Positions 1 through 64,000 of a stretch of 64,000 nucleotides of DNA are shown here, in pieces (the first letter of the stretch is position 1; the number at the start of each line of letters is the position of its first letter). The stretch is taken from the IMG/VR virus record IMGVR_UViG_3300031565_000002; one strand, given 5' to 3'. The notes under the pieces were generated by a model. It was not told the origin of the DNA and made no database searches. It worked only from the letters and a program-made list of their open reading frames with translations. The position numbers were made by a program, and so were the translations under genes. Origin of the DNA: an uncultured virus (IMG/VR IMGVR_UViG_3300031565_000002). Taxonomy: Duplodnaviria; Heunggongvirae; Uroviricota; Caudoviricetes.

Positions 1-63
1 GAACACATTTTAATAACTCTACCTTATAATTGTTTAATTTCTTACTCCCGACAAAAATTACTA

Positions 64-146
64 AGACGGTGACAGGGATCGAACCTGCGCCCTTTTACGG
101 GATTACGGATTTGCAGTCCGTTGCCTTACCACTTGGCTACACCGTC
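64..146 (-). tRNA. tRNA-Cys(GCA) with atypical long variable arm
   Basis: Cloverleaf GACGGTG/CACCGTC, loop CTGCAAA, U73, extra CCC-GTAAAA-GGG arm. Confidence 0.85.
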
Positions 147-193
147 ATATGTTCAACTTTATTCACTGTTCATGAATCGTGAACAGGATGAAT

Positions 194-280
194 TGGTACC
201 CAGAAGGAGACTTGAACTCCTATGACCTTACGGTCACATGGCCCTTAACCATGCGTGTCTACCAATTCCACCACCTGGGC
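194..280 (-). tRNA. tRNA-Leu(AAG)
   Basis: Leu-type body, stem CATGG/CCATG closing loop TTAAGGG, CCA encoded. Confidence 0.85.
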
Positions 281-478
281 ATTATTATTCTTTCCTTGAT
301 CCATCATATGAAGCAAATGTTGAATAAGGGTCATCTGAAAAACCCCTTAATCTCCTTCTCAATCTCTTTAACTTTATCATCTTACCTACCTCTACAAGAT
401 CATAAGGATTAACATCAGCATAACTCTTTGCCTTATCCCTTTTCATATAACCTCCTTAAACATCTATAACATAATTTA

Positions 479-556
479 TGGTACCAGTGGGGGGACTCGA
501 ACCCCCGACCTCACGGTTATGAGCCGTGCGCTCTTGACCATCTGGGCTACACTGGT
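479..556 (-). tRNA. tRNA-Met(CAT) (Ile2 not excluded)
   Basis: Cloverleaf, loop CTCATAA, CCA. Confidence 0.85.
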
Positions 557-601
557 ATATTTTAATTACTAGTTCAAGTATCATATAACTTTGAGAATAC
601 T

Positions 602-1168
602 ATGAAAAAATATAAATTAAAATGTATTCATTGTAAAAAAATATTTATTGTACATAAACTAAGAGATTATCATAAAAGAAAGTTCTGTGGAAACTCATGT
701 TCAGCATCTTATAACAATCCTCGGAAACATCGAAAAGCAAAAAAAAGACCATGTTCAGTATGTGGGACTATGTTTATACCACCCAAAAATTATCTCCAAA
801 GAATGCGCTGCGATAAATGCTTCAAAGAAAATAAATTTACAAGAACATCAATAAAACCAAGATATAAAAATTATATAGCTCCTGATATATCAGAAATGAC
901 AAAGGGCAAATTGTTTAAATCAAGAAAATCTTGGCAATCAGCAAGAAGTGCAATAACTATACATGCCATCGTAACATATCATACGAGCAATCAACCTAAA
1001 AAATGTATTATATGCAACTATTCCAAACACATTCATATATGCCACAAAAAACCAGTTTCAAAATTCTCGAATAAAGTATTAATAAAAACCATTAATTCAA
1101 CAAAAAACTTAATTGCATTATACCCTAATCATCATTGGGAGTTTGACCAAAAACTTCTCCAATTATAA
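602..1168 (+). CDS. Zn-finger/HNH homing endonuclease-like protein
   Basis: CxxC pairs and C-terminal CIIC..HICHKKP..NSTKNLIALYPNHH motif; lies between tRNAs. Confidence 0.75.
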   Translation: MKKYKLKCIHCKKIFIVHKLRDYHKRKFCGNSCSASYNNPRKHRKAKKRPCSVCGTMFIPPKNYLQRMRCDKCFKENKFTRTSIKPRYKNYIAPDISEMTKGKLFKSRKSWQSARSAITIHAIVTYHTSNQPKKCIICNYSKHIHICHKKPVSKFSNKVLIKTINSTKNLIALYPNHHWEFDQKLLQL

Positions 1169-1169
1169 A

Positions 1170-1253
1170 TAGCCGGTAGCAGACTCGAACTGCTACGGGA
1201 TTTCTCCCACTGATTCCTGAAACCAGCGTGTCTACCAATTCCACCAACCGGCC
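1170..1253 (-). tRNA. tRNA-Leu(CAG)
   Basis: Leu-type cloverleaf, loop TTCAGGA. Confidence 0.9.
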
Positions 1254-1261
1254 TTAAAAGG

Positions 1262-1390
1262 AGAAGGTCGCTCACAGTAATAACCAGCCGCTTCTGGGTG
1301 GACTTGCTCACCCTTTTACTCTCTGCTGTACCTAAACAAGTCCCCGGCACCAGAGTTCATGAGCTACATTGCAACTGACAGTCACCTTCT
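1262..1390 (-). ncRNA. putative structured ncRNA
   Basis: GC-rich island closed by AGAAGGT/ACCTTCT; internal GGACTTGTT/AGCAAGTCC complementarity. Confidence 0.45.
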
Positions 1391-1406
1391 TCTATAATTT
1401 AATTAA

Positions 1407-1517
1407 AGGTTACCATAAGTGCGCCGATTTCCTTGCGGTCGTCCGTGGTGATTGTCCCTACAATAAGGACTGAAGGGTCTTAGCCACATCGCACATCTCC
1501 ACGGTAGTAGGTAACCT
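1407..1517 (-). ncRNA. putative pseudoknotted ncRNA
   Basis: Closing stem AGGTTACC/GGTAACCT; crossing pairs CCGTGG/CCACGG and GTGCG/CGCAC. Confidence 0.45.
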
Positions 1518-1989
1518 AACCATCTTTTCTTGACTTAAAACTTTTGATCATACTTATAGTAGATTTTACCACACCATAATCATTTGCTATTTCTATTTGC
1601 TTTCTTGAATCTCTCCTGATATCATTAATCTGATCTGTAGTCAATTTACACAAACCACTTCTCTCACCAATTGTACGATGTGCTCTCCCCTTTTTCTTCA
1701 TATCATTCATGTTATCTTGGTGAGTACCCAGAAATAAATGGTCAGGATTAACACATGGGGGATTATCGCAGGTATGACAAACCAGAATCTTATCAGGAAT
1801 AACACCTATCATTTTTTCATATATAAAACGATGAGCTAAAACAAATTTACCATTTCTACCGCCAATTTTAACCCTACCATAACCATCGACATTTCTACTC
1901 CCTTGATACTCAAAACATTCTCCATTAACTTTAATATTAGAGATTATTTTAACAAAAAAATCATATTCTGTAGAAATATATTTACTCAT
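1516..1989 (-). CDS. HNH homing endonuclease
   Basis: AHR..Y, VCHTCDNPPCVNPDHLFLGTHQDNMND motif. Confidence 0.9.
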   Translation of the reverse strand: MSKYISTEYDFFVKIISNIKVNGECFEYQGSRNVDGYGRVKIGGRNGKFVLAHRFIYEKMIGVIPDKILVCHTCDNPPCVNPDHLFLGTHQDNMNDMKKKGRAHRTIGERSGLCKLTTDQINDIRRDSRKQIEIANDYGVVKSTISMIKSFKSRKDG

Positions 1990-2005
1990 AACTTAAACCT
2001 AAATA

Positions 2006-2083
2006 TGGGGGGCCAGACGGGGATCGAACCCGCAACCCCTGGAACCACAATCCAGTGCTCTAACCAATTGAGCTACCGACCCC
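2006..2083 (-). tRNA. tRNA-His(GTG)
   Basis: Cloverleaf, loop TTGTGGT, G-1/C73, CCA. Confidence 0.92.
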
Positions 2084-2370
2084 ATAACTTTCACCCGTCC
2101 ATAAAAGGCTTACATATTTTCCACGCAGCACTCATTTCTCTTCCTGCCATATCTAATGACGTTGATACAGAAAAAAGTTTCTCAGCCAATTTCATTCTTC
2201 CCCTCTTAACATCTGCCGATGCCTGACTTTTAATATCATCACATAACTCATAAATTAAATTGGCTACCTGATCATATGTCATATTTCCAATTTCTCCGGC
2301 AAGATCATGCATGTTCCCTTTAAAGCCTTCTACTTCTCTTGGGTGCTTACTCATTTCTTCTCCGATAATT

Positions 2371-2447
2371 TGGCGGGACGAAGGGGATTCGAACCCCTGA
2401 TTACCAGGTTGACAACCTGGAGACTTAACCGACTAATCGACCGCCCC
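2371..2447 (-). tRNA. tRNA-Asp(GTC)
   Basis: Cloverleaf, loop TTGTCAA, G73, CCA. Confidence 0.9.
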
Positions 2448-2456
2448 GAATGATTT

Positions 2457-2542
2457 TGGTGGGCCGAGGAGGACTTGAACCTCCATACCCCGAAGAGACT
2501 GGATTTACAGTCCAGCGCGATTACCAATTCTGCCACCGACCC
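2457..2542 (-). tRNA. tRNA-Tyr(GTA)
   Basis: Long variable arm, loop CTGTAAA, A73, CCA. Confidence 0.92.
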
Positions 2543-2715
2543 AATAATTTTTAAAAGAGACTCCATCAAGAGTTTCGCTTGAAATGTAGCCCGTGGACAT
2601 AGCCACGGTACGCAGCCGCACGTGAACCTACATCGGACTATATTGATCTGCAGACCTCAAGTCACCAGAGCCATGATAAGTACTATTAAAATATACGTAT
2701 CATCGACACGTATAG

Positions 2716-2738
2716 AAAAACGGGGCCGAAGCCCCGTG
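2716..2738 (-). terminator. intrinsic terminator
   Basis: ACGGGGC-TTCG-GCCCCGT followed by T run. Confidence 0.7.
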
Positions 2739-2827
2739 TTATTTCGATTTCAAACATGTGCTTGTTCATTCTTCTTCAAACCATCAATGTCAAAGAGCGT
2801 TTGCATAAAACATCTCATAATTTATAT

Positions 2828-3020
2828 AAAAAGTAGGCATCCGTTTTGAAAATGCAATGTTTTACCAATTTGACCATCTCCCCATAATTAGAGATACTAT
2901 TATATATCCCTAATGGAGGGGAGACGAGGAATCGAACCTCGAATGGGCTTGCGCCCACTTCATTTACGGTGAAGTGTCTTTACCATGTATGCATCAAAGG
3001 TCGAAGACGCTCTACTTTTT
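2828..3020 (-). ncRNA. scaffold repeat copy 1 carrying circularly permuted tRNA(GTA)
   Basis: tRNA 3' part 2984-2914 ending CCA precedes 30-nt hairpin linker and 5' part 2883-2860; flanked by conserved complementary arms. Confidence 0.8.
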
Positions 3021-3049
3021 ATTTCAAAGATCAAAATTTTATATAAAAA

Positions 3050-3191
3050 AGGTGGTCATCCATTTTGAAAATGCAAGTTTTTTGTATACTAATTGGGAAT
3101 TGAACCCAAGACAGATCGATTCATAGTCGATTGCTCTACCAACTGAGCTATAAGCATTATGTATGCATTAAAGGTCGAAGACGCTCCACCT
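3050..3191 (-). ncRNA. scaffold repeat copy 2 carrying non-permuted tRNA-like (ATG anticodon, no CCA)
   Basis: Same arms; insert 3157-3085 has D, anticodon and T arms and a weak acceptor stem. Confidence 0.75.
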
Positions 3192-3219
3192 CATTTATGT
3201 CAAAGAACAAAATTTATAA

Positions 3220-3398
3220 AAAAAGCAGGCATCCGTTTTGAAAATGCAATTTTTTTATTAAGCTTTTCCCCCATAATCAAGGGTACTATTAAGTACCATT
3301 GATGGTGGGGGAACAGGGAATTGAACCCCGAATCTTTTGGTTATGATCCAAATGCTTGACCTATGTATGCATTAAAGGTCGAAGACGCTCTGCTTTTT
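3220..3398 (-). ncRNA. scaffold repeat copy 3 carrying circularly permuted tRNA(CAT)
   Basis: 3' part 3361-3303 ending CCA, linker 3302-3273, 5' part GGGGGAAAAGCTTAAT 3272-3257. Confidence 0.8.
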
Positions 3399-3411
3399 AT
3401 TTCAAAGATCA

Positions 3412-3497
3412 TGGCGGAAGAGCGGGGGCTCGAACCCCGAAGTCCTTTCGGACGGTAGTTTTCAAGACTACTGGATTACCAATTATCCTACCCTTCC
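3412..3497 (-). tRNA. tRNA-Ser(TGA)
   Basis: Long variable arm, loop CTTGAAA, G73, CCA. Confidence 0.92.
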
Positions 3498-3731
3498 TTA
3501 TATTTTAACACCTCCATTTGTCGCAGTTCTTGCAATCCCTATTGCAAGGTTTTCTTTTGACAATGGCTTTGCCTTTATTCTTCTTTTTTTTCTTCCCCAT
3601 TCTATATTCTCAACTTTCACAGGTTGTCCACCATTACGTTTTCTAAATCCCTGTTTTCTTATTCTTTCCTGTTCATCTAAATGCCATTGTCTTTTACTAT
3701 TCATCTCATACATCGTTAATACTCCAATTTA

Positions 3732-3817
3732 TGGCGGAGAGTGGGAGGCTCGAACTCCCAAGTCCTTTCGGACGGCAGTTTAGCAAACTGCTGGGTTACC
3801 AATTATCCTAACTCTCC
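3732..3817 (-). tRNA. tRNA-Ser(GCT)
   Basis: Long variable arm, loop TTGCTAA, G73, CCA. Confidence 0.92.
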
Positions 3818-3825
3818 GATTAATT

Positions 3826-3901
3826 TGGTGCCACCTTCCAGAGTTGAACTGGAGACACCTGGATTTTCAGTCCAGTGCTCTACCGACTGAGCTAAAGTGG
3901 C
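3826..3901 (-). tRNA. tRNA-Phe(GAA)
   Basis: Cloverleaf, loop CTGAAAA, CCA. Confidence 0.92.
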
Positions 3902-4028
3902 ATAAATTTAATAAGGTATCTACACGTCCAGTCTAGCTGGCTTCCTGCTCCCTACGCACCCATACAATCAACTTGCATGTATGGCCACCCTCGATACCTT
4001 TAATCATTTTTTATTCCTTTGTTAACAT

Positions 4029-4062
4029 AAAAAAAGCCCTACTTCTTTCGAGGCAGGGCTTT
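4029..4062 (-). terminator. attenuator terminator 1
   Basis: AAAGCCCTGCCTC-GAAA-GAAGTAGGGCTTTTTTT; 5' arm also complementary to GGGCAGGG in the leader. Confidence 0.85.
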
Positions 4063-4092
4063 CAGGTCTTATTTATGTGTAGTATTCTCTAC

Positions 4093-4218
4093 TTATCCAC
4101 TTTGACCTTTCACCCTGCCCATCACGAGACTAAAATCTGAGCGCAATGATGTCCATAACATATCCGAATAATGGATATGCGTCAGACTACATATTGCTAG
4201 GGTTTTGAAAGGATTCAT
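4093..4218 (-). CDS. leader peptide 1 MNPFKTLAICSLTHIHYSDMLWTSLRSDFSLVMGRVKGQSG
   Basis: Hand translation; GGAG upstream; overlaps antiterminator; not in ORF track. Confidence 0.7.
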   Translation of the reverse strand: MNPFKTLAICSLTHIHYSDMLWTSLRSDFSLVMGRVKGQSG

Positions 4219-4264
4219 TTGAATTTAATACTCCGGCTAAAATTATTTTTATTAAAAGAGCTTG

Positions 4265-4384
4265 ATTCTATACGTTTTATCAATGCAAGATGAGGTGCTA
4301 GTTTGCACCCCGATATACTGAATCATTTTGCTGTGACACAAATTGTTTTATATATGTATGCATCAAAGGTCGAGTACAGAATTT
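4265..4384 (-). ncRNA. scaffold repeat copy 4 with non-tRNA hairpin payload
   Basis: TCGACCTTTGATGCATACATA ... TTGCATTGATAAAACG arms, outer stem ATTCT/AGAAT. Confidence 0.6.
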
Positions 4385-4443
4385 CGCCCTTGTATATTTA
4401 CACTTTATTATTCTCCAAAAAAATATCGGAGAAATTTAAAAAA

Positions 4444-4621
4444 AGGAAAAACTATCCGTTTTATAAGAGCAAGTTTTTGCTGAACTATGCCCCCGTATTG
4501 AGAGTACCTTACCGAATGATACCCCTAATGGCGGGGGCATGAGGATTCTCACCTCAGACTTCTTGTACCGAAAACAAGTGTTCTGTATGTATGCCCCAAA
4601 GGTCGAGGACAGCTTTTTCCT
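4444..4621 (-). ncRNA. scaffold repeat copy 5 carrying circularly permuted tRNA(TCG)
   Basis: 3' part 4585-4529 ending GCCA, hairpin linker, 5' part GGGGGCATAGTTCAGC 4494-4479. Confidence 0.75.
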
Positions 4622-4661
4622 ATATTTTCAATGAGCACAATAGATTTCTCTATCTGATACT

Positions 4662-4690
4662 AATATAACCCTAAATTTAAAAAATGTCAA
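4662..4690 (-). promoter_or_regulatory. sigma70-type promoter
   Basis: TTGACA-17 nt-TATATT. Confidence 0.8.
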
Positions 4691-4708
4691 CTCTTTTTTA
4701 TAAAATCT

Positions 4709-5011
4709 TTAATTTTTTTTAGATAATTCATCGGAACCGCTCTTCGCGTGATCCATTATATATGCCCCGATCCTACACTCATCTTCACTAAATTCAATCT
4801 GTGTATGGTGAAAACACGGTGTCGTATCATACCAATCTTTATCGTGAATAGCACAAGAATACTCCCCAGGCTTATCTCCAACTAAATGCTTACACTTATT
4901 ACCATCACCGGCATGAAACTTTAAATTACCCTCAACGAACCCTATATCAGGATCGTCAACAATCATTACGCTTAATGACTTACAACAGTATCCACACCGG
5001 AGACAAATCAT
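4709..5011 (-). CDS. YkgJ-like cysteine-cluster protein
   Basis: CLRCGYCC plus downstream C..L, CAIH, C motifs. Confidence 0.65.
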   Translation of the reverse strand: MICLRCGYCCKSLSVMIVDDPDIGFVEGNLKFHAGDGNKCKHLVGDKPGEYSCAIHDKDWYDTTPCFHHTQIEFSEDECRIGAYIMDHAKSGSDELSKKN

Positions 5012-5976
5012 TCTTATTATTCCCTTTCAAGTTCAATTACAGCATGACCATGATCAGCCATTACCCCAACGCAACGATAATTACTTTGGCTAACCTGCAA
5101 TCCGGAATCATCTGTAATTTCAAGCTGCTTAACATCTGCCTGCTCTTCCCAATTGTAAAACTTTTTAAGCTCATCGTGATCTACCCCAAAAATCACAAGA
5201 TGCTCTGTAATACCATTAGAATCAATAACATTTGACGCATGAGCACATTTAAATCTAATAACTTCCATATCTCACTCCATATCCATCATACAACCGGTAT
5301 GAACGGGTACATCTTTAGGTTTACAAGGTTTCCCAGCAGGGGTTTCACATTCCGTTACAATCGTCTGATCAGGTTTAGGGCTTGCCATTCCACATAACCA
5401 ACATTTAGGATTTTTAACACTTTTCTTTGGTTTTCTCCTTAGCCCAATAGCATCCAGCACTTCATCTGATACTATACAATTATGATATCGTTCATCCACC
5501 AAAATGCCAGGGCAACCACACTTACAAGTCCCATAGCTATTAAACAAAACAACTTCTTCACCGCAACCAGAGCACTTACCAATAGTCAATGGTATTACCA
5601 TAAGTTTTTTCTTAGACATAGTACCGTCCCGTTTCACAATCAACTTCAATATTTTTATCATATAAAGACGGATCAATCATCCATTGAAATAAATGGTCTT
5701 TTTCCCCTGTCTCTATTATCTCTCCTGATTCCATAACAGTAATTTCTTTAAGGCAAGTGAAAATCATTGGGCCACCAGACCAAGGGGTATCCTGTACCAC
5801 TTCCTGTAAACGGAACTCCTTATTAGGAAATTCAGGAATAGGCATGTGATATATACTACCTTTAATAATTTCATCAAACATACCTTGGCACATATCATAC
5901 TCTTCAACTTTGGTAGCATTTTCAACAAACTTTAAAGCATACAAATTTAACCCGATATATTGCGTCTCCCTAGACA

Positions 5977-6633
5977 CTAATGCTTATCCTCTGATTTAAC
6001 ATCTCGTTCTTTATGTATAATTTTTACAAATTCAAGCTGATTCAACAACATAACTTTAATATTTTCGTAAATAGATTCCTGTTCTGGAAAAAGTCTTTTC
6101 GCCTTTTTAATCATAGGTAAAATATGATTTTCAGTCTCAATTATATAAGCCAACTGATTATCAGCAGCAAACACATTTACCATAGTCTGAAAATTATTTA
6201 TTCTATCAACACCCTTACATACAGATACTATTGGATTTTTATACATAAACCTGAAATATTCAGTATTAGACACTTTTCTTCCATCAACATTCTTACTTAA
6301 ACTCATAGCAGCATCAGCCATTATATCCCCAAAAAGAGAAGTTAACTCATTACATGATACATCATAATCTTCTGGGGTATCATGTAAAAATATTGTCCCA
6401 TACGTTTCCTCTTTATGAATTAGCAATGGCTCAAAAACTCTAGCATAATGAGCCATAGATAATTGGTGATAAAATTCAGGGGTAAACCCATCTTTCCTTT
6501 TCCCCTTATGAATATTCGATGCATATTCCATAGCTTTAACAGCAGTAAGATATCCCCTGCCAACCAACCAATACCTTAATGATATTTTTGCTTTCTTAAA
6601 AATCTCTAACTTTGCCAACTCTTTTGCGTCCAT
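5977..6633 (-). CDS. HD-domain (p)ppGpp hydrolase-like (SpoT/Mesh1 family)
   Basis: A..YA..H.G.RKDG.P..H, LHDTPED, K..DRI.N motifs. Confidence 0.8.
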   Translation of the reverse strand: MDAKELAKLEIFKKAKISLRYWLVGRGYLTAVKAMEYASNIHKGKRKDGFTPEFYHQLSMAHYARVFEPLLIHKEETYGTIFLHDTPEDYDVSCNELTSLFGDIMADAAMSLSKNVDGRKVSNTEYFRFMYKNPIVSVCKGVDRINNFQTMVNVFAADNQLAYIIETENHILPMIKKAKRLFPEQESIYENIKVMLLNQLEFVKIIHKERDVKSEDKH

Positions 6634-6634
6634 A

Positions 6635-7096
6635 TTAATCTTTTCTCTTTCCCATCATATGCTCAATACCACCATGAGGGTAATACGTAAAAACATTCTT
6701 AAAAGCTTCTCGAACTAATTTCATATTGTCTGCTCCCCAGGGGGGAATATAACTACATATTGCAAAAGTCTCATCCAAATCAAACTCACCTATATGAACT
6801 GATATAAAACTCTCTATAGTCTTTTGATATACAAGACAATTATTAGCCCTAAATTTCTTACAATCAGATACATCAACTGCAATAAACACCTTATGATCCG
6901 TAAAATAAAAAGATTGTGCATTATACGCACAACCAAAATCTACCACCGTGAAATGCTTCGGGATTATCATCGACAAATATTTATAAATATCAGTAAACCC
7001 CAAAAATTGATAATCTATATCACATTCATCCTGATTAAAAACTTGATCCTGTTGACCAAAAGGTATTATTTCAAGCAACTCATGCTTTTCCATCAA
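6635..7096 (-). CDS. SAM-dependent methyltransferase-like protein
   Basis: VVDFGC and FIAVD motifs. Confidence 0.45.
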   Translation of the reverse strand: MMEKHELLEIIPFGQQDQVFNQDECDIDYQFLGFTDIYKYLSMIIPKHFTVVDFGCAYNAQSFYFTDHKVFIAVDVSDCKKFRANNCLVYQKTIESFISVHIGEFDLDETFAICSYIPPWGADNMKLVREAFKNVFTYYPHGGIEHMMGKRKD

Positions 7097-7524
7097 TCCC
7101 TATCTTTCAAAACAAACTCATAATATTTATGCCCATTATCACTCTTAATCCCATCAACTTCAAACCCCATATTTATATAGAAATCGTATGTTCCAAACTC
7201 AAAAAATGATCCTACATGTAGAACCATCTCCTTTCTTTTTCTCCAAAAATCTTTTGCAAATTCAATCAATTCAGTCCCTATTCCCTGATTCCTAAAGGGC
7301 TCATCTACAACTACTGTCTGGATTTGTACGACTTCACCATACCAAGTTATACACATTACACCCTTAATAATATCATCATATTTTGCTACATAACACTGCT
7401 CTAACTTTATCTGTCCCTTAACCCATTTTTCTGTCGCCCAATAAAAATCATCGAAGTCTAATTTTAACTGCTTTTGTATAGAATAAATTTTATCAAGTTC
7501 ATCTTTATTTGCTAATACTATCAT
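7093..7524 (-). CDS. GNAT acetyltransferase
   Basis: VVVDEPFRNQGIGTELI motif A; FY..MGF. Confidence 0.88.
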   Translation of the reverse strand: MIVLANKDELDKIYSIQKQLKLDFDDFYWATEKWVKGQIKLEQCYVAKYDDIIKGVMCITWYGEVVQIQTVVVDEPFRNQGIGTELIEFAKDFWRKRKEMVLHVGSFFEFGTYDFYINMGFEVDGIKSDNGHKYYEFVLKDRD

Positions 7525-8305
7525 ATTGAATCTAGTCGCCGTCTTATGCTGCTACCACTATTTACTTCTTTATTGTCTATCTCCACTTTCTGCTGATTCT
7601 CCATCAAAAATGGATTGAGATTTTCAGGATCAGTCGGCAACTCAATTACCCCATCACCCCAAGGCCATTTACGAACCCATCCAGGGCCTGTATGAAGCAG
7701 CTCTGCAAACATAGTTAAGAGGATCACGATTCCAATAATCGCAAAAACATAAAAAACCCAAATCATATCGAATCCAGTCTGCGTTTAGCATCTGATTTAG
7801 CGTCAGTCAAAGGTTTCTTTTTCTTCTTATTAAATTGGGGGACTTTCAACGTAGGTTTTCTCTGACGACCACCGACACTTCTCTGATCGCCCCTATTCAA
7901 AAATGAGATAAGGACAAATATCATAAAGATAATACTTATGACAATTAATATATCCATCAAATTGACTCCAATCTCCTCATAATTTCTTCTCTGTAAGTTC
8001 CCTTTTCTCTCATAGCATCAATATCTTCCTTACTCGCCCCTTTTATCCACTCTCCCAATTTATTGTCATCTTCAAAAACAGTATCGAAAAAGTGTCTACT
8101 GTTATTATCATAAAATTCGCCACATTCAACCGAACAAACATTAACATTATCACATATCTCCATAGACTCGATATGATTCATTTCCTTTCCACAAACAATA
8201 CATTTATTTTTCATAAAAAACTCACCATAAGCCGGACTAACAAAAACAGTATGAGCACCATTTTCAACAGCATCCATCGCTTCAACAAGATTAGAAACAA
8301 CTAAA

Positions 8306-9157
8306 TTAGTTGTCGGCATCTAACTCTAACGCAGCAGAAAAAACTTTTCCAAAATCTTTATCAAATTGATAATCATCCTTGTCAAGTTCCAATTGAGTTA
8401 TAATAGTATCCATCGTCAAATCACAAAGTTTATCCTTCCAATCAGCAATGAAATAAAATCTCTCTGATTCAGCTATAACACCGAATAAAATAGGGTCTTT
8501 CTTTTCTTCTACAGTCTTCATAACTGATGTGTCATCGGGGTCGGTATGCACAACAACATAACCATCAAAAAGCCCCTTACCTTTTGCCTTATCCATTTTA
8601 GCAATCACTCTTTTAGGAATAAACCTCCCATAATTTTTTATCTTTGTAATTTTTATTATCCTGTCCTTGCACCCATGAACAAATGTCCGCAACGTATCCC
8701 CTTCAATGAATCTATTAAACCCACATGCAGCCATAGTTGCTTCCCTCATAACCCTTAAACACTTTTTCTCAACTTCTTCAACAAGGGCTATCTGTTCCCG
8801 GGGAATACTCTCCAAAATCTTTGACATCTTCTCAAGCTTCCGATACAATCTGTCTGTCTCAAGGACAGTAAACTTCTTTTTAAGAAATCTGAAAATAACA
8901 ATAGGCCCCAACTTTAATCTGTTGGATGGCGATTGCGCCCCTTCCTTACTACCTCTCTTCTTTTTCTGCTTCCTTACTACAAATCCCCTTGAGTTCCCTT
9001 CATAAGGATTCTCTCCAACTTCACCATCACCATAAGCATAAACCATACCACCGGTAGAAGCATTAATAGTAAGTCGATTACTCATTGTTGAACTTGTTGA
9101 ATCAAGGTCTATATAACTTGTTGCTACACCTATACCACTGCTTGCCATATTCATCAC
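8306..9157 (-). CDS. hypothetical protein
   Basis: 283-aa ORF, GGAGG RBS. Confidence 0.7.
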   Translation of the reverse strand: MMNMASSGIGVATSYIDLDSTSSTMSNRLTINASTGGMVYAYGDGEVGENPYEGNSRGFVVRKQKKKRGSKEGAQSPSNRLKLGPIVIFRFLKKKFTVLETDRLYRKLEKMSKILESIPREQIALVEEVEKKCLRVMREATMAACGFNRFIEGDTLRTFVHGCKDRIIKITKIKNYGRFIPKRVIAKMDKAKGKGLFDGYVVVHTDPDDTSVMKTVEEKKDPILFGVIAESERFYFIADWKDKLCDLTMDTIITQLELDKDDYQFDKDFGKVFSAALELDADN

Positions 9158-9169
9158 TACCTCCCGTGT

Positions 9170-9784
9170 CTATAGTAACTGGTTAAACAGGTTTTCATCC
9201 CCTTGACAAAAAACCTTCAATTGTCGTATCCATGCCTCATTCTTTATCTTAAACATTAACGGAGGATAACCATTTTTTAGCGGTGCTCCCTTACATACCA
9301 CTCCTTCAAATGTCATCCCCTGTAATTTTCCTCTCTTAACATTATCTTCTAAAATCTTATTGACATTTCCCCGATAAAGAAACTTCGCAATATTAAGATC
9401 ACCATATAATCTCAAAAAATTCCTCGGAAGTAAAATCCCCTTTTTATGAGGATTAACATCAATTAATGATAAAAAATGTTCTTCATCTGTATGTTGTCCG
9501 GCAAATGAATTTGGTCCCCAAAATTCAAAGAACCCAATTGCCTTCACGTATCTTTCTTTTCTAAATATATCAGACATCTGTTTTTCAAAATTGGATTTTA
9601 TCAACTCTATTGCTTCCGGAAGGAAGTCTTGGTCTGTACCTATGAGGCGTTTCTTGCTACCAAATTTATGAAATTTTTTCTTTGGAGTCCATTCCGCTCT
9701 AATATTAGACCCATCTAATTTATCAAAGACGTAAACAGGTCTGCCATAATAAATTTCTCTACCAATGGTGGGGTATTGTTTCAT
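9170..9784 (-). CDS. ATP-dependent RNA ligase-like protein
   Basis: KLDGSN motif I, FFEFWG, EGVVCK, FKIK nucleotidyltransferase motifs. Confidence 0.75.
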   Translation of the reverse strand: MKQYPTIGREIYYGRPVYVFDKLDGSNIRAEWTPKKKFHKFGSKKRLIGTDQDFLPEAIELIKSNFEKQMSDIFRKERYVKAIGFFEFWGPNSFAGQHTDEEHFLSLIDVNPHKKGILLPRNFLRLYGDLNIAKFLYRGNVNKILEDNVKRGKLQGMTFEGVVCKGAPLKNGYPPLMFKIKNEAWIRQLKVFCQGDENLFNQLL

Positions 9785-10414
9785 AACGATACTACGAAAT
9801 TAAAGTGCAAAATACTTCATTATTGCTAAACAAATAAAAAGAGCAATCCATCCGATCCACAACTGTAAACTACTAACAGGTCTATTCCATACACCAGGGC
9901 TATCCTTAAACCAACTACTCCAAAATTTCACTTTCTTCTTCATTCCTGCTCTCCTTACCATATTAATATAACAAGAATGAAAATGGAGCGAACAGGTTAT
10001 CACACAAGACCTCATTCTCTTGTACGGTGGAACCCGCTATAGATAATTACTGCTCACTCTCTTCTTTATTCTCATTGCTATATTAATATAACAAGAATGA
10101 GTACAAAAGTAAACTAATTGAATAAAAATTATCTAATACCTAAAAATTCAGCCATTCCTTTTATGAAATTTTTATCCTTACCAGTGTATATCATAACCCC
10201 TGCAAAATCCCTATCGTCCTGATATACCCCGTTACCTTCCATATCAACCTTTAGGAACTTTTTTCTAACTATAAAAACGGGATTATTCTTACATTTTACG
10301 TGGTAATGATCGAACTCTTCTTCATCCACATCGGCAAGTTCATGGAAAACCCATATTTTCTTCAGCCCATTTACACTTGCTTTCTTGTTTATTTTATGCT
10401 TCATAATAATATAA

Positions 10415-10488
10415 TGGGCGATACTGGAATTGAACCAGTGACCTCTTGCATGTCAAGCAAGCACTCTAACCATCTGAGCTAATCACCC
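10415..10488 (-). tRNA. tRNA-Val(GAC)
   Basis: Cloverleaf, loop TTGACAT. Confidence 0.92.
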
Positions 10489-10492
10489 TTTA

Positions 10493-10738
10493 TTAAAAAT
10501 TATCCATTATTTTCTCGATCTCATCTTGCTGATCCCAAACGAAATTAAGATCATCGAGATTCATCCCCTTTGCTTTCCCCATTTTTTCCTCTTCACCTTC
10601 CTTCTGATAATACTCTCTCTTTTCCAACTGAGGAGAACGTTTATTCCAGCTTACTATCTGCAGACGTAATTTATTCCCCCTCATTTCTGTTTCATTTAAT
10701 ACTTTAAGCACATCACATGTTATCTCTTTCTTTGGCAT
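10493..10738 (-). CDS. PC4/YdbC-like ssDNA-binding protein
   Basis: L.IVSWN.R.PQLEKR..Y ... GKAKG pattern. Confidence 0.6.
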   Translation of the reverse strand: MPKKEITCDVLKVLNETEMRGNKLRLQIVSWNKRSPQLEKREYYQKEGEEEKMGKAKGMNLDDLNFVWDQQDEIEKIMDNF

Positions 10739-11726
10739 AAAAAACCTCGCTTGTTAGAGAAAACAGTTCAGCCATACTGTCAGTCGAAACATCTTCCATC
10801 CCTATCTTTTTCATCTCCACATAAATTTTACCGGCAATATCAAACACAAAATAACGATTATTGCCACCATCGTCATCTTTGATATGGATAGAATACTTTT
10901 CAAAATCAGATTCAAGTTTCTTCTCAAACTCATCTTCTGTAATCTGGCCAGTATCCTTTAACTGTAATAATTCTAAAAAATTATTTTTTTTTAAGAGGTT
11001 CGATATAACGGTAAGATAACACTTTTCTTTTTGTCTAGGTAAAAATGTATTTTTCATCATTCTTTTTTTAAATTATCCCATTCCTGTCGGATATTTTCAA
11101 GCCTATCCAATATCCCCTGATCAGACCCACACATAATACCGCTAATCTTATCCATAAGGCTAACTGCTGTTTTTGCAGCAATTAATTTATTTCTACCGGC
11201 AAACGATGTAGATTCCTTTGACATTTCATGTAGTCTATTTATTATCCTATCAACTTTCTCATAACTATCATCACTGCCATATATAATACCAATTATATAT
11301 TTCATGCAAACGTCTGACAATAAATCAGCAATAAATCTTGCATTTTCATCGTCAAACTTTTCAACACTATGTTTGCCAGTGATATAATCAGGAGAAAGTT
11401 TCTCGACAGCCTCCTGAACAAGACATAAAAAATCTTCCGAAAAATCTTCATCGACTTCAGCATTTATTAATATTTTCATTTCAATACACCTTTAGAAAAA
11501 TTCTAATCTATTATTAAAGTGTTCAACCTTTAAATGCTTGACCATTTCCCTTTCGTCTGGTGATAAACCCATAATAACCCTACCAGGCAAGTGCCTTTCC
11601 TGAATAGGATCACCATTACGTAGAGCAATCTCCACATTTTTGCCATGAGGACAACCAACCATATGCCCCAGAAACCACCCTTTACACGCTAACTGTGCTG
11701 CAAATCCATGTAAATCTCGTCTCATA

Positions 11727-12761
11727 CTAACAGCTACTCCTACCTCCACCACAGGAACTACCTCCACTAAATTGCTCCGCAGTCCCTCTCCTTGGTCTCC
11801 TTATTTCTGCTTCTATTCTGTCACTCTCCATTCTTGCTATCTGTGCGCGAGTTAATTCTTCCGACAATGGAGAAGTCTGTTGATCAACTCTTTGTTCATC
11901 TGGATGGGGTTTCTTTCGTGGCTTCTCTTTCCCCATCATACGTATTGATAATATAACATCATCTTCATCATTATGAAGTTCAACGGTCTGTTCAGCCTCC
12001 CAATCAGAAGTAAGAATACCGTTCGGATGCATTATCAACTCATAAATACCATTTAAGCCCTTAGACGGTTCAAGTGAAGATGATTTCCAATTAACCGTCA
12101 CACCATTAATTATCTGGGTTTTAGACCTACATACATCGCACTCAGTAAAATATATAGCATTATACTTAATAAACATTTTTTCGAGAGCACTTGGCGCTTT
12201 TGTCGATCTAACACTATGCCTTTTTCTGAAACTAACCCCACTAGCTCCAACCTCCTTGACATAATCAATATACCTCAAAACATCTGCCTTACTTGAAATA
12301 TTATCCGTTAAAACGGCGTGTAATGTAACATCTATACCAACCTGATTCATCTCATCGCAAATATTCTTCAAATCTCTTGTTGTTGGAATGCCCCTTGCAT
12401 TAAAAATAGAACTATTAACATCATCTTCCCAATGATGACGACTAATATTTACATGATCAACCAGCCCTTTAACCATATCCGGCTCAAGGGCTACGCCATT
12501 GGTCGTAAAAACAACCTTCTCAAATCTCTTCCTTAATATTTTTAATACACTTTTTATTCCGGCACATAAGGTGGGTTCACCACCAGTAACACTAACTTGA
12601 TAAAACTGATCGGGGAGTAAATCTGCAACTTCTTTTAATCTTTTATTAAACTTAGTTATTGATAATGAATCACCTTCTACCCAAAAACAAAAATCACAAT
12701 GAGCATTACAACCACCAGGAACAACTACGGAAAGATTCGGATCTTGTACAACGATATCCAT
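11727..12761 (-). CDS. radical SAM protein
   Basis: CNAHCDFC, TGGEP, TTNG; start moved to ATG downstream of the tRNA. Confidence 0.88.
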   Translation of the reverse strand: MDIVVQDPNLSVVVPGGCNAHCDFCFWVEGDSLSITKFNKRLKEVADLLPDQFYQVSVTGGEPTLCAGIKSVLKILRKRFEKVVFTTNGVALEPDMVKGLVDHVNISRHHWEDDVNSSIFNARGIPTTRDLKNICDEMNQVGIDVTLHAVLTDNISSKADVLRYIDYVKEVGASGVSFRKRHSVRSTKAPSALEKMFIKYNAIYFTECDVCRSKTQIINGVTVNWKSSSLEPSKGLNGIYELIMHPNGILTSDWEAEQTVELHNDEDDVILSIRMMGKEKPRKKPHPDEQRVDQQTSPLSEELTRAQIARMESDRIEAEIRRPRRGTAEQFSGGSSCGGGRSSC

Positions 12762-12781
12762 GAGATCCCTTTCGATAAAAA

Positions 12782-12858
<77 letters not shown>

Positions 12859-12906
12859 TTACTTTTTCCTACAATATAACAAAAATTGTTACATCAGTCA
12901 AAATAA

Positions 12907-12982
12907 TGGTACACCATCAGGGAATCGAACCCCGGACCCACTGATTAAGAGTCAGTTGCTCTACCAACTGAGCTAATGGTGC
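12907..12982 (-). tRNA. tRNA-Lys(CTT)
   Basis: Cloverleaf, loop CTCTTAA, CCA. Confidence 0.92.
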
Positions 12983-13169
12983 ATTTATTCATCTATCCCA
13001 TTAACAGCATTTCTTGCAACCCTTTTATTCTGCTTTCTCTCTTTCTTATGGGTAAGATATTTAGTATATTTTCCAAGACGTTCTCCCTGAGAATGCAACC
13101 TACTCTTCCAATACTCCTTACCCATCTTCCCTGCTTGTTCTGCATTTTCTCCGTGCATAATACCTCAAT

Positions 13170-14018
13170 TTAATCAAGGAATAGTACATTTTTTGCTGCT
13201 CTTGATTTATCTTCAGTATTCAAAGAAACTCTATGCCATACTTCACCAAGATTAATGGTCTTGTGGTCTACATGTGTAATTTTACCTTTAGTCATAACAT
13301 TAGCATCTGCTCGCATGGTAGTCCAGTTCCAATCTCTAGCTCTTGGATTTTTATTTAATATCTTTTTGTATTCACCATCACTCACGCCATTACTGTGCTG
13401 TGGGCAAACCCACACTGAAGTCCCTCCTGTACGAATTAAAAATTCAGCAGTATGAGGATTTCCACCACCTCTTTGCATAGGTTCTTTTTTATGAATTACA
13501 GCATGTATTGGGAGAATAAAATTAGGCATTGGAGTAAAAAAGAATTCTCCCTGACGATGCATTTTTCCGCCCTTTACTCTTTTGTGTCTTTTATGAAGAT
13601 TCTTTGTCTTTACTCTTCCACTCTCAGCCTGTAAAATATCAACCGGTTTTAATGCCTGTTTAGCTCCAATAACAGTACTGACCCCTGCTACTTCAGGAAT
13701 AGCACAACTAAAAAAATGTCTTTCATCAAATCCACAAAGAAATTTCTTTTTATCCCCACCATCTTCTTTAGCCATAAGGAGAATATGACGATCTTTCTTC
13801 TGAACGTCTAAAACCTGCAAATCTATTATATCGCTATTCGATACAATATCAAAGAACTCTCCTTCTTTATCTCTCCGAATATCAATAGATATATCTCCAT
13901 CAACTGGACGATCAGCAAGTTTTATTCTCGCTCCTATACAACTAAATTTCTTTTCAATTGTTGCTACTTTCATAATAATTCCCTCTTTTAAATATGAGGT
14001 GTACGGTAACCCGCACAC
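13170..14018 (-). CDS. hypothetical protein
   Basis: Long ORF; probable start at MKVATIE after GAGGG. Confidence 0.7.
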   Translation of the reverse strand: MCGLPYTSYLKEGIIMKVATIEKKFSCIGARIKLADRPVDGDISIDIRRDKEGEFFDIVSNSDIIDLQVLDVQKKDRHILLMAKEDGGDKKKFLCGFDERHFFSCAIPEVAGVSTVIGAKQALKPVDILQAESGRVKTKNLHKRHKRVKGGKMHRQGEFFFTPMPNFILPIHAVIHKKEPMQRGGGNPHTAEFLIRTGGTSVWVCPQHSNGVSDGEYKKILNKNPRARDWNWTTMRADANVMTKGKITHVDHKTINLGEVWHRVSLNTEDKSRAAKNVLFLD

Positions 14019-14064
14019 CTCATTCCCTTTACATTATACGCATCTATCAAAAATGCGACAATTT

Positions 14065-14277
14065 TTAAAGCGTTACAACGTCCTCTGCCTGCAATCCTTT
14101 CTGGCCTTGCGTAACAGTAAATTCTACTTGCTGCCCTTCCTCAAGAGTAGCATAACCATCCGAACGAATAGCCTTGTAATGGACAAAAACATCATTTCCT
14201 TGTTCCCGCTCAATAAAACCATATCCTTTGGTCGCATTGAACCATTTGACGGAACCTGTCTCACGATCACCAGACAT
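14065..14277 (-). CDS. csp: cold-shock protein
   Basis: [24 protein letters not shown] motifs. Confidence 0.95.
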
Positions 14278-15422
14278 ATACAGATCCTTCCTTTAGATTA
14301 AAAAAACATTACTTACAACGGGAATAAACAAAATTCCCACTTTCTACTTCCTTTTCATTTCCCTATAAAGTTTTACCCAATATGGATCATCAAAATATCT
14401 TTCATGAGGATACGTTGTCGAATTACTGTGAGGAATATCACCAAACCAACCTTTTCCATCCTTATTAAAACTCCATACATCTGAAATCTCCCTCATGACG
14501 GGAAATATTTCTTCATGAGGATATTTCTTAACTAAATTCTTTATTCTATGACGAAGGGCTCTATTGGCAAGCCTCTTGTCATCCTTCTCACTACGTCCAC
14601 CATGACCAATAATAGTGGTTTTCCTGTAAGATTTACCCATTTGACAATCTCCTGTTAGATTATCACATTGGGCACCTCCCTTCAATAATTAATATATTGG
14701 TCATATTCATTTCCTATCAAGCACATGGGGACTTCGCTTTCACCCCTTCTATATCACTTACATAAATAAAATTATCTTCACCCCATTTTTTTATTAATTT
14801 CTTCGTCGCAATCTGTCTCTCAAATCTTCCGTGCCATTGTCCACCTTTACTCGACTTCGAACCATCGTTGAATTCTGAGGGCATACACTGTGAACAGAGA
14901 GCCTTTTTATCACGATCCTTATCCTTATAAAAACCCTGCCCCCTTGTCCAATAATGACCACAAGCAGTATTCTCTACAACTTTACATTCATCACATACAA
15001 ATAAGGGCATTTACTTCCTTTCATCCCAATAACTTTTAGGCACATCATTTAAATTAATCTTATCAACCGACAAATCATTCATATTAACTCTCTCAATAAT
15101 CACACCATCGAGCCAGGGAGCAATTAATTTATACTGCTTCTGCTTGTCATTCTTAAAAATAACCTTGCAATACTCAGTTTTTGTAACTCCATATTTCTGA
15201 TCCCACGTTACTTGATAAACGAGAATTGAGTCCTCGATAAGAATACTTTTGTACTCTTCCCATTCGCCCTTCTCTATTTGTATTGTATCTGCTATCTTAA
15301 TATTAGAAAGATTAATTCCTCGATTAGCATTCCATGTAACCAAAATAATTATAGCCAATATACAGGTAATAACAATAAGTGTTATCGTGGTGCTTTTCTT
15401 CATCGTATCCCCTTTCAAAAAA

Positions 15423-15498
15423 TGGCTGGGATGGCAGGGGTCAAACCTGCGACCTCCGCATCCAGAGTGCGGCGTTCTGTCAACTGAACTACATCCCA
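15423..15498 (-). tRNA. tRNA-Gln(CTG)
   Basis: U1-A72, loop CTCTGGA, G73, CCA. Confidence 0.88.
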
Positions 15499-15775
15499 GT
15501 AATTATCTTCCGCTTTTCATGGATATAACAATACTGCCTGCTACAATATTATAAAGATAATCGAAAGAAAAGTCAATTTCTCTATTAATCTTTTTTAATT
15601 TATTTATAGCCAAAGAAATATCGTATTCTCCTAAAATTAAAGGCACTTTTCTTTTTTCTACACCATTAACCACCACAGCCTGATAGCCCCAATCACTAAT
15701 TTTAGTAAATAAAACTTTCTTATTTCCGAAAACATCTGTCCTTACTACCATAATTAAGCCCGGAATAAATATTTA

Positions 15776-15852
15776 TGGTCGGGATGGGCGGATTTGAACC
15801 GCCGGCCCCTTCGCCCCGAACGAAGTGCGCTACCAGACTGTGCTACATCCCG
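15776..15852 (-). tRNA. tRNA-Pro(CGG)
   Basis: Loop TTCGGGG, CCA. Confidence 0.92.
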
Positions 15853-16677
15853 TTAAATACTATATATCTCATTCCAACAGTTTAAAGCTAACCTTGATGC
15901 TGTCTCAACTATAGGTTTCATATCGCATGCATAAAGACCAGCGCAAGAAAAAGATCCTATTTCAAGAAGATAATATTCATTATCTGCACCTTGACATACA
16001 TCTATAACATATATCGGATCAGGGGAATATTTATTAGCCACAATTTTAGCCAATTCAAACGCCTTATTATGCCATCCCCCCGTACATTCAGACTTTCCAT
16101 TCTCCCGATACATACTACCGGCAACAACTTCACCTTCAGCAACAACAAATCTCCACTCAGCTTTTATATTTTTAGGAGAAGATATTACTATAAGACTATC
16201 CTTATCTGCAAACTCTTCTACCCATTCCCAGTCTTTATCAAAATGCTCAACAGTAAAAATTTTACCATCAAACGTTTTAAATCCAGAGCTAGGTCTAATA
16301 AAAATACAGCCATCTTTCCCTAACCGTTCATACCATCTCTCTTTTGTTCTCTTAAATTCAGAAGCTGGCAGCATTATATAATCATCATTAAAAAGGTATT
16401 CTCCTAAATGCGCATAATAAGTACTACACTCATACTTCTGTAAATAAAGCCAAGGCCCAGGTATCCAGCCTTTCTTACTACGTATTAACTCTCCTGCTAA
16501 TTGCAACGATGCCTGAACTATCACGCAATCATTATCGGAATACTTATCTCTATTCCCAGACTCTATCGGATAATAAGTAATAGGTTCACACTCATACCCC
16601 TGTCGCTTAATTTCTTTAATTAAACGGCCATAATTATTACCCTCGTCAAAATCTTCTACAAGCCATTTAGGTTTCAT
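15853..16677 (-). CDS. ATP-grasp protein (R2K/DUF4343-like)
   Basis: FIRP..K.F.G, EWRFVV, YVIDV, LLEI..FSCAGLY. Confidence 0.75.
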
Positions 16678-17111
16678 ATCATTTCCGGCTCAAATATTCC
16701 GTTTTCATCTTCACCTTGATAAATTATTTCCCATTCTCCTGTGCCAATATTAACCATCTTATCCTTCAACTTTTTGGCAAGTTCTCTCCCCCATTTATTA
16801 TACTTCTCTGCCTTACCTTCCTTGAGAGTAGAGTAGTCTTTCTTAAAAGAATCATCATAATACTTTATCCATTCATGAAATTCAGCAGCCAATTCTTTCC
16901 CATCAAAGATATAATCATAATCGACCATTACTCCAGTATGTCCATCCCATATTCCACTACTAGAAAAATCAGCCATTACTTTTAACTTATTATCTTTATA
17001 TCCTTTTACCTCTGCATGATAACATTTAGTCTTATCTTTATTATTATTAGCAGAACAAAGAATCCCTATACAACTACTATTGTAAAGGCAACAATGTATC
17101 ATTTTATATTC

Positions 17112-17891
17112 CTACTTTCTATGGAGGGGGAGAGATGGGATTCGAACCCGCAATATACTCCAATATCCCCTACCTGGAGTCAATATACCAAAATAATTAC
17201 AACGCTTTTTAATAGCAGAACCAGAAACATTATATAATTCTGCTATCTTAACAACTGGTATCTCCCAAACCATTTTTGCTAATTCATCTCTATTAATATT
17301 AAATTTCATCTTTGATAATGGCAAATTACCACTTCCGCCAATACATGAAAGACATAAACCAGTTTTACCTTCACCATATAATACACAACCACAAGAAGTA
17401 CAATTATAAACCCTTATCTTAGATCTACCGCAAAATGTTTTTGTCTGACTATTACAATTAGGGCATAAAAGTCTTAAATTTTCTAATCTATTATCAGTAT
17501 TATCTCCATTTACATGATCGAGGACTAATACAAGTAGAAAATTATTCCATAAAGGTTTCATACTACATAAATAACAAATATTATTTAATAATCCACCCCT
17601 TATTAATCGCTTCTTCAAACGACCTCTATTCTGATATGTAGAATTCTTTACAAGAATATCTTTTAAAGGAATAGTTCGCGTTAAATGTAAATTTTTTCTT
17701 TGATTAATTATCCCATTCTTTATATGAGTATCATCTATACCTAACTCAACAATTCTTTTTTTTAAAGTTTTACAATTACCACCATGATTTTTCAAATCAA
17801 AAAAAGCAAGTATTTCACCATAACTATTAAACCCTTTAACTAATTCAATAAATTTATTTGATTCTAAACTCCATATAATACTCTTATTCAT
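17112..17891 (-). CDS. HNH homing endonuclease
   Basis: LDHVNGDNTDNRLENLRLLCPNCNSQT. Confidence 0.9.
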   Translation of the reverse strand: MNKSIIWSLESNKFIELVKGFNSYGEILAFFDLKNHGGNCKTLKKRIVELGIDDTHIKNGIINQRKNLHLTRTIPLKDILVKNSTYQNRGRLKKRLIRGGLLNNICYLCSMKPLWNNFLLVLVLDHVNGDNTDNRLENLRLLCPNCNSQTKTFCGRSKIRVYNCTSCGCVLYGEGKTGLCLSCIGGSGNLPLSKMKFNINRDELAKMVWEIPVVKIAELYNVSGSAIKKRCNYFGILTPGRGYWSILRVRIPSLPLHRK

Positions 17892-17910
17892 ATAAAATTC
17901 CTATTAAAAA

Positions 17911-17984
17911 CAAGGGAAGAAGGATTCGAACCTTCAACCTTGAGACCCAAAATCTCATGCTCTATCCATTTGAGCTATTCCCCT
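17911..17984 (-). tRNA. tRNA-Gln(TTG)
   Basis: Stem TGAGA/TCTCA, loop TTTTGGG, G73. Confidence 0.85.
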
Positions 17985-19125
17985 ATAAAACATAATTATG
18001 GTCTTCAGGAGAAGGCCTTGGAATATAATTGATATGTCTAAATGCGTCATAATGACTAGCCATAACTAACGACCCATGACCTTTCAAATTAAGAGCCACA
18101 ATCACGACATGTCTATGTGGCTCTTGTTTAATTATTTCATAAAACTCTTCAACAGCCCCACATGGAACTACACTTCCAGTAAAATCAGCATCTTTTATAT
18201 AAGTATGCGAATGAATCATAAAATTAATATTATAATAATAACGATACAACAATAACTGTATCGGAGTATCAACTGACGGTTTATTATCTCCTGTATATTT
18301 CACATTATATCCAAACGAAGTATCTCCTTTAAGGTCTACCGGAACAAACCCGTCAATTCCTATTTCTCTCTTGTCTATATTTCTCCTTGAAACAAAGATT
18401 TGTTTTTCCCCTCGAAACGATGGGAATCCATTCTCACAACGAAAAGAAACATTACCTAATAACCTTGTAGTATCTTTCGCATGTATACAGTCATGAAAAA
18501 CTTCTGCATACTTTCTAGTCAAATCAAAGAACTCCGGTGAAATAACCGGCTTAACTACTTCTGCTTTATACTGACAACTTCTAATCCTAGTGAATCTTCT
18601 CAATTCATTAACCCGACACATCAAGGCTGTTGCAATATTATCTATATTTGTAGATACACAAAAACAATTTCCTAATGGATCATTAACAGATGCCCTTATT
18701 CTACGTAAATCATTATTAGAATTGGCAAACTCCACAAACAAATTACTTTTAGTTTTAAGTGCACGGGAAACCAACTGCATAAATCCATACCTTGAATCAA
18801 GATTATTCTTTGATGTAACAAGGATACGAGTCGGAACTTCAGCCTTTAATCTATTTACCAATTTTTCTTTATCATTAGAAACATCCGGAAACCAAAATAT
18901 TACATCTGCCAATCTGCCAACTAAAGATTCCAATTCACTAAATGTCCCACCATTAAATAAAATTCCTTCGTGATTAATCGAATACATTACTTCAAAAAGT
19001 TTTCTAGCATAACCTGATGGTTTAGGGTCATCTCCCCATTTTCCGGCAACTACAGTATAACGAAACATTCTACCTCCTGGTTTAAGATACTTACTATAAT
19101 ATAACAAATATCTTAAAAAAGTCAT
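17983..19125 (-). CDS. class II aldolase/adducin-domain protein
   Basis: PSVDTP, HSH, NLKGHG; real start probably MFRY. Confidence 0.65.
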   Translation of the reverse strand: MTFLRYLLYYSKYLKPGGRMFRYTVVAGKWGDDPKPSGYARKLFEVMYSINHEGILFNGGTFSELESLVGRLADVIFWFPDVSNDKEKLVNRLKAEVPTRILVTSKNNLDSRYGFMQLVSRALKTKSNLFVEFANSNNDLRRIRASVNDPLGNCFCVSTNIDNIATALMCRVNELRRFTRIRSCQYKAEVVKPVISPEFFDLTRKYAEVFHDCIHAKDTTRLLGNVSFRCENGFPSFRGEKQIFVSRRNIDKREIGIDGFVPVDLKGDTSFGYNVKYTGDNKPSVDTPIQLLLYRYYYNINFMIHSHTYIKDADFTGSVVPCGAVEEFYEIIKQEPHRHVVIVALNLKGHGSLVMASHYDAFRHINYIPRPSPEDHNYVL

Positions 19126-19211
19126 GGGACCGGTTGGATTCGAACCAACGCGGGGCTTATTAACCCTTCGCCTTAAAAGGGCGATGCTCTCGGCCGCTGA
19201 GCGACGATCCC
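19125..19211 (-). tRNA. tRNA-Lys(TTT) with long variable arm
   Basis: Loop CTTTTAA; extra GGGTT-AATA-AGCCC arm. Confidence 0.8.
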
Positions 19212-19218
19212 TAAAAAT

Positions 19219-19295
19219 TGGTCGGGGTGGCCGGACTTGAACCGACGACCTCCTGGTCCCAAACCAGGCGTTCCACCATGCTGAACTACACCCCG
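19219..19295 (-). tRNA. tRNA-Pro(TGG)
   Basis: Loop TTTGGGA, CCA. Confidence 0.92.
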
Positions 19296-19303
19296 ATAAT
19301 TTA

Positions 19304-19381
19304 TGGTAGGCAAGGTAGGATTCGAACCTACGACCCCCTGCTTGTAAGGCAGGTGCTCTATACCAACTGAGCTACTCACCC
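19304..19381 (-). tRNA. tRNA-Val(TAC)
   Basis: Loop CTTACAA, CCA. Confidence 0.92.
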
Positions 19382-19390
19382 ATAATTTAG

Positions 19391-19463
19391 TACCCCCGGT
19401 CCGGTTTGAACGGACGACCCACGCCTTAAAAGGGCGTTGCTCTACCAACTGAGCTACGGAGGC
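19391..19463 (-). tRNA. tRNA-Lys(TTT)
   Basis: Loop CTTTTAA. Confidence 0.9.
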
Positions 19464-19469
19464 ATATAG

Positions 19470-19740
19470 AATCAGTGGGGGGATTCGAACCCATCACCAA
19501 TAATCTACTTCTCTGTCTTACTAACTTAATCTACTAAATATGAATCAACTATAAAGCCTGTCCAGACCTTCCTCTGGCTCACGTTTTTTTGAGCTTGCGC
19601 CCATGCCATGTTGCTTTACAATATAAAACATACCTTTTGAATAACTTTTCCAACAGTCTTTCGATTATCAACGATTTCTCCGCACCAGGAACCAAATGGC
19701 ATGTGCGCTGTCCTGTGCTCTACCGCTGAGCTACACTGAT
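19470..19740 (-). ncRNA. tRNA-like RNA with ~190-nt insertion
   Basis: Acceptor ATCAGTG/CACTGAT, D arm and TTCGAAT T loop flank a long insert. Confidence 0.65.
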
Positions 19741-19749
19741 TCTAATAAC

Positions 19750-20487
19750 TTATTGAAATTTAACTACGCTGTCAAAGAGCATTGTATAATTATCTATTTT
19801 TCTATCATCATGAAAATGTCCACAATAATATTCATCAAACTCAGCCTTCTCACAAACCCTTTGCAAAAATATTGCTGTTGGGTCATCTATCCTACCAGTC
19901 GGACTATCATAAACCTTATCATACTCACCAATAATATTAGACGGCAATGTATGAGCAACTATAATATCGACCTTATTTCCATGTTTCTTTAAATTCCTCC
20001 ACGCATTTCTTTTATCATTTTCATTCGGTAACTCTCCAGGCCACCAATCTTTTCCTTCTATTCTCTTAACCTCTTTAAATTTATTCCCCCTTAAAACTTT
20101 ACTTACCATATCGGTAGTCTTTGCCCCACCAAATACAAATATCTTTTTACCGTTTATTGTATAAACTTCACCCCGTTTAAGATGAAATATATTATCTCTA
20201 ACCCTTCCTACTTTACCCCCAAATTTCTCTCCAACAAATAACTTTGATAACATATCATGATTGTCATGATTACCATCTACAAAAAGTGTCGTCCAAGGTT
20301 TATCGGAAAGCCATTTAAGCCACCATATTTCGCTTTTATCGGGCGGATCGCTCCACAACAACCCAAAGTCACCTGCTATGATTACTACGTCATTTATAGT
20401 CAATTCTCGACCTTCTGGAAACCTTTTAACTCCCAGCTTATAAATATCAGAATAGCCGTGTGTATCTCCAGTTATATAGATCGACAA
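19750..20487 (-). CDS. calcineurin-like metallophosphoesterase
   Basis: GDTHG, AGDFG, GNHD, CGHFH. Confidence 0.9.
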   Translation of the reverse strand: MSIYITGDTHGYSDIYKLGVKRFPEGRELTINDVVIIAGDFGLLWSDPPDKSEIWWLKWLSDKPWTTLFVDGNHDNHDMLSKLFVGEKFGGKVGRVRDNIFHLKRGEVYTINGKKIFVFGGAKTTDMVSKVLRGNKFKEVKRIEGKDWWPGELPNENDKRNAWRNLKKHGNKVDIIVAHTLPSNIIGEYDKVYDSPTGRIDDPTAIFLQRVCEKAEFDEYYCGHFHDDRKIDNYTMLFDSVVKFQ

Positions 20488-20507
20488 GAATTCATCCTTT
20501 TCCCAAT

Positions 20508-20540
20508 AAAAAAAGCCTTCTCTTTTTCAAGAGGAGGCTT
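20508..20540 (-). terminator. attenuator terminator 2
   Basis: AAGCCTCCTCTT-GAAA-AAGAGAAGGCTTTTTTT. Confidence 0.85.
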
Positions 20541-20596
20541 CTTATCTTTTTGTACTTTTATCTATTTTAGGTCAGTTTTAAGATAAAGAATCCCCC

Positions 20597-20665
20597 TCAC
20601 AGTCCAGGTTTCTGTACTGGTTGCGGCTTTACGACAAGCACGGGTTTTCTAATTATAACTGACAT
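20597..20665 (-). CDS. leader peptide 2 MSVIIRKPVLVVKPQPVQKPGL
   Basis: GGAG RBS; stop codon overlaps antiterminator; not in ORF track. Confidence 0.8.
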   Translation of the reverse strand: MSVIIRKPVLVVKPQPVQKPGL

Positions 20666-20706
20666 CACTTCTCCATTTTAATAAATAACTATTCCTAATC
20701 TATCTT

Positions 20707-20735
20707 AATATAACACGAAATACTAAAAAAGTCAA
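20707..20735 (-). promoter_or_regulatory. sigma70-type promoter
   Basis: TTGACT-17 nt-TATATT. Confidence 0.8.
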
Positions 20736-22061
20736 CAACTTTATGAAATTATTTTTATCCGTTATTTAATTACTTTATTTTCATCTTTAAAAATATCGTA
20801 TATTTCTCTTGGTCTCACATAAATCTTCCTTAAAGACCCTTCCTTACCACATTTTTTACAATCACCATATACAGCAAAAGGGCTTTTATTGTATTCAGTA
20901 CGCTTTTTCAACTTATTTGCACAAGACATACACACACCATGATAATGCTTCTTTACCGTAGATCTTCTTCCTACATCAACACACTTCGTCCCTGCTGGCT
21001 TACCGCATATCTGACAAATATCATCCCAATTACCACTATCACTTTCATCGTGCTCTTTTAATTTATTAAGTTTTACGGCACATACTGAGCATATCATCTT
21101 ACGCATTATTATCTCTCACAGCATCTAATCTCTCTTTATTCTTATCTTTTTCGTTACATACATCACTATCTATATTTTCCTTCTTTATCTTTGGCTTTCT
21201 GGGACACCAACTAGGGACATTGCATTCTTTTTTGGTGTGATGCGGCCTACAACCACACGTTATGACCTTATCGTTTTTAGCCTTACATACTACCTTAACA
21301 TCATCATCACAAAACCAATCGTAAGGATCTGGATCAGACAAAACTTTATGCTCTGGACATTCAGTACAATTACTAACTTCAAAATTTATTATCATTTCAG
21401 CCCCTTTATCCTAAATCCCCTCACGGGCCTATCCTCATCCTTCCGATATAATCTCATAGCCTTCGCAACATCAACAAAATCTTTATCTAACATTTCAATT
21501 TCTTTTCTTAATTTCTCGATACTTTTATTGTACTGATCCATGTCAGCACTCCGCTGATTTTGAAAATTATTACGCTCATTATGAATAAACTCTTTAAATT
21601 TGCCTATCGCTTCATCTCTTTTAACTATTTCATCAAGGAATAAATCATCCGCTGCTTCTTTATCTTTCAAAACCCTAACTATTCTTTTGCTATGCTCACT
21701 AATCATAGTATTTGCTGCAGATAAATCTATCTGCAATCTTTCCTTATCTAACGATAATTCTCTACAATCATTCTTTAACTCATTAATTCGATCATCGAGT
21801 AATACTATAGTATGCCCTTTAGAAGTTACAAGAACATCTCTTTGGTCAACTTCAGAAACTAATATCGAAAGTTTACTCTCATATTCAGACTCCCTAAAAT
21901 GAAGCATACCATCAACATTAACTTCCCAAATAAATACTTTATTCAATTTAAATGAATAATATCTCTCATCATTACCTATGGTGGTTATTTTGCACCAATT
22001 TACAAAAAACCAATGATAAGCACCATCAGGAGAACTTTTAAAAAGAAACGGAAATACCTTC

Positions 22062-22499
22062 CTAAACCAACCCATGTTCATCCCTTATCCCCTGTCTAAC
22101 TAACATTAAAATTATTCCTAAATTATTGCGCCCATTTTCAAGCTTCCCGCACACACCCCAAAAATTATCTCCATGAAAATTAATCTCAACTATTTCTTCA
22201 TTGCCAGTATGAAGCAACTTTCTTCTTAATTCTGGGATCCTGAACTTCAACATCACAATATCGGTCATGATACCAACTTTTATATCGTCCCAATTAGGAC
22301 GAAGAACCAATTCGTGACCTTTTCTTTTTGCTGCACTTGCACCCTTTGCATAAGAAATAGCAATTCTATTTTCTACGGATGTCGTCTTGGATGCTTGAAA
22401 TGCATGTTCAACTGTAGGGTATTGAATACCTTCATATTCAATTATAGAAGGAGAAAAATTAGACAAGAAATAATATTCCCCACGAAAAGTGCCTATCAT
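22062..22499 (-). CDS. NADAR (YbiA-like) family protein
   Basis: FLSNF, YPTVEHAFQASK, LRPNWD, D.FWG, G.N.LG..LM. Confidence 0.92.
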   Translation of the reverse strand: MIGTFRGEYYFLSNFSPSIIEYEGIQYPTVEHAFQASKTTSVENRIAISYAKGASAAKRKGHELVLRPNWDDIKVGIMTDIVMLKFRIPELRRKLLHTGNEEIVEINFHGDNFWGVCGKLENGRNNLGIILMLVRQGIRDEHGLV

Positions 22500-23569
22500 T
22501 ATATCTTACTCAATTTCTCCATTACTTCCCTTTTAACATCTGCTACAATTCTTGATTTCTCAATTCTTTTCTCAAGGGGCTCTTTTGAAATCTGCTTGAC
22601 ATCAACTACGCCCTTCAACAACTTTATAGCACTGATAATCTGCTCTGAATCTTCACATGGTATATCCTTTTCCATTACCACCAAAAAACCGCTAATTTGA
22701 TCTGCCATCATTACTCCTTATTATTGCGTTCAATTTTTTTCTGTGCTCTGCGATCACCTTCTTTTTTTTTTCTTTTCTGTCGCTTACGTGCCCTATCTTT
22801 ATATCGTTTACTACCAGGAAGAAAACTTAATTCATCCTTTTGTTTTTTCTTCTTTTTTTTATCTTTAGAATCAGTCTGGGCTTCTGCTTCCTTAGTCGCA
22901 TCATCTAACATTTTTTTTAACATATTTTCTCCAAATATATTATTCTTTTTGGCTACGCCTAATTGTCATTTCGCCAAGCTCATACCCACATATAACAGGG
23001 CCTTTCCATACCCAATGACACCCGCTTTCATCATTTATCTGACCCCAGTTATCAGGATCACCATACGTAGCAAGTGCACGATCAATAGGAATTTCTCCAC
23101 CATCAACCGCTATCTTAATAAGATCGCCTGAAGTCAAAGGCTTAACCATGTTGTCCCCTATCTACTATAGTTCATTTGTCTCATATGTGTATCACATAAA
23201 ATCTTCTTTGCTTTACTTTCAGACTGTGACATACTCCCACTTTCACCACAAACTTCACATACAACTGCCGCTTCCTGCGAAAAAGCAAAGGCGATTCTGC
23301 TCATCATTATATCGAAAGCATCATCGCCTGTTTTTTTAAATTTAATAATCATAGAACCATATCTCTGCTTAATACTTTCAAGACGTGGTTTCTTTTTGCT
23401 ATCCAATAACTTTAATTTGGAACACATTAAATCTATTACCTTAAACCACCCACTATCGCACTCTATCTTCTCAGAATCTCGCTCCCAAAAGAAATCCTTA
23501 TATTTTTCATATAAGCCTACTTCGGTAATCATCTTTCTCTCCTTGCGTTATCCCATAAAAAAATTAAAG

Positions 23570-23641
23570 AGCGGGAAACGGGGCTCGAACCCGCAACAAC
23601 CACCTTGGGAAGGTGATACTCTACCATTGAGTTATCCCCGC
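23570..23641 (-). tRNA. tRNA-Gly(CCC)
   Basis: GCG acceptor, loop TTCCCAA, U73. Confidence 0.9.
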
Positions 23642-23684
23642 TTATTCTTTAAATTTATAACCAAAATAATCTATTTTAAAAAAG

Positions 23685-23759
23685 TACCCCCGGCAGGGCT
23701 CGAACCTGCGACCCCAACTTTAGGAGAGTTGTGCTCTGATCCTGCTGAGCTACGGGGGC
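23685..23759 (-). tRNA. tRNA-Arg(CCT)
   Basis: Loop CTCCTAA, A20. Confidence 0.9.
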
Positions 23760-23765
23760 TTAAAT

Positions 23766-23840
23766 CACCCGTGGAGGGACTCGAACCCCCGACCCCTGAT
23801 TTCGGAAACCAGTGCTCTAATCCTACTGAGCTACACGGGC
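23766..23840 (-). tRNA. tRNA-Arg(CCG)
   Basis: Loop TTCCGAA, A20. Confidence 0.9.
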
Positions 23841-25186
23841 ATTAATATTCATGTAATTTATAATCGGGAATATATTGATCTTTTCCCGTCTTCCTTTTTC
23901 CCTTATCTGCCGAATGAATCATATCTATTCTCTTCTTACCTCTTTTGGCAGATTTATTAATTCTATCTAAAGAATCACTCTCAACTTTACCCTTATCTTT
24001 ACTCATTCTATAGCATCCAACCTCTTGTCAACATTATTTCTATTTGCAAGTTTTTTAACTTCTTTATCAATGTCGTCAAAATTTACAGAGAACCTTACAG
24101 AAAAATATTCCATTATCCTATCTAATTTATCGACCCTATCTCTTAATAATTGATTCTCAGTCTGTAAACAAGATACAGTTATACCAGTAACATTAGTCTT
24201 AATCTCATCATTGAAAACAGCACCTTGATTACCTATTATATCGCCTTCAATATAAACATCCCCATTTACTCTCAAAGGGCCATTTATTCTACGTAATCTA
24301 TCGTCAATACCCCCACTAAACCCAGACTTAATATTGCTATTACTATTTGGATTCCAATAACTATTCTTTTCAAAATCTATCGGACCACCACGCTCATTAA
24401 CATTATTATAATTACAATCATCATCCAACGGACAATTTTGAGAAAGATTATGTCCCGTAAACCTACACAAATTACTCATACAACGCTACCTCTTAGAGTT
24501 ATTCCCTTTCGCATCCCCAGCATCTGACTGTTCAGCCATATGAAGTAAACGAGCAAAATCATCATCCGATAATGGGAATCCTAATTTTCCCCTTTCTTTC
24601 GCATACCCTCTAAGAACTTCCTCTGTACTACCACTCTCTCCTCTTATAAGACGAAGCAAAGAAACTTCCATTGCTGCAAGAGAAATAGCTAACTCCTTTA
24701 ATCTTTTCATCTTCATAATTATTTTGTCTGTATCCCATGCTCATTACATTCATCAAATTTAACTCTTGCAGCAACTTTCGAAGATCTCAATTTCTCTACA
24801 GATGCAATCTTTTTTTGGTCAAGCGTATCCTTTCCAAACATCATACCTTCCGGATCGTCACGATAATCCCATACTCCACCCATCGAATATTTCGCCTTCG
24901 GGTGTTCAAATGGATTCTTGTATTTTTTCGTATCTTCATCGGTTACATCATCTGGCCAATCAGCAATAACTTCTAACGCCAGACCTAACGGATGAAAAAA
25001 TAATCGGTTTGCTTCCTGCAAAAACCCCTTATTCCTAAACTCCTTAATATTCATTCTCTTAATTTTTTGTGCCATAACTACTCCCATTTATATTATAAGA
25101 TGTACACCTATAATATAACAATAAGATAGCGACTAGTAAAAAATAACGAAATTTATTTCATCATTTATGTACATTGCAAATAAAAA

Positions 25187-25260
25187 TGTCCCCATCAGGA
25201 TTCGAACCTGAAACACCTGGATTAGAAGTCCAGGATTCTATCCAATTGAATTATGGGGAC
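25187..25260 (-). tRNA. tRNA-Arg(TCT)
   Basis: Loop CTTCTAA. Confidence 0.88.
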
Positions 25261-25880
25261 GCATATCTTTTCGTCCTTGATGAATTTTTGTTTTTACTCT
25301 TATAGGTAGGTAATTGCATATCACAATTACCACAAACCACTCTGCAATTGCTGATTGCCCAGTTCGATGAATCTCCATCTATATGATCAAAGACCAATGG
25401 TACCGGTAACCATCTCCAAATTTTAATACCACAAATTTCGCATTGATGCCCCCTTAATTCTATAAGTAGTTTTTTGGCTCTACTACAATCAGAATTACCG
25501 TCTAAATTAGGAAATACACCAACATTAAGCACCAATTTTTTCCATTCACTCCGCCGATAATCATGTTGACATCTAATTTTACAAAACTTATTATTAAACG
25601 TTAAATTACCACAGAACAAGCATGAACGCCAGCGTTTTACATCTCTTATCCTATTTTTATTATTATAAGTAGATGAGCATGAAAGATCGCAAAATTTATT
25701 CATCCTTTTTTCATAAGGAAGAATAGCATTACAGTTAAGACATCTTTTCTTTAATTGGTGATATTTCTCTAATGCCTTTTTCTTTTGTCTTACTCGACAA
25801 TCATCCATAGCTTCTTTACTTTTTAAATAACCAATTCTACCGGCATCTACTCTACTAATTTTTCTCAATTTTACCGCCAT
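25251..25880 (-). CDS. HNH homing endonuclease
   Basis: DHIDGDSSNWAISNCRVVCGNCD; stop lies inside 5' end of tRNA-Arg. Confidence 0.85.
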   Translation of the reverse strand: MAVKLRKISRVDAGRIGYLKSKEAMDDCRVRQKKKALEKYHQLKKRCLNCNAILPYEKRMNKFCDLSCSSTYNNKNRIRDVKRWRSCLFCGNLTFNNKFCKIRCQHDYRRSEWKKLVLNVGVFPNLDGNSDCSRAKKLLIELRGHQCEICGIKIWRWLPVPLVFDHIDGDSSNWAISNCRVVCGNCDMQLPTYKSKNKNSSRTKRYASP

Positions 25881-26184
25881 ATCAAATATAATACTAACGA
25901 TAACCTATCTGATTCCTACACCATGACTGACAAAACTCTTCCGCTGTTAATTTTTGCAATTCTTCATCATTCCTTAATGAGATATGACCATCCGACAACC
26001 ACTTAATCGTATTAATATCAGACATACCTGTAACAGAATGATCATAAACAATAATTGCTAAACATTCATGCTTATCATCTTCAACCGGACAAACAAATGT
26101 ACCCATCTTCATTGCAATCCTCCATTGACTACAATATAACGATACAAATATGAAAGTAAAAAGGATAATACTAAAAAAGGTAAG

Positions 26185-26258
<74 letters not shown>

Positions 26259-26653
26259 GTAATATCATTTATCAAACTCTATCATGTAAGCTGTTTTAAT
26301 AGTTGTAATACCAGTTCCATCTGGATGAGGATCATGAACCATAGCCCCATTATAAAATACTACTGCATGCCCCCTATCAGAACCCCTCGGCGAACCACCA
26401 CTTACAACATAATATCCATCAACACCAATTTTATAATCAAGTATTTTTTTCTCTCCATACAATGATCCGGCATACATAAAACCATGAGGTCTAAGGACAC
26501 TACATAACGGATTAAACCATACGCCATTATTTAAATATTGAAAACCTTCAAATTCAGACAGGATGATTTCGGTAACAGATGAAATAGCAGCCCAAAAACA
26601 ATTCCCAATTATTCCTTTTGAAGGATTACTAATCACAGTCTGCATTACCGGCT

Positions 26654-27277
26654 TCATTCATCACCTAAATCTTTATATGCCTTATCAGCTATTCCCTGAT
26701 ACCATTTTCTCAGACGAGTAATACCCCACCTGACAAAATCTTTCAAAAAATTATTAAAAAGAGTCCATAAAAGCGAGAACGGCCAGTAAATAACCCATAC
26801 TGCTATACCACCCTTATGTTCCATAGCCACTGGCTTTTTAAGGTCATAAGGCACTTTCCATTCATCACGCCTATCTCTTTCAGGATTAGCATCAAATTCA
26901 TCTTTTGCCAATTTTACTTTATCTGCCCTACTATTAACATACATTATCCACTTAACAAAAGACCATATAAAGCCCATGCCAATATAACCTAACACCTTCA
27001 ATGCAACCGCAACTGGTTGCCAAATCATAAATCCAAATATGGCTAAATCACCAAAAATGAAGCCCCATACATCTAATCTCCCCATAAATTGAAGAAAGAA
27101 AAAGCATAATATAAGCGCAATTATACCAGCACCAAAACTCTCCTTCTCAACTATGAAGAAAACCCATATAATAAAAGCCAACATTGCTGCATACCAACCT
27201 GCAGCCCCAAAAACAAAAAAACCTAAAAACGCTACCCATGCCGCTCCCATATATATCCTCCTATTGCTAAAAAACAA
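26654..27277 (-). CDS. multi-pass membrane protein
   Basis: Several hydrophobic segments. Confidence 0.65.
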   Translation of the reverse strand: MFFSNRRIYMGAAWVAFLGFFVFGAAGWYAAMLAFIIWVFFIVEKESFGAGIIALILCFFFLQFMGRLDVWGFIFGDLAIFGFMIWQPVAVALKVLGYIGMGFIWSFVKWIMYVNSRADKVKLAKDEFDANPERDRRDEWKVPYDLKKPVAMEHKGGIAVWVIYWPFSLLWTLFNNFLKDFVRWGITRLRKWYQGIADKAYKDLGDE

Positions 27278-27328
27278 TACTATTATCTAGCAATAATATA
27301 TAAATCATCAGAAAAAAGTAAAATTAAA

Positions 27329-27400
27329 TAGCGCTACGGGGATTCGAACCCCGGCCGAATGACTGAGAATCACCCATCCTAACCCCTAGACGATAGCGCC
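27329..27400 (-). tRNA. tRNA-Glu(CTC)
   Basis: TCGTCTAG D arm, loop TTCTCAG. Confidence 0.9.
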
Positions 27401-28220
27401 ATAAATTTTAGAATTTTTTTCTTATCAACACTCTAACGATACCAACGAATAATCTGACTGTTAGGACAACAGGCCAGGCAATGACGAAGAGAAATTCTTG
27501 TACTTCGGAGAAATCGTAAAAATCGACTAATATTTCTTCACCCTTAACAATCGCTTTTAAAACCATACCAATAATAAGATACACTAAACTGACCGTCACC
27601 CATACCAATATGAGTTCAGCCATTATCCCCCTATTCTTTCTTTTTGCCCTCCATCGCTCTTAATGCTTTTACATAAGGGACATTATCAATATCTTCATCG
27701 GTAATTTCTTCAAGTTCATCCATAGAATCTATTTTCCCCCACCAACTCTCAGCACCATATACTACTTTATTAAGACTGGGTATTAATATCGCAGGATTAT
27801 GACCGGCAAAAGAAGTCTTTACCTTGTCCCCTTCTAATGATGCATTAATTCCAGTGGCTAATTCACCAATATAAACCCCAAGGTATGTTTTTCCATCATA
27901 CTCATTACCACAAGGTCTTATCTTAACTAATTGCCCTGGTTCACAATACCTACTATTAAGAACAGCCGTATCATCAGACTCTACACTTTTTACCCTTGAC
28001 CACCCTGCTATTTCATTTATCACCATCGCCAATATTTTCTCAATATTAAACCCTTTATCTTCGGTCCTGGCAAAACCAACCATAATAGCATCGTCAAAAA
28101 CTTCCTTCAATTCAGGAAGTTTTTCTATATCAAGATTATAGTCTTTCTTTAATCTCTCAAGAATCTGATCTACTGCCTTCTCGTCCCTTTCAATTTCTTC
28201 CTTAAACCCCATATTACTCC

Positions 28221-28952
28221 CTACTTCTTTAACTTCGCTAAAAGCCTTAATACTTCGAGATACAACCATACCATCGTAACTAATATTCCGAAAGCACAAT
28301 ACCATTCCATGTACTTCGGTGCACCCCTACTTATTGATCTCTCTATAGTGTCAAAATCAAGTATTAAATTTAAAGATGCAACAACCACGATACCTATACT
28401 GATACCAACACCAATCCATCCACCCTCATGAATATACGGAACATGTATATGAAAAATTGCTCTCATTAATATGTCGGCAATATATACAAGGCAAATTGCC
28501 CCAGTCGCTGCTATAACTCCTGCCCTAAAACCCTGAGTAGCACGTATAAGCCTCGCTTTATATGCTAATAACATTGTAATCAGTATACCAAACGTCAACA
28601 TTAATGCCTGTGATACAATACCAGGATATTTAGCATTAAAAACTGCTGATACACTCCCTAATACAACCCCTTCCAGAATAGCATAAACAGGAGATGTAAA
28701 CATTGAAATCTTTGGATTAAAAATAGTAACAATGGCAATCACAAAACCTACAAGCAAAGCGGGAATAACAAACCCTGGAAATCCATCTGTCGGAGTAATA
28801 CTCCACGCCCATCCAGCCACGACTACCAAAAGAATAGACAAAAACCCAGTCCTATTAATAGTCCCCTGCAACGTCATTTGTGTATAATTAGCTACATCGA
28901 GCCCTCTAAATCTTCTGTCTGAGAGTGCTGGATTAGATGTGCGCATTATCAC
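28221..28952 (-). CDS. Bax inhibitor-1/YccA family membrane protein
   Basis: MRTSNPAL start, YAILEG, LILDFD.IE, PKYMEWY.AFG..VT.VWLYLEVLRLL. Confidence 0.9.
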   Translation of the reverse strand: MIMRTSNPALSDRRFRGLDVANYTQMTLQGTINRTGFLSILLVVVAGWAWSITPTDGFPGFVIPALLVGFVIAIVTIFNPKISMFTSPVYAILEGVVLGSVSAVFNAKYPGIVSQALMLTFGILITMLLAYKARLIRATQGFRAGVIAATGAICLVYIADILMRAIFHIHVPYIHEGGWIGVGISIGIVVVASLNLILDFDTIERSISRGAPKYMEWYCAFGILVTMVWLYLEVLRLLAKLKK

Positions 28953-29005
28953 TCCTTTTAAATAGTTAATAAGAAACGGTGGTGGGAAATCCCACCACCT
29001 TATAT

Positions 29006-29080
29006 TGGTACGCCCGAGAGGACTTGAACCCCCGACGCGCAGATCTAGAATCTACCGTTCTGCCACTGAACTACAGGCGC
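29006..29080 (-). tRNA. amber suppressor tRNA (CTA anticodon)
   Basis: Stem GTAGA/TCTGC closing loop TTCTAGA; complete cloverleaf with CCA. Confidence 0.85.
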
Positions 29081-29083
29081 ATA

Positions 29084-29377
29084 TTATGCAAGCGGTAACT
29101 TCTTGAATACCTCCCCCGTATCTATACAGGCAATAGCAGTCAATTGGCTATGAAGATCAGGCTCATAGAACCCAACCCATTTTTTACCTTTATCGGTAAG
29201 TTTTTCTGACCATAGCAACAGAACTTTTTCATTAGGGACACCTAAATGAATTAATGTGGAATTATTCCACTCTCGATATGCATTTAAATCGCCCCTAAGA
29301 GAATATTCAGAAATCGCATGACCACCCTGTACGTTACGATAGGTTTCATCAAGATCTCTACGCACAAGCACGTACAT
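29084..29377 (-). CDS. peptidyl-tRNA hydrolase 2-like protein
   Basis: MYVLVRRDL..VQGGHA, F.EPDL..QLTAIA, KLPL motifs of the Pth2 fold; start uncertain. Confidence 0.7.
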   Translation of the reverse strand: MYVLVRRDLDETYRNVQGGHAISEYSLRGDLNAYREWNNSTLIHLGVPNEKVLLLWSEKLTDKGKKWVGFYEPDLHSQLTAIACIDTGEVFKKLPLA

Positions 29378-29669
29378 CTTCTTCTGTCTGCGAGTATTCA
29401 TCGATAATCTCCTGAATAAGGTCTTTATTAGGCTCATTCCCCTCTCTACATTTCGGTTCAATTTGCTCATAAGACCTTCCTCGCATCAGGCTATATGCAA
29501 TATGCTTATGCCTATATTCTCTCCTAAACTTTAAAAGAGCGTACTGCAGACTTCCTGCATACTCTCCTTTTTTCTGTGTATCTTTTGTCTCAATTTTTGT
29601 TTCTTTAATCTTTACCGCCATTTCCTTTAACTCTTCTTTGAGAGTCTTAAAATTTTTCTTCTTTTCCAT
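29358..29669 (-). CDS. hypothetical protein
   Basis: 103-aa ORF overlapping the Pth2-like gene; RBS within a hairpin. Confidence 0.7.
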   Translation of the reverse strand: MEKKKNFKTLKEELKEMAVKIKETKIETKDTQKKGEYAGSLQYALLKFRREYRHKHIAYSLMRGRSYEQIEPKCREGNEPNKDLIQEIIDEYSQTEEDVRACA

Positions 29670-29734
29670 GATTATATCCTTGTTTAAATTGTTGTTTTAG
29701 TTAATAAATAATCGACAATCAAGAATATAACCAC

Positions 29735-29788
29735 TTATGGCGGTTTGTATATCGTAACCTATGTAGGCGCTAAATTAATCTACAACAT
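29735..29788 (-). promoter_or_regulatory. amber-interrupted leader ORF ML*INLAPT*VTIYKPP(TAA)
   Basis: AAGGAG RBS, ATG TTG TAG ... TAG ... CCG CCA TAA, then RBS-occluding hairpin arm. Confidence 0.65.
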
Positions 29789-29857
29789 ACGATTCTCCTT
29801 ATTAATAGGGTTTTTAAAATTTTCACTTATCATTAAGTTAAATTGATTCATAGTTAT

Positions 29858-29886
29858 AATATAACAAACAAGACTAATTTCGTCAA
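29858..29886 (-). promoter_or_regulatory. sigma70-type promoter
   Basis: TTGACG-17 nt-TATATT. Confidence 0.75.
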
Positions 29887-29953
29887 TAAATTAATAACTT
29901 TTTTTATAAATACGAATTATTAACTTATTTATTTGCCATCTTTTAAAAAAGAT

Positions 29954-30028
29954 TGGAGCGGTAGATGGGACTTGAACCCACAACCATCACCTTGGAAGGG
30001 TGACGCTCTACCATTGAGCTACTACCGC
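29954..30028 (-). tRNA. tRNA-Gly(TCC)
   Basis: Loop CTTCCAA, U73, CCA. Confidence 0.92.
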
Positions 30029-30031
30029 ATT

Positions 30032-30688
30032 TTATTTAAATTGTACATTCTTTTTTATATCAAGTTTTATATTAAATTTATCAAAACCAGCAAATCTTAA
30101 CATCGCTACTTGATCAGCATCGTAATTGAGCACTCTAACAGTATCAAATATCCGAAATTTATCAGGAAATAATTTCTGCAATTTACTTGCAATTACATAA
30201 TAATCATCGTAATATTTATTAATAGCGTCTTCTTTAGGGAGATCATACTTTGGATACATAGGATCCCATTGACCATAATCATCGTAATCACCATTTTCCC
30301 AATGCTGCGATTTCCTAGATGTCCAGTGATTAAATTCTCCCCTTTCTGATTTTGTCGCCTTCATAAAACTCCTAACAACAAGGTCTTTATCTCTCTTTAG
30401 ACAGATAACCTTAAACTCAACATTACGCTTAATATCCCTATCTTCCAATTTCAAAATAGTCTCAATATTAGGCAGATGATAAAAAGATACATCGCCAACA
30501 ATAGCCCCAGGTCTGGCCAATAAATTACTGATTATCCTATACATAAATATAGGATTGGCTCTCCAACTTGTCCATGTCCGGCCATACTCATGAGAAACAT
30601 ATTTAACATCGGGCTGCTCATTCAACAATGCAGCAAGGCTTTGAGTTCCACAACGTCCGGTACCAATACCAAAAATAATTCTTTTCAA
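30032..30688 (-). CDS. sulfotransferase-like P-loop protein
   Basis: IFGIGTGRCGTQSL..LL and L.RD...VRS motifs. Confidence 0.6.
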   Translation of the reverse strand: MKRIIFGIGTGRCGTQSLAALLNEQPDVKYVSHEYGRTWTSWRANPIFMYRIISNLLARPGAIVGDVSFYHLPNIETILKLEDRDIKRNVEFKVICLKRDKDLVVRSFMKATKSERGEFNHWTSRKSQHWENGDYDDYGQWDPMYPKYDLPKEDAINKYYDDYYVIASKLQKLFPDKFRIFDTVRVLNYDADQVAMLRFAGFDKFNIKLDIKKNVQFK

Positions 30689-31045
30689 ATCTTACTCCCG
30701 TTACTTTAATTCTATCCAATGACCATATTTTTTACTGGTCATACTAAACACCCATTCCTGCCTTAACCTACATCTTAAACAAGTTCTATTCTTATTTTCA
30801 AAAACAATATAACCATAAGAATCCACAAAAGGACGACGTATCTCTTGGTGCCATTCATGTAAATTTAGTGAACAAAGAATACTTCTCCTTTTTCCATTAT
30901 TCATGTTCTCCTTATGTAACAATAAAGTTATAATGATAATGTAGATTTTCACTACTGGCTTCTAGCACGTTAGAGGAGTCACACCTCCGCTCGTTTAGGG
31001 AATCAGCACCCCGCTCTACCACCACTATAACTGCGCTATTTTAAA

Positions 31046-31119
31046 TGGGCTGTGAGGGACTTGAACCCCCGGCAACCTGATTATGAGTCAGACACTCTAA
31101 CCAACTGAGTTAACAGCCC
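31046..31119 (-). tRNA. tRNA(CAT), probably Ile2
   Basis: Loop CTCATAA, GGGC acceptor; sits in the block whose leader has ATA codons. Confidence 0.8.
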
Positions 31120-31125
31120 TAAATA

Positions 31126-31956
31126 TTAAATCAACTCCCTCGCTCCCTTGAGCATATCCCTTGTAACGCTTAAATCATTGCAATACCAAGCGTCCCACAT
31201 ATAATCTTGAATATACCTGTATGGGATATAACCATAACCATCAGCGCCCCAATTCTCTCCCCAACTATTCTTAACTTTTATAAGCCTTTTATTATCATCG
31301 TACCCACATGCACATAAAGCATGTCCGCCATAACAATATTCTGGATTCGCCGGTCTTGAAATAACGCCAGTTTTATCTACGAAAAAAATCTCTTCAAAAC
31401 AAGCAATCCCTATTACAGCCGGTGTTTTACGGAGTGCCAATAAAAGCTCATCAAGATTATTAATCCTAAAATAAGTACCAACCAAAGACCATCTAGCAAC
31501 AAGTTTTGCCCATCCACTAGGCTCACCCTTCACTTCATCAGAATAAGGCCAAGCCTTTTCGCATGGGACTCCGATACGATTCAAAACTTTCATTGCTGCC
31601 CTTATTGATGTCCCTTCTAAATCGGGCCACTCATCAATCTTTTTGCATGACCAATAAATCCAAGACTCTGATAAATCATAATACTTACCGTCTCTATGGT
31701 CAAATTTACCGGCTTCAACTTCTTCTTTATGTTCCTTTTGCTCCTGCCACTCCTTCATTGCAGCGACAGCAAACCCAACGCAACTTCCTAAACCTCCCTG
31801 ATTTTTAACGGGCGACATAAGATTGCTATGGTCAACAATAGTAGGGACATCTGAATTAAACCTACTTTTTAACTCATCAATACTGAAACTATTCAAAAAA
31901 GGAAAATCTCTCTTATCGTCAGGATCTTTCCTGAGATTTAATTTGAAATCCATCAT
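31126..31956 (-). CDS. papain-family (C1) cysteine peptidase
   Basis: NQGGLGSCVGF, GGHA, KNSWG..WG..GY. Confidence 0.92.
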   Translation of the reverse strand: MMDFKLNLRKDPDDKRDFPFLNSFSIDELKSRFNSDVPTIVDHSNLMSPVKNQGGLGSCVGFAVAAMKEWQEQKEHKEEVEAGKFDHRDGKYYDLSESWIYWSCKKIDEWPDLEGTSIRAAMKVLNRIGVPCEKAWPYSDEVKGEPSGWAKLVARWSLVGTYFRINNLDELLLALRKTPAVIGIACFEEIFFVDKTGVISRPANPEYCYGGHALCACGYDDNKRLIKVKNSWGENWGADGYGYIPYRYIQDYMWDAWYCNDLSVTRDMLKGARELI

Positions 31957-32000
31957 AGTAATCTCCCTATGTTAAATTTATCCCTTATTATAAATAGATT

Positions 32001-32269
32001 AATCGTTCTCGTAAGCGGGATTCTGTTTATACTCTTACATTTACCTAATGCCCACGACCCGTTCATTATAGCCCTGCTCACCGACTAGAACTGTTTATGG
32101 TTGCATCATCGGTAGTGTAAACGATAGACGGGTGGACTTTCATCCGGTTAGACATACCCACCACAGTCACCTGTTAGAACCAGCTTTTAAGGTATCTATC
32201 TCCTACCTTCAGCAGAGATGTCCCGACTTTCCTCCCCCGATTTAACGAAGGCGTAAGAGCGGAACGATT
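32001..32269 (-). ncRNA. rnpB: RNase P RNA (compact)
   Basis: GAGGAAAGTCGGGA and AACAGAATCCCGCTTA form P4 with bulged U; P1, P2 (CTCTTAC/GTAAGAG), P3 present. Confidence 0.88.
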
Positions 32270-32641
32270 AATCTGTATAAATATATTGTAATAACTTTTC
32301 TCTATCTAACTGTAAATCATAAATTTTAGCATTAATTACACGAATTTGATCCTCTATTTCTCTCTTCCTGCGCTGATAATATTCATTCTCACTTATATCT
32401 ACAGGTTTAATATCATCAAAATATTTAAAATACCCTCCACGCTTATCCATTAATCTAATATCAAGTCCACATCCACTTTCACTATTTTCTGGATAAAAAA
32501 TAAATGGTTGATCAAAAAACTGTATAAAAATATCACCTTTATCAAACAACCCTTCAACTGTCCTATGGGCTTTAATTGCCTTAACCTTTTTCATTATATC
32601 CCCTTACTCGTTACATCGATAATCTGTTTCATACTATTCAC

Positions 32642-33082
32642 CTAAACTAGTGAATATTTCGGTTTCATTTTATCAACAAAGAATCGGATACAAAATTCCC
32701 TTAACCCCAAATAATCTACAGGGGTTTGTATCTGTTCCATGACTAATTCACTTGGCTTTGGCTTTCCTTCACGGCATTTCTTTAAACTCCTATATGATGT
32801 TTTAGATAAATCAATTTCATACTTATCCCATATTAATTCATGTAATAAATTAGAGAATTCACTTTCATATCTCAAATGGCATTCGTGACATAAACAACAA
32901 TAATCCCACTCAAAATAATACCAATGAATTTCCCTTAATTCCTTTCTAACATCATCTCTTAATTTATTACTATAACAACTACCTATTACATGGTGCTTCG
33001 TTAATTCTTCGCAATCTTCTACTCCACAAACGCAACACCTATTCTTCCTTTTTATCTGATACCCTTTATTCTTAAACTCCAT
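32642..33082 (-). CDS. HNH-like protein
   Basis: CCVCG..LTKHHVI ... LCHECH. Confidence 0.55.
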   Translation of the reverse strand: MEFKNKGYQIKRKNRCCVCGVEDCEELTKHHVIGSCYSNKLRDDVRKELREIHWYYFEWDYCCLCHECHLRYESEFSNLLHELIWDKYEIDLSKTSYRSLKKCREGKPKPSELVMEQIQTPVDYLGLREFCIRFFVDKMKPKYSLV

Positions 33083-33273
33083 CTAATCTTTCTTCCCATA
33101 TCGTGCTTTTTTATATTTAGGAGTTGCTTTTTTAGGTTGAAGTTCATGAATACGTTCTTGCAATCTCTCAATACATGCATTAACAATCTTCTTACCTCTA
33201 CCGGCATTGTATGTCTGATGGGCTGCTTCCATTACCAAATCTGCACACTGTATGCCAAATTTCTCTCTGCGTG

Positions 33274-33594
33274 TTATTTTTTTAGAACTCTCCAATCAAC
33301 CTTATCCTTTTTATTATTGTTACACCTAAAACAGGCAACCACCAAATTATCAGGATCATATCTATCTCCACCTTTACCTAATGGTACAACATGATCCACT
33401 GTCGCAAGCTCATCTTTATTCTCTGTCTCTGCCTTTAAATTAGTTTTCCCACAATAAAAACATTCCAGAACATCAAACTGACCTAAATACTCTGACCTAA
33501 AATTCACCCATTCTTCAACTTCAAGCCGATGATATACACTGGTCAAAAGAACTAATGCTGCTAATGACTTTTTATATACGGCTCCTCGGTACAA
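33274..33594 (-). CDS. HNH endonuclease
   Basis: CFYCG, TVDHVVPLGKGG, NLVVACFRCNNNK. Confidence 0.88.
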   Translation of the reverse strand: MYRGAVYKKSLAALVLLTSVYHRLEVEEWVNFRSEYLGQFDVLECFYCGKTNLKAETENKDELATVDHVVPLGKGGDRYDPDNLVVACFRCNNNKKDKVDWRVLKK

Positions 33595-33609
33595 ACGTTA
33601 TGTTTCATC

Positions 33610-34194
33610 TCAATCTCCTTGCAATAATTCCTGACATTTTTTAAGGCATTCTTCAACTCTATCATCAAGACTCTCTGTTTTCAATGTAATTAAATGAATC
33701 GGAGGAAATAATCTAAAGATAAACTGAATCATTTGATCTGACTCATTTCTCCAATCGTCCTGAAAATGTTTATCCGGTCTAACTCCATCATCATCTGGTT
33801 TCCATAATGGAGGTAAATGAAATATAATGTCATACCTTTGAGGACAATTAATCTTATTCATCATTTTAAAAATATCATTAACATACATAGTATCTTTTAA
33901 ACTATTAACATCTCTAATTTCCATAGCATACAAAAACCCCATATGAATCGGACTATCTGTAATAGTAACATCTGTCTCTTTTGCTGGTACCACATTCTCC
34001 CATTCAAGTTGCTTTTGCATAATCTTATATTGATCAAAAACATTGTCAACAGGTCCGTGCTTCGCCAAAAACATTCTGGCATATTCTGCAACCAACTCAA
34101 CCTTACCTATCCTATCATAAGATCTAGCTGCAACACCTCTTGCCACACTCGATTTACCGGCACCTGGAACTCCAACGAAACCAATTCTCTTCAT
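33610..34194 (-). CDS. NadR-type ATPase/kinase (AAA_28-like)
   Basis: GVPGAGKS, EYAR, ITDSP, DDGVR. Confidence 0.78.
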   Translation of the reverse strand: MKRIGFVGVPGAGKSSVARGVAARSYDRIGKVELVAEYARMFLAKHGPVDNVFDQYKIMQKQLEWENVVPAKETDVTITDSPIHMGFLYAMEIRDVNSLKDTMYVNDIFKMMNKINCPQRYDIIFHLPPLWKPDDDGVRPDKHFQDDWRNESDQMIQFIFRLFPPIHLITLKTESLDDRVEECLKKCQELLQGD

Positions 34195-34213
34195 TAAATT
34201 ATCCCTAATTTTC

Positions 34214-34289
34214 TGGCTGACAGGAGAGGAATTGAACCTCCAACGACCTGATTAACAGTCAGGGGCTCTGCCAATTGAGCTACCTGCCA
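34214..34289 (-). tRNA. tRNA-Asn(GTT)
   Basis: Loop CTGTTAA, G73, CCA. Confidence 0.92.
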
Positions 34290-34546
34290 GTAATATTGTT
34301 GTAATCCTATTTATAGTTTCTTCTGAATCAAATACACACGCTCGATCTGACTGCGCAAAACATTCCAACAACCCAAAGGCTGTTGACTCTTCTCTGGTAT
34401 TAGGGAAAGGATATTCCCAATCACCAAATGTTATCTCTCCTTCATCGTAATCTTCAACATGTGAAAAAATTGTTCCAGAATCCCCATAATAAGTAACCCT
34501 TACCTTCATCTCTCATTCTTCCTAATAATATTTACATTTCAAGTTA

Positions 34547-34624
34547 TGGCTGGGGCGGTGGGACTTGAACCCACAACCTTCGGTTTAACAGACCGATGCT
34601 AACCGCCAATTGAGCTACACCCCA
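34547..34624 (-). tRNA. tRNA-Asn(GTT)
   Basis: Loop CTGTTAA, CCA; irregular D arm. Confidence 0.85.
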
Positions 34625-34779
34625 GTAAATTTATAATAGTACGGTGCCCGGATTCGAACCGGGAAAGACCATTGACCATTACCCGCACCGGTACTTTTCC
34701 TAGGTATTTTCTCAGTGCAAGCTCGTGGATTCGAACCACGCCACCATACCACAGGGAAACTATGCATGTTCCCCTAATT

Positions 34780-35067
34780 TTATAATTTTTCTTTTATTCT
34801 CCACCATTGTTTAATTGCATCAGAACTATCTAATTTCATAGCACCATTATTTATGGCAAGTTTCCTTTTCGCAGAAGTTAAATCAAAATGCCTTAACCCC
34901 TTTTCATTAATCTCATTTTTCGCTTTCAACCCTATTTTCTTTGCAAATTCTAACAACTCATCACGAGTATCGGCAAACAAATGACACATCATCTTTGCTT
35001 CACCTTTAGCCCCGACCTTTTTACTTAATAACGGATCAACATAAACCATATCACCACCTATGTTCAC
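34780..35067 (-). CDS. DUF4031-like protein
   Basis: VYVD, CHLFADTRDEL..FA..IGL, HFDLT..KR..A. Confidence 0.75.
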   Translation of the reverse strand: MNIGGDMVYVDPLLSKKVGAKGEAKMMCHLFADTRDELLEFAKKIGLKAKNEINEKGLRHFDLTSAKRKLAINNGAMKLDSSDAIKQWWRIKEKL

Positions 35068-36828
35068 CTATCTATAAAAAGAATCTTCTACTTTCGGCTT
35101 ATTGACTCTCCATTGCTTTACCTGGTATTCAGGATATCTTCTGGCTGCATTACCATTCCATGATGCGACCACTATCCTTTTTTCGGTATCTACTTCATTA
35201 ACTAATACAGAGTGCACAACCTTATGCCTAATGGTCGTATTTCCCATTCTCTGAGAAGTAACTGTCCATAAGGTCTGTCCAGGCTTAATACGATCAAAGA
35301 TTGCCATCATTTCCTCCCATTTCCTCTATCTCCCTTACAGCGTTATACAAAACTTCCCCTGCCTCATTCAATGCTTTCCTTGCCAAACATTCTGGACATT
35401 TCTGATATGGTGACGAATCATCACAATCACCTTCACAATTATCCATATCTGCATATTTATCTAAAAATTCAATTCTCTCTGCAAAATTCATACTTTACCA
35501 ATCATAATCAGTTAAATCAATATCTTCTCCACACGTACATTTAACTTTAGATATTTCACCTAACGATGTAGGCGTAAAAGAAAATGTGAGCCTGCCACCA
35601 ATAGCCCCCTGCTTCATAGGATCCCCAAAAGCACATCTTCCCTTATGCTCTTCATCCCATTCTTTAAACTTTTTCAATTGTTCTTTGTCAAGACTAAAAC
35701 TCATATTATTCTTCCTTCATTTTAACTTTTGCTTCTGTAACTATACGATAAACAGGAAATGATACTGTTTTAAATTTATCTTGAGAAAAATCTAAAACCC
35801 TAAATTTCTTATCATCACAAAATCTCAAATCTGCTATATATCCTGTACTATCCCTTGTAATCCTGATATCACTAAACGCTATTTCTTCCCTGTCTATATC
35901 TTGTTCCTTAAACAACCACACATTATTAAATGAATCTACGACCAGTCTACTTGCCCATGCAGTATCCCCGATATCAATATCACTAGCAATGCTAAATCTA
36001 TCAATATATTTTTCAGGCAACTTTTCATAACAGGCAATTAACTGATCTAGTACAATTATACTGTCAGCCGGTTCAACTTTAAGATTATTTTTAATTTCTA
36101 CTTGAGATTTATCACAAAAAGACCAACACATCGCGATAATAACCAAAACAGTCATCACCGACAAAAATCTCGTACTAAACATCGATACCTCCTACTCATC
36201 GGTTACTTCTTCTGTTTTTACCCCTTCTTTTTCATTCTCCATGTCATGTACAGCCATAAGACTCAACGTCAACAAAACAATCATACAAAGAATAATAATT
36301 ATTCTTGTCATCGGTGAATCAATATTAGGAATCATTTTTAACTCCTTAAAACGTTAATGCGCTTCGTTATAATAATTTATATACTCATCGATCCCAAAGG
36401 TCTGTTCACAGTTAGGGCAGTCCATATCAGAAGTATCTGCTTTAACTTTAAACTCATACTCACACCCAGGGCACTTTGCATCTTTAAGCCCAGCCTCACA
36501 ATCACAGCCCATTGTTACCTTACCAATAGGTTTAGGTTTCCTTACATCCATCCTTACCCCTCTTTCTACTATCTCTCGACAGTCCTTACGAAAGTCAAAA
36601 AACTTTTAATAAATTTCTTTTGAATCTTGCCTTTTTCATCATAAGCGTCTACGGGGCACATATCATCCAATTGTTCAAGTTCATGCGCCATAAATTCAAC
36701 ATACCACTCATTCCCCTGTCTATCTTTCACAATACTCATCAAATTTTCTAAAGGATCTCTACCACGAAAACAAGTAATCTTATGATTCCCCAATTTACAT
36801 GTCATACCCATCTCCAAATAAAGGTAAA

Positions 36829-36901
36829 TACCCCGTAGGAGAATCGAACTCCTGTTACATGGCTGAAAACCATGTGTCCTAAGCCACTGGACGAACGGGG
36901 C
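36829..36901 (-). tRNA. tRNA-Glu(TTC)
   Basis: Loop TTTTCAG. Confidence 0.9.
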
Positions 36902-36905
36902 AGAA

Positions 36906-36980
<75 letters not shown>

Positions 36981-37021
36981 ATTATATTAAATAACTTTAT
37001 TTTCATACAGATAAATCAAAA

Positions 37022-37093
37022 TAGCCCGTAGGAGAATTGAACTCCTGTCGCAAGAATGAAAATCTCGCATCCTAACCACTAGACGAACGAGCC
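37022..37093 (-). tRNA. tRNA-Glu(TTC)
   Basis: Loop TTTTCAT. Confidence 0.9.
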
Positions 37094-37099
37094 AAAAAT

Positions 37100-37176
37100 T
37101 GGCGGGAATGACGAGACTTGAACTCGCAACAACCGGCTTGACAGGCCGGTACTCTAACCAATTGAGCTACATCCCC
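37100..37176 (-). tRNA. tRNA-Asp(GTC)
   Basis: Loop CTGTCAA, CCA. Confidence 0.92.
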
Positions 37177-37381
37177 GAAAAGGTGGTTATATGGAAATCC
37201 CATACAACCACCGGTTTATATATAAAGGGATAATTTCCTTCTAATTATGTGCTTATTCAATCTTAACCAGAAATGTCAAAGAACGTTAATAATTTTGTAA
37301 AATTCATACTTCACCACCTTTTATAATGTTATACTATATATAATATAACAAAGTAGGTATATGAAGTAAAATTTTATCATT

Positions 37382-37410
37382 AAAAAAGCCCCATCTTTTG
37401 GATAGGGCTC
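37382..37410 (-). terminator. attenuator terminator 3
   Basis: AGCCCTATC-CAAAA-GATGGGGCTTTTTT; antiterminator GGGCTCA near 37430-37436. Confidence 0.82.
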
Positions 37411-37440
37411 ATTAATCGAATACAACATTTGAGCCCAATT

Positions 37441-37506
37441 TTAGGGTATACCTTCTCCCTCTCTATTATCATTCCGTTCAAACCTATTATTTATTAAGTG
37501 CTTCAT
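37441..37506 (-). CDS. leader peptide 3 MKHLINNRFERNDNREGEGIP
   Basis: AAGGAAG upstream; hand translation; not in ORF track. Confidence 0.78.
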   Translation of the reverse strand: MKHLINNRFERNDNREGEGIP

Positions 37507-37611
37507 ACTGTACTTCCTTTAATTTGGAGCCGGAGCCAGGAGTCTCACCTGAACGACTGTATGTGCCCATACAAGGCTTCGCATCTTGTACAGAACTCCG
37601 ACATAATTTAA

Positions 37612-37684
37612 TGGAGCGGAGGGGGCTTGAACCCCTGACCTCAACGCTGCCAGCGTCGCGCTCTCCCAACTGAGCTACCGTCCC
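37612..37684 (-). tRNA. tRNA-Ala(GGC)
   Basis: G3-U70, loop CTGGCAG. Confidence 0.9.
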
Positions 37685-37918
37685 TTAATTTCTAAAATGT
37701 TTTTCATCATACCTTGCTACTTCGTTCCATATCACCCATGATTCCTTGCCAATTTCCATAGCTGTTTCATTTACCATTCGCATAATTCTCTTCTTTTCTT
37801 CGTCGTCTCTGATGCCCCAATCTCGTAAAAGCAATTCGGTAATTCCCATTATACCAGTTAATTTGTTATTGATTCGGTGGAGACTGTCCATTACATTTCT
37901 AGCAGCATCTTCTTTCAT
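37685..37918 (-). CDS. stand-alone HisKA-like helical protein
   Basis: LHRINNKLTGIMGITELL resembles an H-box. Confidence 0.45.
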   Translation of the reverse strand: MKEDAARNVMDSLHRINNKLTGIMGITELLLRDWGIRDDEEKKRIMRMVNETAMEIGKESWVIWNEVARYDEKHFRN

Positions 37919-37995
37919 CTCTCACCTGCCTGCTAAATGTTTATGTTTGTACTTACAACAGGCACTTACATCTGGTTAATTATATTTATCCTTTC

Positions 37996-38071
37996 TGGTG
38001 GAGCGAGGGGGGATCGAACCCCCGACCTCAACGTTGCGAACGTTGCGCTCTCCCAACTGAGCTACCGTCCC
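37996..38071 (-). tRNA. tRNA-Ala(CGC)
   Basis: G3-U70, loop TTCGCAA, CCA. Confidence 0.92.
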
Positions 38072-38074
38072 ATA

Positions 38075-38150
38075 TGGTGGAGCGGAGGGGGCTTGAACCC
38101 CTGACCTGTTGGTTGCAAACCAACTGCTCTCCCAACTGAGCTACCGTCCC
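38075..38150 (-). tRNA. tRNA-Ala(TGC)
   Basis: G3-U70, loop TTTGCAA, CCA. Confidence 0.9.
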
Positions 38151-38472
38151 ATTATTCCGTCTTACAACTCTCAAAGAACCTTAATTCCCGCATTGTTAAT
38201 TCCCCCCTTCTTCGAGGATTCCCACAACACCTTACTGCTGAACATATCTTTGTAGTATTTCTAAGGTGTCTTGAGTTCTTCTCAATCAACTCTGCCGTTT
38301 CTTCCTTTGTATGTAAATCTGAACAATAAAAGAGAAATACACGCTTATAACTTTTACGTTTTCCAACTAGAAAACGCTCACGCCTATCATTTGGATGAGA
38401 CATAGTTTAACTCCTTTGCTTAAACTGTCCTACGCCATCATCCTTTCTCCTTCCTTGTTAAATTACAAAAAT

Positions 38473-39390
38473 CTATTTTAAATATTCGTATTCTACTTGA
38501 TTGGCTATTGCCTCTCCAAGGCTTCGATAATCATCAATATACTTAACCTTGTCCATCTTCTCTAACTTACTATTTATCAAACAATCAACCCTATTAAAAC
38601 TATAATTCTGTATCGCTTGCGACATATCATTTGCCAATCTCACCCTACTTGAAAGGGACATAACCCTTCCTAAACCGCCATCTATAGGGTCGGCATAAAA
38701 CAGTAAATCTGACGCATTTCCACCCTTCTTTGCCTTCTTAAAAGACATTCCCCGAAAACAATGTCCCGCTCCAAGCGACAATATATGAACCTTATTGGTT
38801 TTATCTACTGCCTTTTGAAGCCATCCTTGCCGAATTGTCTCAGTAACAGTTTCACCTAAAGGACAATTCTCATTACCGGTTCCACCATCAAGCCAAACCT
38901 GTTCAGATTCTTTGTCTACAATATGCCCGAAGTACAATGGTGCAGCGAAACTTCTGGCAATAGCATCTATTAATTTAATTTTACCATCTTTCTTTTCCCA
39001 CCCCTTAAAGAAGTGAGTTCTACCGTCAACCTTGCTAGCAGAAGTACACATAAACTTTGTAACGCAATCAGACATTAATACATCAGCGCCAACATGTTCA
39101 CTAAAAAATTCTATAAACGGTTCTCTGCTGTATTTAGGCTGCACCAATGGGATTCTCAATCTCCACTTGAACACGTCCGGAAGAACTTTTAACATAAGTT
39201 CTTCTAATCGAGTTGCATCTATCTTACCGGATGCAAGTGCTCCACAGATTATAGCACCGATGCTAGTCCCAACCATCAAGTCAAAGATCTCGTAAATTGG
39301 CTTCCCTAATAACTGTTCAATCTCCTTTAAAACTGTCATAGGGATAACTCCCTTTACGCCACCGCCATCTACTTCTAGTATCCTAATCAC
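38473..39390 (-). CDS. patatin-like phospholipase
   Basis: DGGGVKG, GTSIG, AAPLYF, DGG. Confidence 0.92.
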   Translation of the reverse strand: MIRILEVDGGGVKGVIPMTVLKEIEQLLGKPIYEIFDLMVGTSIGAIICGALASGKIDATRLEELMLKVLPDVFKWRLRIPLVQPKYSREPFIEFFSEHVGADVLMSDCVTKFMCTSASKVDGRTHFFKGWEKKDGKIKLIDAIARSFAAPLYFGHIVDKESEQVWLDGGTGNENCPLGETVTETIRQGWLQKAVDKTNKVHILSLGAGHCFRGMSFKKAKKGGNASDLLFYADPIDGGLGRVMSLSSRVRLANDMSQAIQNYSFNRVDCLINSKLEKMDKVKYIDDYRSLGEAIANQVEYEYLK

Positions 39391-39421
39391 CGATACCCCC
39401 TGATATAATGTTAAAAGGTAA

Positions 39422-39498
39422 TGGTTGGGGTGGGCAGAATTGAACTGCCGACGCCTCGGTTATCAGCCGAGTCCTCTAACCAACTGAGGTACACCCCA
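39422..39498 (-). tRNA. tRNA-Ile(GAT)
   Basis: Loop CTGATAA, CCA. Confidence 0.9.
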
Positions 39499-39591
39499 AT
39501 AACATTATTACACTTTATTTTATATCAAAGAACTATCGTGTTTTCATAATAGGGGTGGGGGGAGTTGAACCCGCCCACTGACACGGCTTAT

Positions 39592-40219
39592 CTTACCACC
39601 ATAGCTTTCGCTACCATTTCTGTTTGTGGTCTGGACTTTCCCTTGACCATATTTTCAAGAACTTAGGCCCCTCCCGTCAAGTCTCTACACCTTCCATTTT
39701 TCAGGATTGGCTCGGGATTGCCATCAGCATCACCTGTTAAAGTTTCCCCGAATTTGAGAGGTTCTACTTTCTACGTTTCCATAGAAGCACTCATATTTTA
39801 ACAACCCAATCAACAAGGAGGTTGTCTTTTGCCCATTTAACCTTACTCGACTGATTATTTAAAGGAAAATCTATACGAAGTACCATCGTTCCCTTTGGTG
39901 CTTCATTAATGTCTATAGTATAATATTCATCATTTTCATAACAATAAACGATAAAAACATCTATAAGACCATCGTAATATTTTTTATAACTTCCTTTCGT
40001 ATTAACCCTTGACGAGCATGTATTAAAGGCTACACAACCATTACCATCCAGCCTTCCTGTTTTACATTGAACTCTAAAAAACTTATGAGTTCCATCTACT
40101 AATAAATCATATGGCTGATTATCGCCAACAGGAACACTAACAACCTTACCAAGTTCCATTAGCCTAGTGATTATCTTCTGTTCGGTTAATTCTCCTTTTA
40201 CTTTTGGATTATTATTCAT
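39592..40219 (-). mobile_element. group I intron (IC3-like) with homing endonuclease ORF
   Basis: Core motifs AAATTCGGGGAAAC, AATCCCGAGCC, GTAGAGACTTGACGG, AAGGGAAAGTCC; U at 5' splice site, terminal G. Confidence 0.88.
39791..40219 (-). CDS. intron-encoded PD-(D/E)XK endonuclease (I-Ssp6803I-like)
   Basis: KGELTE, P.GDNQPYDL, RVQCKTG. Confidence 0.88.
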   Translation of the reverse strand: MNNNPKVKGELTEQKIITRLMELGKVVSVPVGDNQPYDLLVDGTHKFFRVQCKTGRLDGNGCVAFNTCSSRVNTKGSYKKYYDGLIDVFIVYCYENDEYYTIDINEAPKGTMVLRIDFPLNNQSSKVKWAKDNLLVDWVVKI

Positions 40220-40356
40220 AAGACCGCCGCTCTAACCTCACATGAGCTACACCCCCATAAATTGGAATATACAGCCACATATTCGACCATCGAATACACA
40301 ACTCACCAAACTTACTGAATGTAGCACAAATCTCATTTTCATCTCCATTTTGACAT

Positions 40357-40392
40357 AAAAAAAACTCTGTCGGGTTTTGCCTGACAGAGTTT
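40357..40392 (-). terminator. attenuator terminator 4
   Basis: AAACTCTGTCAGG-CAAAA-CCCGACAGAGTTTTTTTT; antiterminator GCCTGACAAGAG 40420-40409. Confidence 0.85.
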
Positions 40393-40424
40393 AAAATTCA
40401 TGTTTAGTCTCTTGTCAGGCCGCA

Positions 40425-40505
40425 CTATCCTCCGCCTTCTGCATTAATAGCAGCTTCATCTATAATATTAGTGCTTCTTATTATCCTGACAGTTGTTGCT
40501 AACAT
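40425..40505 (-). CDS. leader peptide 4 MLATTVRIIRSTNIIDEAAINAEGGG
   Basis: GAGGA RBS; hand translation; not in ORF track. Confidence 0.78.
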   Translation of the reverse strand: MLATTVRIIRSTNIIDEAAINAEGGG

Positions 40506-40611
40506 AAAAAGTTAATCCTCGTTTAAATCCTAGTTTAATACCTTACTTAACTATTTTACTATTATGGTTTAAAATATCGGTATTAAACCAAAAAAGTTTA
40601 TTGTTGTTCCT

Positions 40612-40640
40612 AATATACCCCTAAAACCCAAAAAAGTCAA
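40612..40640 (-). promoter_or_regulatory. sigma70-type promoter
   Basis: TTGACT-17 nt-TATATT. Confidence 0.78.
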
Positions 40641-40941
40641 CAACTTTTTAAAATTATTTTTACGGTTCATCAATAAGAGCTTTATCTTTATCGTTAATAC
40701 TATTTATAAATTTATCATTTTCAACATGATAAATTATAAATTTTACCTTACCATACCTTCTATTGGCCTCAGAAAGAGCAATCGCATGATCATCAAATAC
40801 CCCCTCTATTCTTGCCTTGCGTATCAGTAAGTACTTATTAAGATACTTCTCCAAAAATTCTTCTTCATGTTCCCGTATCCACTTTAGGTTCCTATTCGCA
40901 TCACGTGCCATAACTATCCTCCTTTTGATAAATGGAAGTTA

Positions 40942-41868
40942 TTAGCCCGTTCTCTTTATCTTAATTTCTCCTGATACCGTCTCATCCAAAAAATCCTGCA
41001 AATCATCCTGCAGATCTTCAATTTCTTTCCCTTTAGCCACAGCAATTCTTTGTGCATTTATATAAATGTTCTGTATTGTTTCCTTAACATCAAGCCTTGC
41101 ACTTCTATGAAAATCAAAAACATCTTTCCTAGAAACTACCCAATCACCAATATACATCGTATCAAGAAAATCAGACTCTAAACCCCTAATAACATTAAAT
41201 TTTAACTCTATATATCGCTGATAATCATTTGAATCGTAATCAGCAAGATGATTATTAGCAAAAGATGCCCTAACAACAGCAACCATGTCATGAAGCATCA
41301 ATTTTATAAGGGTCTGATAAAATTTATAATCTTCATATAAATATTCTTCTTCCCTCTTGATCTGTTTACCCTTTTCCTTCAATTTTTCCCTTAATTTTTC
41401 GAGATACAATTTTTGATATAGCGTCCTTATATTTATAAACTGTTCTTCAACATGCCCCATCTGTTCAGATAGGCAACCCTTATATCTTATTTCTGATATT
41501 TTAGAAATAACATAAGTTGTTTTAGTTACGACATGCTTAAAATCTACAACATGAGGGCAAAATGTATGTGGTGATTTTTCTGACAATAACACCGTTGGAG
41601 GGGGCTGTAATACATCATCTTTTACCCCTGATTTATCATCTTTCTTCTGATCAGATTTTTTGTCTTTAGAATCATCCGAACCACTAATATCAACTTCCGT
41701 ACCACCAGGTAATTTCAATTTTAAATTACCCTTAAACATTAATACAGCCAAAAATACTACAACAAGCCCAATAATAATAAACACAAAAACCCAGACGTTA
41801 TCTATATTCTTACTAAATGCATCAACAATAGGGATTGGTAGTTTTGTTGTAATGGTAGTACCGATCAT
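40942..41868 (-). CDS. membrane-anchored hypothetical protein
   Basis: 308-aa ORF with N-terminal TM segment. Confidence 0.65.
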   Translation of the reverse strand: MIGTTITTKLPIPIVDAFSKNIDNVWVFVFIIIGLVVVFLAVLMFKGNLKLKLPGGTEVDISGSDDSKDKKSDQKKDDKSGVKDDVLQPPPTVLLSEKSPHTFCPHVVDFKHVVTKTTYVISKISEIRYKGCLSEQMGHVEEQFINIRTLYQKLYLEKLREKLKEKGKQIKREEEYLYEDYKFYQTLIKLMLHDMVAVVRASFANNHLADYDSNDYQRYIELKFNVIRGLESDFLDTMYIGDWVVSRKDVFDFHRSARLDVKETIQNIYINAQRIAVAKGKEIEDLQDDLQDFLDETVSGEIKIKRTG

Positions 41869-41975
41869 CTAATCCACCAATCTAGAAATTAAATAAAGTA
41901 TAATATACTACTTTATTTTTTGTAAAAAAAATATCGATGAATTTGGGGATTTTGACCACAAATAAAGGGGTTTTA

Positions 41976-44543
41976 CTATCCGCAGGCACTATGACCGCAA
42001 TCTCTACACTGCTTGCAACCACTCAGAATAACAAAATTCTCACTCTTACACGTAGGACATTTCAAACCTTTCAAGACGGTGCCATCTGCTATTGTATTTG
42101 AAATATATTTTCTAACAGCAGTCAATAGACTCGAAACATTATCACCATCAATATCAGATAATGCAACATAAATTCTGGCTCTAGGGATATTATGCCTCAA
42201 GCATAAAGAAATTATTCTACCTAACTTATTGTGATATTCATCATTATTTGCCTTCTCCAACATTGCATCTATAACTTTGCTATTAACACCACAATTTGAG
42301 GCTAATTTCGAAAGTTCTCTTATTGCTTTATTAATTACAACAGCTTGGCCCTTGGGGTGGGAATTAGTATAAATCCACATACAAATAGGAAATTTCATAT
42401 CAGAATCATCTGGTAAATAACTAAAATTAATATAAAACTTCATCCCTTCTCGCTTAATAATTGATGTCGGACCATTTAGGAATGTTCCCGGCAATTTTAT
42501 ATCAGTCTTAATGATTTCCCTTGTCTTCTCTGCTTCTTCTATACTCGATATAACAGACTCCATAGAGCCTTGTCTATATGTAGTTAACCCATTTAGTCCT
42601 CTCTTCCATGCTTCCATATAAAGATTCTTAAAGCCTGTAAAAGAGTAATTCTTCGGAAGGTTAACTGTCTTACTCACCGATTGATTACAATAATACTGCA
42701 CAACCTCCTGTATTGCTAAATGATCATCGACATTTAATTTAGACATCGTAACTATATTATGGGCACTTGGGTCTGCATTTACATTGTCTAACACCCACTG
42801 CCACCCATAATCCCTAACTATTGTAACATTACAAAGACCTCTATTATGAGGCTCATAATGATATATAGTTCCGTTAAATTCACCCCTCCAATAAGAATAA
42901 TCTTTCTCTTTATATTCTTTTAAAATATCCTTAACATTATCCTTATTAAATCCTTCAGGCCAATAGGGTGTAATCCTAACCCTTTCATACTCAAGACTAA
43001 CAACCGGCTCAATACCATTAGATACACTATCGCATATCACACTACTATTGCCAAGTGGCGGGTTAGTTGTAGTTTTAGCATTTCTGACACCATACTTTCT
43101 CATCAGTGCCTTAGTATCATTTGATAACCGATCTGATTTAAAATATTCTGTATCTTCAAATTTATCCTTATCATACGCAGGATAAACACCCTTTTCTTTA
43201 GCCAATAAAGATGATGCTCTCCATGTTAAATTTTCTTTAAGTTGACATATTTTTTTAGTAAATTCAATAGCATCATGAGAATTATATTGAATACCCATCA
43301 TTATCAATGCAGAGCCAAGCCCATTGATCCCAACACCTATCTGCCTAAAATTTTTAACCGACCAATCATAAGATGGCAACGGATTTTTAGCAAGATCATT
43401 AACATTATCAAGCATTCTTACAAATATCTCTATATCGTTTGCGTATGCATCAAAATTAAAAGTCCTATCCATCAAAACATATTGAGTAACATTCAAAGAT
43501 CCTAACAAACAAACTGTCGTTAAATCAGCAAGTCCTGGGATTTCACCGCAAGGATTTGTCGCCATACACTTCCCTAAATAAGCAGCAGGATTATTACTGT
43601 GCATATTATCGACAAAAAGAATACCTGGCTCACCACGATTATAATTAGACTCCATTATAACATTATACAACTCCCTCGCCTTTATTCTTTTATGTACCTT
43701 ATCATTAAAAGTTAAATCGTAAAAATCATTATCCTCAACAGCCTGCATAAACTTATTATCAACAGCAACAGACATATTGAATTTCTGCAAATTACCAGAT
43801 TCCTGCTTAACCCTTACATACTCTTCAATATCAGGATGCCATACATTTAATACACCCATCATAGCACCCTTACGAGCTTGTGCCTTAATAGCATCCTTCA
43901 ACTCATCCAGTTCATCAATTTCATCTTCACTTAAATAATTTTTTATCTTATCCTTATATCCATCAGTATCACCCTGAACGATACACTCAGAAACAGAATC
44001 CCATATACTCATATAAGCAGGTACACCTGGATGCTTTATTCCTATACCCTTAATTATTGATCCTCTTGGTCGTATAAAACTAAAATTAATCCCATATCCA
44101 CCTTCAGATGCTAATGTCCGTGCCTGCTCTAAAATGGTAAGAAAAATATTATGAAGATTGTCAGGGGTATCCGGTGTCTTAATTTTTACTGGATATTCAA
44201 TATCAGAAACAGAACTCTTTCTCTTATAACTTATAGTTGCACTCTTTACAGGGCCATTTATATAACAATTAATCAGGGTTGCCCCATTATAGCTAGTCCC
44301 TGCATTTGCTGTTATTCTCCCGCCGGTAGTACATTTTAAACCTTCGGGCTCATCGGTTTCAATATTAAATTTAACCATCGTCCTAAGGAATTTATCTTCC
44401 CATTCCTCCGGCTTATCTTCTACTGACGCAAGTGCTTTTGCTACCCGTTGCCATGTATAGATCGGTTTTTCACCATTAAAACTATACTTATTTTTCCAAT
44501 TCTCCAAAGCTAGTTGCGTCTTAAACATTGAAACTCCTTCCAA
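41976..44543 (-). CDS. nrdJ: class II (AdoCbl-dependent) ribonucleotide reductase
   Basis: GGRI.ANAG, NC, TNPCGE, SNGIEP, VSKTVN, C-terminal CxxC motifs; no beta subunit adjacent. Confidence 0.88.
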   Translation of the reverse strand: MEGVSMFKTQLALENWKNKYSFNGEKPIYTWQRVAKALASVEDKPEEWEDKFLRTMVKFNIETDEPEGLKCTTGGRITANAGTSYNGATLINCYINGPVKSATISYKRKSSVSDIEYPVKIKTPDTPDNLHNIFLTILEQARTLASEGGYGINFSFIRPRGSIIKGIGIKHPGVPAYMSIWDSVSECIVQGDTDGYKDKIKNYLSEDEIDELDELKDAIKAQARKGAMMGVLNVWHPDIEEYVRVKQESGNLQKFNMSVAVDNKFMQAVEDNDFYDLTFNDKVHKRIKARELYNVIMESNYNRGEPGILFVDNMHSNNPAAYLGKCMATNPCGEIPGLADLTTVCLLGSLNVTQYVLMDRTFNFDAYANDIEIFVRMLDNVNDLAKNPLPSYDWSVKNFRQIGVGINGLGSALIMMGIQYNSHDAIEFTKKICQLKENLTWRASSLLAKEKGVYPAYDKDKFEDTEYFKSDRLSNDTKALMRKYGVRNAKTTTNPPLGNSSVICDSVSNGIEPVVSLEYERVRITPYWPEGFNKDNVKDILKEYKEKDYSYWRGEFNGTIYHYEPHNRGLCNVTIVRDYGWQWVLDNVNADPSAHNIVTMSKLNVDDHLAIQEVVQYYCNQSVSKTVNLPKNYSFTGFKNLYMEAWKRGLNGLTTYRQGSMESVISSIEEAEKTREIIKTDIKLPGTFLNGPTSIIKREGMKFYINFSYLPDDSDMKFPICMWIYTNSHPKGQAVVINKAIRELSKLASNCGVNSKVIDAMLEKANNDEYHNKLGRIISLCLRHNIPRARIYVALSDIDGDNVSSLLTAVRKYISNTIADGTVLKGLKCPTCKSENFVILSGCKQCRDCGHSACG

Positions 44544-44705
44544 TAAAAATCGGATGTTGATATTTCAGAATAAAATACTAATATCAGGACAATGTATTAG
44601 TATTTTACTTTTACATTAAGAAATATCTACAACGATAAAAAGATGCGAAAAATAAATCATCAAAACGAAGATTTTTAAAAAAGGAAGGACAGAAACAACG
44701 TGTAA

Positions 44706-45221
44706 TTAGGTTCCGGTGTGGCCGAAACCCCCTTCACCTCTATCGGTACTTGGTAACTCATCTACTTCTTTGACGCTTAACAATTCAACCCGTGCAACAA
44801 CTATTTGCGCTATTCTCTCATGCTTCTTGATCATATAACTCTCTTGGGAATCATTAATCAATATTACACCTAACATACCACGATAATTACAATCTATTGT
44901 TCCTGGTGAATTCTCTACTCTCAGCCCATTCTTTAAGGCTAAACCACTTCTACTTCTTACTTGTATCTCAAATCCTGGAATACCTACCGTAGCAATTAAA
45001 CCAGTATCTATTAAAAATCTCTCACCTTGCCCAATTCTCCAACCGGCACCATCAATAAACCTTCTATCAGGATTCTGCTTATCAGAATTCCTATCATAAA
45101 ACATTTTTATACCCTGAACAAAAACATCTAGTCCAGAGTCTGTCGGAAGTGCTCTCTCTGGAAGTTTAGCATCTGGTGCTGTCCGCTTAACTAATATTAC
45201 AGGATTATTCTTGTCTACCAT
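44706..45221 (-). CDS. dut: trimeric dUTPase
   Basis: SGLD, RSGLA, PGTID..YRG, RIAQ, RGEGGFGHTG. Confidence 0.95.
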   Translation of the reverse strand: MVDKNNPVILVKRTAPDAKLPERALPTDSGLDVFVQGIKMFYDRNSDKQNPDRRFIDGAGWRIGQGERFLIDTGLIATVGIPGFEIQVRSRSGLALKNGLRVENSPGTIDCNYRGMLGVILINDSQESYMIKKHERIAQIVVARVELLSVKEVDELPSTDRGEGGFGHTGT

Positions 45222-46373
45222 CTTTATCCGGTTTCGTTCTATGTTTCATCGTTTCTATTGTAGTTTTTAATACTTCCAATAACTCAACGACCTTTCTTCT
45301 AGATCCTGAAAAATTCTCACTACCAGAAAGACCCGAAAGCAATAACTCACCAATCTCAACATTTAATATTGCCAATGCTCTTGTTTCTTTTGCTATTACC
45401 AACAACTCATCTTTTATCATTTCACGTGCAATTTTTCTTACATCATCTTCTTTCATCAACAGCCTCCGAATATTCACAAGCACTTGATAATATGCAATTC
45501 TTACAATCCTTAACAAGTCCGACCTGACATAATTTAGCACCTATACTACTATATTTTGTAGTCAGCCTAATCCTATTTATATCACCGAACATTCTTTTAT
45601 AACAACAAATACCAAAAGGTCCCTGCCCCTGAAAATAAAAACATCTCTTGATTCTCGTATTACACTTAACACAATGGAGCGCAACATCGTGACCAGGCTG
45701 TTGATCAGAAGTTCCAATTGATTTTTTCATCGATCTTTATATAGATGGAGCAACAACTAAACTAAAAATACTAATTCTCAAATCGTTCTTATCAGACTCT
45801 TTGAGCAATGTTATAATAACCTTAACGTTTGCTGCTTTACTGATATCACTACTAACATTTACCATAAAGTTAGCCACGTCGGATTCTTTTTCTCCCTTAT
45901 TCATTGCCATAACATTTTTGCAAGCATTGTTCACCTGCGACATAATCTTACTATTTCTCATCAGATCTTCAACAAGACCCTGATCTTCTTTCCTCATATT
46001 TTCATAAGCAACAACATTAAGATCATTTTTCCCAGGTCTTTTATTAAAAAATAAATCAGCAAGTTTCTTCATGTCTTTCTCCTATTTTTTATCTTTCTTT
46101 AAGGTCTCCGATTTTGCCTTTACAGCCGACTTGTTTTCTTTTAGGATAGCTATATTAGCACATACTACATAAAGTTCTTTTTCTAATACTTCAATTTGTC
46201 TTCTGTGATCTGCAAGATTTTCTTCTAATTTACCTTTACTTGCTTCAGCTTCGGACACTAATTTCTCAATAGATTCAAATTCATCAGTCAATTTGCTGAC
46301 AATAAAATTATCAAGATTTATCTTATGCACCTTATCTATTTCCACTACTTACCTCCTCATGTAATTCGCAATT

Positions 46374-48551
46374 TCACGCACTATTCAATATTACTCCAAT
46401 ATCATCAATATTCTTTGTCCGATAATAATTAGGTAATGACCTCAGAATCACTCCTGCATACCCTTTCGTAAGCATTCTTCTATCCAGCACTACGACTGCA
46501 CCCCTATCAGTTTCTCTCCTTATAAGCCTTCCTGTGCCCTGCTTGAGCCGTAATGTTGCATCGGGGAGAGAATACGCTACAAAAGCGTTTAGCCCCCTAC
46601 GTTTAATAAAGTCCATTCTTGCAGCAATCAACGGATCGCTAGGATTGCTAAATGGCAATTTAGGAATAATAACGCAACTTAATTTATCACCAGGAACATC
46701 AATTCCTTGCCAAAAAGATTCAGCACCAAATAAAATAGAATTATCTTCATCCATAAAATCTGCTAACAATTTATCCCTCGAATAATTTATGCTTTGCTTA
46801 AATACAGGATATCCCCAGTCATTAAAAACATCTCCAACTAAATTATAAGTATCATCCATTAATTTATAAGACGTAAATAAAACAAATGCCCTACCCTCAG
46901 TTATTTTTACTATCCTTTTCAACTGATCAGCAACACGCACAGCAAAAGCATCACCATTATGAACGGTTGGCTCCATACTATCTTCAGGAACACATAGGAT
47001 TGCCTGCTCTAAATAATTAAAAGGAGTACCTACGACAAGCTGCTCAGCATTATTGGCAATAATTCCTAATCTACCACCTATAAAATCAAACTGACCATTA
47101 ACTGCAAGCGTAGCAGAAGTTAAAATACAAGTATCAACCCTACCAAATAAATTACCACTTAACTCCTTCGCTATATCCACTGGGGCTCCATGTATAGCAG
47201 CGTTAGTTTCACTCGCTTCAACCCAATATGCCCAATCAGAATTTTTTAAATTAACCACAGTATCTAAATCATTTATTAATGTAACTGTCCTATCCAAAAA
47301 TGTAACAAGGTCACGCCTTTCTGCGCCGTCAATATCAGTCTCTTCCCCAGATTGCTTACGTTTCCCTGCGCCAGATTCAATAGCATCAACAATTTTCTTC
47401 AAGCAAATTGAAACATCCCTTAAAGCATCTAACAATCCATATGCATCTATAAATCCTGATTTCTTTACCCTAGAAACTCTTTCATGCTTATATTTAAGTT
47501 TTAATTGATGGAAAAAATTAGTTGATTCTATTTGAAGTCCCTCTATTAACTTTGGTATCTTCCGAAGAAACATCTCATCTCCAACAACCTTTTTTAAAGC
47601 ATTATTCTTAGTGGTATTCATAGCGAGGGACCCAATAAAATGCTTCAACCTAAAACTGCTCATTCTGATCCCCATAAAATTAGCAGCAACATCTTCTATA
47701 TTATGTGCCTCATCAAATATAACAACATCAAATTTAGGAATAACAGCATTTTCTAATGTGAATTTTGTAGCCTTCCTAACTGCTAAATCAGAAAAAAACA
47801 AAGCGTGGTTCACAACTAAAATATTAGCCACCTTCTGTCTCTCTTTAGCCTTGAAATAATAACAATCACCATAAAATGTACACCTTTTCCTGTGGCAACC
47901 GTCACTTTCAGCACAAATCTCACCCCATAATTTACGATCAATCTCTTCTTCTATATCTTCTCTTACACCATTACAATCAGGCATATCACATAAATCATCA
48001 TCTTCTTCCATTACTGCTTTAAGTCTTTTCTCATTCCTATCTTCCTTTTCATCATCATCTTCTATTAAAGACTTTTTTGAACTAGCCAACTCAAAAAATT
48101 TCTTAAATTTAATTTTATCCCTACAATAAAATGCAACGACTCTACGCAACAACGCTATATCATCATAATCATTAGTATTCAAGTATTTTAATAATCTATG
48201 AAAACATATAAAATTACCAATCCCTATTATTTTCTCAGTCTTAAAGTCAAAAGGGATTATTCTCTCAAGAAAAGGAATGTCTTTAGTTAATATCTGACTC
48301 TGTAAATTTTTAGTTTTCGTAGATATGATAACTCTTTTATCATTATCAACGGCATATTTAATAGCAGGGACTAAATAAGCAAAAGTTTTGCCGGTACCTG
48401 TCCCGGCTTCTATTAATGCATGTTTTCTTTTATTGATTGCTATACTAACAGACTTTGCCATATCAATCTGTTGAATTCTTACCTGATAAGTAGAACTCTC
48501 CCTATTAAAAGCCCCTCCCTTCCCCAATATTTCATTTATGAACCTATACAT
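46374..48551 (-). CDS. dinG: DinG/YoaA family helicase
   Basis: EAGTGTGKT, Fe-S cysteines, DEAH, SATL, WQGIDVPG, QGTGRLIR. Confidence 0.92.
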   Translation of the reverse strand: MYRFINEILGKGGAFNRESSTYQVRIQQIDMAKSVSIAINKRKHALIEAGTGTGKTFAYLVPAIKYAVDNDKRVIISTKTKNLQSQILTKDIPFLERIIPFDFKTEKIIGIGNFICFHRLLKYLNTNDYDDIALLRRVVAFYCRDKIKFKKFFELASSKKSLIEDDDEKEDRNEKRLKAVMEEDDDLCDMPDCNGVREDIEEEIDRKLWGEICAESDGCHRKRCTFYGDCYYFKAKERQKVANILVVNHALFFSDLAVRKATKFTLENAVIPKFDVVIFDEAHNIEDVAANFMGIRMSSFRLKHFIGSLAMNTTKNNALKKVVGDEMFLRKIPKLIEGLQIESTNFFHQLKLKYKHERVSRVKKSGFIDAYGLLDALRDVSICLKKIVDAIESGAGKRKQSGEETDIDGAERRDLVTFLDRTVTLINDLDTVVNLKNSDWAYWVEASETNAAIHGAPVDIAKELSGNLFGRVDTCILTSATLAVNGQFDFIGGRLGIIANNAEQLVVGTPFNYLEQAILCVPEDSMEPTVHNGDAFAVRVADQLKRIVKITEGRAFVLFTSYKLMDDTYNLVGDVFNDWGYPVFKQSINYSRDKLLADFMDEDNSILFGAESFWQGIDVPGDKLSCVIIPKLPFSNPSDPLIAARMDFIKRRGLNAFVAYSLPDATLRLKQGTGRLIRRETDRGAVVVLDRRMLTKGYAGVILRSLPNYYRTKNIDDIGVILNSA

Positions 48552-49239
48552 TACAGCCCCTTAAAAATTATTCATCAGTCGAATTAGATTGTTTATCAAA
48601 CTCTTCGGCTTCTCTCTCAAATTCAGATACTTCTTCATCGGTAAACTCATCATCTTTTCCATCATCTTTTTCATCATCCACTAAATCATCAGATTCTTCA
48701 GGATATAACAGGGTAGACTGCTTTTCTATCTCATCATACATAGCCATAAGTTTATCGCATATCTCCTGTATCTCATTGAAAATTACGCTCTGCATATTAT
48801 CGAGTTCATTTTGAAATACCTCCAATGTTGGCAAAAAGCACTCATAAACAGATCCATCATCAACTGCTTTTTTATGGTCAACCGACTCAACCATCTTTAT
48901 AAAAACATCTTTTTGAACCTTTATTTTTTTCATCAAGGCTTCAAAATCTCTAGTTAACTCACTCCTTGCCATATATCTCCTCCTTATATAACGATAAGTT
49001 CTTTTTACAAAATTTTGCCATACAATATATTATAAAAAGATAATACGAATCGTAAAAAAATATCTCAAAAAAGATTTTTCGACATTAAATTATTGTCGTT
49101 CATTTAATTTTTTTAACTCTTCAAGAATCTGCTTATCTATCTCTATCTGTTGATCTAATTTCTCCATTACACCAACCATTGCATTAGCCATTATCACTAA
49201 TGCCTGCTTAATAGCCTCAAAATCCATAATTCCCCCTTA

Positions 49240-49908
49240 TTATTGGTACAATTCCATAATACTCTTCCTGGAACTAATATAATCAGCCATGTAGCATATA
49301 AAGATAGGACTTTGTGCATCGTGGAGATTTTCTGTGGCAGGAATAACACTCCAAAAACCGTAATGACCCTCAATCGCTTTCATAATATCATCGAAAAAAG
49401 GAAGCTTATACATATATACATCATCTAATTTTTTCAAAAACAACAACTCCCTAACATAATATGGATGCATTCTATCAGATGATATTTTACCCCCAGATTT
49501 TCTTTCTCTCCCCTCGTAACCGGCTTTCAAAATATCATGCAGTATACATGCTGATATTACCACATTATAATCTCGCTTACGATCTTCCCTAAGGTCTCTG
49601 GCTAAATGACCAAACCATCCCAATCCTCTCATCATCTGATCGGCAATAACAACAACTTTTTTGACATGCTTAACAAGACCACCGGGAGCACATTCTTCTG
49701 GAAGATGATACTTCCCTGATGTACTAGCTGGTACTTCCCAAAAATACTTAGGGGCATACTTAATCAATACTTCCTTTGTAAACTTTCTTATCTTTATATC
49801 ATCTAACATCTCAAGTTCATTATAGAAATTTGCCATAACCCTACCTTTTGCTTCTGTGGCATTTTCTATATCCTTAATTATATCGCCTCTATCTTCTTTT
49901 GGTTTCAT
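49240..49908 (-). CDS. HD-domain phosphohydrolase
   Basis: PAS..GKYH, GGLVKH, LHD, H.G, ADY. Confidence 0.8.
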   Translation of the reverse strand: MKPKEDRGDIIKDIENATEAKGRVMANFYNELEMLDDIKIRKFTKEVLIKYAPKYFWEVPASTSGKYHLPEECAPGGLVKHVKKVVVIADQMMRGLGWFGHLARDLREDRKRDYNVVISACILHDILKAGYEGRERKSGGKISSDRMHPYYVRELLFLKKLDDVYMYKLPFFDDIMKAIEGHYGFWSVIPATENLHDAQSPIFICYMADYISSRKSIMELYQ

Positions 49909-50535
49909 TTATAACCCCAAAATATCTATTGTTTTATCTAATTTTAAATGCAAATCCCCGATAGTACCATTATTATTTATAACAATATCAAACTTAAAAT
50001 CATTTAAATCATTTTCAGTAGAATGATCTGCCCCACATTCAATATCAGGACAATTCTCCCTGGTAACAGAAATAGAATAACATTCGATTTCAGGCACCCT
50101 CACAGTCCCCGCTATTGACCCATTACACCCATCCCTTATCCTCATATAATCAACAATATCATCTTTTAAAAAAATCTTATTAACATCATAAAAAGCCCTA
50201 TATATCTCAACTATCTCTTCCTCTAACCTACAATCAGACAGTACAAAATTCATTTGCCCATGTATTACTTCACTTACTATCTTGGAAATCATCAAATTCA
50301 ACCAATAAAATTGGTTAACCTTATCCCTAAACATATCCCCAATACCAAGTAATGCTCTTCTGCTATGTACATTCTTTTTATGATAAACTTCATCATGCGT
50401 AAAATGAAAATACTTCATCGCATAATCTTTTATTGCTTTAGCATACCACAATTTTTTAGCATTAAACTTTTTTACAAGGTAATCAGCTACAGTATCTTTA
50501 CCACTCTTTGCCTTCCCGTGTATCAAAAAAATCAC
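49909..50535 (-). CDS. deoxynucleoside monophosphate kinase-like
   Basis: GKAKSGKDT, A..IK, SDCR..E, HSTE, INNNG. Confidence 0.82.
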   Translation of the reverse strand: MIFLIHGKAKSGKDTVADYLVKKFNAKKLWYAKAIKDYAMKYFHFTHDEVYHKKNVHSRRALLGIGDMFRDKVNQFYWLNLMISKIVSEVIHGQMNFVLSDCRLEEEIVEIYRAFYDVNKIFLKDDIVDYMRIRDGCNGSIAGTVRVPEIECYSISVTRENCPDIECGADHSTENDLNDFKFDIVINNNGTIGDLHLKLDKTIDILGL

Positions 50536-51672
50536 TACTCATCCCCTTCCTCCTTTTTCCCACCATATGACTTCCGAATATCTTCAACACCACGATTTTG
50601 AACAGCCTTCCTAATATCTGCAGCAGACCCTTCAAACTCATTTATAATTGCCTGTTTTTCTTCAATGCTATCTTGAGCAGCATTAAGTGCTAATTTAAAG
50701 TCACCCAATTTTTCTAACGCCTTATCAAGGTCTATTCGAAGTACACGATTTTCCTTTTCAACCTGAATAATAGCACCATCTTCTTCTCCGGCAATATCTT
50801 TATACCCCTCCATAATCGCAGCAATTGATGCTGTAACATCGGTATAATGCTCAATATCCTTTTTTTGAATAACTACTTCTTGGGCAAGATTATCAATAAA
50901 CCCAACAACAATAACACAGGGGGTTGTAACCTTACTGCCGGACCACAATTTCTTTTCTGCCTCTCCGACCACCTTAAAAGGTTGACCGTTTGGACTTATT
51001 ATCCACATTCCTTTTTCAACTTTTTCCACAACGCTACTCCTGTTTTTCTTCTGATCCATCTTCATTTTTTTTCTTCTTTGACGGCTTAATAGTACCGGCA
51101 AATTTCTCTCCAGCGCCAAAAATAAAACCAGGCACTGACTTCATCCATTTCCCGACAAAAGGGACAAAACCAGAAAGTACACCAAGGCCAAAAATAATAG
51201 CAGCAACCTTTAATACATCAACTAATAACATTGTCCACATCAAAGAACTCATGACATTACCCTCCTACCTTTTTGATCGTTCACGTATATCTATAATATC
51301 CTGGCCATCTTCAATTTTCCCAAAACCTAAATCTTTCTTTTGTCCATTCATAGGACAATCACAAGGAATACAATAAGAAGTATTATCGGTACGTATACAA
51401 TATTTATACTCCTTTTTTGTTACATCGCCTCTCTCGCTATACCTTAGCCGACATTTTCTGCAAGCAGTAGGGAGTGACTGTTCAAACGGAGGGATTGGCT
51501 TAACTCTACTTATTCTTATATCAATCTGATTAACAATACTAGATATCAATTTATCGTCAGGATCAATGTCATGACCTAAATTTTTAGCAAATACTTGCAA
51601 ATAAGCAGATATATCATTTTTGCAAAATCCGTCCATATTCTAATATAACAAACAACAGGATCAAAGTAAACA

Positions 51673-51699
51673 AAAAGGGCGCATATTCTCATGCGCCCT
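51673..51699 (-). terminator. intrinsic terminator
   Basis: AGGGCGCAT/ATGCGCCCT stem followed by T run. Confidence 0.65.
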
Positions 51700-51724
51700 A
51701 TAATATTAAACTCTTCTGGATGTA

Positions 51725-52750
51725 TTATTTTCTGCGAATTTTCTTCACTGAATCTGTCTTTTTAACGGTCTTTTTGCCGGTAATCTTCATCTTTCTAACA
51801 GCCCTGTCCTTTCTGACCGATTTCTTAACCTTACTATCAACTTTAACATTATTCAGCCAAAATTCCCAATCAGTCGCTTTAGGATTTGAACTAAATTGAT
51901 AGTAACATCCATTGCGCACCATAGCAAAGCCCTTATTCCACCTTGGATGGGTGGTATCGGCAAACATTATGTAATGGGTACGCTCATAATCAGTCATACA
52001 TCCTAAATCGGCAGCAACATCTCTTCCTGAACTGTCGAAACAATAACCCTGATGATGACCATGTGCCCCAAGGACAGAACACCTATACTTTTCGGCTAAC
52101 TTCGTTGGAACTCTTGCTGTAATAATTGAAAAATTCCTGGGATGGGTTAACCTCCACGTTCCACCATTCTCAAGTTCCATAAATGGATGAGAACTTATGA
52201 AGAGTTTTTTGTTTACTTGATCAGAAATCAGCCTACCAAAATCTCCTGGCTCTAACTGGAAATTGAAAAGCTTACTTAATCGCTCATCATGATTCCCAAA
52301 ACACCAGTCAATCCTATCAAACCACTCAAAAAGTAAACTTAGAAAATCTTCTGCGGAATCTAAATCTTTCTTTAGTGAAGAGTTGCGATTTTTAGTGTCA
52401 AAACGACTAATCACATCGAAATCAATAAGGTCCCCTACAACGGCGAGTTTCTTGATATTGAATTTTTTTGCTATCAATATCATCTTAAAAGCTATGTCAC
52501 TATCAATTAGGGGCAAATGCCAATCCGAAGAAACTATATAATCGCCCTCTAACTTAAAATAATTCGTTAATTTCTCCGCTACTCCTTCGATAGCTTTTAA
52601 TTTCTCTAAAGTCTTACTTTCCCTATGTAACATAGTACAAATAGGACTGCAAAACTTTTTACCAACCCCTACGTAGTCATTTCCACAGTGATCACACTTT
52701 CTCTTGACTAAGGTAGGCATAAGACCTCCCTTCATCTGCGTATGTATCAC
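51725..52750 (-). CDS. metallophosphoesterase
   Basis: SDWH, GDLID, GNHD, AHGH. Confidence 0.85.
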   Translation of the reverse strand: MIHTQMKGGLMPTLVKRKCDHCGNDYVGVGKKFCSPICTMLHRESKTLEKLKAIEGVAEKLTNYFKLEGDYIVSSDWHLPLIDSDIAFKMILIAKKFNIKKLAVVGDLIDFDVISRFDTKNRNSSLKKDLDSAEDFLSLLFEWFDRIDWCFGNHDERLSKLFNFQLEPGDFGRLISDQVNKKLFISSHPFMELENGGTWRLTHPRNFSIITARVPTKLAEKYRCSVLGAHGHHQGYCFDSSGRDVAADLGCMTDYERTHYIMFADTTHPRWNKGFAMVRNGCYYQFSSNPKATDWEFWLNNVKVDSKVKKSVRKDRAVRKMKITGKKTVKKTDSVKKIRRK

Positions 52751-52825
52751 TACGTCGGTATAACTTCTTAGGCGCTTAATTACTTAATAGTTTACTTTAC
52801 TTTCAATGTAGTAAATATCGAAAAA

Positions 52826-53626
52826 TCATTCATTTTTATCATCTTTAAACGCAACTACGTGAAGTGGGTTGTTATTCATAAAAGCACTATCAACCTTTAA
52901 CGGTGGGATATGAGAGTCGGTTGAATCAAAAAATTGCTCAAAAACCCTTGACGTTACACCCATATAAATAAATTGGTTTCTATCAAACTCTTCCTTTACA
53001 GATGTGCGGTAACTTCCTATATAAGAATACATGTCTCCTTTTTTCTTTTCCGTCTTTGAGTAGCCAGGCCCGCCCAAATACCTTTTAACTCCATGCTCTA
53101 ATCCATTTTCATTTATCCCCTCAGACAAATAAGTAAAACCTATTACCATATTATGAATATCATTCCACAAAGTCTCATCAGAATCATATTTAATGCCAAT
53201 TTTTTTAGCAACACACCTTGCTGTATTTGGCATAAGTTGAGTTAATCCAGCAGCCCCGACTTTAGATCTTGCAGTAGGATTAAAATTAGACTCAATTCTA
53301 ACAATTGTTGGATATATCTCCCACGGAATGTTATATTTCATAGCAAAATCATCGTAAATCATAGAATAATATCTTGCTTCATATTTAGAAATACGATAAT
53401 TCACCAAAAGTGTCAACTGCATATTCTCTAATCTTAATTTCCTATCCAAAAATGGCTGCAACTGTTTCTCAAGAGTAGCAACCCCATTTTTTGCAATGTT
53501 TATTTGTCCATACATCGTATATATGCAGAAACATGCGACAGAACAAACGATAATCAATATTGCGATATAAATAATGTGAGCCTTTAAAAACGTTTTGCTC
53601 ACATTTTTATCTAAATCTTCAGTCAC
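52826..53626 (-). CDS. SLT-domain lytic transglycosylase, membrane anchored
   Basis: IESNFNPTARSKVGAAGLTQLMP.TA. Confidence 0.9.
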   Translation of the reverse strand: MTEDLDKNVSKTFLKAHIIYIAILIIVCSVACFCIYTMYGQINIAKNGVATLEKQLQPFLDRKLRLENMQLTLLVNYRISKYEARYYSMIYDDFAMKYNIPWEIYPTIVRIESNFNPTARSKVGAAGLTQLMPNTARCVAKKIGIKYDSDETLWNDIHNMVIGFTYLSEGINENGLEHGVKRYLGGPGYSKTEKKKGDMYSYIGSYRTSVKEEFDRNQFIYMGVTSRVFEQFFDSTDSHIPPLKVDSAFMNNNPLHVVAFKDDKNE

Positions 53627-53641
53627 CTTTATCCTCCTCGG

Positions 53642-54661
53642 TCAAATTAATATTTTACCATTCTCCAATATTTTAGAATCATCAACAACTATTGAATAAT
53701 TAGTATTATTATCCTTAACCAAATCCCAATGACGACTAGATTGAATCTTACTATCATAACCACCACCGAGAGCTATATGAAAAGTTCCATATTTTTTCTC
53801 ATCAAATAAAGGGTCTCCAACAGTAAACTTTATTTCATCATTAGTCCCCATTCCAAACTCACTTATTGAGCCTGCCCCCTTATCAATATTTAACTTCTTC
53901 GAAAGCCACTTTGTCATCTCTTTATTCTTAGCCTTAAACTTAACAACCTTCCCACCCTTAAAATACAAAGTTACATCCTGTAACAATCCCCAATCTAAAC
54001 TATCAAAATGAACCCACCCTTCTGCCGTACCTTCAACAGGAGCAACAAAAACTTCACCATCGGGGATATTGTATTTACCAAAACAAGAAATTGCCTTCTT
54101 ATTTTCTATGCTAAATTTTAAATCAACATCATCACCAAAAATATGAACCACCTTACCTCTTCTCAGCCTATTCTTTAAAGGTCTCTGTTTTAATTCCATA
54201 GACTGTGCATCTATCAGTATAGCATTAAACATCATTTCAGTCAATTCTTCATTGCTCTTTTTACAATACTCAACCTTTAATTTCCCTGGATATACGAGAG
54301 TCGCCCAATTTCTTCTATAACAAAAATTGCCGTTTATCATCCCTATCCCACTAACAATTTCAGGATGAAAATCAGTCGAATATTCATACTCCATCCCCCA
54401 ACTAAGCCCACCACCAAATATTCTCAATGCCTTTTTGACATCAAACTCTTTATCAACATAATAATTAACTGGAGAACTAAAGTTAGAACTATGAAGATAC
54501 ACCTCACTTGCCCCAGCAGATTCAGCAGCAAACTTAATTACATCGAGTATCTGCCCATCGGCATCGGTAAGCATAACAGAAAGGGTGCTTCCCCTATCTA
54601 TCTTTAATGTTTCTATAACTGTCTTTGCGACAAGATCTAATCTGTCAGTCATTTTAACCAC
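53642..54661 (-). CDS. M29 family aminopeptidase
   Basis: NIPDGEVF.AP, EFGMGTN, LFDEK..GTFHIALG, HWD. Confidence 0.88.
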   Translation of the reverse strand: MVKMTDRLDLVAKTVIETLKIDRGSTLSVMLTDADGQILDVIKFAAESAGASEVYLHSSNFSSPVNYYVDKEFDVKKALRIFGGGLSWGMEYEYSTDFHPEIVSGIGMINGNFCYRRNWATLVYPGKLKVEYCKKSNEELTEMMFNAILIDAQSMELKQRPLKNRLRRGKVVHIFGDDVDLKFSIENKKAISCFGKYNIPDGEVFVAPVEGTAEGWVHFDSLDWGLLQDVTLYFKGGKVVKFKAKNKEMTKWLSKKLNIDKGAGSISEFGMGTNDEIKFTVGDPLFDEKKYGTFHIALGGGYDSKIQSSRHWDLVKDNNTNYSIVVDDSKILENGKILI

Positions 54662-54701
54662 CCATTAAAACAGTCAGATACAAACGATACCTGTCTATAA
54701 T

Positions 54702-54728
54702 TAAAGTTTATAAAAACTATGACGATAT
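54702..54728 (+). promoter_or_regulatory. sigma28 (FliA)-type promoter
   Basis: TAAAGTTT-11 nt-GACGATAT versus consensus TAAAGTTT-N11-GCCGATAA. Confidence 0.7.
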
Positions 54729-54745
54729 CCTTAATAGGGGGTATT

Positions 54746-55006
54746 ATGAATTATTTAATCCAAAGAATATCGCAGAAAATACTCGAATTACAATATAACG
54801 TTAATATAACAAAACCAATAAAAAATATCAATAAATCAGATGATAAAAAAGATTTTACAGAAATTTCTGATAAAGGGAGAAAATTATTCGAAAAAGAGCG
54901 TAGATTATGCAGTTTAAAACAAAGTATCAAACAAAAAAATTATCAAATCACTGATAAAATTCTAGATAAAGTTGCTGAATCTATTGCTAAATTAATTATT
55001 AATTAA
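54746..55006 (+). CDS. flgM: FlgM-like anti-sigma28 factor
   Basis: DFTEIS and RL.SLKQSIKQKNYQI...KVAESI motifs; AGGGGG RBS. Confidence 0.65.
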   Translation: MNYLIQRISQKILELQYNVNITKPIKNINKSDDKKDFTEISDKGRKLFEKERRLCSLKQSIKQKNYQITDKILDKVAESIAKLIIN

Positions 55007-55755
55007 ATTACTGTAATCCTTCTCTGATAACCTTTAATATGCACACAAGTAATGCATCTCGCTCATTCTCCATAAGTGCCCCTATTATTTTATCATCCTT
55101 CATTATATGAATTTCAATGCCAGTAAAATCCATTACCCTCTTAAACACCCCTTTGTATAATACCAATCTATCTTGATTTTCAACTTTTTTTCGTTTCTTA
55201 ATAGTCCACCCATAAAATGACATAAACTCTCTGCATTCCTTAATATCAGCAACATCAATGTTATTGTCACGTAATATCTCATCCAATTCTTCGGAATTAT
55301 AAATCATCGGCACCATATCACTAATTCCTATACTTATCTACAAATCTTCGCCGAAAATGAGTTATAAAATGGAATGCACTATTAATAATAATTGCTATCA
55401 AAATAAAAAAAATAGTCCAATCCTTATCAAAGTGCTGAACAGCACCTATTATAGAACAGACTATCACTATAAACCCAATTACCATACTTATCATAATGCT
55501 ATTATCCCGTTAAATACGCCGCATCACAACTATCGCTATCTTCACCATCTATTCTGTAAACATTATACGTATTTTGCAAAATAATATTATTACTAATTAA
55601 CCCATTTGGGTTAATATGTGACCCATAAGAATTCCCATTACTAATAGTATTATTACAACTTATCAAACCGCCACTTGAATCACCGGTAGTATAAACATAT
55701 GGATATGGTGGATCAGATGTAATGCCATCATACCAATGTGGATAACTACCCGTAC

Positions 55756-55890
55756 CATTAGGAATAGGATTAACATCTATTTGATCTGTTGTCGGATAAG
55801 TGATAATCCCAGGATTAACATTAGGAATAGGATTAACATCTATTTGATCTGTTGTCGGATAAGTGATAATCCCAGGATTAACATTAGGAA
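55756..55890. repeat. 63-bp tandem duplication within ORF 55502..56095
   Basis: Encodes NVNPGIITYPTTDQIDVNPIP twice. Confidence 0.9.
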
Positions 55891-56663
55891 ATACATTGGG
55901 ATTAATTGCAGAACGAGAATTGATAATATTCTCAAAAAGATCTTCAAAATGTTTTTTTACGGCTCGCAACTCACTATCTTTTTCATCTAATAATTTACAT
56001 AACCGTTCAACTTCTCTTTGAAGTTCTAATATAAGATCATCATTACTTACAACACCAAGTTTTGCCAATTTTTTATGGGACAAATTATTTTGCATTATCT
56101 ATATCTTTTTCCTTAATAGAAACATCAACAGACTGGGTTTGCTCTTCCTTTAAATCTTCACGAGGTTTCATTAGATTCCTAGCAACATCTTCCCGCAAAC
56201 TATCAGTACCATTTCCTTCCAACTCTCTTTTTGCTTCTTCCTTTGATAATGTACCCACTACTTCACCAGGAATTTCATCACCCAATTCTTCACGGGCATC
56301 TCCGGTTTTTTTATCAGCATTATCTTTCATCAACTTAATCCTCTTCTCATTTTCTTTTCGCTGCTTTTCAATGAGGTCATTACCATATCTTGTAACTTCC
56401 TCTTGCGTAATGATTCCTTTATCTTGAAGAATCTTCCCGAGGACTTCATATGTAAACCTAAGGTCCTGCACTACTTTAGCAAGATCTTGAAATTTTTGTA
56501 ATAAAAATTGGGGCAGTGAAGACAATCTTTTGACAGCCTGCTCTAATCTCTCCACTCTTGTCATTCTTTTCTGTTGTCTAAATCCATCTTTATTGCGAGG
56601 TGGCATCTTATGTACTTGCGCTGTTTTTTTATTACTCACTATAACTCCCGATAAAAAACGTTA

Positions 56664-56888
56664 TTAATCTTTAGGAATACCAACTACCACTAAATTCTCA
56701 GCTTGTAATTTCCCGTCATTCCCCTTTGCTAAATCGTATTCTACTGATTCTCCCTCACGTAATGTTTTATATCCCTTCATAGCAATTGATGAAAAATGCA
56801 CGAAAATATCCTCGCTAATACCATCTTGCCGGATAAATCCGTATCCCTTTTTATTATTAAACCACTTTACTACGCCTTGCTCTGCCAT
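56664..56888 (-). CDS. csp: cold-shock protein
   Basis: [22 protein letters not shown]. Confidence 0.95.
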
Positions 56889-57763
56889 GCATTCCTCCTA
56901 TTTAACTCACATATAATATAAAACCAACAGAGAAAAAGTAAGACTTTTAAAAAATTATTCTATCTCTATATCATCTCCGCTACCAATAATAATACTGCTG
57001 TCAAGACCAACACTCTTGCCCCATTGTTCTGCTACTGCCATTTTAAACTTTGACAATTCATCTTTATTTACCATTCCATTATCTACTAATTGCTTATAAA
57101 CATTATTGATATGAACAACACTCACACCCTCTCTTATTGCAATTTCCCTTATCTTCTTACAAAGTAAAATCGCCTTTTCAGGTCTTCTCTCAGCCCCAAA
57201 AACATTAATCTGATTTATATATCCTTGTATATCCATACCTTACTACTTTATTTTTTTACCAAAATAATCGCATTTTTAACTAATTAGATATAGTCCTACC
57301 ACCAGCATCAACATCTGGAGGATTCTCAATAAAAGCTGGCCCAGCGTTAGATTTTATAACAACAGAAGATGCATTACAAAAAAAGCACTTAAAAGCACGC
57401 TTTTTATTGTTTATAACACCATTTATATTTCTCATCCATAGTCCACAAAACTTGGATTTATTCGGCATTTCTCTCATAAAATAACATTTCCGATGTTGAT
57501 CCCCATAACAAAAACCATCAATGACTATTTCTTTCATCTACTTTTCACCTTTCTGAAAAAGAACTTCCCTTGCAAGCTTACTCCCTATATAATAATCCAG
57601 TGGCTCATTACAACAAAGATTAAAAGGAGAGTTATTAATTAAGTCTTTCTGATAAACCAAATCATCCCACATTCTCTTAGCATCAACAAAAAGCATACTT
57701 TCTGTTCTCGAATGTACCATTCCACAATTAGAACACCTCAATAAAAGAATTATTTTAGGTCTA

Positions 57764-58153
57764 TTATCGGATGGCATCTAGTCTCTTCTCTATTATTTGT
57801 TTATTACTTTCATGCTTAATAACTACTTCTGCTTCTCTAAATGCCGTTACCTTTGTCGCAGACTGTACAACAGGAACTTTGCTTGTCACTGCAACTCTAC
57901 CAATACTAGAACCAACCCTAACTCTACCGCTCTCATCTATATCACCACATGAAATATTATTAACATTTACCCTATAATTATTACCATCATCAAACTCAAC
58001 AACCACCAACCCAGCGGTCATAACCTCAACAACTCCGTTATTCATAGATTCTAATGTCACTCCAACTGGAACATCATTTATCCCTGCCATCCTAACTGTT
58101 CCATCATCATTAGCAGCAACAATACTTCCAGCAACTAAATGCTCAATTGCCAT
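57764..58153 (-). CDS. capsid-cement/DUF2190-like protein
   Basis: AG..V...DG ... VGV..E ... VEV.TAG pattern. Confidence 0.4.
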   Translation of the reverse strand: MAIEHLVAGSIVAANDDGTVRMAGINDVPVGVTLESMNNGVVEVMTAGLVVVEFDDGNNYRVNVNNISCGDIDESGRVRVGSSIGRVAVTSKVPVVQSATKVTAFREAEVVIKHESNKQIIEKRLDAIR

Positions 58154-58743
58154 CTATTGCTCCCAATCTCTTCTCTATTAACTCGCTATTACTCTTCATT
58201 TTTATTCTCTCCTTCACTATATCCATAAATTCGCCAGGAGCAAAATTATTATTAATGCAATCAGCAAAAACCTTTATAGCATCAATAGAAATTTTCAAAT
58301 CACCACCAATAACTATTTCATCACCACTTACCTTAATCACATCATTACCATTAGACTGTATGGTGACAACACCATCTGACCCCAACATTATACATGAACC
58401 ACCACCCCTAATTTCACCAGCATTTATCGACTGTTCTCCATCTCTAATCTCACGATTACCAATCTGAAGATTAGATACGCTTGCATCACCATTATCAAGA
58501 TTAATAAGCACCCCACTACTAGGATCTCTTAACGCAATGTCAGCAATCTCATCAGCAGACAAAGCATTATCAATAAGATGACCCAAACTCAACTCTCCAA
58601 CAAACTCACTACTATCACTATTTCCTGCAAGCGAAATATTTACATCATTAGAAATACTTCCGCCTACGGATTGTGCAAGGATGCTGTTTTGCTTCTCAAA
58701 AATGGCACTCCTGCATTTGTTGCCTGCTGTAAAATTCGTTTCA

Positions 58744-59247
58744 TTATTCATCTTTTTTCGCCCGCTTTTCATCTTTAATAAAGCATACCCAATGAGTGTT
58801 TGCTCGTTTACCACTTATATGACCAAACAAAGGTTTGGCTGGTGTTAATTCAAGAATTTTGCGTAAGGGTATTTCCCACTCGTTCCATTTAAAAACCAGA
58901 GTACCGTTAGGCTTGAGAACACGAAAACACTCTGCAAAACCGCCCCGCAATAATTCACGCCAATCATAACCACGCAAAGAACCATAAGTTTTAGCCATAA
59001 CGCTTGACTGTCCAAAGTTAGCATGTGGCGGGTCAAATACAACTATATAAAATGTTTCGTCTGGAAATACCATCTTTGTAAAATCCCCGACAACATCAGG
59101 GTCAACAAGCAATGTTCTGTGTGGGTGCCCCTTATCTGGCTTAATTTCACATTTACCACTACGAACATCTTGAAACAAAACACGCTCATCTTGCTTGTTG
59201 TACCAAAAAGCCTTTGTACCGCAACATACATCTAATATTTTTTTCAT
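58744..59247 (-). CDS. SAM-dependent (probably DNA) methyltransferase
   Basis: ILDVCCG, VVFDPPH, ECFRVLKPNG. Confidence 0.85.
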   Translation of the reverse strand: MKKILDVCCGTKAFWYNKQDERVLFQDVRSGKCEIKPDKGHPHRTLLVDPDVVGDFTKMVFPDETFYIVVFDPPHANFGQSSVMAKTYGSLRGYDWRELLRGGFAECFRVLKPNGTLVFKWNEWEIPLRKILELTPAKPLFGHISGKRANTHWVCFIKDEKRAKKDE

Positions 59248-59645
59248 TTTTTATTCCTTTGCTTTTAAGGCGAAAAACTACAACCTGCTCTTAGAATTTT
59301 ATTGCAGGCAACTACCTGCTGGGCAACATGCTCCATTACCTGCTGAAATTCCATGCCATTCATATATTTCTTAACCTTTTCATAATGGAAACACTATTAC
59401 TAAACTTATTTCCACCAGTGGGTTTTATCTTACCTTTAATTTCATTATGAATAACTTTATACTCATCTTCCAAAAGATCAAATCTTACCTTATTGAAAGT
59501 GCCATCACGTGATTTGTAATATACCAAACGATCATCCCCTGGCTCTGCAAGTATTATCCCTATTTCTACCTGTCTCCCATGACCAAGAAATACCAATGTA
59601 TCCCCAATTTTAATTTCTCCCCACTTAATCATAATTCTTTAAAAC

Positions 59646-60056
59646 CTAAAATTTGACGTATTTAGCATACCCCAATTCTACTAATTGATCGTTCAAATTA
59701 ATTTCAGGCTCTTCAACATTGTCATCATCCTTAAAATAAAAAATCTCAACTATAAACCTGCCATACTTACCGGTTCTATCCTTCTTAGTCTGAATAGAAA
59801 TGGTTTTGCCAGACAATATATCTGCAACAAACTGCTTAGCTTCCAATCCCTTTTCTTTGTCCTCTGGGGTTGTCCCTTTTACAAGACGAGTCTCATATGC
59901 ATCGATGCGTGCCAATCTCAATCTTTGAGTTATCTTAACTCCAAAACCTAAATCAACATCAACGTCAATAGTGTCTCCATCGACAACCCTCTTTACTACA
60001 GCATTATAATCATACATATACCATCTGCTACTTTCTAAGTGCTCATTACTGAACAT
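59646..60056 (-). CDS. thermonuclease (SNase-like)
   Basis: VVDGDTID, RLARIDAYE, GKYGR, N..LV..GYA; real start probably MYDY. Confidence 0.9.
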   Translation of the reverse strand: MFSNEHLESSRWYMYDYNAVVKRVVDGDTIDVDVDLGFGVKITQRLRLARIDAYETRLVKGTTPEDKEKGLEAKQFVADILSGKTISIQTKKDRTGKYGRFIVEIFYFKDDDNVEEPEINLNDQLVELGYAKYVKF

Positions 60057-61246
60057 TCTGAAATTCCTACTTCTTCCAAGGCAGTTTCGTTTGTCCCAAT
60101 TGAGGACGGATAAACCAGAGCTTCCTTGTCCATAGGCGTTAATTCGGGATTAACCATCCCTATTTTATTAAGACCATAGTTCTTTAAATTTATTGAAGCA
60201 TTCAGGTCACGGTCTATAACCTGGCCACAATTTTCACAAATAAATTCCCTTTCGGAAAGTAATAGCTCTGCCTTTACATAACCACAACCCGAACAAGTCT
60301 TAGAAGAAGGAAACCACCTATCCGCAACGATTAGTGTATTCCCATAAAGAACTGATTTATATTCAAGTTGTCTACGAAATTCACCAAAACCTAAATCAGA
60401 AATACTTAAAGCTAATTTATGATTCTTCAGCATTCCTGAGACATTCAGGTCCTCAATCACTATAATCTGATAATTATTACAAAGATAAGTAGTAAGTTTA
60501 TCGAGGATGTCTTTCCTTAGACAGGCAATTTCATAATGAACTTTAGCTACTTTTCGATTAGCCTTATGCCTGTTAGAAGATCCCTTAATTTTTCTCGATG
60601 CCCATCTCTGTAATAATTTAAGCTTACCTAAACGCCTGCGTAAAGGATTGACAGACACTATCACTTTCCTGTCACTTAAAGTAGCCAGTGTTTTAATTCC
60701 AAGATCAACACCTACAACTGCTTGGTTATCACAAATAGTAGAATTAATCTCAGTTTGAACACTAATCACTATGAACCAATAATCTGCTTTTCTTCTGACT
60801 ACAGCAGACATTATTTTCCCGGCAAATCTTAAGGGTTCTGCCCCTTTGACCCATCCGAGTTTAGGTATCCTGAATTTATTTTCTTCTACTGAAAATTTAT
60901 CATTTGAGATGTAAAAAGAGTCTCTTCTACCCTTTTTCTTAAATACAGGATATTTATTTTGATATTTAAAGAATCTTCCAAAAGCTGCCTGAAGATTAGT
61001 AAAAGGTTGTTGGTTAGCGTCTTTATTTGTCTCAGACATCCAAGGAAATTTAATTTTCTTTTCTTTATTAAATTGTTTTTTAATTTCTAAGATATTAGGT
61101 TTTAAACCTTCTTCTTTTAACCTTTGATACTCAGAGAGGCCATAGTTATAAGCAACTCGGGCACAGCCACACGCTTTCCTGAAGAAGGTTTCGTGCCCTT
61201 TAGTAGGGTAGAGACGAATAGTATGCACTAAATTTAAAATGCTCAT
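60035..61246 (-). mobile_element. tnpB: TnpB RNA-guided nuclease, IS200/IS605-family element without tnpA
   Basis: IRLYP HTH, GVDLGIK, IEDL, SSKTCSGCG, DRDLNASIN. Confidence 0.92.
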
Positions 61247-61686
61247 TTATACCTTAATATTCCTAATTACTCACTATTTACAGAGCTATGTCAAGCTCCT
61301 TAAAATGGAAGATCATCAGTTTCATCATATTCAACAGGTTGCTGAAACATCTGCTGATTAGGAGGAGCCATTCCTCTATTAATCTGACGATGAACCCGAT
61401 CACCATCAAAATTATCCTGTTTATTTTCTCTTTTCTTACCCGGGAAATTAAAAGAATAACCATTCTTCTCAAGTTCCCTTATAGCTATCCCCAACGTTAT
61501 ACCTATACTTTTTATCTTTCTTTTAAGATAACGATTGTCCCTTTCAAGTTCAGCAACCATATCCTTCTCTATATCATCATTTACACCCATTTTAGCAAGT
61601 CTCCTTTGGGCATAAGAATAATCCTTATCCAATCGTTTATCATAAAATCTCTTACCATTCTTCTTATGTGGGTTGTCAGTCATAAC

Positions 61687-62520
61687 TTACTCCATCTCAA
61701 ATGTAAATTGTGCCAATTCATCTTTAGCACCTTCGCTTTCTTCTATCAATAACTGTTCAAATATCGGAGTAGTACCATCAACTCTGTGCTGCCCAACCTT
61801 ACAATATTGCTCGCTAATTTCAAACCCAACAAAATGACGATGCAATTTCTTAGCTGCAACAGCAGTTGTCCAAGACCCCATAAACGGGTCTAAAATTATA
61901 TCATCCTTATATGAAAACAGTTTTATGCAAAGCTCAGGTAAATCGGTATTAAAATTAGCCTTTGTCAATTCCTGTGTTTGAGTCTTTAACTTCCATACTC
62001 CACTACATCCCATTATAAAATCTTTCTTACTTATAGTTGATAACCCTTTCTCCTGCTTATTCCATTGCTCCTTATAGCCAAGCATTATAACTTCATAAGG
62101 AAGATAAACGTATGGAGCACTAGCGCTCTTCCACGACCCCCATGCCGTATACTTAATTCTATGGTTATCAGTCCAAAATGCTGTCCCTGCACTTTTTATC
62201 TTAACAGTATCGAACATACGATAAAATTCAGCAAAAGGACTTACTCTATTTTTATTATCTTCAATCCCCATATCTATTAAAACATTCAAACAAATCCTAC
62301 CATCAGGTTTCATAACACGGCGAAGTTCATGCAACCACTCGGTACACCATTTTACGTACTGATCCCAATCCTTATTGTCATCATAAGAATCATATTTAAT
62401 ACCACAATTATAGGGAGGACTTGTAATAATTAAATCAACACTATCATCAGGAATCTCTTTTAATCTTTCTATACAATCTCCCTGAACTACCTGATCTAAA
62501 AACTTTTCTTTCCAATCCAA
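61687..62520 (-). CDS. N4/N6 DNA methyltransferase (beta class)
   Basis: TSPPY before DPFMGS. Confidence 0.92.
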   Translation of the reverse strand: MDWKEKFLDQVVQGDCIERLKEIPDDSVDLIITSPPYNCGIKYDSYDDNKDWDQYVKWCTEWLHELRRVMKPDGRICLNVLIDMGIEDNKNRVSPFAEFYRMFDTVKIKSAGTAFWTDNHRIKYTAWGSWKSASAPYVYLPYEVIMLGYKEQWNKQEKGLSTISKKDFIMGCSGVWKLKTQTQELTKANFNTDLPELCIKLFSYKDDIILDPFMGSWTTAVAAKKLHRHFVGFEISEQYCKVGQHRVDGTTPIFEQLLIEESEGAKDELAQFTFEME

Positions 62521-62531
62521 TGTATGCCGCC

Positions 62532-64000
62532 TTACTCTAAATCAAAAAATGTCTTCTGTTCCATTGATTTCTCATTCTTCCTACTACGAATAACTACCAT
62601 ACTATAACCACCATCAGCATCTTCGTCCAATCCAGCATCTAAACGACATCTTGCTATCTCACAATACTCTTCTTCTTTATCAATACCTATAAAATTAAAT
62701 CCATCCTGTTTTGCTGCAATTAAAATGCTACCAGAACCAGCGAAAGGGTCAATTACAGTACCACCTTTTGGTGTAATTAAACTGACAAGATACCGACAAA
62801 GTTTAAGCGGCTTCACGGTAGGATGCGTATTACCCTTAACAGTATTATGGACTCTTTCGGGTTCTTCACATTTACATGCTGACGGCCTTGTTTGATTCTG
62901 CAAGATATACCCACCACATTTCCCACATTTATCAAACCTATTATGACCTATCATCTTCTCCGGTAAATCACCACACCCCTTATTCTTCTCAGACTTGCTT
63001 GCCTTAGCGCAATAAAAAAACCTTGAAGCACCACCTGAGTCACCATGAGTTATCTGAACATCTCCAGCACCACCCAATCCACCATGCTCTAAAAACATCC
63101 CTTCTTTTGTCCTCGTGCAATTAATCCCACTCCTTAAAAATCCAGACTGATCATTTAATATTTTAATAGGACAATCAGGATGACAATTCCAATCTTCTAC
63201 AATCTCATTCCCATCAGCATTAGCATGTCCCTTCCAAGGTTCATTATCTTTTATAGAAGATGCTTGTGTATAACTAATTACATCCTGATGCTCTTTTTGG
63301 TATTCATGACAATGAACACCCCCAGGCCCATTAGGATAACCCTTATGACCTTTAACCTCTTTAAATCCTATATGTTTACAGTCTTGATGGTGCTGTAAAA
63401 GAATATTTGTAGGCCATCTTCCTTCCGGACGAACTCCGGTAACCTCATTATTCTCATTCTTAAATCCACTTCCTTCATCCCATGTTGCTGTTTCCCTTTT
63501 CCCACGTTCAGTCTTTCGCAACATATCATCGACATTAGGATTAACTGGTATCCTACACTCGTCTATATTAATTCCACCGGTACCTAATGCTAAAATATTC
63601 TCAACAATATTCTTGCCTTCTAACGGTTTTCTTGCAAGACAAATAGGTTCATGGGCTGGCTTTAACTGAGTACCCCACCCATCCCAAATTTTTGCTTCTT
63701 CGCTTGCCGGTGCTGTCTCCTGAAATATATTACCGTGCTCATTATAATTATTTGGACGAAAACCCTGTTCTTTATTCACCTTATTAACATTTGCCATACC
63801 ACCTGATTTTGTTACCGTCTCGCTTATTACTTCTCTTTCCTTACCAAATTTCTTATCAATAGCCTTGCTTATATTCATAGACTTTGGGAAGCCAGAATTA
63901 CCAGTTATAAATATCTTGCCATTTCTCCTTGCTATAAAATTCCCGCTATCTGTATTTATACACCATACAATTCCACTATAATCAACTATTCTATCTTTAT
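62532..64000 (-). CDS. DNA methyltransferase, 5'-truncated, intein-containing
   Basis: SGFPKS, LKPAHEPI, HPTVKP, DPFAGSGS; frame open to window edge. Confidence 0.88.
   Translation of the reverse strand, partial: KDRIVDYSGIVWCINTDSGNFIARRNGKIFITGNSGFPKSMNISKAIDKKFGKEREVISETVTKSGGMANVNKVNKEQGFRPNNYNEHGNIFQETAPASEEAKIWDGWGTQLKPAHEPICLARKPLEGKNIVENILALGTGGINIDECRIPVNPNVDDMLRKTERGKRETATWDEGSGFKNENNEVTGVRPEGRWPTNILLQHHQDCKHIGFKEVKGHKGYPNGPGGVHCHEYQKEHQDVISYTQASSIKDNEPWKGHANADGNEIVEDWNCHPDCPIKILNDQSGFLRSGINCTRTKEGMFLEHGGLGGAGDVQITHGDSGGASRFFYCAKASKSEKNKGCGDLPEKMIGHNRFDKCGKCGGYILQNQTRPSACKCEEPERVHNTVKGNTHPTVKPLKLCRYLVSLITPKGGTVIDPFAGSGSILIAAKQDGFNFIGIDKEEEYCEIARCRLDAGLDEDADGGYSMVVIRSRKNEKSMEQKTFFDLE
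63897..64000 (-). mobile_element. intein C-terminal splicing region
   Basis: DYSGIVWCINTDSGNFIARRNGKIFITGN followed by Ser+1. Confidence 0.8.

Follow-up and report, generated by a model that had tools for sequence, protein, structure and literature searches.

Codon-matched leader ORFs and probable transcription attenuators at the heads of tRNA gene blocks in the genome of a large uncultured phage

Why would a phage keep its tRNA genes in separate blocks, sorted by amino acid, and what stands at the head of each block? The window considered here, the whole 64-kb stretch of DNA that was analysed, carries 40 tRNA genes according to ARAGORN, all on the minus strand between 64 and 39498, and Rfam at the gathering score recovers 39 of the 40. 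An intron-split tRNA-Ile, likewise on the minus strand, adds to these 40 uninterrupted genes. An earlier note had described the tRNAs as sorted into four amino-acid blocks, and so they are: 27 of the 28 pairs of tRNAs for the same amino acid share a block, as against a mean of 7.6 and a maximum of 19 in 100,000 shuffles. To judge from the sequence, the likely answer is that each block is gated by a ribosome-mediated (leader-peptide) transcription attenuator whose leader codons are matched to the tRNAs that follow.

The blocks, leaders, attenuator RNAs and promoters located below all lie on the minus strand. Block 1 begins with the split gene, tRNA-Ile(UAU) (39548..40256), the joined exons of which are called as tRNA-Ile(tat). 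The Ile gene that had been placed at 40256 is thus genuine, with exons at 40256-40220 and 39591-~39550. The 628-nt intron between them (40219-39592, minus strand) is a group I intron, matching RF00028 with 36.5 bits (E = 1.4e-7), under the gathering score of 50; the last base of the 5' exon is T, and that of the intron is G. Inside the intron lies an ORF for a PD-(D/E)XK endonuclease (40219-39791, minus strand; PF11645, 1.8e-33). The remainder of block 1 (37612..39498) consists of tRNA-Ile(GAU), a patatin-like ORF and three tRNA-Ala genes (UGC, CGC and GGC).

Block 2 (23569..37176) has its tRNAs among ORFs and an RNase P RNA-like gene, in the order Asp, Glu, Gly, Glu, Asn, Asn, CAU, Gly, Sup(CUA), Glu, four Arg and Gly. 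The CAU tRNA at 31046 is a candidate Ile2, Met being the alternative. Block 3 (10415..20487) opens with a metallophosphatase ORF and a split tRNA-like element (19740..19469), followed by tRNAs among ORFs in the order Lys, Val, Pro, Lys, Gln, Pro, Gln, Lys, Pro, Val. Block 4 (64..3901), which extends beyond the start of the window, has the order Phe, Ser, Ser, His, Tyr, Asp, His, Leu, Met, Leu, Cys; it also has an extra terminator (2736..2721) that lacks a convincing leader. Blocks reach ~14 kb with at least 20 ORFs, and protein genes are numerous in every one of them.

At the head of each block, as the note had reported, stand a short ORF of 21-41 codons, an antiterminator and an intrinsic terminator (4/4). 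The four ORFs all begin with ATG, carry SD-like motifs and lie in intergenic gaps. L1 (40425..40505) has 26 codons, MLATTVRIIRSTNIIDEAAINAEGGG, with stop TAG and the SD motif GAGGA; L2 (37441..37506) has 21, MKHLINNRFERNDNREGEGIP, with stop TAA and AAGGAAG; L3 (20597..20665) has 22, MSVIIRKPVLVVKPQPVQKPGL, with stop TGA and GGAGA. The longest, L4 (4093..4218), has 41 codons, MNPFKTLAICSLTHIHYSDMLWTSLRSDFSLVMGRVKGQSG, stop TAA and a weak SD 14 nt away. The 23-kb part of the window that is free of tRNA genes yielded no leader-attenuator.

Do the leaders match the tRNAs behind them? Each had been said to be rich in codons read by its own block, and the permutation test of leader codons against downstream anticodons that was proposed along with that claim is positive, with modest enrichment for L1. 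Block 1 can read 9 of 25 L1 codons (p = 2e-3) with the split tRNA-Ile(UAU) included, and a modest 6 of 25 (p = 0.023) without it. For L2 the count is 15/20 (p = 2e-4), or 13/20 (p = 3e-3) should the CAU tRNA be Met; for L3, 14/21 (p = 1.4e-5); and for L4, 20/40 (p = 6e-3). L3 has Watson-Crick cognate codons for all 9 distinct anticodons of block 3 (P = 2e-7), and L4 a readable codon for each of the 11 anticodons of block 4 (p = 2e-3). The Arg codons of L2 are AGG, CGG and AGA, and the Arg anticodons of block 2 are UCU, CCG and CCU. None of 14,586 in-frame windows of real genes reached the score of L2, and none of 14,488 reached that of L3 (the maximum was 12). Each leader scores best with its own block. 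The off-diagonal pairings within the window gave p values of at least 0.29 in 11 of 12 cases, the exception being L1 against block 2 (p = 0.045), and block 2 is downstream of block 1 in series. No tRNA for Thr or Trp occurs in the window, yet L1 and L4 contain Thr and Trp codons.

From the parts, their geometry, the codon match and its co-variation in other phages, we infer that the leaders are translated, which way the switch turns and what triggers it. Host RNA polymerase would start at a sigma-70-like phage promoter and transcribe the short translated leader. With quick decoding, the ribosome would arrive at the stop codon and cover the 5' arm of the antiterminator, located just upstream of the stop or 0-6 nt past it; formation of the terminator hairpin would follow, and the tRNA block would not be transcribed. 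Were a matched tRNA scarce, the ribosome would stall upstream, the antiterminator would form and the polymerase would enter the block. Given a codon-matched leader and a switchable transcription stop, each tRNA set is probably made only if decoding of the matching codons is slow. If this is true, every block would have its own negative-feedback loop for the supply of tRNA. Perhaps amino-acid starvation or anticodon-nuclease attack is the trigger, though this is speculation. A ribosome stalls in the same way for a missing tRNA as for an uncharged one.

The note had named related phages as the place to seek the same layout with leader and tRNA content varying together, and there it is found: related huge phages partition their tRNAs differently, and the content of the leaders shifts along with that of the blocks. 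G001 (RNR 61% identical) served as a hand-made prediction test. A promoter, an SD and a leader occur at all five strong terminators that precede its tRNA groups, and all five leaders fit their own blocks (p from 5e-5 to 3e-3, out-of-sample). For example, a K/V/R leader precedes Lys-Lys-Arg-Val-Arg, and an N/Q/P leader precedes Asn-Gln-Asn-Gln-Pro-Pro. Leaders follow the local partition of tRNAs in the same way in G003, G004, G005 and G009.

An automatic rule set, fixed after the window, L131, L172 and G001 had been inspected by eye and before any sequence of G002-G010 was read, covers the window, G001, G002, G003, G006, G009 and L131, and in the window it selects the same four ORFs, L1-L4. Its 20 leader/block pairs give a Fisher p of 4e-26, and their observed sum of z (55.6) was reached by none of 100,000 permutations (maximum 31.7). 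A lax rule gives 36 pairs and a Fisher p of 1e-27, again with 0/100,000 permutations. The layout is not universal: leaders were found neither in 2 of the 13 records (G007 and G010) nor in two arrays of G004. Two of the ORFs picked by the rule, G002 128612 and G006 148329, show no match with their own blocks, and the ORF of L172 shows no enrichment (14/29 against a background of 0.50). For L131 the p value is 0.21, and its block is cut by the end of the locus.

One might suppose that these are real leader-peptide attenuators of a less discriminating kind, which respond to a shortage of amino acids or to translation capacity as a whole and gate the entire early region, proteins included. Protein genes are, after all, abundant in every block, and a ribosome stalls alike whether a tRNA is absent or uncharged. 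Moreover, in each of G002 and G008 one leader precedes tRNAs that serve all amino acids; these two leaders call for 20 and, apart from the start Met, 19 kinds of amino acid, respectively, and resemble a general translation gauge. Such a sensor is nonetheless unlikely, since leaders track their own block rather than others: across the 20 pairs, own block ranks first of 20 in 14. The match extends to synonymous codons, with 94 of 141 informative leader codons decodable by the block at hand against 69.8 expected (z = 4.3), and in G003, G005, G009 and the window the Arg codon families track the Arg anticodons present, which amino-acid sensing does not predict. Nor would extra tRNA relieve a shortage of amino acids.

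Gating of tRNA sets by attenuation calls for a terminator that can be switched. The four window terminators are canonical intrinsic ones, with runs of T6-T8, lying 32-58 nt past the leader stop codons, and their stem-loops have energies of -11 to -13.5 kcal/mol. All four leaders also have an antiterminator hairpin that excludes the terminator (-15.1 to -28.9 kcal/mol). The architecture of trp/his-type attenuation, claimed in the note, is supported, the geometry fitting because the antiterminator has its 5' arm at the stop codon. In L1 the attenuator RNA (40357..40420; terminator 40389..40365) consists of segments B (40420-40409, from 4 nt past the stop), C (40389-40379) and D (40374-40365) and then a T8 run; B:C forms the antiterminator (-17.1) and C:D the terminator (-15.1). 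A further segment, A, comprises codons 5-7 (40493-40485) and pairs with B. In a codon-by-codon equilibrium model, the antiterminator is the MFE structure for stalls at codons 1-14, and with another footprint the terminator stays the MFE for stalls at codons 13 and 20, in which case this switch would have to be kinetic. The L2 RNA (37380..37436) has a terminator at 37408-37388 plus a T6 run (-15.3) and an antiterminator in which GGGCUCA (37436-37430, 4 nt past the stop) pairs with UGAGCCC (-15.1). In that of L3 (20508..20599; terminator 20538-20515 plus a T7 run, -15.5), the antiterminator (-18.8) begins in the stop codon and spans the terminator's 5' arm completely; it is the MFE with a ribosome stalled at codon 11 or 17, and the terminator is with a ribosome at the stop. 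The L4 terminator (4029..4059, stem 4059..4036) is GCCCUGCCUCGAAAGAAGUAGGGC plus a T7 run. There the 5' arm of the antiterminator, GGGCAGGG at 4120-4113, lies within the ORF, 5 codons before the stop, and the antiterminator is the MFE with a ribosome stalled at codon 21.

Across the records, folding the stop-codon region with the terminator's 5' arm outperforms shuffled sequences (P<=0.05) for 13 of the 19 leaders, and the 5'-most partner of the antiterminator lies from -17 to +6 nt relative to the stop codon. For G001-C and L172 no antiterminator was found in the region searched. A trp-like 1:2 pairing occurs in the orthologues examined (window L1, G001-A, L131 and G005), and among the L1 orthologues its sequences differ (GUCAGG/CCUGAC, AUCAGG/CCUGAU, CUCAGG/CCUGA-G).

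Perhaps the short ORFs set the fate of the RNA in some other way, with translation protecting it from Rho or nucleases, or with the hairpins acting as elements of precursor processing or stability. Precursors of tRNA require heavy processing, and an RNase P RNA-like gene is present in the window. In addition, the terminator stays the MFE at any ribosome position for several leaders: equilibrium folding with a stalled ribosome leaves it so for L2, G001-A and G005, where the switch would therefore have to be kinetic. Against this, all four window hairpins have the T runs of intrinsic terminators, and in most leaders the competing hairpin shares sequence with the terminator's 5' arm and lies against the stop codon, which is the specific geometry of attenuation. 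This account seems to us a little less probable even than a starvation sensor. That the ORFs are chance frames or functional micropeptides, the terminators mere insulation between units and the codon match coincidence or hindsight is very improbable: blocks and leaders were initially chosen by eye, L1 and L4 are modestly enriched and three ORFs named above (two rule-picked, and that of L172) fail to match, but a rule set before G002-G010 were read gave the Fisher p of 4e-26, the hand-made prediction in G001 held, no real-gene window reached the scores of L2 and L3, and the tRNA-free part of the window lacks such elements.

How would codon-matched attenuation of tRNA blocks compare with known systems? 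Multivalent leaders are familiar from enterobacteria, in thr (Thr and Ile codons) and ilvGMEDA (Ile, Leu and Val), alongside those of trp, his, leu and pheA. The phage units have in common with them a short, presumably translated leader past a promoter; regulatory codons that stand for two or more amino acids; 2:3 and 3:4 hairpins as alternatives, with an intrinsic terminator and, in L1 and its orthologues, a 1:2 pairing; and a stop codon so placed that a finishing ribosome could block the antiterminator. They differ in that their cargo is tRNA genes instead of biosynthetic enzymes, that between 2 and 20 amino acids are represented per leader, in a match to anticodons that extends to synonymous codons, and that several units in one genome divide its tRNA set. 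Rfam leader families (Trp, His, Leu, Thr, Phe and others) have no match anywhere in the window, at the gathering score or at E<=1. In E. coli, the pheST attenuator places a leader with Phe codons before the genes for phenylalanyl-tRNA synthetase. There too leader-peptide attenuation governs a component of the translation apparatus, whose supply rises with slow decoding; unlike the phage units, it is cellular, serves one amino acid and regulates the synthetase rather than the tRNA. T-box riboswitches, as the phage units would, respond to the state of a particular tRNA by a choice between terminator and antiterminator. They bind uncharged tRNA directly, with neither ribosome nor ORF, whereas in the phage units a translating ribosome would do the reading, and the T-box family (RF00230) has no match in the window.

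The tRNAs of large phages are thought to offset mismatched codon usage, loss of host tRNAs or defences that target tRNA. The tRNA clusters of T4-like and T5-like phages, and those of huge phages (Al-Shayeb et al. 2020, PMC7162821), resemble the present blocks in having many tRNA genes among small ORFs and homing endonucleases. The main text of that paper contains no occurrence of "attenuat", "leader" or "terminator". A search of the literature found neither leader-peptide attenuators described upstream of such clusters nor any published account of such control for tRNA genes.

The promoters, finally, point to the same block heads. The motif TTGACWTTTTT-N-TATATTA has exactly three matches in the 64 kb, against 0.00 expected, all at block heads: P1 (TTGACT..17..TATATTA; 40611..40640) at block 1, P3 (20706..20735) at block 3 and P4 (4661..4690) at block 4, with L4 ~440 nt downstream of P4. 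L2, which lacks a promoter of this type, comes after block 1 in series. Promoter-like sites within blocks, to which the note had drawn attention, do exist, one of them (37370-37342) immediately past the L2 terminator, and could provide a bypass of the switch.

The 40 tRNA genes found by ARAGORN in the window run from 64 to 39498, all on the minus strand, where small ORFs are densely packed, and 39 of them are confirmed by Rfam at gathering score. The earlier note had sorted these genes by amino acid into four blocks, and the sorting is borne out: 27 of 28 same-amino-acid pairs lie together in one block (shuffle mean 7.6, maximum 19). The claim that each block is headed by a short ORF, an antiterminator, and an intrinsic terminator holds at all four heads. 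The four leader ORFs are intergenic and on the minus strand: L1 (40505..40425, MLATTVRIIRSTNIIDEAAINAEGGG) before the Ile/Ala block, L2 (37506..37441, MKHLINNRFERNDNREGEGIP) before the block with Asp, Glu, Gly, Asn, and Arg, L3 (20665..20597, MSVIIRKPVLVVKPQPVQKPGL) before Lys/Val/Pro/Gln, and L4 (4218..4093, 41 codons) before Phe/Ser/Tyr/Asp/His/Leu/Met/Cys. Each is preceded by a motif resembling a Shine-Dalgarno (SD) sequence (weak and distant in L4) and is followed, 32-58 nt past its end, by a compact hairpin and a run of T6-T8. Blocks 1, 3, and 4 are headed by the promoter motif TTGACWTTTTT-N-TATATTA (at 40640, 20735, and 4690, respectively), which has no other match in the 64 kb, where 0.00 matches are expected. 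L2 has no such promoter and stands in series behind block 1. A fifth candidate leader, a 22-codon ORF (2818..2750) before a clean terminator within block 4 (2736-2721, minus strand), was rejected because it has no SD motif and only 6 of 21 codons match (p = 0.27). Right after the L2 terminator comes a promoter-like site with TG (37370-37342, minus strand), and the interval 37370-37190 further contains an ORF of 14 codons (MNFTKLLTFFDISG), preceded by a strong SD, and a hairpin that adjoins tRNA-Asp; these elements could serve as a bypass or as a second layer of control.

Each leader is enriched in codons read by its own block, as had been claimed, when judged against the codon usage of 98 long ORFs of the window under standard wobble rules. 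Block 1 can read 9 of the 25 codons of L1 (background 0.13, p = 2e-3), or 6 of 25 if a split tRNA is not counted (p about 0.025). For L2 the count is 15 of 20 (background 0.34, p = 2e-4), or 13 of 20 with the CAU tRNA at 31046 taken as Met rather than Ile2 (p = 3e-3). L3 has 14 of 21 (background 0.22, p = 1.4e-5) and L4 20 of 40 (background 0.30, p = 6e-3). Leaders set against blocks other than their own gave p >= 0.29 in 11 of 12 tests, the exception being L1 against block 2 (p = 0.045), which lies in series downstream of block 1. The score of L2 is reached by none of 14,586 in-frame windows of real genes and that of L3 by none of 14,488 (maximum 12); L4 is equaled by 105 of 12,626, and L1, with its lower score, by 526 of 14,096. 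The leaders also sample their blocks broadly. L3 holds the exact Watson-Crick codon for all nine distinct anticodons of block 3, including the rare codons CCC, CCG, and GTC, an outcome with an analytic P of 2e-7 that arose once in 2,000,000 simulations. All 11 anticodons of block 4 can read some codon of L4 (p = 2e-3), and 10 of the 11 in block 2 some codon of L2 (p = 3e-3).

The Pfam content of the contig (ribonucleotide reductase [RNR], helicase, dUTPase, dNMP kinase, methylases, HNH and PD-(D/E)XK endonucleases, and a TnpB-like gene) marks it as a large phage, and its RNR finds its best phage matches, 32% identical, in uncultured huge phages. The TnpB-like gene (61246-60035, minus strand; OrfB_IS605, Cas12f1-like TNB, and HTH domains) resembles IS605 OrfB and lies in the early region of the phage; two cold-shock-domain genes are found at 56888-56664 and 14277-14065. 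The cultured-phage collection searched contained no DNA relative and no close protein relative of the window. A protein search gave RNR homologues 85% and 72% identical to that of the window. Scans of viral contigs with the phosphatase, the 308-aa ORF, or the 85% RNR homologue (P0002) brought up no relatives of the window, and the promoter motif brought up 118 loci, none related to it. A terminator-pattern scan gave six loci, one of them relevant, and a metagenome RNR scan gave 80 loci, only three with tRNAs. The window stretch itself is present in six DNA runs labelled soil metagenome, five of which carry a flag as possible sources, with no RNA run listed. RNR homologues at 45-65% identity delimit a huge-phage clade. 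Two metagenome loci with the same leader design were met by chance, and one of these contigs is a viral record, G001 (RNR 61%), with 37-38 tRNAs on a single strand over 57 kb.

G001 served as a test of prediction, in that its strong terminators were listed first and the upstream sequence was read afterwards. All five terminators that precede tRNA groups come after a leader with an SD and a same-type promoter, and the content of the five leaders tracks G001's own, differing partition of tRNAs. The leader MIATTTIRIEGREGEGEGTIMS is followed by Glu, Glu, Gly, CAU, Gly, Thr(CGU), Arg(CCU), and Arg(UCU); MLMIVKKVKVVVKRRKGSHRGEFRLFI by Lys, Lys, Arg(ACG), Val, and Arg(CCG); MFIMNQNNPNPQQPRTEGSLGGILLA by Asn, Gln, Asn, Gln, Pro, Pro, and Sup; a leader rich in Ser, Phe, Asp, and Ile by Phe, Asp, Asp, and Ser; and MKSTSSTLQSLHTVLTSAAWTLLYSYLCANTIVAGRNF by Cys, Leu, Tyr, Leu, Leu, Ala, Trp, His, Thr, Ala, Thr, Ala, and Ser. 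Where the window has one leader for Lys/Val/Pro/Gln, G001 has separate leaders for Lys/Val/Arg and for Asn/Gln/Pro. The tRNAs are partitioned differently in the two genomes, and the leaders differ accordingly, so leader and tRNA content do co-vary between related phages.

A fixed rule was applied to the window, to the tRNA regions of ten related huge-phage records (G001-G010), and to two metagenome loci; an eleventh record, G011, had no tRNA. The rule takes a terminator with dG <= -9 outside any tRNA, then, among ATG ORFs of 12-50 codons whose ends lie 5-75 nt upstream of that terminator, the longest, which must have an SD-like motif, and counts as its block the same-strand tRNAs as far as the next such leader. 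This gives 20 leader/block pairs, and for 14 leaders their own block ranks top of all 20 (Fisher's combined p = 4e-26). When leaders were permuted over blocks, none of 100,000 permutations reached the observed summed z of 55.6 (mean 0.4, maximum 31.7). Without the SD requirement there are 36 pairs, many of them with junk ORFs, and the result is similar (Fisher p = 1e-27, 0 of 100,000 permutations). The leader MLTLRQTQPQQPRQPRSNMLM of G003 precedes Pro, Gln, Pro, Gln, Arg, and Arg; MKIFFQQPQPQQPRNITWRGLLLK of G004 precedes Pro, Gln, Pro, Pro, Arg, and Gln; MTIRRQPQQQRRPQPGRCMLK of G009 precedes Pro, Gln, Pro, Pro, Arg, Gln, Arg, and Arg; and MKTTRIANRARENRITINGNDETGG of G005 precedes Thr, Glu, Ala, Asn, Asp, Asn, Gly, Gly, Arg, and Arg.

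The ORFs picked by the rule at G002 128612 and G006 148329 do not match their own blocks. Leaders are absent from the tRNA-free 23 kb of the window: there are two terminator-like sites, and the sole ORF picked is the in-frame end of a 341-aa gene. In G002 (L257) all 46 tRNAs form one array with a single leader (128289..128155; 20 kinds of amino acid), and in G008 (L268) all 36 do likewise (22550..22425; 19 kinds plus start Met). Since these two leaders, of 41-44 codons, precede all-amino-acid arrays, the own-block test is uninformative there. The notion of leaders with all 20 amino acids in G002, G008, and G006 was dropped, as they are just modestly unusual (P = 0.012, 0.03, and 0.04, respectively). 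At the metagenome locus L131, where the end of the locus cuts the block, p is 0.21. The leader at a second locus, L172, matches by eye in amino acids and is not enriched by codon (14 of 29, background 0.50). G007, G010 (RNR 50%), and two of three arrays of G004 yielded no leader.

Leaders of this kind might sense either amino acids or the tRNA species themselves, and the choice of synonymous codons bears on the matter. The match was examined conditioned on the amino acid, keeping cases where some synonymous codons cannot be decoded by the block. Under the SD rule, 94 of 141 leader codons are decodable by their own block, with 69.8 expected from synonymous usage (z = 4.3), and under the lax rule 125 of 204, with 96.7 expected (z = 4.2). 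Arginine illustrates this. The Arg codons AGG, CGG, and AGA of L2 face block anticodons UCU, CCG, and CCU; CGA, CGT, and CGG in G003 face UCG and GCG; CGT, AGG, CGT, CGC, and CGG in G009 face CCG, CCU, and ACG; and AGG, AGA, CGC, and CGT in G005 face ACG and UCU. Exceptions are mostly at the 3' ends of leaders, where they overlap the hairpin, as do two AGG codons of the G001 leader G001-B. The match of synonymous codon to anticodon favours the sensing of tRNA species over the sensing of amino acids.

In all four leaders of the window, a hairpin formed from sequence at or just after the stop codon rivals the terminator for its 5' arm. The predicted energies of antiterminator and terminator are -17.1 and -15.1 kcal/mol for L1, -15.1 and -15.3 for L2, -18.8 and -15.5 for L3, and -28.9 and about -21 (with flanks) for L4. 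With a ribosome masking the stop codon, the minimum-energy fold is the terminator in all four. With a ribosome stalled in mid-ORF, it is the antiterminator for L3 and L4. The outcome for L1 depends on the model: in one of two, the terminator remains the minimum at stalls on codons 13 and 20, and in a codon-by-codon model the antiterminator forms at stalls on codons 1-14. The two folds of L2 are nearly isoenergetic, and the equilibrium minimum is the terminator even under a stall. Codons 5-7 of L1 pair with the 5' arm of the antiterminator, which gives the 1:2, 2:3, 3:4 layout of trp-type attenuators. This pairing within the ORF is kept, via differing sequences, in all four L1-type orthologues (L1, G001-A, and the leaders of L131 and G005, with a common ..T-x-R-I.. 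and related hairpins), as judged by per-sequence folds; a MAFFT/RNAalifold alignment misaligned the set and gave no usable count of covariation. Across records, 13 of 19 leaders have a stop-codon region that folds with the 5' arm of the terminator more stably than dinucleotide-aware shuffles do (P <= 0.05), and the 5'-most antiterminator partner lies between -17 and +6 nt relative to the stop.

The leader-headed tRNA blocks described in the earlier note are thus confirmed, and their interpretation as leader-peptide attenuators is supported, as far as sequence allows, by the parts and their geometry and by a codon/anticodon match that co-varies between genomes; the statistical and comparative support is strong. 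The leaders would be translated in coupling with the host RNA polymerase. Before phage tRNAs build up, or on loss of host tRNAs, slow reading of a leader would allow its block to be transcribed; with supply restored, the ribosome would get to the stop and the terminator would form. The direction of the switch, like its physiological trigger, is our inference; candidate triggers may include codon-usage mismatch, host shut-off, starvation, and anticodon-nuclease defence. On balance, we think it probable that this clade of huge phages carries an anticodon-resolved tRNA homeostat, whose modules, induced by stalling on codon-sampling leaders, detect which host tRNAs are lost and resupply just those. 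What depletes them could be codon-usage mismatch, host shut-off, or anticodon-nuclease defences.

Textbooks describe leader-peptide attenuation in the control of amino-acid biosynthesis and of a few synthetase genes; we know of no case for tRNA genes. The nearest known parallels are found in enterobacterial amino-acid operons, with their multivalent leader-peptide attenuators, and in the pheST attenuator. The window has the sequence features that define such attenuators (the leader ORF with its SD, the codon enrichment, the terminator, the competing antiterminator, and the placement of the stop codon), and in L1 the 1:2 pairing as well. Rfam matched no described leader family and no T-box there. 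The full-text literature, subscription journals aside, yielded no account of leader-peptide attenuators before tRNA genes. The main text of a huge-phage survey (PMC7162821) has no occurrence of "attenuat", "leader", "terminator", "RNase P", or "intron". The mechanism, then, is known, and what appears to be new is its application to tRNA genes. In these phages, whose tRNA sets are near-complete, the mechanism appears to serve as a feedback loop on tRNA supply that is closed separately for each module. If so, these would be the first tRNA genes under leader-peptide attenuation, and the sorting of isoacceptors into blocks in these genomes would be explained. Sequence would predict which tRNAs each block backs up, a sensor-and-effector counter-defence circuit could be read from it, and simple reporters could put to a direct test a long-standing question, that of why tRNAs are carried by large phages. 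There would also be a natural toolkit of codon-specific translation sensors, and the suggestion that phage tRNA expression against tRNA-targeting host defences may be inducible, not only constitutive.

Other RNA elements lie near the blocks. The extra Ile noted at 40256 is real: it is a split tRNA-Ile(UAU) (40256-39548, minus strand), in which an intron of 628 nt separates anticodon positions 34 and 35, and its exons, joined by coordinate, are called as tRNA-Ile(tat). The intron has a local match to the group I model (36.5 bits, E = 1.4e-7, below the gathering score of 50), and its ORF (40219-39791) is a PD-(D/E)XK endonuclease (PF11645), a family that also includes the homing endonuclease of a tRNA intron in cyanobacteria. 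In the tRNA region of G001, two group I introns score above gathering (L207 2944-3239 and 12433-12677). Within block 2 lies a reduced gene like class A RNase P RNA (32270-31996, minus strand), scoring 58.3 bits (gathering 100; local E = 2.4e-17) over the full model, with several helices missing and the conserved P4 strands kept; G001 has none in 1-60000 at E <= 1e-3. Block 2 also includes a suppressor tRNA with anticodon CUA (29080-29006, minus strand). The stop of L1 is TAG (40427-40425), a codon that 25 of 98 ORFs of the window use as their ordinary stop, and the TAG-ending leader of G001 heads the block that contains its tRNA(CUA).

At the head of block 3, an element of the minus strand (19740-19469) has a good tRNA acceptor stem and D arm, about 200 nt, and a degenerate T arm; ARAGORN with introns calls it a doubtful Ala(agc), and Rfam gives no match, even locally. 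Tandem modules of about 185 nt occupy 3420-2720 and 4640-4290 (minus strand), each with the 28-nt motif GAGCGTCTTCGACCTTTAATGCATACAT or variants, directly 5' of tRNA-His(AUG) or of truncated tRNA-like sequences. Sub-threshold tRNA-like matches are at 4598-4532 (27.6 bits), between L4 and its promoter P4 (4661..4690), and at 3370-3314 (25.2 bits). The tRNA-His(AUG) itself (3157-3084, minus strand) has an unusual anticodon, with A34, and the window carries a standard tRNA-His(GUG) as well, at 2082-2006.

Follow-up and report, generated by a model that had tools for sequence, protein, structure and literature searches.

The window analyzed here, a 64-kb stretch of DNA from an uncultured virus of the Caudoviricetes, carries on its minus strand, within the tRNA region of the phage, five units (c1 to c5; Table 1) that share a conserved 5' arm and a conserved 3' arm. 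The core of the 5' arm, TCGACCTTT...GCATACAT, occurs five times in the window at three or fewer mismatches, against 0.01 occurrences expected from shuffles, and the 3'-arm consensus occurs three times at the same threshold, with none expected. The 3' arms of c4 and c5 have diverged and were spotted by eye and then by an arm HMM. The original prediction described a five-copy scaffold. Five units are indeed present, but they do not make up a single array, since c3 and c4 are separated by three normal tRNAs, a 66-codon ORF, and further intergenic RNA-like sequence.

Table 1. Positions of the units, their parts, and associated features in the window (positions in nucleotides).
Feature	Position	Strand	Remarks
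c1 unit	3018..2830	-	arms and permuted tRNA-Tyr
c1 5' arm	2985..3018	-	outer stem, bulged A, helix H1, loop TCGACCTTT, helix H2, TACAT
c1 tRNA-Tyr 3' part	2914..2984	-	order of regions given in the text
c1 linker hairpin, CCA to G1	2884..2913	-	30 nt
c1 tRNA-Tyr 5' part and A-rich tail	2858..2883	-	acceptor 5' strand, D stem 5' strand, whole D loop
c1 3' arm and outer stem	2830..2857	-	T5 follows
c2 unit	3049..3192	-	stalk and ordinary-order tRNA 3084-3157, anticodon ATG, without CCA; T6 follows
c3 unit	3222..3396	-	5' arm 3363-3396; 3' arm 3222-3249; T7 follows
c3 tRNA(CAT)	3' part 3303-3362; linker 3273-3302; 5' part 3250-3272	-	
c4 unit	~4262..4385	-	65-nt two-hairpin payload 4289-4353 inside stalk
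c5 unit	4445..4620	-	5' arm 4587-4620; 3' arm 4445-4472; T7 follows
c5 tRNA-Arg(TCG)	3' part 4529-4586; linker 4495-4528; 5' part 4473-4494	-	
Sigma-70-type promoter-like site	4662..4690	-	TTGACA-17-TATATT, 11/12, ~40 nt upstream of c5
P0001, 204-aa protein with predicted ATP-dependent RNA-ligase fold	9170..9784	-	4.5 kb upstream of units

The two arms form a paired stalk, which consists of an outer stem that differs from unit to unit, then helix H1, an internal loop that is the same in every unit, helix H2, and a second loop. All of the outer stems read from the letters in the original prediction are present (GTAG/CTAC, GGTGG/CCACC, GCAG/CTGC, and GGAAAAA/TTTTTCC). To these five units we added a sixth, found on a metagenomic contig (L032, described below), and in the resulting alignment the 19-pair stalk comprises 114 cells, of which 93.9% are paired, with changes on both sides at 12 of the 19 pairs. 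None of 500 shuffles reached the score for pairing and covariation, and slid controls were just 34–48% paired, so the claim of an interrupted, co-varying stalk stands. In c4 the 5' core is intact, the 3' arm has diverged, and H1 shows compensatory changes. While the helices co-vary, the loops TCGACCTTT, TACAT, and AAAAC are invariant in all six units, including those whose cargo requires no joining and c4, which lacks a tRNA, and this points to a role for the stalk itself. Rfam holds no family resembling the stalk. Two other ideas were rejected: pairing of a 3' arm with the 5' arm of the next unit, for which the outer stems are mismatched, and a known self-cleaving ribozyme, for which there was no Rfam match.

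Units c1, c3, and c5 hold tRNAs that are circularly permuted in the D loop, with the 3' part ending in NCCA placed first, then a conserved linker hairpin of 30, 30, and 34 nt, respectively, and then the 5' part. In c1, for example, the 3' part runs from the 3' side of the D loop through the 3' strand of the D stem, the anticodon arm (loop CCGTAAA), a long variable arm, and the T arm to the 3' acceptor strand and TCCA. The break falls within the variable portion of the D loop, immediately ahead of the G18-G19 position. Both ARAGORN and Rfam missed all three tRNAs in the unjoined sequence; once the halves were rejoined in silico, ARAGORN called tRNA-Tyr(gta), tRNA-Met(cat), and tRNA-Arg(tcg), which bears out the permuted tRNAs originally proposed for these copies. 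RNAalifold gave a consensus for the three with the stalk, D stem, anticodon arm, T arm, a 7-bp acceptor stem, and the predicted linker hairpin; compensatory change was seen in 24 of its 53 pairs, with stalk, acceptor stems, and linker hairpins all contributing. NCCA is encoded on the 7-bp acceptor stem in all three, and 27 of the 40 tRNAs that ARAGORN called in the window also carry an encoded CCA. The ATTAT ahead of G1 in c1 and c3 matches the spacers of other tRNAs of this phage (e.g., TAAATTAT ahead of Val-tac and Pro-tgg). In the window, TCG alone among Arg anticodons of the CGN box has U34; for Ala, Pro, and Gly, the phage has triplets with G34, C34, and U34. Each permuted tRNA nevertheless breaks canonical invariants, mostly in the network between the D and T loops. 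Unit c5 is without G18-G19 and its T loop reads TGAGAAT; position 8 of c3 is A; and c1 combines C33 with a discriminator T, whereas the normal tRNA-Tyr of the phage has discriminator A. No bulge-helix-bulge motif was found in the three units, either in the consensus fold or by reading the sequences; from H2 to the D stem, the fold leaves 10 and 14 columns unpaired and lacks a 4-bp central helix.

The remaining cargos are not permuted. As proposed, c2 holds a tRNA in normal order (RF00005 at 63.9 bits, cut-off 29; ARAGORN anticodon atg), and the c4 payload, 65 nt with two hairpins and a z score of -4.2, agrees with the non-tRNA cargo expected there. The L032 unit has arms nearly identical to those of the window units but another outer stem, and its tRNA is in normal order and diverged; reading this tRNA against the c2 cargo revealed paired changes in three stems (acceptor, anticodon, and T). 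The unit is solitary on an 8-kb contig from a phage unrelated to the window phage, with no blastp match between contig and window at E 1e-3. The anticodons of these two normal-order cargos, ATG and ACT, are ill-suited to their bodies: the ACT cargo is without a long variable arm and the ATG cargo without G-1/C73. Taken together, the tRNA cargos have five different anticodons in intact anticodon arms, and four of the five encode NCCA.

Lying in a tRNA region rich in homing endonucleases, the units could also be rearrangement debris, or a DNA-level mobile cassette, with non-functional permuted tRNAs. Five or more HNH-type ORFs and a PD-(D/E)XK_5 ORF lie among the tRNAs, and c4 resembles a unit minus its acceptor module. 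GGTAAA occurs twice in c1, in the 5' part and at the start of the 3' part, that is, on both sides of the break, which fits a tandem duplication followed by a deletion; this 6-nt overlap, the permuted order, and the eroded invariants would all agree with debris. However, debris would not account for the compensatory changes in the stalk, acceptor stems, and linker hairpins, nor for the conservation of the arms in a second, unrelated phage, and the inverted, unit-specific outer stems fit an RNA helix rather than target-site duplications. A sediment-metagenome contig across c5 also speaks against it. It differs at 5 of 257 nt, with four differences in the 34-nt linker, one in the A-rich tail, and none in the tRNA body or arms (P ~0.001 by hand arithmetic, assuming uniform sites). 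We consider this explanation improbable. The PD-(D/E)XK_5 ORF was also considered as an RNA-splicing enzyme and set aside, since we take the PDDEXK_5 family to be homing-endonuclease-like.

Further members were rare in the collections searched. A strict 5'-arm pattern gave no matches in IMG/VR, a looser one gave 30 loci that were all chance matches in coding regions, and a 14-base pattern gave at least 119 loci with, among the matches listed, no 3' arm in a plausible context; the one locus among them flagged by a regular expression (L113, 59% GC) reads as coding sequence. A 3'-arm pattern gave four matches and the genome_contigs set three, all by chance, and one of six loci in metagenome_contigs was genuine, namely L032, whose neighboring protein had no relatives that we could find. 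INPHARED blastn returned ordinary tRNAs only. When four whole records of related huge phages were scanned with the arm patterns, three had no match and one (G002) had a single 3-mismatch match, the same as the reversed-pattern control. Arm HMMs run over the window and all collected loci found both arms in the six known units only. A detector for permuted tRNAs recovered c1, c3, and c5; on L032 and L163 to L167 it gave just two matches, both in L163 and both without CCA.

Promoter-like sites of the sigma-70 type lie ahead of c5 and of the solitary L032 unit, and a run of five to seven T residues follows the outer stem, a long-range stem, in five of the six units. Our terminator scan covered loops of 3–8 nt and did not list these combinations of stalk and T-run. 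Upstream of the units, P0001 matches phrog_548 (E 2e-11), and many of the 120 homologues listed carry PF09414, although P0001 itself had no direct Pfam match at E 0.001. Its model (pLDDT 92) has T4 Rnl2, T4 Rnl1, and archaeal and Naegleria RNA ligases as best PDB matches, and K22, D24, and G25 are invariant across 36 sequences. With a predicted nucleotidyltransferase fold and the lysine motif, P0001 is probably a minimal ATP-dependent RNA ligase of the PF09414 type. The same ligase is found in the tRNA arrays of two huge phages, in whose 20-kb flanks no permuted tRNA was detected, and is therefore not specific to permuted units. P0002, the ORF after the ligase gene, returned nothing informative. 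Near the units are also an HD_4 hydrolase and a NADAR protein, which are candidate counter-defense genes. Recoding, with TAG or TGA read as sense, was rejected on account of the small gain in ORFs.

One loop of the stalk invites a more particular explanation. The single-stranded TACAT(A) where the stalk meets the cargo may be a cut site for the Bacillota endoribonuclease MazF (NdoA), in which case the units might detect or sequester MazF activity, or free their cargo once MazF is active. TACAT is present in all six units and TACATA in four, in the loop next to the cargo, and a 2026 preprint gives MazF of B. subtilis, Listeria, and S. aureus a strict U^ACAUA specificity and describes interplay between MazF and phages (10.64898/2026.08.06.743204). 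The best phage relatives of the window helicase infect Listeria and Bacillus, at ~30% identity, and the promoter-like sites are of the sigma-70 type. However, a match of 5–6 nt to one of many nuclease motifs easily arises by chance, and no counterpart of the site lies 3' of the cargo. Avoidance of the site by the phage was not seen either, with 18 TACATA on the coding strand against 18.0 expected and 72 TACAT against 59–64 expected. This makes a link to MazF very improbable.

Our favored reading, to which we give a probability of roughly 0.4, is that the units are portable tRNA cassettes in which the stalk clamps the broken D loop and RNase P cuts the spacer, leaving a split or re-sealed tRNA. 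The observations cover the anatomy, the covariation, the acceptance of the rejoined halves by a tRNA finder, the promoter- and terminator-like flanks, and the conservation in a second phage; each RNA-processing step, aminoacylation, and translational use are our inference. The stalk and its U-run would end the transcript, and the two ends of the cargo would be held together. In c2 and the L032 unit, the stalk would extend from the acceptor end of a normal-order tRNA; in c1, c3, and c5, it would stand in for the missing link in the D loop, with the hairpin spacer bridging CCA to G1. Once the D-loop ends were clamped, the cloverleaf could fold, RNase P could cut 5' of G1, and the spacer could be trimmed back to the encoded CCA. 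The product would be a tRNA in two pieces kept together by acceptor stem, D stem, and stalk, comparable to two-piece tmRNA and to the YrlA RNA of M. smegmatis. The stalk might then be kept, trimmed to leave a nicked tRNA, or removed, with the D loop sealed by the phage RNA ligase.

Several lines of evidence argue for the cassette reading. These include the covariation of the stalk and of the permuted fold, the ARAGORN calls after rejoining, the NCCA encoded on a 7-bp acceptor stem in a phage that encodes CCA in most of its tRNAs, and the tRNA-spacer-like bases before G1. The duplicated GGTAAA of c1, the score of the c2 cargo and its paired changes relative to the L032 cargo, the confinement of the sediment changes to the linker and the A-rich tail, and the place of TCG as the sole U34 anticodon for the Arg CGN box also agree with it. 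The promoter-like sites, the T-runs, and the nearby gene with an RNA-ligase fold are consistent with it too, as is the precedent for RNase P and CCA in bacteria in PMC4201824. Against it stand the eroded tRNA invariants, which are unexpected if a canonical D loop is restored, and the invariance of the stalk loops even where no joining is required. A long helix on the tRNA elbow would probably clash with the ribosome. The lack of a bulge-helix-bulge, the occurrence of the ligase in phages with no detected permuted tRNA, and the ill-fitting ATG and ACT anticodons also count against it. The original prediction had offered a route by end-joining and RNase P; one fact supports it, the nearby RNA-ligase-fold protein, and that fact is not specific. 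That a portable RNA clamp, RNase P, and the 204-aa ligase (or no ligase at all) give the phage functional tRNAs from genes interrupted in the D loop is, in our view, unlikely.

Several known systems resemble the units in part. Permuted tRNA genes are said to have been described by Soma (2007), Maruyama (2010), and Chan (2011) in Cyanidioschyzon merolae, green algae, a nucleomorph, and Thermofilum pendens, and D-loop break points are among those reported for such genes. As in the phage, a single transcript has the 3' half, with its CCA-proximal parts, ahead of the 5' half, a spacer joins the acceptor ends, and the leader pairs with the trailer. Unlike the phage units, the algal and archaeal precursors have a bulge-helix-bulge that is cut by the splicing endonuclease, with a circular RNA intermediate. 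Units c1, c3, and c5 thus share with permuted tRNA genes the order of the halves and the acceptance by a tRNA finder, but not the bulge-helix-bulge, and they differ further in their bacterial-virus setting and in a long, sequence-conserved stalk that also serves normal-order and non-tRNA cargo. Two-piece tmRNA is a bacterial RNA with a permuted tRNA-like domain, in which the spacer from CCA to the 5' acceptor strand is excised and the pieces work without ligation; Keiler, Shapiro, and Williams (2000) reportedly described such circularly permuted genes, and RF04321 is presumably their Rfam family. The tmRNA_permuted model of Rfam scored 23.4 bits on c3 and 17.1 bits on c1, below its cut-off of 47, over the T arm, CCA, and spacer. 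ARAGORN called no tmRNA in the window, and the cargos differ from tmRNA in being full tRNAs with anticodon arms and no tag reading frame in the units. In the leader-trailer stalks of rRNA operons and in the split tRNAs of Nanoarchaeum, pairing of the flanks gathers the ends of a structured RNA for processing. The phage stalk likewise unites RNA ends by long-range flank pairing, which marks an RNA for processing in those systems, but its loops are conserved between unrelated phages. The literature that we found on tRNA halves in swapped order covers archaea, algae, and one algal virus, with no case from a bacterial virus; the algal virus is the prasinovirus BpV1, which carries a circularly permuted tRNA gene according to PMC3673656.

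The topological likeness to YrlA, which the original prediction had brought up, is real and is closest for YrlA of M. smegmatis. According to PMC4201824, the 5' and 3' ends of YrlA RNAs form a stem with a conserved motif, and their tRNA-like module is permuted, the T arm preceding the D arm and the acceptor stem being closed; in the M. smegmatis RNA, that 7-bp stem is cut by RNase P and CCA is gained, giving two pieces. The same text has YrlA encoded beside Ro60 and without an anticodon arm, the stalk taking its place, whereas the phage units keep the anticodon arm, have a stalk that leaves from the D loop, and have no Ro60 gene within 64 kb. A Y RNA-like role may still be considered, in which the stalk is a handle bound by a conserved protein of host or phage, as with Ro60, and the tRNA-shaped cargos act as mimics, baits, or tethers rather than in decoding; targets could include tRNA-binding enzymes or tRNA-targeting defense nucleases. 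Such a role would suit the stalk loops, invariant while the helices co-vary, and arms that are nearly identical in two phage contigs with no detectable common protein. It would also suit the varied cargo, non-tRNA in c4, where the stalk keeps a compensatory change relative to c5, the degraded invariants, the candidate counter-defense genes nearby, and the topology shared with YrlA (PMC4201824), namely a stalk of paired ends, a T arm that comes ahead of the D arm, a closed acceptor stem, and a U tail. However, Rfam gave no Y RNA or YrlA match at the gathering score, nor one at E up to 10 over positions 2600–4800, and neither a TROVE/Ro60 nor an RtcB domain was found among the 91 ORFs of the window, nor TROVE among the 14 ORFs of L032. 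The motif GNCGAAN0-1G, placed near the 5' end of YrlA RNAs in PMC4201824, is absent from the transcribed strand of the units, which reads TCTTCGACC or CCTCGACC; the complement fits it in c1 to c3 and L032, but near the 3' end of the untranscribed strand. A pure tether would also leave the intact anticodon arms with five anticodons, and the NCCA in four of five tRNA cargos, unexplained, and RNase P would cut the cargo off the 5' arm in normal-order units. We regard a protein-bound handle as the main rival to the cassette reading, somewhat less probable than it.

To our knowledge, tRNA genes in permuted or split form have so far been regarded as an oddity of archaea and certain algae, linked to the splicing endonuclease. 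If the phage does obtain functional tRNAs from its D-loop-opened genes, the bacterial world would have its first permuted or split tRNA genes, and these would mature without a bulge-helix-bulge or a splicing endonuclease. Permuted phage tRNAs on a different, sequence-conserved stalk would show that this architecture can arise and persist with bacterial processing enzymes. They would show, too, that standard tRNA finders overlook some of the tRNAs of large phages, as ARAGORN and Rfam did with all three here. Should the stalk serve as a protein handle instead, the units would represent a new phage family of tRNA-mimic ribonucleoproteins, relevant to the contest between phages and bacterial defenses over tRNAs. 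On either reading, the stalk offers a small, naturally occurring scaffold able to accommodate widely different cargos.

Five units, c1 to c5, share two arms on the minus-strand reading of the window: a 5' arm whose invariant core is TCGACCTTT, three bases and GCATACAT, and a 3' arm made up of TTGC, a short variable piece and AAAAYG. The 5' core occurs in five copies at ≤3 mismatches (0.01 expected) and the 3' consensus in three (0 expected), the two diverged 3' arms having been located by eye and by HMM. Our stalk model, 19 pairs written on an alignment of these units and a sixth from another metagenomic phage contig (L032), runs from the outside in through a unit-specific 7-bp outer stem, a bulged base, the 6-bp helix H1, a 9-by-9 internal loop and the 6-bp helix H2. 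Pairing holds in 93.9% of 114 cells, both sides have changed in 12 of the 19 pairs, and none of 500 shuffled controls matched the pairing and covariation values, which bears out the original prediction of conserved arms that pair into a covarying stalk in five copies. Sliding one partner by 1–3 columns lowers pairing to 34–48%, a comparison in which the model, derived from the same six sequences, is favored over its slid versions. The outer stem is unlike in each unit, so a 3' arm cannot pair with the following unit's 5' arm, an arrangement we rejected. The invariant TACAT(A) could be read as a MazF site, but the motif gives no avoidance signal and we consider this very unlikely. Rfam 15, searched at the gathering score and at E values up to 10, contains nothing that matches the stalk, and its YrlA model gave no hit.

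The cargos of c1, c3 and c5 are circularly permuted tRNAs. Each begins with the 3' side of the D loop and the D-stem 3' strand, and continues through the anticodon arm, a variable region (of the long class II tRNA-Tyr kind in c1), the T arm, the acceptor 3' strand, the discriminator and CCA; a hairpin linker of 30, 30 and 34 nt, respectively, leads to the acceptor 5' strand, two bases, the D-stem 5' strand, the 5' side of the D loop and an A-rich tail. In native order, none was called by ARAGORN or by Rfam at the gathering score, where partial tRNA matches stayed below threshold (27.6 and 25.2 bits). When the halves were rejoined by script, ARAGORN called tRNA-Tyr(gta), tRNA-Met(cat) and tRNA-Arg(tcg) across a range of trims. 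In the RNAalifold prediction for these three units (53 pairs, 24 of them compensatory), all tRNA helices are present together with the stalk and the linker hairpin; folded as a single sequence, c3 directly gives a stalk with a permuted cloverleaf. The predicted opening in the D loop, with the CCA-bearing 3' part placed before linker and 5' part, is thus confirmed. By our reading, the break in c1 and c3 lies directly 5' of G18-G19. In c1, GGTAAA is retained at either side of it, as would follow if a tandem duplicate within the arms had lost its outer parts. Homology is visible across the acceptor stems (GGGGAGA, GGGGGAA, GGGGGCA) and linkers, while the remaining tRNA bodies, at 0.59–0.62 identity, are no closer than unrelated tRNAs.

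The two other cargos also agree with what was predicted. That of c2 is an unpermuted tRNA (63.9 bits, anticodon ATG, without CCA), and that of c4 is a non-tRNA payload of 65 nt with two hairpins within the stalk (z −4.2). MAFFT sets these hairpins against the anticodon and T arms, so the loss of an acceptor module may have given rise to c4. All 20 nt of its 5' core are nonetheless intact, and a double change (C-G to A-T) separates its H1 from the H1 of c5.

The units are no assembly artefact and are present beyond this phage. Contigs from other runs, some of which may share a sampling campaign with the window's source, cover 2780–3883 with 4 differences, 4083–4680 with 1 and 3104–3294 with 0. 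A marine-sediment contig over 4356–4612 has five, four in the 34-nt linker of c5 and one in its A-rich tail, and zero in its tRNA body, arms or spacer; by our reading, one changes G4523, which lies opposite T in the single-sequence fold, and would convert G-T into A-T. The sole true homologue found elsewhere is L032, from a metagenomic contig of 73.7 kb. Its 5' arm is identical over 26 nt, its 3' arm has a single change (G-T pair to G-C), its outer stem is distinct (GGGTTA/TAACCC), and its cargo is a normal-order tRNA with anticodon ACT and CCA, with paired changes in three stems relative to c2. Comparison of 8 kb of L032 with the 64-kb window found zero proteins in common at E 1e-3. Arm HMMs found both arms together only in the six known units; among the matches listed for the arm patterns in IMG/VR, GTDB genomes and JGI metagenomes, all others fell in coding sequence by chance.

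T5–T7 lies 3' of the outer stem in five of six units, with an A-run ahead. Promoter-like sites of sigma-70 type precede c5 by ~40 nt (TTGACA-17-TATATT, 11/12) and the L032 unit by ~25 nt (TTGACT-17-TATATT). The space upstream of c1–c3 is too short for a full promoter; CTTTGAMAT occurs seven times in the window (2.45 expected), with four copies in the unit cluster. These are consensus matches and not proof.

Features of the window and, where stated, of L032
Feature	Coordinates	Strand	Remark
c1	3018..2830	minus	permuted tRNA
c2	3192..3049	minus	ordinary-order tRNA
c3	3396..3222	minus	permuted tRNA
c4	~4385..4262	minus	two hairpins
c5	4620..4445	minus	permuted tRNA
CTTTGAMAT	2787-2795, 3021-3029, 3197-3205, 3399-3407	minus	directly upstream of c3, c2 and c1; one downstream of c1
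RNA ligase P0001	9170-9784	minus	204 aa
HNH-type ORF	602-1168	plus	
HNH-type ORFs	1516-1989, 17112-17891, 25251-25880, 33274-33594	minus	
PD-(D/E)XK_5 ORF	39791-40219	minus	E 2e-33; adjoins tRNA-Ile
HD_4 protein	5977-6633	minus	RelA/SpoT-hydrolase-type; 1.4 kb upstream of c5
NADAR protein	22062-22499	minus	
TnpB gene	60035-61246	minus	OrfB_IS605 with Cas12f-like TNB domain; between nuclease and DNA methylases
tRNA, anticodon CTA	29006-29080	minus	ARAGORN label 'Pyl'
tRNA-Lys(ttt)	19125-19211	minus	87 nt (ARAGORN); adjoins a 74-nt tRNA-Lys(ttt)
A34 tRNA, AAG	194-280	minus	
A34 tRNA, ATG	3084-3157	minus	c2 cargo
A34 tRNA, ACT	3926-4001	minus	on L032
Multi-hairpin stretch	3902-3990	minus	intergenic, directly upstream of tRNA-Phe; −29.5 kcal/mol, z −2.6

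With a G+C content of 36%, the window comes from the genome of a large phage in an environmental assembly. Soil metagenome runs contain 0.85–0.99 of its sampled words, and sediment runs a part. ARAGORN called 40 tRNA genes, which lie within 64–39498 and share the minus strand with nearly all long ORFs; 39 of the tRNA genes reach the Rfam tRNA gathering score. Other genes encode a ribonucleotide reductase, a dUTPase, a dNMP kinase, DNA methylases, a TnpB and a DinG-type helicase whose nearest phage relatives, at only ~30% identity, have Listeria and Bacillus hosts. With five HNH-type ORFs across the tRNA region and a PD-(D/E)XK_5 protein, the array looks heavily colonized by homing-endonuclease-like genes. 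The HD_4 hydrolase, whose substrates we presume could be alarmones or modified tRNA ends, and the NADAR protein are candidate counter-defense enzymes. An amber-suppressor-type tRNA is present, as in another huge phage (L164); reading TAG as sense raises long-frame ORF cover only slightly (17785 vs. 15738 codons). One tRNA-Lys is unusually long. Among the A34 tRNAs, the ACT tRNA is without a long variable arm and the ATG tRNA has, by our reading, a G3-T70 pair, so anticodon and body mismatch by the usual identity rules. A closed multi-hairpin stretch before tRNA-Phe is without any Rfam match.

Some of the genes bear on end-joining. P0001 matches phrog_548 ("RNA ligase") and belongs to a family of >2000 homologues of ~200 aa, many with PF09414, in which K-x-D-G is invariant; its model (pLDDT 92) has T4 Rnl2, T4 Rnl1, and archaeal and Naegleria RNA ligases as top PDB matches. 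The window also has a P-loop kinase-like ORF and genes for two metallophosphoesterases. In two further huge phages, L164 and L165, the tRNA array likewise includes a ligase of the P0001 type (near 10001–10612), which makes three with the window; our permuted-tRNA detector found no permuted tRNA in the 20-kb flanks of these two. A general tRNA-repair enzyme is therefore more likely than a dedicated maturase. The consensus fold of c1, c3 and c5 lacks a bulge-helix-bulge motif, so the algal and archaeal maturation route is not available as such.

It is possible, though we lean against it, that the stalk is a Y-RNA-like handle and the cargos are tRNA mimics. The stalk loops are invariant in 6/6 units, including c4 and those needing no joining, and the arms are near-identical across unrelated phages. 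The D-loop and T-loop invariants that have eroded are exactly those a restored tRNA would need (c5 lacks G18-G19 and has T loop TGAGAAT; c3 has A8; c1 has C33). The topology is shared with YrlA Y RNAs, but the phage units lack a YrlA model match, the 5' motif and, in the 64-kb window, a Ro60 neighbor, for which we looked. In M. smegmatis YrlA, RNase P cuts within the closed 7-bp acceptor stem, CCA is gained, and the RNA remains on Rsr as two pieces (PMC4201824). In favor of real tRNAs, the anticodon arms are intact and the anticodons differ, NCCA is encoded on 7-bp acceptor stems, the leaders resemble those before the phage's other tRNAs, and a good tRNA (c2) is housed in the same stalk. The differences in the sediment contig, which point to purifying selection on tRNA body and arms, also favor real tRNAs. 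That the units are non-functional debris is improbable.

Among the papers listed in literature searches on permuted or split tRNAs and phages, we came across none that describes permuted tRNA genes for a bacteriophage, and those on jumbo phages appear to deal with permutation of the genome; for the algal virus BpV1, one permuted tRNA is reported (PMC3673656). Our preferred reading, with a probability of about 0.4, is that the units are portable tRNA cassettes, in which the stalk would clamp the ends of the broken D loop and RNase P would open the linker spacer, giving a split or a re-sealed tRNA. In bacteria, the precedent is two-piece tmRNA, whose permuted tRNA-like domain works without being ligated.

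Follow-up and report, generated by a model that had tools for sequence, protein, structure and literature searches.

Candidate attenuators that may sense translation speed head the tRNA gene blocks of a soil phage

Introduction

Leader-peptide attenuation is the textbook means by which bacteria sense charged tRNA, and it is known for amino-acid or synthetase genes. Multivalent leader-peptide attenuators are found in enterobacterial operons such as thr (Thr plus Ile) and ilvGMEDA and ilvBN (Leu, Val, and Ile), and leader-peptide attenuators also control trp, his, leu, and pheA. The pheM leader-peptide attenuator controls pheST, which encodes phenylalanyl-tRNA synthetase. Among the papers listed by full-text literature searches, none dealt with attenuation of tRNA arrays.

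Here we analyze a minus-strand region, designated attenuator 1, that precedes a series of tRNA genes in phage-like DNA. Throughout, the window means the whole stretch of DNA that was analyzed (64,000 nucleotides). Judged from its sequence features, the region is best read as an attenuator of tRNA genes that senses the speed of translation, and we hold this reading with moderate confidence. Like the thr and ilv attenuators, it has a short leader that is rich in relevant codons and predicted to be translated, an intrinsic terminator, and an antiterminator that cannot form together with that terminator. As in those systems, the position of the stop codon would let a finishing ribosome cover the antiterminator arm, and ribosome speed would be the read-out. 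Unlike them, the phage element would gate tRNA genes (with interspersed phage ORFs) and not biosynthetic or synthetase genes, and whereas their leaders contain runs of codons for one to three amino acids, the phage leader samples at least eight amino acids and many synonymous codons. It differs from the trp leader in a further respect, in that the phage element offers no support for the 1:2 helix, which causes termination in trp leaders that are not translated.

A parallel to control of the decoding apparatus is pheM, which likewise places one of its components under leader-peptide attenuation. Unlike pheM, where a synthetase gene is controlled and one amino acid is sensed, the product of the phage element would be the sensed tRNA itself, giving a direct feedback loop. 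The predicted terminator/antiterminator switch, responsive to tRNA status, is also reminiscent of the T-box riboswitches (RF00230), which differ in that they bind uncharged tRNA directly, need no ORF, and control synthetase or amino-acid genes. Attenuation logic appears in this case to feed back on tRNA genes themselves, in a virus.

The window and its tRNA genes

The window is phage-like DNA of 36% G+C, and its long ORFs lie nearly all on the minus strand. The gene content includes a ribonucleotide reductase, a helicase, a dUTPase, methylases, and several HNH endonucleases. At 60035-61246 the phage also encodes an IS605 OrfB/TnpB-like protein, which includes a Cas12f-like TNB domain. The DNA sequencing runs that contain the stretch are labelled soil metagenomes, with no RNA run among those listed, and the closest cultured relatives (by helicase, at no more than 32% identity) infect members of the Bacillota, namely, Listeria and Bacillus. 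ARAGORN called 40 tRNA genes in the window, all on the minus strand, and 39 of them were supported by Rfam; no tRNA-Trp or tRNA-Thr was called in the window. The earlier note had predicted tRNA-Trp, more Leu and Ser tRNAs, and perhaps tRNA-Thr in the sequence to the left of the window.

The tRNA genes that lie between successive attenuators are referred to here as blocks. Block 3 holds tRNAs for Ile, Ala (three), Asp, Glu (three), Gly (three), Asn (two), Met, and Arg (four) together with a CTA suppressor; block 2 holds Lys (three), Val (two), Pro (three), and Gln (two). Block 1, which continues as far as the left end of the window, holds tRNAs for Phe, Ser (two), Tyr, Asp, His (two), Leu (two), Met, and Cys, the amino acids that the earlier note on this DNA had listed for the tRNAs downstream of leader 1. 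The blocks are 4 to 20 kb long and contain many protein genes and, on the same strand, other terminator-like hairpins.

Several of the tRNA genes are unusual. A group I intron interrupts the tRNA gene at 39545-40258 (minus strand); the intron scores under the Rfam cut-off (36.5 bits, E=2e-7) and opens with the ATG of an ORF for a 142-aa PD-(D/E)XK endonuclease. In another tRNA-like gene, at 19469-19745 (minus strand), the acceptor stem, D arm, and T arm are normal, but the "anticodon" loop is 20 nt long and about 190 nt are inserted; the insertion-bearing gene had no Rfam match, and its anticodon calls varied with the junction chosen (ARAGORN with introns, and in silico intron removal). The tRNA(CTA) at 29006-29080 is of the amber-suppressor type; TAG nonetheless terminates 20 of 69 long ORFs.

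Layout of attenuator 1

The elements of attenuator 1 were located where the earlier note had placed them, all on the minus strand. Promoter P1 (4661-4691; TTGACA-17-TATATT) is one of three perfect copies of the motif GTTGACWTTTTT-N12-TATATTA and is the sole minus-strand sigma-70-like site from 4720 to tRNA-Phe(GAA) (3826-3901, minus strand), which is the first gene of block 1 and would be the first to be gated. Between the promoter and the leader lies stalk-clamped unit e (4438-4620), the cargo of which is a circularly permuted tRNA-Arg(TCG); stalk-clamped unit d (4253-4391) has a 69-nt cargo of unknown kind. The sequence GGAG at 4231-4234, a possible Shine-Dalgarno sequence, is 12 nt before the ATG, a weak spacing in comparison with the 5 to 9 nt usual in the phage's genes.

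Leader ORF 1, MNPFKTLAICSLTHIHYSDMLWTSLRSDFSLVMGRVKGQSG, occupies 4093-4218 and comprises 41 codons, starting with the ATG at 4218, plus a TAA stop (4095-4093). Segment 1 (4195-4218) corresponds to leader codons 1 to 8; the minimum-energy fold pairs it with segment 2, though no better than chance. Segment 2 (4104-4120), the 5' arm of the antiterminator, lies within leader codons 33 to 39, with the stop codon 8 nt further on. Segment 3 (4051-4068), the 3' arm of the antiterminator, includes the entire 5' arm of the intrinsic terminator. The terminator itself (4026-4062) consists of a hairpin (4062-4033; -16.9 kcal/mol) followed by seven T residues (4032-4026). This hairpin was absent from a simple terminator scan because its stem is bulged, and it was present in a fold-based scan.

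At gathering score, Rfam identified only tRNAs. At E values up to 10, and apart from a tRNA-like match at 4532-4598, the best matches scored 26 bits against a cut-off of 60 bits and 18 bits against a cut-off of 54. T-box, riboswitch, and known leader families were each considered and rejected, since none gave a match near any Rfam cut-off at E values up to 10.

Other DNA contigs of the stretch are near-identical and carry no comparative signal except at position 4113. There, a 5.3-kb contig from a second soil run has its only difference from the window, a G-to-A change on the minus strand that falls in the antiterminator arm, converts Val36 to Met, and loses one G-C pair; the site is 31 nt from the end of that contig, and we regard it as an anecdote and not as evidence.

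An antiterminator that excludes the terminator

The earlier note had quoted a pairing of GGGCAGGGT..AGGTC (4120-4104) with GACCT..GCCCTGCCT (4068-4051), and this pairing was recovered with an energy of -27.4 kcal/mol. The duplex of segments 2 and 3 was matched by 1 of 1,000 dinucleotide shuffles of the upstream 161 nt and by none of 397 other 161-nt pieces of the strand. Because the pairing of segment 2 consumes the whole 5' arm of the terminator, terminator and antiterminator are mutually exclusive. With this shuffle result and a z score of -4.6 in the scan described below, the terminator/antiterminator switch that had been proposed for attenuator 1 is statistically solid.

No homologous copy of the attenuator element was found among window paralogues, GenBank phages, or the contig sets. 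In blastn searches, the interval 4020-4400 had no paralogue in the window except the stalk motif, and none of the three attenuators matched any GenBank phage. The neighbouring proteins led to 13 viral loci, at 35 to 63% identity, none of which was syntenic for attenuator 1. The promoter motif shared by the attenuators had no match in viral_contigs.

Two sister attenuators recovered by an unbiased scan

Every minus-strand terminator with a hairpin and U run (n=18) was scanned for sequence further upstream that could pair with and sequester the 5' arm. The terminators that stood out were three, at 20541-20512 (z=-4.7), 4062-4033 (z=-4.6), and 40392-40362 (z=-3.4); the other 15 were all above -1.4. 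Sister attenuators 2 and 3 were, in other words, found without using the idea of a leader. Among the best four per strand at the control loci L012, L005, L007, and L044, the lowest z was -2.16, and in a further control, the tRNA region of Xanthomonas phage XacN1, none of 15 terminators had a z below -1.5.

The three perfect promoter copies, at 40641, 20736, and 4691, precede exactly the three switchable terminators; four weaker copies of the motif occur elsewhere in the window. All three attenuators stand at the head of a tRNA block, and each has one minus-strand ORF of at least 20 codons that lies fully between promoter and terminator, and no other. Attenuator 2 (20505-20736, minus strand) has its promoter at 20736-20706 and its terminator at 20541-20512. 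Leader 2, MSVIIRKPVLVVKPQPVQKPGL, runs from 20665 to 20597 and ends in TGA; segment 2 is at 20598-20580 and segment 3 at 20548-20531. Only 18 nt separate the T run of this attenuator from the start of the next gene, which leaves no room for a promoter. Attenuator 3 (40355-40641, minus strand) has its promoter at 40641-40611, its terminator at 40392-40362, segment 2 at 40420-40409, and segment 3 at 40389-40379; leader 3, MLATTVRIIRSTNIIDEAAINAEGGG, runs from 40505 to 40425 and ends in TAG. In all three elements the stop codon is close to segment 2, which it follows by 8 nt in attenuator 1, overlaps in attenuator 2, and precedes by 5 nt in attenuator 3. No sequence is shared among the three beyond the promoter.

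Leader codons and the tRNA blocks

The amino acid sets of the leaders are Ile/Ala/Asp/Glu/Gly/Asn/Arg for leader 3, Lys/Val/Pro/Gln for leader 2, and Ser/Leu/His/Asp/Phe/Tyr/Cys/Met for leader 1. We counted the codons of each leader that the tRNAs of each block would read, applying strict wobble and excluding the initiator codon. For leader 3, 16 of 25 codons were matched by block 3, compared with 1 by block 2 and 2 by block 1. Leader 2 had 14 of its 21 codons matched by block 2 and 3 by each of blocks 3 and 1. The 40 codons of leader 1 were matched less sharply, with 17 for block 1, 11 for block 3, and 6 for block 2. The matches of leaders to their own blocks came to 47 of 86, against 24.1±3.7 (maximum, 39) when codons were shuffled among the leaders; none of 20,000 shuffles reached 47, and the five wrong assignments of leaders to blocks gave 11 to 27 matches.

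The value of leader 2 for block 2 and that of leader 3 for block 3 were each reached by 1 of 301 small ORFs, the leader itself. Leader 2 includes all four Pro, all four Val, both Lys, and both Gln codons, and 19 of its 21 codons are distinct (P=0.0008); the codon diversity of leader 3 is not in excess (P=0.91). The first tRNA of block 3 is tRNA-Ile(TAT) once its group I intron is removed (by splicing after T34, with the intron ending in G), and it reads ATA, a codon present three times in leader 3.

For leader 1, the claim that several distinct Leu and Ser codons are present was borne out, in that the ORF encodes Leu by five different codons and Ser by three. The claimed match between leader 1 and the tRNAs that follow was modest when leader 1 is taken alone. 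At the codon level, 18 of 41 codons were matched by the 11 tRNAs called downstream (strict wobble), compared with 28% for the codons of the phage's long genes (P=0.02). At the amino acid level the match did not stand out, as 53 of 301 small ORFs (starting with ATG, 20 to 45 codons) matched the block 1 amino acid set as well as leader 1 did. The best 22-codon window of leader 1 was reached by 5 of 165 ORFs, and 32 of 40 codons were distinct (P=0.067). The core of the leader also contains Ile, Thr, Trp, and Arg(CGC) codons, for which the visible part of block 1 has no matching tRNA gene. The codon argument for leader 1 is weak when taken alone, because AT-rich random ORFs are also rich in the same residues.

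Alternative explanations

A different way to read these data, which we consider unlikely, is that the RNA switch is real and is flipped by an RNA-binding protein of phage or host, by a small molecule, or by T-box-like binding of tRNA, the ORF being incidental. The fold of the 221-nt stretch has an energy of -63.1 kcal/mol (z=-3.3), and in this strong structure the segment 1:2 helix closes a three-way junction, as happens in riboswitch aptamers; the poor Shine-Dalgarno spacing of leader 1 and the weakness of its codon match on its own also fit a switch that needs no ribosome. However, no Rfam family fits, and riboswitch and T-box models gave no match at E values up to 10. That the three elements have no common sequence beyond the promoter argues against a common ligand or protein site. 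A switch of this type would, moreover, leave unexplained both the partition of the ORFs among the blocks (0 of 20,000 shuffles) and the presence of stop codons at segment 2 in three of three elements.

We give still less weight to an ordinary, unregulated terminator that ends a small-RNA transcript carrying units e and d, in which case the ORF and the pairing would be fortuitous and the tRNA-Phe cluster would have an unrecognised promoter of its own. Units e and d do each end in their own T run, a closed ATG ORF of at least 41 codons was present in 3.8% of 3,000 shuffles of the interval, and the 125 nt that separate terminator 1 from tRNA-Phe could conceal a nonconsensus promoter. Those 125 nt nevertheless contain no promoter-like (sigma-70-like) site, and chance would have to account both for an antiterminator pairing seen in 1 of 1,000 shuffles and for an arrangement that recurs twice behind the same promoter.

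It is improbable that ORF 1 is a real gene for a 41-aa protein with its own terminator and unrelated to tRNA control, since the intact ORF, the GGAG upstream, and the terminator behind it have to be set against a peptide with no homologue in a word-indexed search, no Pfam family, and, in HMMER against 1.84 billion representatives, only two matches (E of about 5e-4), each to a long protein with repetitive sequence, and against the engagement of one third of the ORF in alternative RNA helices.

Proposed mechanism

The attenuator interpretation put forward in the earlier note is thus supported, and it is carried by two sister elements that have a common promoter, a common layout, and block-specific leaders. 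On this interpretation, attenuator 1 would be the control region that heads the last block visible in the tRNA island of a soil phage. When leader 1 is translated fast, the ribosome would arrive at the stop codon, 8 nt past segment 2, and would sit on segment 2; with segment 2 occluded, the terminator would form and RNA polymerase would halt before tRNA-Phe. If the tRNAs for Ser, Leu, His, Asp, Phe, Tyr, Cys, and Met were scarce or damaged, decoding would be slow and segment 2 would be left free. Free segment 2 would pair with the terminator arm, and the polymerase would read into the genes for those same tRNAs. The phage would in this way top up its tRNA set when decoding capacity drops. The sister element at 40641-40355 would serve the Ile/Ala/Asp/Glu/Gly/Asn/Arg block in the same way, and that at 20736-20505 the Lys/Val/Pro/Gln block.

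Some features of the elements bear on how such a switch would operate. The stop codon is at segment 2 in all three, and a finishing ribosome would therefore cover the antiterminator arm. Although the minimum-energy folds include the segment 1:2 helix, it was equalled by 96, 721, and 90 of 1,000 shuffles in the three elements; since this is no better than chance, a simple race is favoured. In a race, slow decoding anywhere in the leader would leave segment 2 free. A timer of this kind would accumulate the delay at every codon, in keeping with leaders in which many codons are sampled. With no room for a promoter after terminator 2 and no promoter site after terminator 1, expression of the downstream genes would be predicted to need readthrough. 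Gating of the whole of a block we only infer, because the blocks are long and contain protein genes, weaker promoter copies, and other terminators.

The footprint of a ribosome is about ±15 nt. A ribosome at the stop codon of leader 1 would, with a footprint of this size, cover mainly the 3' half of segment 2, which counts against the model. Loose coupling of transcription and translation has been reported in Bacillota; the host of this phage may belong to a group with loose coupling, and this would count against an attenuator.

We tentatively extend the attenuator model to the island as a whole, as a possibility that we hold with less assurance than the model for a single element. The approximately 45 tRNA genes might be arranged in at least three regulons, each gated by a codon-matched test peptide, with decoding capacity measured per codon class and only the tRNA sets that are short being replenished. 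Host anticodon nucleases or host shut-off are examples of what might deplete them. Attenuation of tRNA genes, if true, would explain the timing and dosage of tRNA arrays in large phages, would provide a natural and modular sensor that reports decoding speed on chosen sets of codons, and would open a direct way into the arms race in which host defences cleave tRNAs and phages supply their own. Three elements of one genome with differing codon sets constitute a ready-made specificity experiment.

Leader 3 is the only one of the three leaders to end in TAG (40425-40427), and its block has the tRNA(CTA). Read-through of this TAG would add six codons across the antiterminator arm, to a TAA. Read-through may carry the ribosome across segment 2, in which case the level of the suppressor tRNA may be sensed too.

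Stalk-clamped units and permuted tRNA genes

The units that precede leader 1 belong to a set of five stalk-clamped units on the minus strand of the window, at 2828-3020, 3045-3196, 3218-3398, 4253-4391 (unit d), and 4438-4620 (unit e). A sixth (5889-6033, minus strand) is present at L044, a metagenome locus on an unrelated 74-kb contig, where it lies behind the same promoter type. In each stalk, a 5' leader is paired with a 3' trailer. The outer helix is 11 to 15 bp long and varies in sequence with the pairing kept; it is followed by an invariant internal loop, with TCGACCTTT opposite TTCAAAAC or a near variant, and by an inner helix of 6 bp, and a T run comes after the stalk. The stalk corresponds to no Rfam family and has no copy in IMG/VR. 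In a pattern scan, the stalk leader motif had no match in viral_contigs, 72 in metagenome_contigs, and 38 in genome_contigs, numbers that are approximately those expected by chance for 17 fixed bases; the only true copy among them was that at L044. A scan of viral_contigs for the stalk trailer motif gave four matches, all of which lay in coding DNA and were rejected as chance.

Three of the cargoes are circularly permuted tRNA genes on the minus strand that are broken in the D-loop, namely, Met(CAT) at 3260-3361, Tyr(GTA) at 2872-2983, and Arg(TCG) at 4482-4585. Each is arranged as anticodon arm, T arm, acceptor 3' strand, CCA, linker, acceptor 5' strand, and D-stem 5' strand, and the linker is a hairpin of 30 to 34 nt. 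ARAGORN made no call for these cargoes in their native order. After in silico un-permutation, it called Met(CAT) in 30, Tyr(GTA) in 110, and Arg(TCG) in 62 of 169 constructs each. Rfam gave partial tRNA matches and weak permuted-tmRNA matches. The permuted tRNAs may mature as two-piece tRNAs held by the stalk, or they may be ligated. Among the papers listed by full-text literature searches, none dealt with permuted tRNA genes in phages.

A permuted tRNA-like domain has been described in YrlA; its order is V-T-AS-D, a stem replaces the anticodon arm, and it carries a GNCGAAN0-1G motif (PMC4201824). Unlike YrlA, the phage units keep an intact anticodon arm, and the stalk leaves from the D-loop. 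We rejected identity of the permuted units with YrlA or Y RNA, there being no YrlA match, and a scan of 85 window ORFs yielded no TROVE protein.

Transfer RNAs with A at position 34 occur in the window as ATG (3084-3157) and AAG (194-280) and at L044 as ACT (5926-6001). The ATG and ACT tRNAs are stalk cargoes, and the ATG tRNA is without the usual His G-1:C73 features. At 9170-9784 the window encodes a 204-aa protein that has a KxDG-like motif and weakly matches RNA ligase (E=0.006); this putative ligase could bear on the joining or repair of the permuted tRNAs.

Follow-up and report, generated by a model that had tools for sequence, protein, structure and literature searches.

Enterobacterial operons with codon-rich leaders include ilvGMEDA, with Ile, Val and Leu codons, and thr, with Thr and Ile codons, as well as trp, his, leu and pheA. 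In E. coli, pheST, which encodes phenylalanyl-tRNA synthetase, is under an attenuator with the pheM leader. In phage lambda, the strong promoter pR′ is followed immediately by the terminator tR′, which is overcome by Q to express a long operon. To our knowledge, the regulation of phage tRNA genes is largely unknown and the reason that phages carry them is debated; a full-text literature search found no description of control of tRNA genes of the kind considered here.

Here, we analyzed a 64,000-nt stretch of DNA from an uncultured Caudoviricetes virus (IMG/VR IMGVR_UViG_3300031565_000002), hereafter the window, which harbors a candidate attenuator at 20508–20735 on the minus strand. The unit resembles the ilvGMEDA, thr and trp-type leaders in that a promoter, a Shine-Dalgarno (SD)-preceded short codon-rich ORF and a terminator precede the first gene, and in having mutually exclusive helices (1:2, 2:3 and 3:4) arranged such that a terminating ribosome would block the antiterminator. 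Unlike these leaders, it would regulate tRNA genes and a phosphoesterase rather than biosynthetic enzymes, it uses four amino acids and every synonymous codon for them, and its products themselves read the test codons. It also differs in lacking sequence or profile membership: at the gathering score, Rfam returned only tRNA families, the best leader match being Thr_leader (RF00506), whose 20.7 bits (E = 0.46) fall short of its gathering score of 55, and the T-box covariance model gave no match either at the gathering score or at E ≤ 1.

As in pheST, leader-peptide attenuation would here serve the decoding apparatus and not amino acid synthesis; however, pheST is a cellular case of synthetase control involving one amino acid, whereas the phage unit would control tRNAs. 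T-box riboswitches likewise use antitermination to report a specific tRNA state and control translation-related genes, but they bind uncharged tRNA directly without an ORF, whereas in the phage unit the sensor would be an ORF under translation, with four amino acids. The lambda pR′–tR′ region shares the strong promoter with a terminator right behind it, although Q antitermination is the work of a protein factor and requires neither an ORF nor an alternative helix. Finally, in Salmonella, the short proline-codon leaders mgtL and mgtP of mgtA and mgtCBR are reported to use codon-dependent leader translation speed to select between alternative stem-loops (PMC3641672). What they control is a Mg2+ transporter and a virulence operon, and their codons are unrelated to the products.

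Anatomy of the leader and the downstream tRNA block

The features of the unit and of the genes behind it are as follows.

20707..20735 (−): sigma-70-type promoter, TTGACT, 17-nt spacer and TG-extended TATATT, 10 of 12 consensus positions
20671..20674 (−): Shine-Dalgarno GGAG, 5 nt 5′ of the ATG
20597..20665 (−): leader ORF MSVIIRKPVLVVKPQPVQKPGL, 22 codons plus TGA (ATG at 20665, TGA at 20599–20597)
20606..20647 (−): regulatory codon run, codons 7–20, with K, P, V or Q in 13 of 14
19750..20487 (−): calcineurin-like metallophosphoesterase, the first gene after the terminator, with TTG start and SD AAGGA (PF00149, 9.2e-12; phrog_1649)
19469..19740 (−): tRNA-like element, first in the block and carrying a ~180-nt insert; a weak Ala-agc in ARAGORN intron mode, identity uncertain
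19125..19463 (−): proximal tRNA cluster Lys-ttt, Val-tac, Pro-tgg, Lys-ttt
10415..17985 (−): distal tRNAs, interspersed with protein genes, comprising the following six
17910..17985 (−): Gln-ttg
15776..15852 (−): Pro-cgg
15423..15498 (−): Gln-ctg
12907..12982 (−): Lys-ctt
12782..12858 (−): Pro-ggg
10415..10488 (−): Val-gac

A preliminary description, made from the letters of the DNA, had proposed an attenuator with a promoter just upstream, a leader that is rich in and samples every Pro, Val, Lys and Gln codon, and ten downstream tRNAs for these amino acids only. The present analysis supports this attenuator reading, and all three of these points were recovered. The promoter lies at 20735–20707, and an 18-mer covering its −35 element recurs exactly at 40630–40647, before a sister unit. 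K, P, V and Q account for 14 of the 21 non-initiator residues of the leader (background 0.22; binomial p = 1.2e-5), the remaining 7 being other residues, and by this fraction the ORF ranks first among the 454 ATG ORFs of 15–45 codons in the window. The codons used are CCC, CCG, CCA and CCT; GTT, GTG, GTC and GTA (twice); AAA (twice) and AAG; and CAA and CAG. Thus, all 12 possible codons are present among 14 residues, with a probability of 0.0012 under window codon usage and 0.008 under uniform codon usage, and by strict wobble each of the 14 is readable by a tRNA of the block. An ORF-listing program starts the same ORF one codon earlier, at a GTG. The leader is identical across DNA contigs from four sequencing runs that carry the stretch, and hence these show no population variation; no RNA run was listed as containing it.

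The ten tRNAs, located between 19463 and 10415 and spread over 10 kb, are exclusively Lys, Val, Pro or Gln, with the anticodons given in the preliminary description. Two of the ten, Gln-ctg and Pro-ggg, have a near-consensus promoter of their own (sites 15576 and 12901, respectively). The first gene behind the switch encodes a protein and not a tRNA. Searches of the block genes with Pfam and PHROGs gave no tRNA-related match, the phosphoesterase aside, and the tRNA-like element at 19469–19740 had no Rfam match.

The promoter, short ORF and terminator by themselves already amount to a complete minimal transcription unit, and the locus could accordingly be an independent small gene, encoding a micropeptide or sRNA, with downstream expression arising by leaky read-through or from elsewhere. 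We regard this as highly improbable: the ~20 nt that separate the phosphoesterase start from the terminator contain no promoter, and the small-gene explanation accounts neither for the conserved alternative partner of the terminator 5′ arm nor for the repetition of the layout before each tRNA block, both described below.

Mutually exclusive RNA helices at the leader stop codon

Folding of the leader transcript delineates four segments and a small hairpin.

20640..20663 (−): segment 1, the anti-antiterminator strand, ORF codons 1–9; paired to segment 2 in the MFE fold of the full-length leader
20600..20619 (−): small hairpin within the 3′ part of the ORF, from folding
20571..20598 (−): segment 2, which begins within the stop codon; 20598–20580 is the antiterminator 5′ strand
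20529..20548 (−): segment 3, the antiterminator 3′ strand and terminator 5′ arm, from folding
20508..20524 (−): segment 4, the terminator 3′ arm and T7 run (20514–20508), −16.8 kcal/mol for the hairpin

The intrinsic terminator (20543–20508, minus strand) has a 14-bp stem, formed by 20543–20529 and 20524–20510, followed by the T7 run; a second prediction places the same hairpin at 20513–20540. Segments 1 and 2 pair in two helices, 20663–20653 with 20581–20571 and 20650–20640 with 20597–20587. The small hairpin in the ORF may act as a pause hairpin.

Pairing between the region of the stop codon and the terminator 5′ arm, as first noticed in the preliminary description, was confirmed. The 2:3 antiterminator helix comprises 17 bp, formed by segment 2 with 20548–20531, and the duplex of the stop-region segment with the terminator arm has an energy of −21.4 kcal/mol, a value that none of 1000 dinucleotide-shuffled versions of the upstream region attained; the same outcome was obtained for each of three homologues. 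As hairpins, the antiterminator (−18.8 kcal/mol) and terminator (−16.8 kcal/mol) are about equally stable, and the antiterminator is therefore competitive in folding. The stability of the whole-leader fold is unremarkable (z = −1.35; 13 of 200 shuffles fold equally well).

The effect of the ribosome was modeled in silico by footprint-masked folding of the nascent RNA. With the A site at codon 7, 9, 11, 13, 15, 17 or 19, all 17 antiterminator pairs persist, and at codon 22 none remains. In the ribosome-free nascent RNA, 2:3 is already favored over 1:2 (−32.7). In the complete transcript, however, whichever of 23 positions the ribosome was placed at, the MFE fold contains the terminator and no antiterminator pair. 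The earlier proposal that a ribosome at the stop allows termination and an earlier stall does not is upheld by the nascent-RNA folds, at codons 7–19 versus 22. Since the equilibrium fold of the full-length leader is always the terminator, the model, like that of trp, relies on the kinetics of folding during transcription.

Leader–tRNA correspondence in related and sister units

Homologous leaders are present in L193, L033, L034 and L035, which form two further lineages (L193/L033 and L034/L035), each with an orthologous unit upstream of a phosphoesterase (58–61% identity). The L193/L033 leader, MNMLVKGQKQVQPKPVQKPVLEEKAIV, has K, V, P or Q at 17 of 26 residues and is followed by tRNAs for Lys, Pro, Val, Gln and Gln; the L034/L035 leader, MNMLVVQQPKNKPVQKP[I/V]LA[K/E]KAIV, has them at 15 of 24 and is followed by tRNAs for Pro, Lys, Val, Pro and Gln. 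We compared the helices by folding each sequence separately, as MAFFT alignments misregister the terminator arms by one column. All three helices are retained in the relatives by different sequence, including compensatory changes, in what is a small sample of three lineages. The 1:2 helix is formed by GUCAGUU/AACUGAC (window) or GUUAGUU/AACUAAU (L193), with its second part using different ORF codons in each lineage, and this pairing with the ORF appears in the full-length MFE fold of the window and three homologues. The 2:3 core is GAGGGGG/CCUCCUC for the window, as opposed to GAGAAGG/CCUUCUC for the relatives, which also carry a counterpart, CCAGUAC/GUAUUGG, to the small in-ORF hairpin. The leader stop codon of the relatives lies six codons farther downstream.

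The phosphoesterase has relatives at 81% and 73% on the protein level. In the set of 157 phosphoesterase loci studied as DNA, each with at least 150 nt upstream, the gene is preceded by a terminator only in L034, L035 and L189. This rarity indicates that the unit is confined to the close clade. The independent lineages with this unit number only three.

The three lineages share a peptide core, KPVQKP, which raises the question of whether stalling on the leader is set by the growing peptide or by a general stress on translation, as with an arrest peptide of the TnaC, Erm or SecM type, and not by the supply of cognate tRNA. Proline-rich stretches are, moreover, intrinsically slow in translation. 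Beyond the core, however, the leader sequences diverge while their K/V/P/Q composition is kept, and the sampling of all synonymous codons (p = 0.0012) is relevant to tRNAs and not to a peptide. Sister leaders encoding entirely different peptides also match their own tRNA sets, as shown next, and we consider stalling by an arrest peptide or general stress unlikely. Attenuation by cognate tRNA supply remains our preferred reading.

The window contains three sister units.

40357..40640 (−): promoter, leader MLATTVRIIRSTNIIDEAAINAEGGG (40505–40425, TAG stop) and terminator, followed by tRNAs Ile and Ala (three)
37381..37506 (−): leader MKHLINNRFERNDNREGEGIP and terminator, with no promoter of its own, followed by tRNAs Asp, Glu, Gly, Glu, Asn (two) and later Arg
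4029..4690 (−): promoter, long structured 5′ region, 41-codon leader (4218–4093) and terminator, followed by tRNAs Phe, Ser (two), His (two), Tyr, Asp, Leu (two), Met and Cys

To compare leaders with blocks, a 7 × 7 matrix was built from seven units in two genomes, the window and G003, the latter represented by a relative's contigs. Across the seven, the amino acid make-up of the leader follows the tRNAs encoded behind it. Residues matching the amino acids of the leader's own block number 19 of 25, 14 of 21 and 22 of 40 for three leaders of the window and 12 of 18, 14 of 27, 17 of 26 and 28 of 36 for four of G003. The true pairing of leaders with blocks is the best of 6 permutations in the window (55 matches, versus 30 for the next) and of 24 in G003 (71 versus 50). 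The correspondence extends to codons: all 13 matched residues of the MKHLINNRFERNDNREGEGIP leader use codons that the tRNAs of its block read, and in leaders with an Arg-tRNA block, 11 of 12 Arg codons fall in the class, AGR or CGN, read by the Arg tRNA of that block.

A blind scan of loci recovered 15 SD-preceded ATG ORFs beside terminators upstream of at least two tRNAs, and 12 of these matched their blocks at p < 0.025, among them ORFs from the new lineages L113 and L117. L183 depends on how the block is defined (p = 0.0012 at a 4-kb reach, 0.077 at 3 kb). Candidate ORFs in the tRNA region of phage G (two; p = 0.56 and 0.78) and in L285 (one; p = 0.5) did not match. G001 and G002, which were found via ribonucleotide reductase, have tRNA arrays without a leader; in G002, a distant relative, this includes a Gln-Gln-Pro-Pro-Lys-Val block. 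A search of phage records and IMG/VR for close relatives found none, megablast giving just a tRNA match to phage G, and a single-protein scan for relatives was also empty. The 18-mer promoter pattern occurred at 25 loci, none of which was related by tblastx or had tRNAs, and a leader plus terminator pattern search returned no match.

These data also bear on whether the terminator is simply promoter-proximal and overcome by a protein factor, such as a lambda Q- or N-like or NusG-like processive antiterminator, with the codon content of the ORF irrelevant. Lambda pR′–tR′ likewise has a terminator directly behind its promoter, and a promoter type common to the sister units would suit a timed regulon. 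A protein factor leaves unexplained, however, the 2:3 helix at the stop codon and its maintenance by compensatory changes, the SD-preceded ORFs in all units, and the leader–tRNA matching in seven units and in 12 of the 15 scanned cases. We judge control by a protein factor, with the ORF incidental, to be very unlikely. The Pfam matches of the 77 proteins of the window, which is only part of a genome, include no Q/N-like antiterminator family.

A proposed sensor of decoding supply

The unit is, in our assessment, quite likely a transcription attenuator of the trp/ilv type, in which a ribosome translating the leader peptide acts as the mediator and the regulatory codons are multivalent; with it, the giant phage probably makes Lys, Pro, Val and Gln tRNAs when ribosomes read those codons slowly. 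In the proposed mechanism, transcription would start at ~20700 and the 22-codon leader would be translated while RNA polymerase advances. Fast decoding of codons 7–20 would bring the ribosome to the TGA, where it would cover segment 2; segments 3 and 4 would then pair, and the terminator and T7 run would release a transcript of ~190 nt. Slow decoding at any K, P, V or Q codon would instead stall the ribosome upstream, withholding segment 1 and leaving segment 2 free. Free segment 2 would pair with segment 3 to form the 17-bp antiterminator, permitting read-through into the phosphoesterase and the Lys-Val-Pro-Lys cluster and possibly onward to the distal Gln, Pro, Lys and Val tRNAs. As the products are tRNAs that read the test codons, the unit would adjust the decoding supply for four amino acids by negative feedback.

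More tentatively, and with somewhat less than even confidence, we suggest that giant phages carry amino-acid-themed tRNA operons, each gated by a codon-matched leader, which jointly act as a homeostat of decoding supply that senses tRNA availability and not amino acid supply. Such a homeostat would switch on the phage tRNA set upon a shortage of host tRNAs for its codons, arising, for example, from host tRNA decay or from cleavage by an anticodon-nuclease defence. The Lys-containing unit, behind which the phosphoesterase gene lies, would then be a built-in counter-measure.

If the proposed mechanism is correct, a leader that tests the codons of its own tRNAs would be a direct and modular sensor of decoding capacity, and the attenuation logic of amino acid operons would have been turned upon the translation machinery itself. 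Compact, codon-specific sensors of translation speed of this kind would be usable as tools. For the phage, its tRNAs would be made on demand, and the leader would provide a readable marker of the codons that the phage expects to be limiting in its host.

Leader, terminator and tRNA block

The window is AT-rich (36% GC), and its minus strand carries 69 of its 84 ORFs of at least 100 aa together with all 40 tRNA genes called by ARAGORN. Rfam supports 39 of these tRNAs at gathering score, and at that score the scan of the window returned no family besides tRNA. Pfam matches (ribonucleotide reductase, DinG-like helicase, dUTPase, dNMP kinase, HNH nucleases, methylases and a TnpB-like protein) give a gene content that is that of a jumbo phage; no near relative was found in the phage collection. 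The TnpB/IS605 OrfB-like gene (60035-61246) has OrfB_IS605 and Cas12f1-like TNB domains. The unit whose leader is rich in Lys, Pro, Val and Gln (K/P/V/Q unit) is laid out as follows.

20735-20707 (-): promoter TTGACT-17-TATATT with TG extension, 10 of 12 consensus positions
20674-20671 (-): Shine-Dalgarno (SD) GGAG, read from the sequence
20665 (ATG) to 20599-20597 (TGA) (-): leader ORF, translated as MSVIIRKPVLVVKPQPVQKPGL
20543-20529 / 20524-20510 (-): terminator stem, with T7 run at 20514-20508
20487-19750 (-): calcineurin-like phosphoesterase, with SD and a TTG start ~20 nt past the terminator
19463-19125 (-): proximal tRNAs Lys-ttt, Val-tac, Pro-tgg, Lys-ttt (ARAGORN)
down to 10415 (-): distal tRNAs Gln-ttg, Pro-cgg, Gln-ctg, Lys-ctt, Pro-ggg, Val-gac amid protein genes (ARAGORN)

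Minus-strand reading and the tRNA calls thus bear out all that the preliminary description said of promoter, ORF, terminator and downstream tRNAs. K, P, V and Q make up 14 of the 21 non-initiator leader residues (p=1.2e-5 against a background of 0.22, taken over the 14,412 codons in long ORFs of the window). No other of the 454 ATG ORFs that span 15-45 codons, counting either strand, has so high a fraction. The leader had also been said to sample every Pro, Val, Lys and Gln codon, and indeed all 12 are used (given the peptide, p=0.0012 under window codon usage and 0.008 under uniform usage), including CCC, GTC and GTG, which account for only 8%, 6% and 11% of their respective codon families. 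Under strict wobble rules the block tRNAs read 14/14 of the K/P/V/Q leader codons.

The four proximal tRNAs (19463-19125) lack a convincing promoter of their own. Near-consensus minus-strand promoters lie immediately 5' of tRNA-Gln(ctg) (15548-15576) and tRNA-Pro(ggg) (12873-12901), and from their sequence some tRNAs within the block are probably expressed constitutively. Because Gln-ctg and Pro-ggg have these promoters, control of the distal tRNAs by the K/P/V/Q switch is doubtful.

Several features of the block are unusual. A tRNA-like element at 19469-19740 (-) combines a perfect 7-bp acceptor stem with a ~180-nt insert; ARAGORN in intron mode gives a weak tRNA-Ala(agc) call, and the insert matches no intron family in Rfam. 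The tRNA-Lys(ttt) at 19125-19211 has a long extra arm, unusual for Lys, that is conserved in the related contig L193 (3301-3389); the length over the two loci is 87-89 nt. Phosphoesterase homologues adjoin tRNA genes in many unrelated phage contigs (L036, L087, L114, L117, L136-L187 and others), which hints, speculatively, at a tRNA-related role, for example end-healing.

Competing helices in the leader RNA

Four segments can pair: segment 1 (ORF codons 1-9), segment 2 (20571..20598), segment 3 (20529..20548, the terminator 5' arm) and segment 4 (20508..20524, the 3' arm and T-run). The full-length leader has a minimum free energy (MFE) of -43.6 kcal/mol, and its fold holds the 3:4 terminator and a long-range 1:2 anti-antiterminator helix between codons 1-9 and the region just 3' of the stop. 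When the RNA is cut before the terminator 3' arm, the MFE structure instead holds a 17-bp 2:3 antiterminator (20598-20580 with 20548-20531). The proposal that a stop-region segment competes for the terminator 5' arm is upheld by the isolated hairpins, at -18.8 kcal/mol for 2:3 versus -16.8 for the terminator, and when the 5' arm is paired with upstream sequence the duplex energy (-21.4) is equalled by 0/1000 dinucleotide shuffles. With a ribosome modelled as a 28-nt masked footprint on the nascent RNA, 17/17 antiterminator pairs are kept when the A site is at codon 7, 9, 11, 13, 15, 17 or 19, and none at codon 22, in agreement with the prediction that a ribosome at the stop frees the terminator while an earlier stall does not.

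Three results count against this model. The whole-leader fold is not unusually stable (z=-1.35; 13/200 shuffles are as stable). The MFE of the complete transcript keeps the terminator at 23/23 ribosome positions, so the switch must be kinetic, as in the trp attenuator. Finally, nascent RNA without a ribosome favours 2:3, and the untranslated default state is therefore uncertain.

Orthologous and sister units

At E<=1e-10 the phosphoesterase matches 1238 homologues, of which the nearest are 81%, 73% and 57-62% identical. We compared the DNA of four contigs at 58-61% identity: L033, L034 and L035 (metagenomes) and L193, which is AT-rich, 5.3 kb long and assigned to the bin of an archaeal MAG (G003); L033 is the 3' part of the L193 sequence type. 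All four have a K/V/P/Q unit immediately 5' of the phosphoesterase, with the same promoter type, SD and leader.

Leaders of the relatives and tRNAs directly 3' of the phosphoesterase
L193: leader MNMLVKGQKQVQPKPVQKPVLEEKAIV; tRNAs (also L033) Lys-ttt, Pro-tgg, Val-tac, Gln-ttg, Gln-ctg
L034: leader MNMLVVQQPKNKPVQKPILAKKAIV; tRNAs Pro-agg, Lys-ctt, Val-tac, Pro-tgg, Gln-ttg
L035: leader as in L034 but V18, E21

The core KPVQKP is the sole sequence common to these leaders and that of the window; outside it the relatives' leaders diverge yet stay K/V/P/Q-rich (17/26 and 15/24 residues). Their terminators reach -16.7 to -18.2 kcal/mol, and in each relative the antiterminator forms in the nascent fold, its duplex being stronger than 1000/1000 shuffles. 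Different bases preserve the pairings. The 1:2 helix is GUCAGUU/AACUGAC in the window versus GUUAGUU/AACUAAU in L193, in its second part segment 2 pairs with different ORF codons in each lineage, and at the core of 2:3 the window has GAGGGGG/CCUCCUC where the relatives have GAGAAGG/CCUUCUC. Segment 2 is, in every lineage, a slightly better complement to segment 3 than segment 4 is. The window's stop lies at the 5' edge of segment 2; the relatives' ORF extends six codons further and segment 2 falls within it. A terminating ribosome covers segment 2 in window and relatives alike. In the 157 phosphoesterase loci whose upstream sequence was long enough, a terminator precedes the gene only in L034, L035 and the unrelated L189, a rarity that makes the unit specific to the window's clade.

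The strongest argument for the attenuator reading is the set of sister units, in the window and in further AT-rich G003 contigs of L193's phage type, where four units lie behind one promoter pattern (11 matches, 5 exact; reversed control 0).

Sister units and G003 units
40640-40357 (-): leader MLATTVRIIRSTNIIDEAAINAEGGG; then tRNAs Ile, Ala x3
37506-37381 (-), without own promoter: leader MKHLINNRFERNDNREGEGIP; then Asp, Glu, Gly, Glu, Asn x2, later Arg x4
4690-4029 (-): leader MNPFKTLAICSLTHIHYSDMLWTSLRSDFSLVMGRVKGQSG; then Phe, Ser x2, His x2, Tyr, Asp, Leu x2, Met, Cys
G003 U1: leader MFIFVRRIRIAAIAIRGCK; Ile, Arg-tct, Ala, Arg-cct
G003 U2: leader MLFVIIVNERGNGNDNGNDGEPSRTGLL; Glu, Asp, Asn, Asn, Glu, Gly, Gly
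G003 U3 (K/V/P/Q unit of L193): Lys, Pro, Val, Gln, Gln
G003 U4: leader MRTLILSLLSYTHSCYSSMSWLTLRSYFSAKGEVKAS; Phe, Tyr, Arg-acg, Ser x2, Trp, His, Met, Leu, Thr, Cys

In a 7x7 leader-by-block table, own-block amino-acid matches were 19/25, 14/21, 22/40, 12/18, 14/27, 17/26 and 28/36, and the true pairing ranked first among the 6 permutations for the window (55 vs 30) and the 24 for G003 (71 vs 50). Asp co-varies, as the window's third leader and its block (tRNA-Asp) both have it and G003 U4 has neither. Where the block includes tRNA-Arg, 11/12 leader Arg codons fall in the class read by that tRNA, AGR or CGN.

The 37.5k unit sits within the operon begun at 40.6k, forming tandem attenuators, and the 40.6k leader combines the amino acids of both tRNA blocks. 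A tRNA-His with anticodon atg (A34; 3084-3157) accompanies a normal His-gtg (2006-2082). The window also encodes an amber-suppressor-type tRNA (anticodon cta, 29006-29080), and TAG ends the 40.5k leader (40425-40427), the G003 U1 leader (L274 ~9664) and the L117 leader, with segment 2 immediately behind. Read-through of TAG at late stages of infection, should it occur, would alter how these switches act.

A blind scan (SD+ATG ORFs of 10-50 codons that end beside a terminator and have two or more tRNAs on the same strand within 4 kb) gave 15 candidates, 12 of them at p<0.025. Two belong to new lineages: L113, a 416-kb contig, has leader MLTLRQTQPQQPRQPRSNMLM ahead of Pro, Gln, Pro, Gln, Arg-tcg and Arg-gcg tRNAs in a textbook 1:2:3:4 layout, and L117 has leader MVFNALLSLSLLSSWSNQLR ahead of Ser, Leu, Trp, Leu and Leu tRNAs. 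The genome that L113 belongs to has a second unit (p=0.013). The match was poor for L100 (p=0.16), two L121 ORFs (p=1), L285 (p=0.5) and phage G (p=0.56, 0.78), and for L183 it varied with how far the block was taken to reach (p=0.0012 at 4 kb, 0.077 at 3 kb). Our search of the distant relative G002 found no leader.

Motif CGATATTTTT lies near attenuator promoters, occurring three times in the window (20789-20798, 4419-4428, 41927-41936; 0.36 expected), as a variant at 40571-40580, and near each unit in L193, L274, L273 and L034. It resembles the sigma-28/SigD -10 element and possibly denotes a second class of promoter. Four structured-looking stretches of 70-170 nt beside tRNAs or leaders (4470-4640, 4260-4400, 37510-37600 and 3925-3990, minus strand) share a CAUACA-containing motif and have no Rfam match at gathering score. 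By eye, L279 ~2700-3000 (a G003 contig) resembles a phage tmRNA behind an attenuator-type promoter: its 5' end has the form GGGG...UUCGAC, and its tag reading frame finishes in AA-stop.

Attenuation as a proposed control of decoding supply

Computation establishes the unit's anatomy, competing helices, ORF-relative geometry, conservation and codon-tRNA match, and supports its interpretation as an attenuator, which we consider likely. In such a mechanism the leader ORF would be translated, with transcription coupled to translation in the phage's host; slow decoding of K/P/V/Q codons would be the signal, and read-through would extend to the tRNAs. The unit would work in the same way as the multivalent ilv and thr leaders but, unlike them, targets phage tRNA genes and samples each synonymous codon. 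It belongs to no curated Rfam leader family (its Thr_leader score of 20.7 bits falls short of the gathering score, 55) and has no T-box match in Rfam. Full-text searches of literature outside subscription journals turned up no account of tRNA genes, whether phage or cellular, under the control of a leader peptide.

As the unit's own products decode its test codons, it is most simply read as a negative feedback on decoding supply. An attractive extension would be that this feedback also counters the depletion or cleavage of the host's tRNAs.
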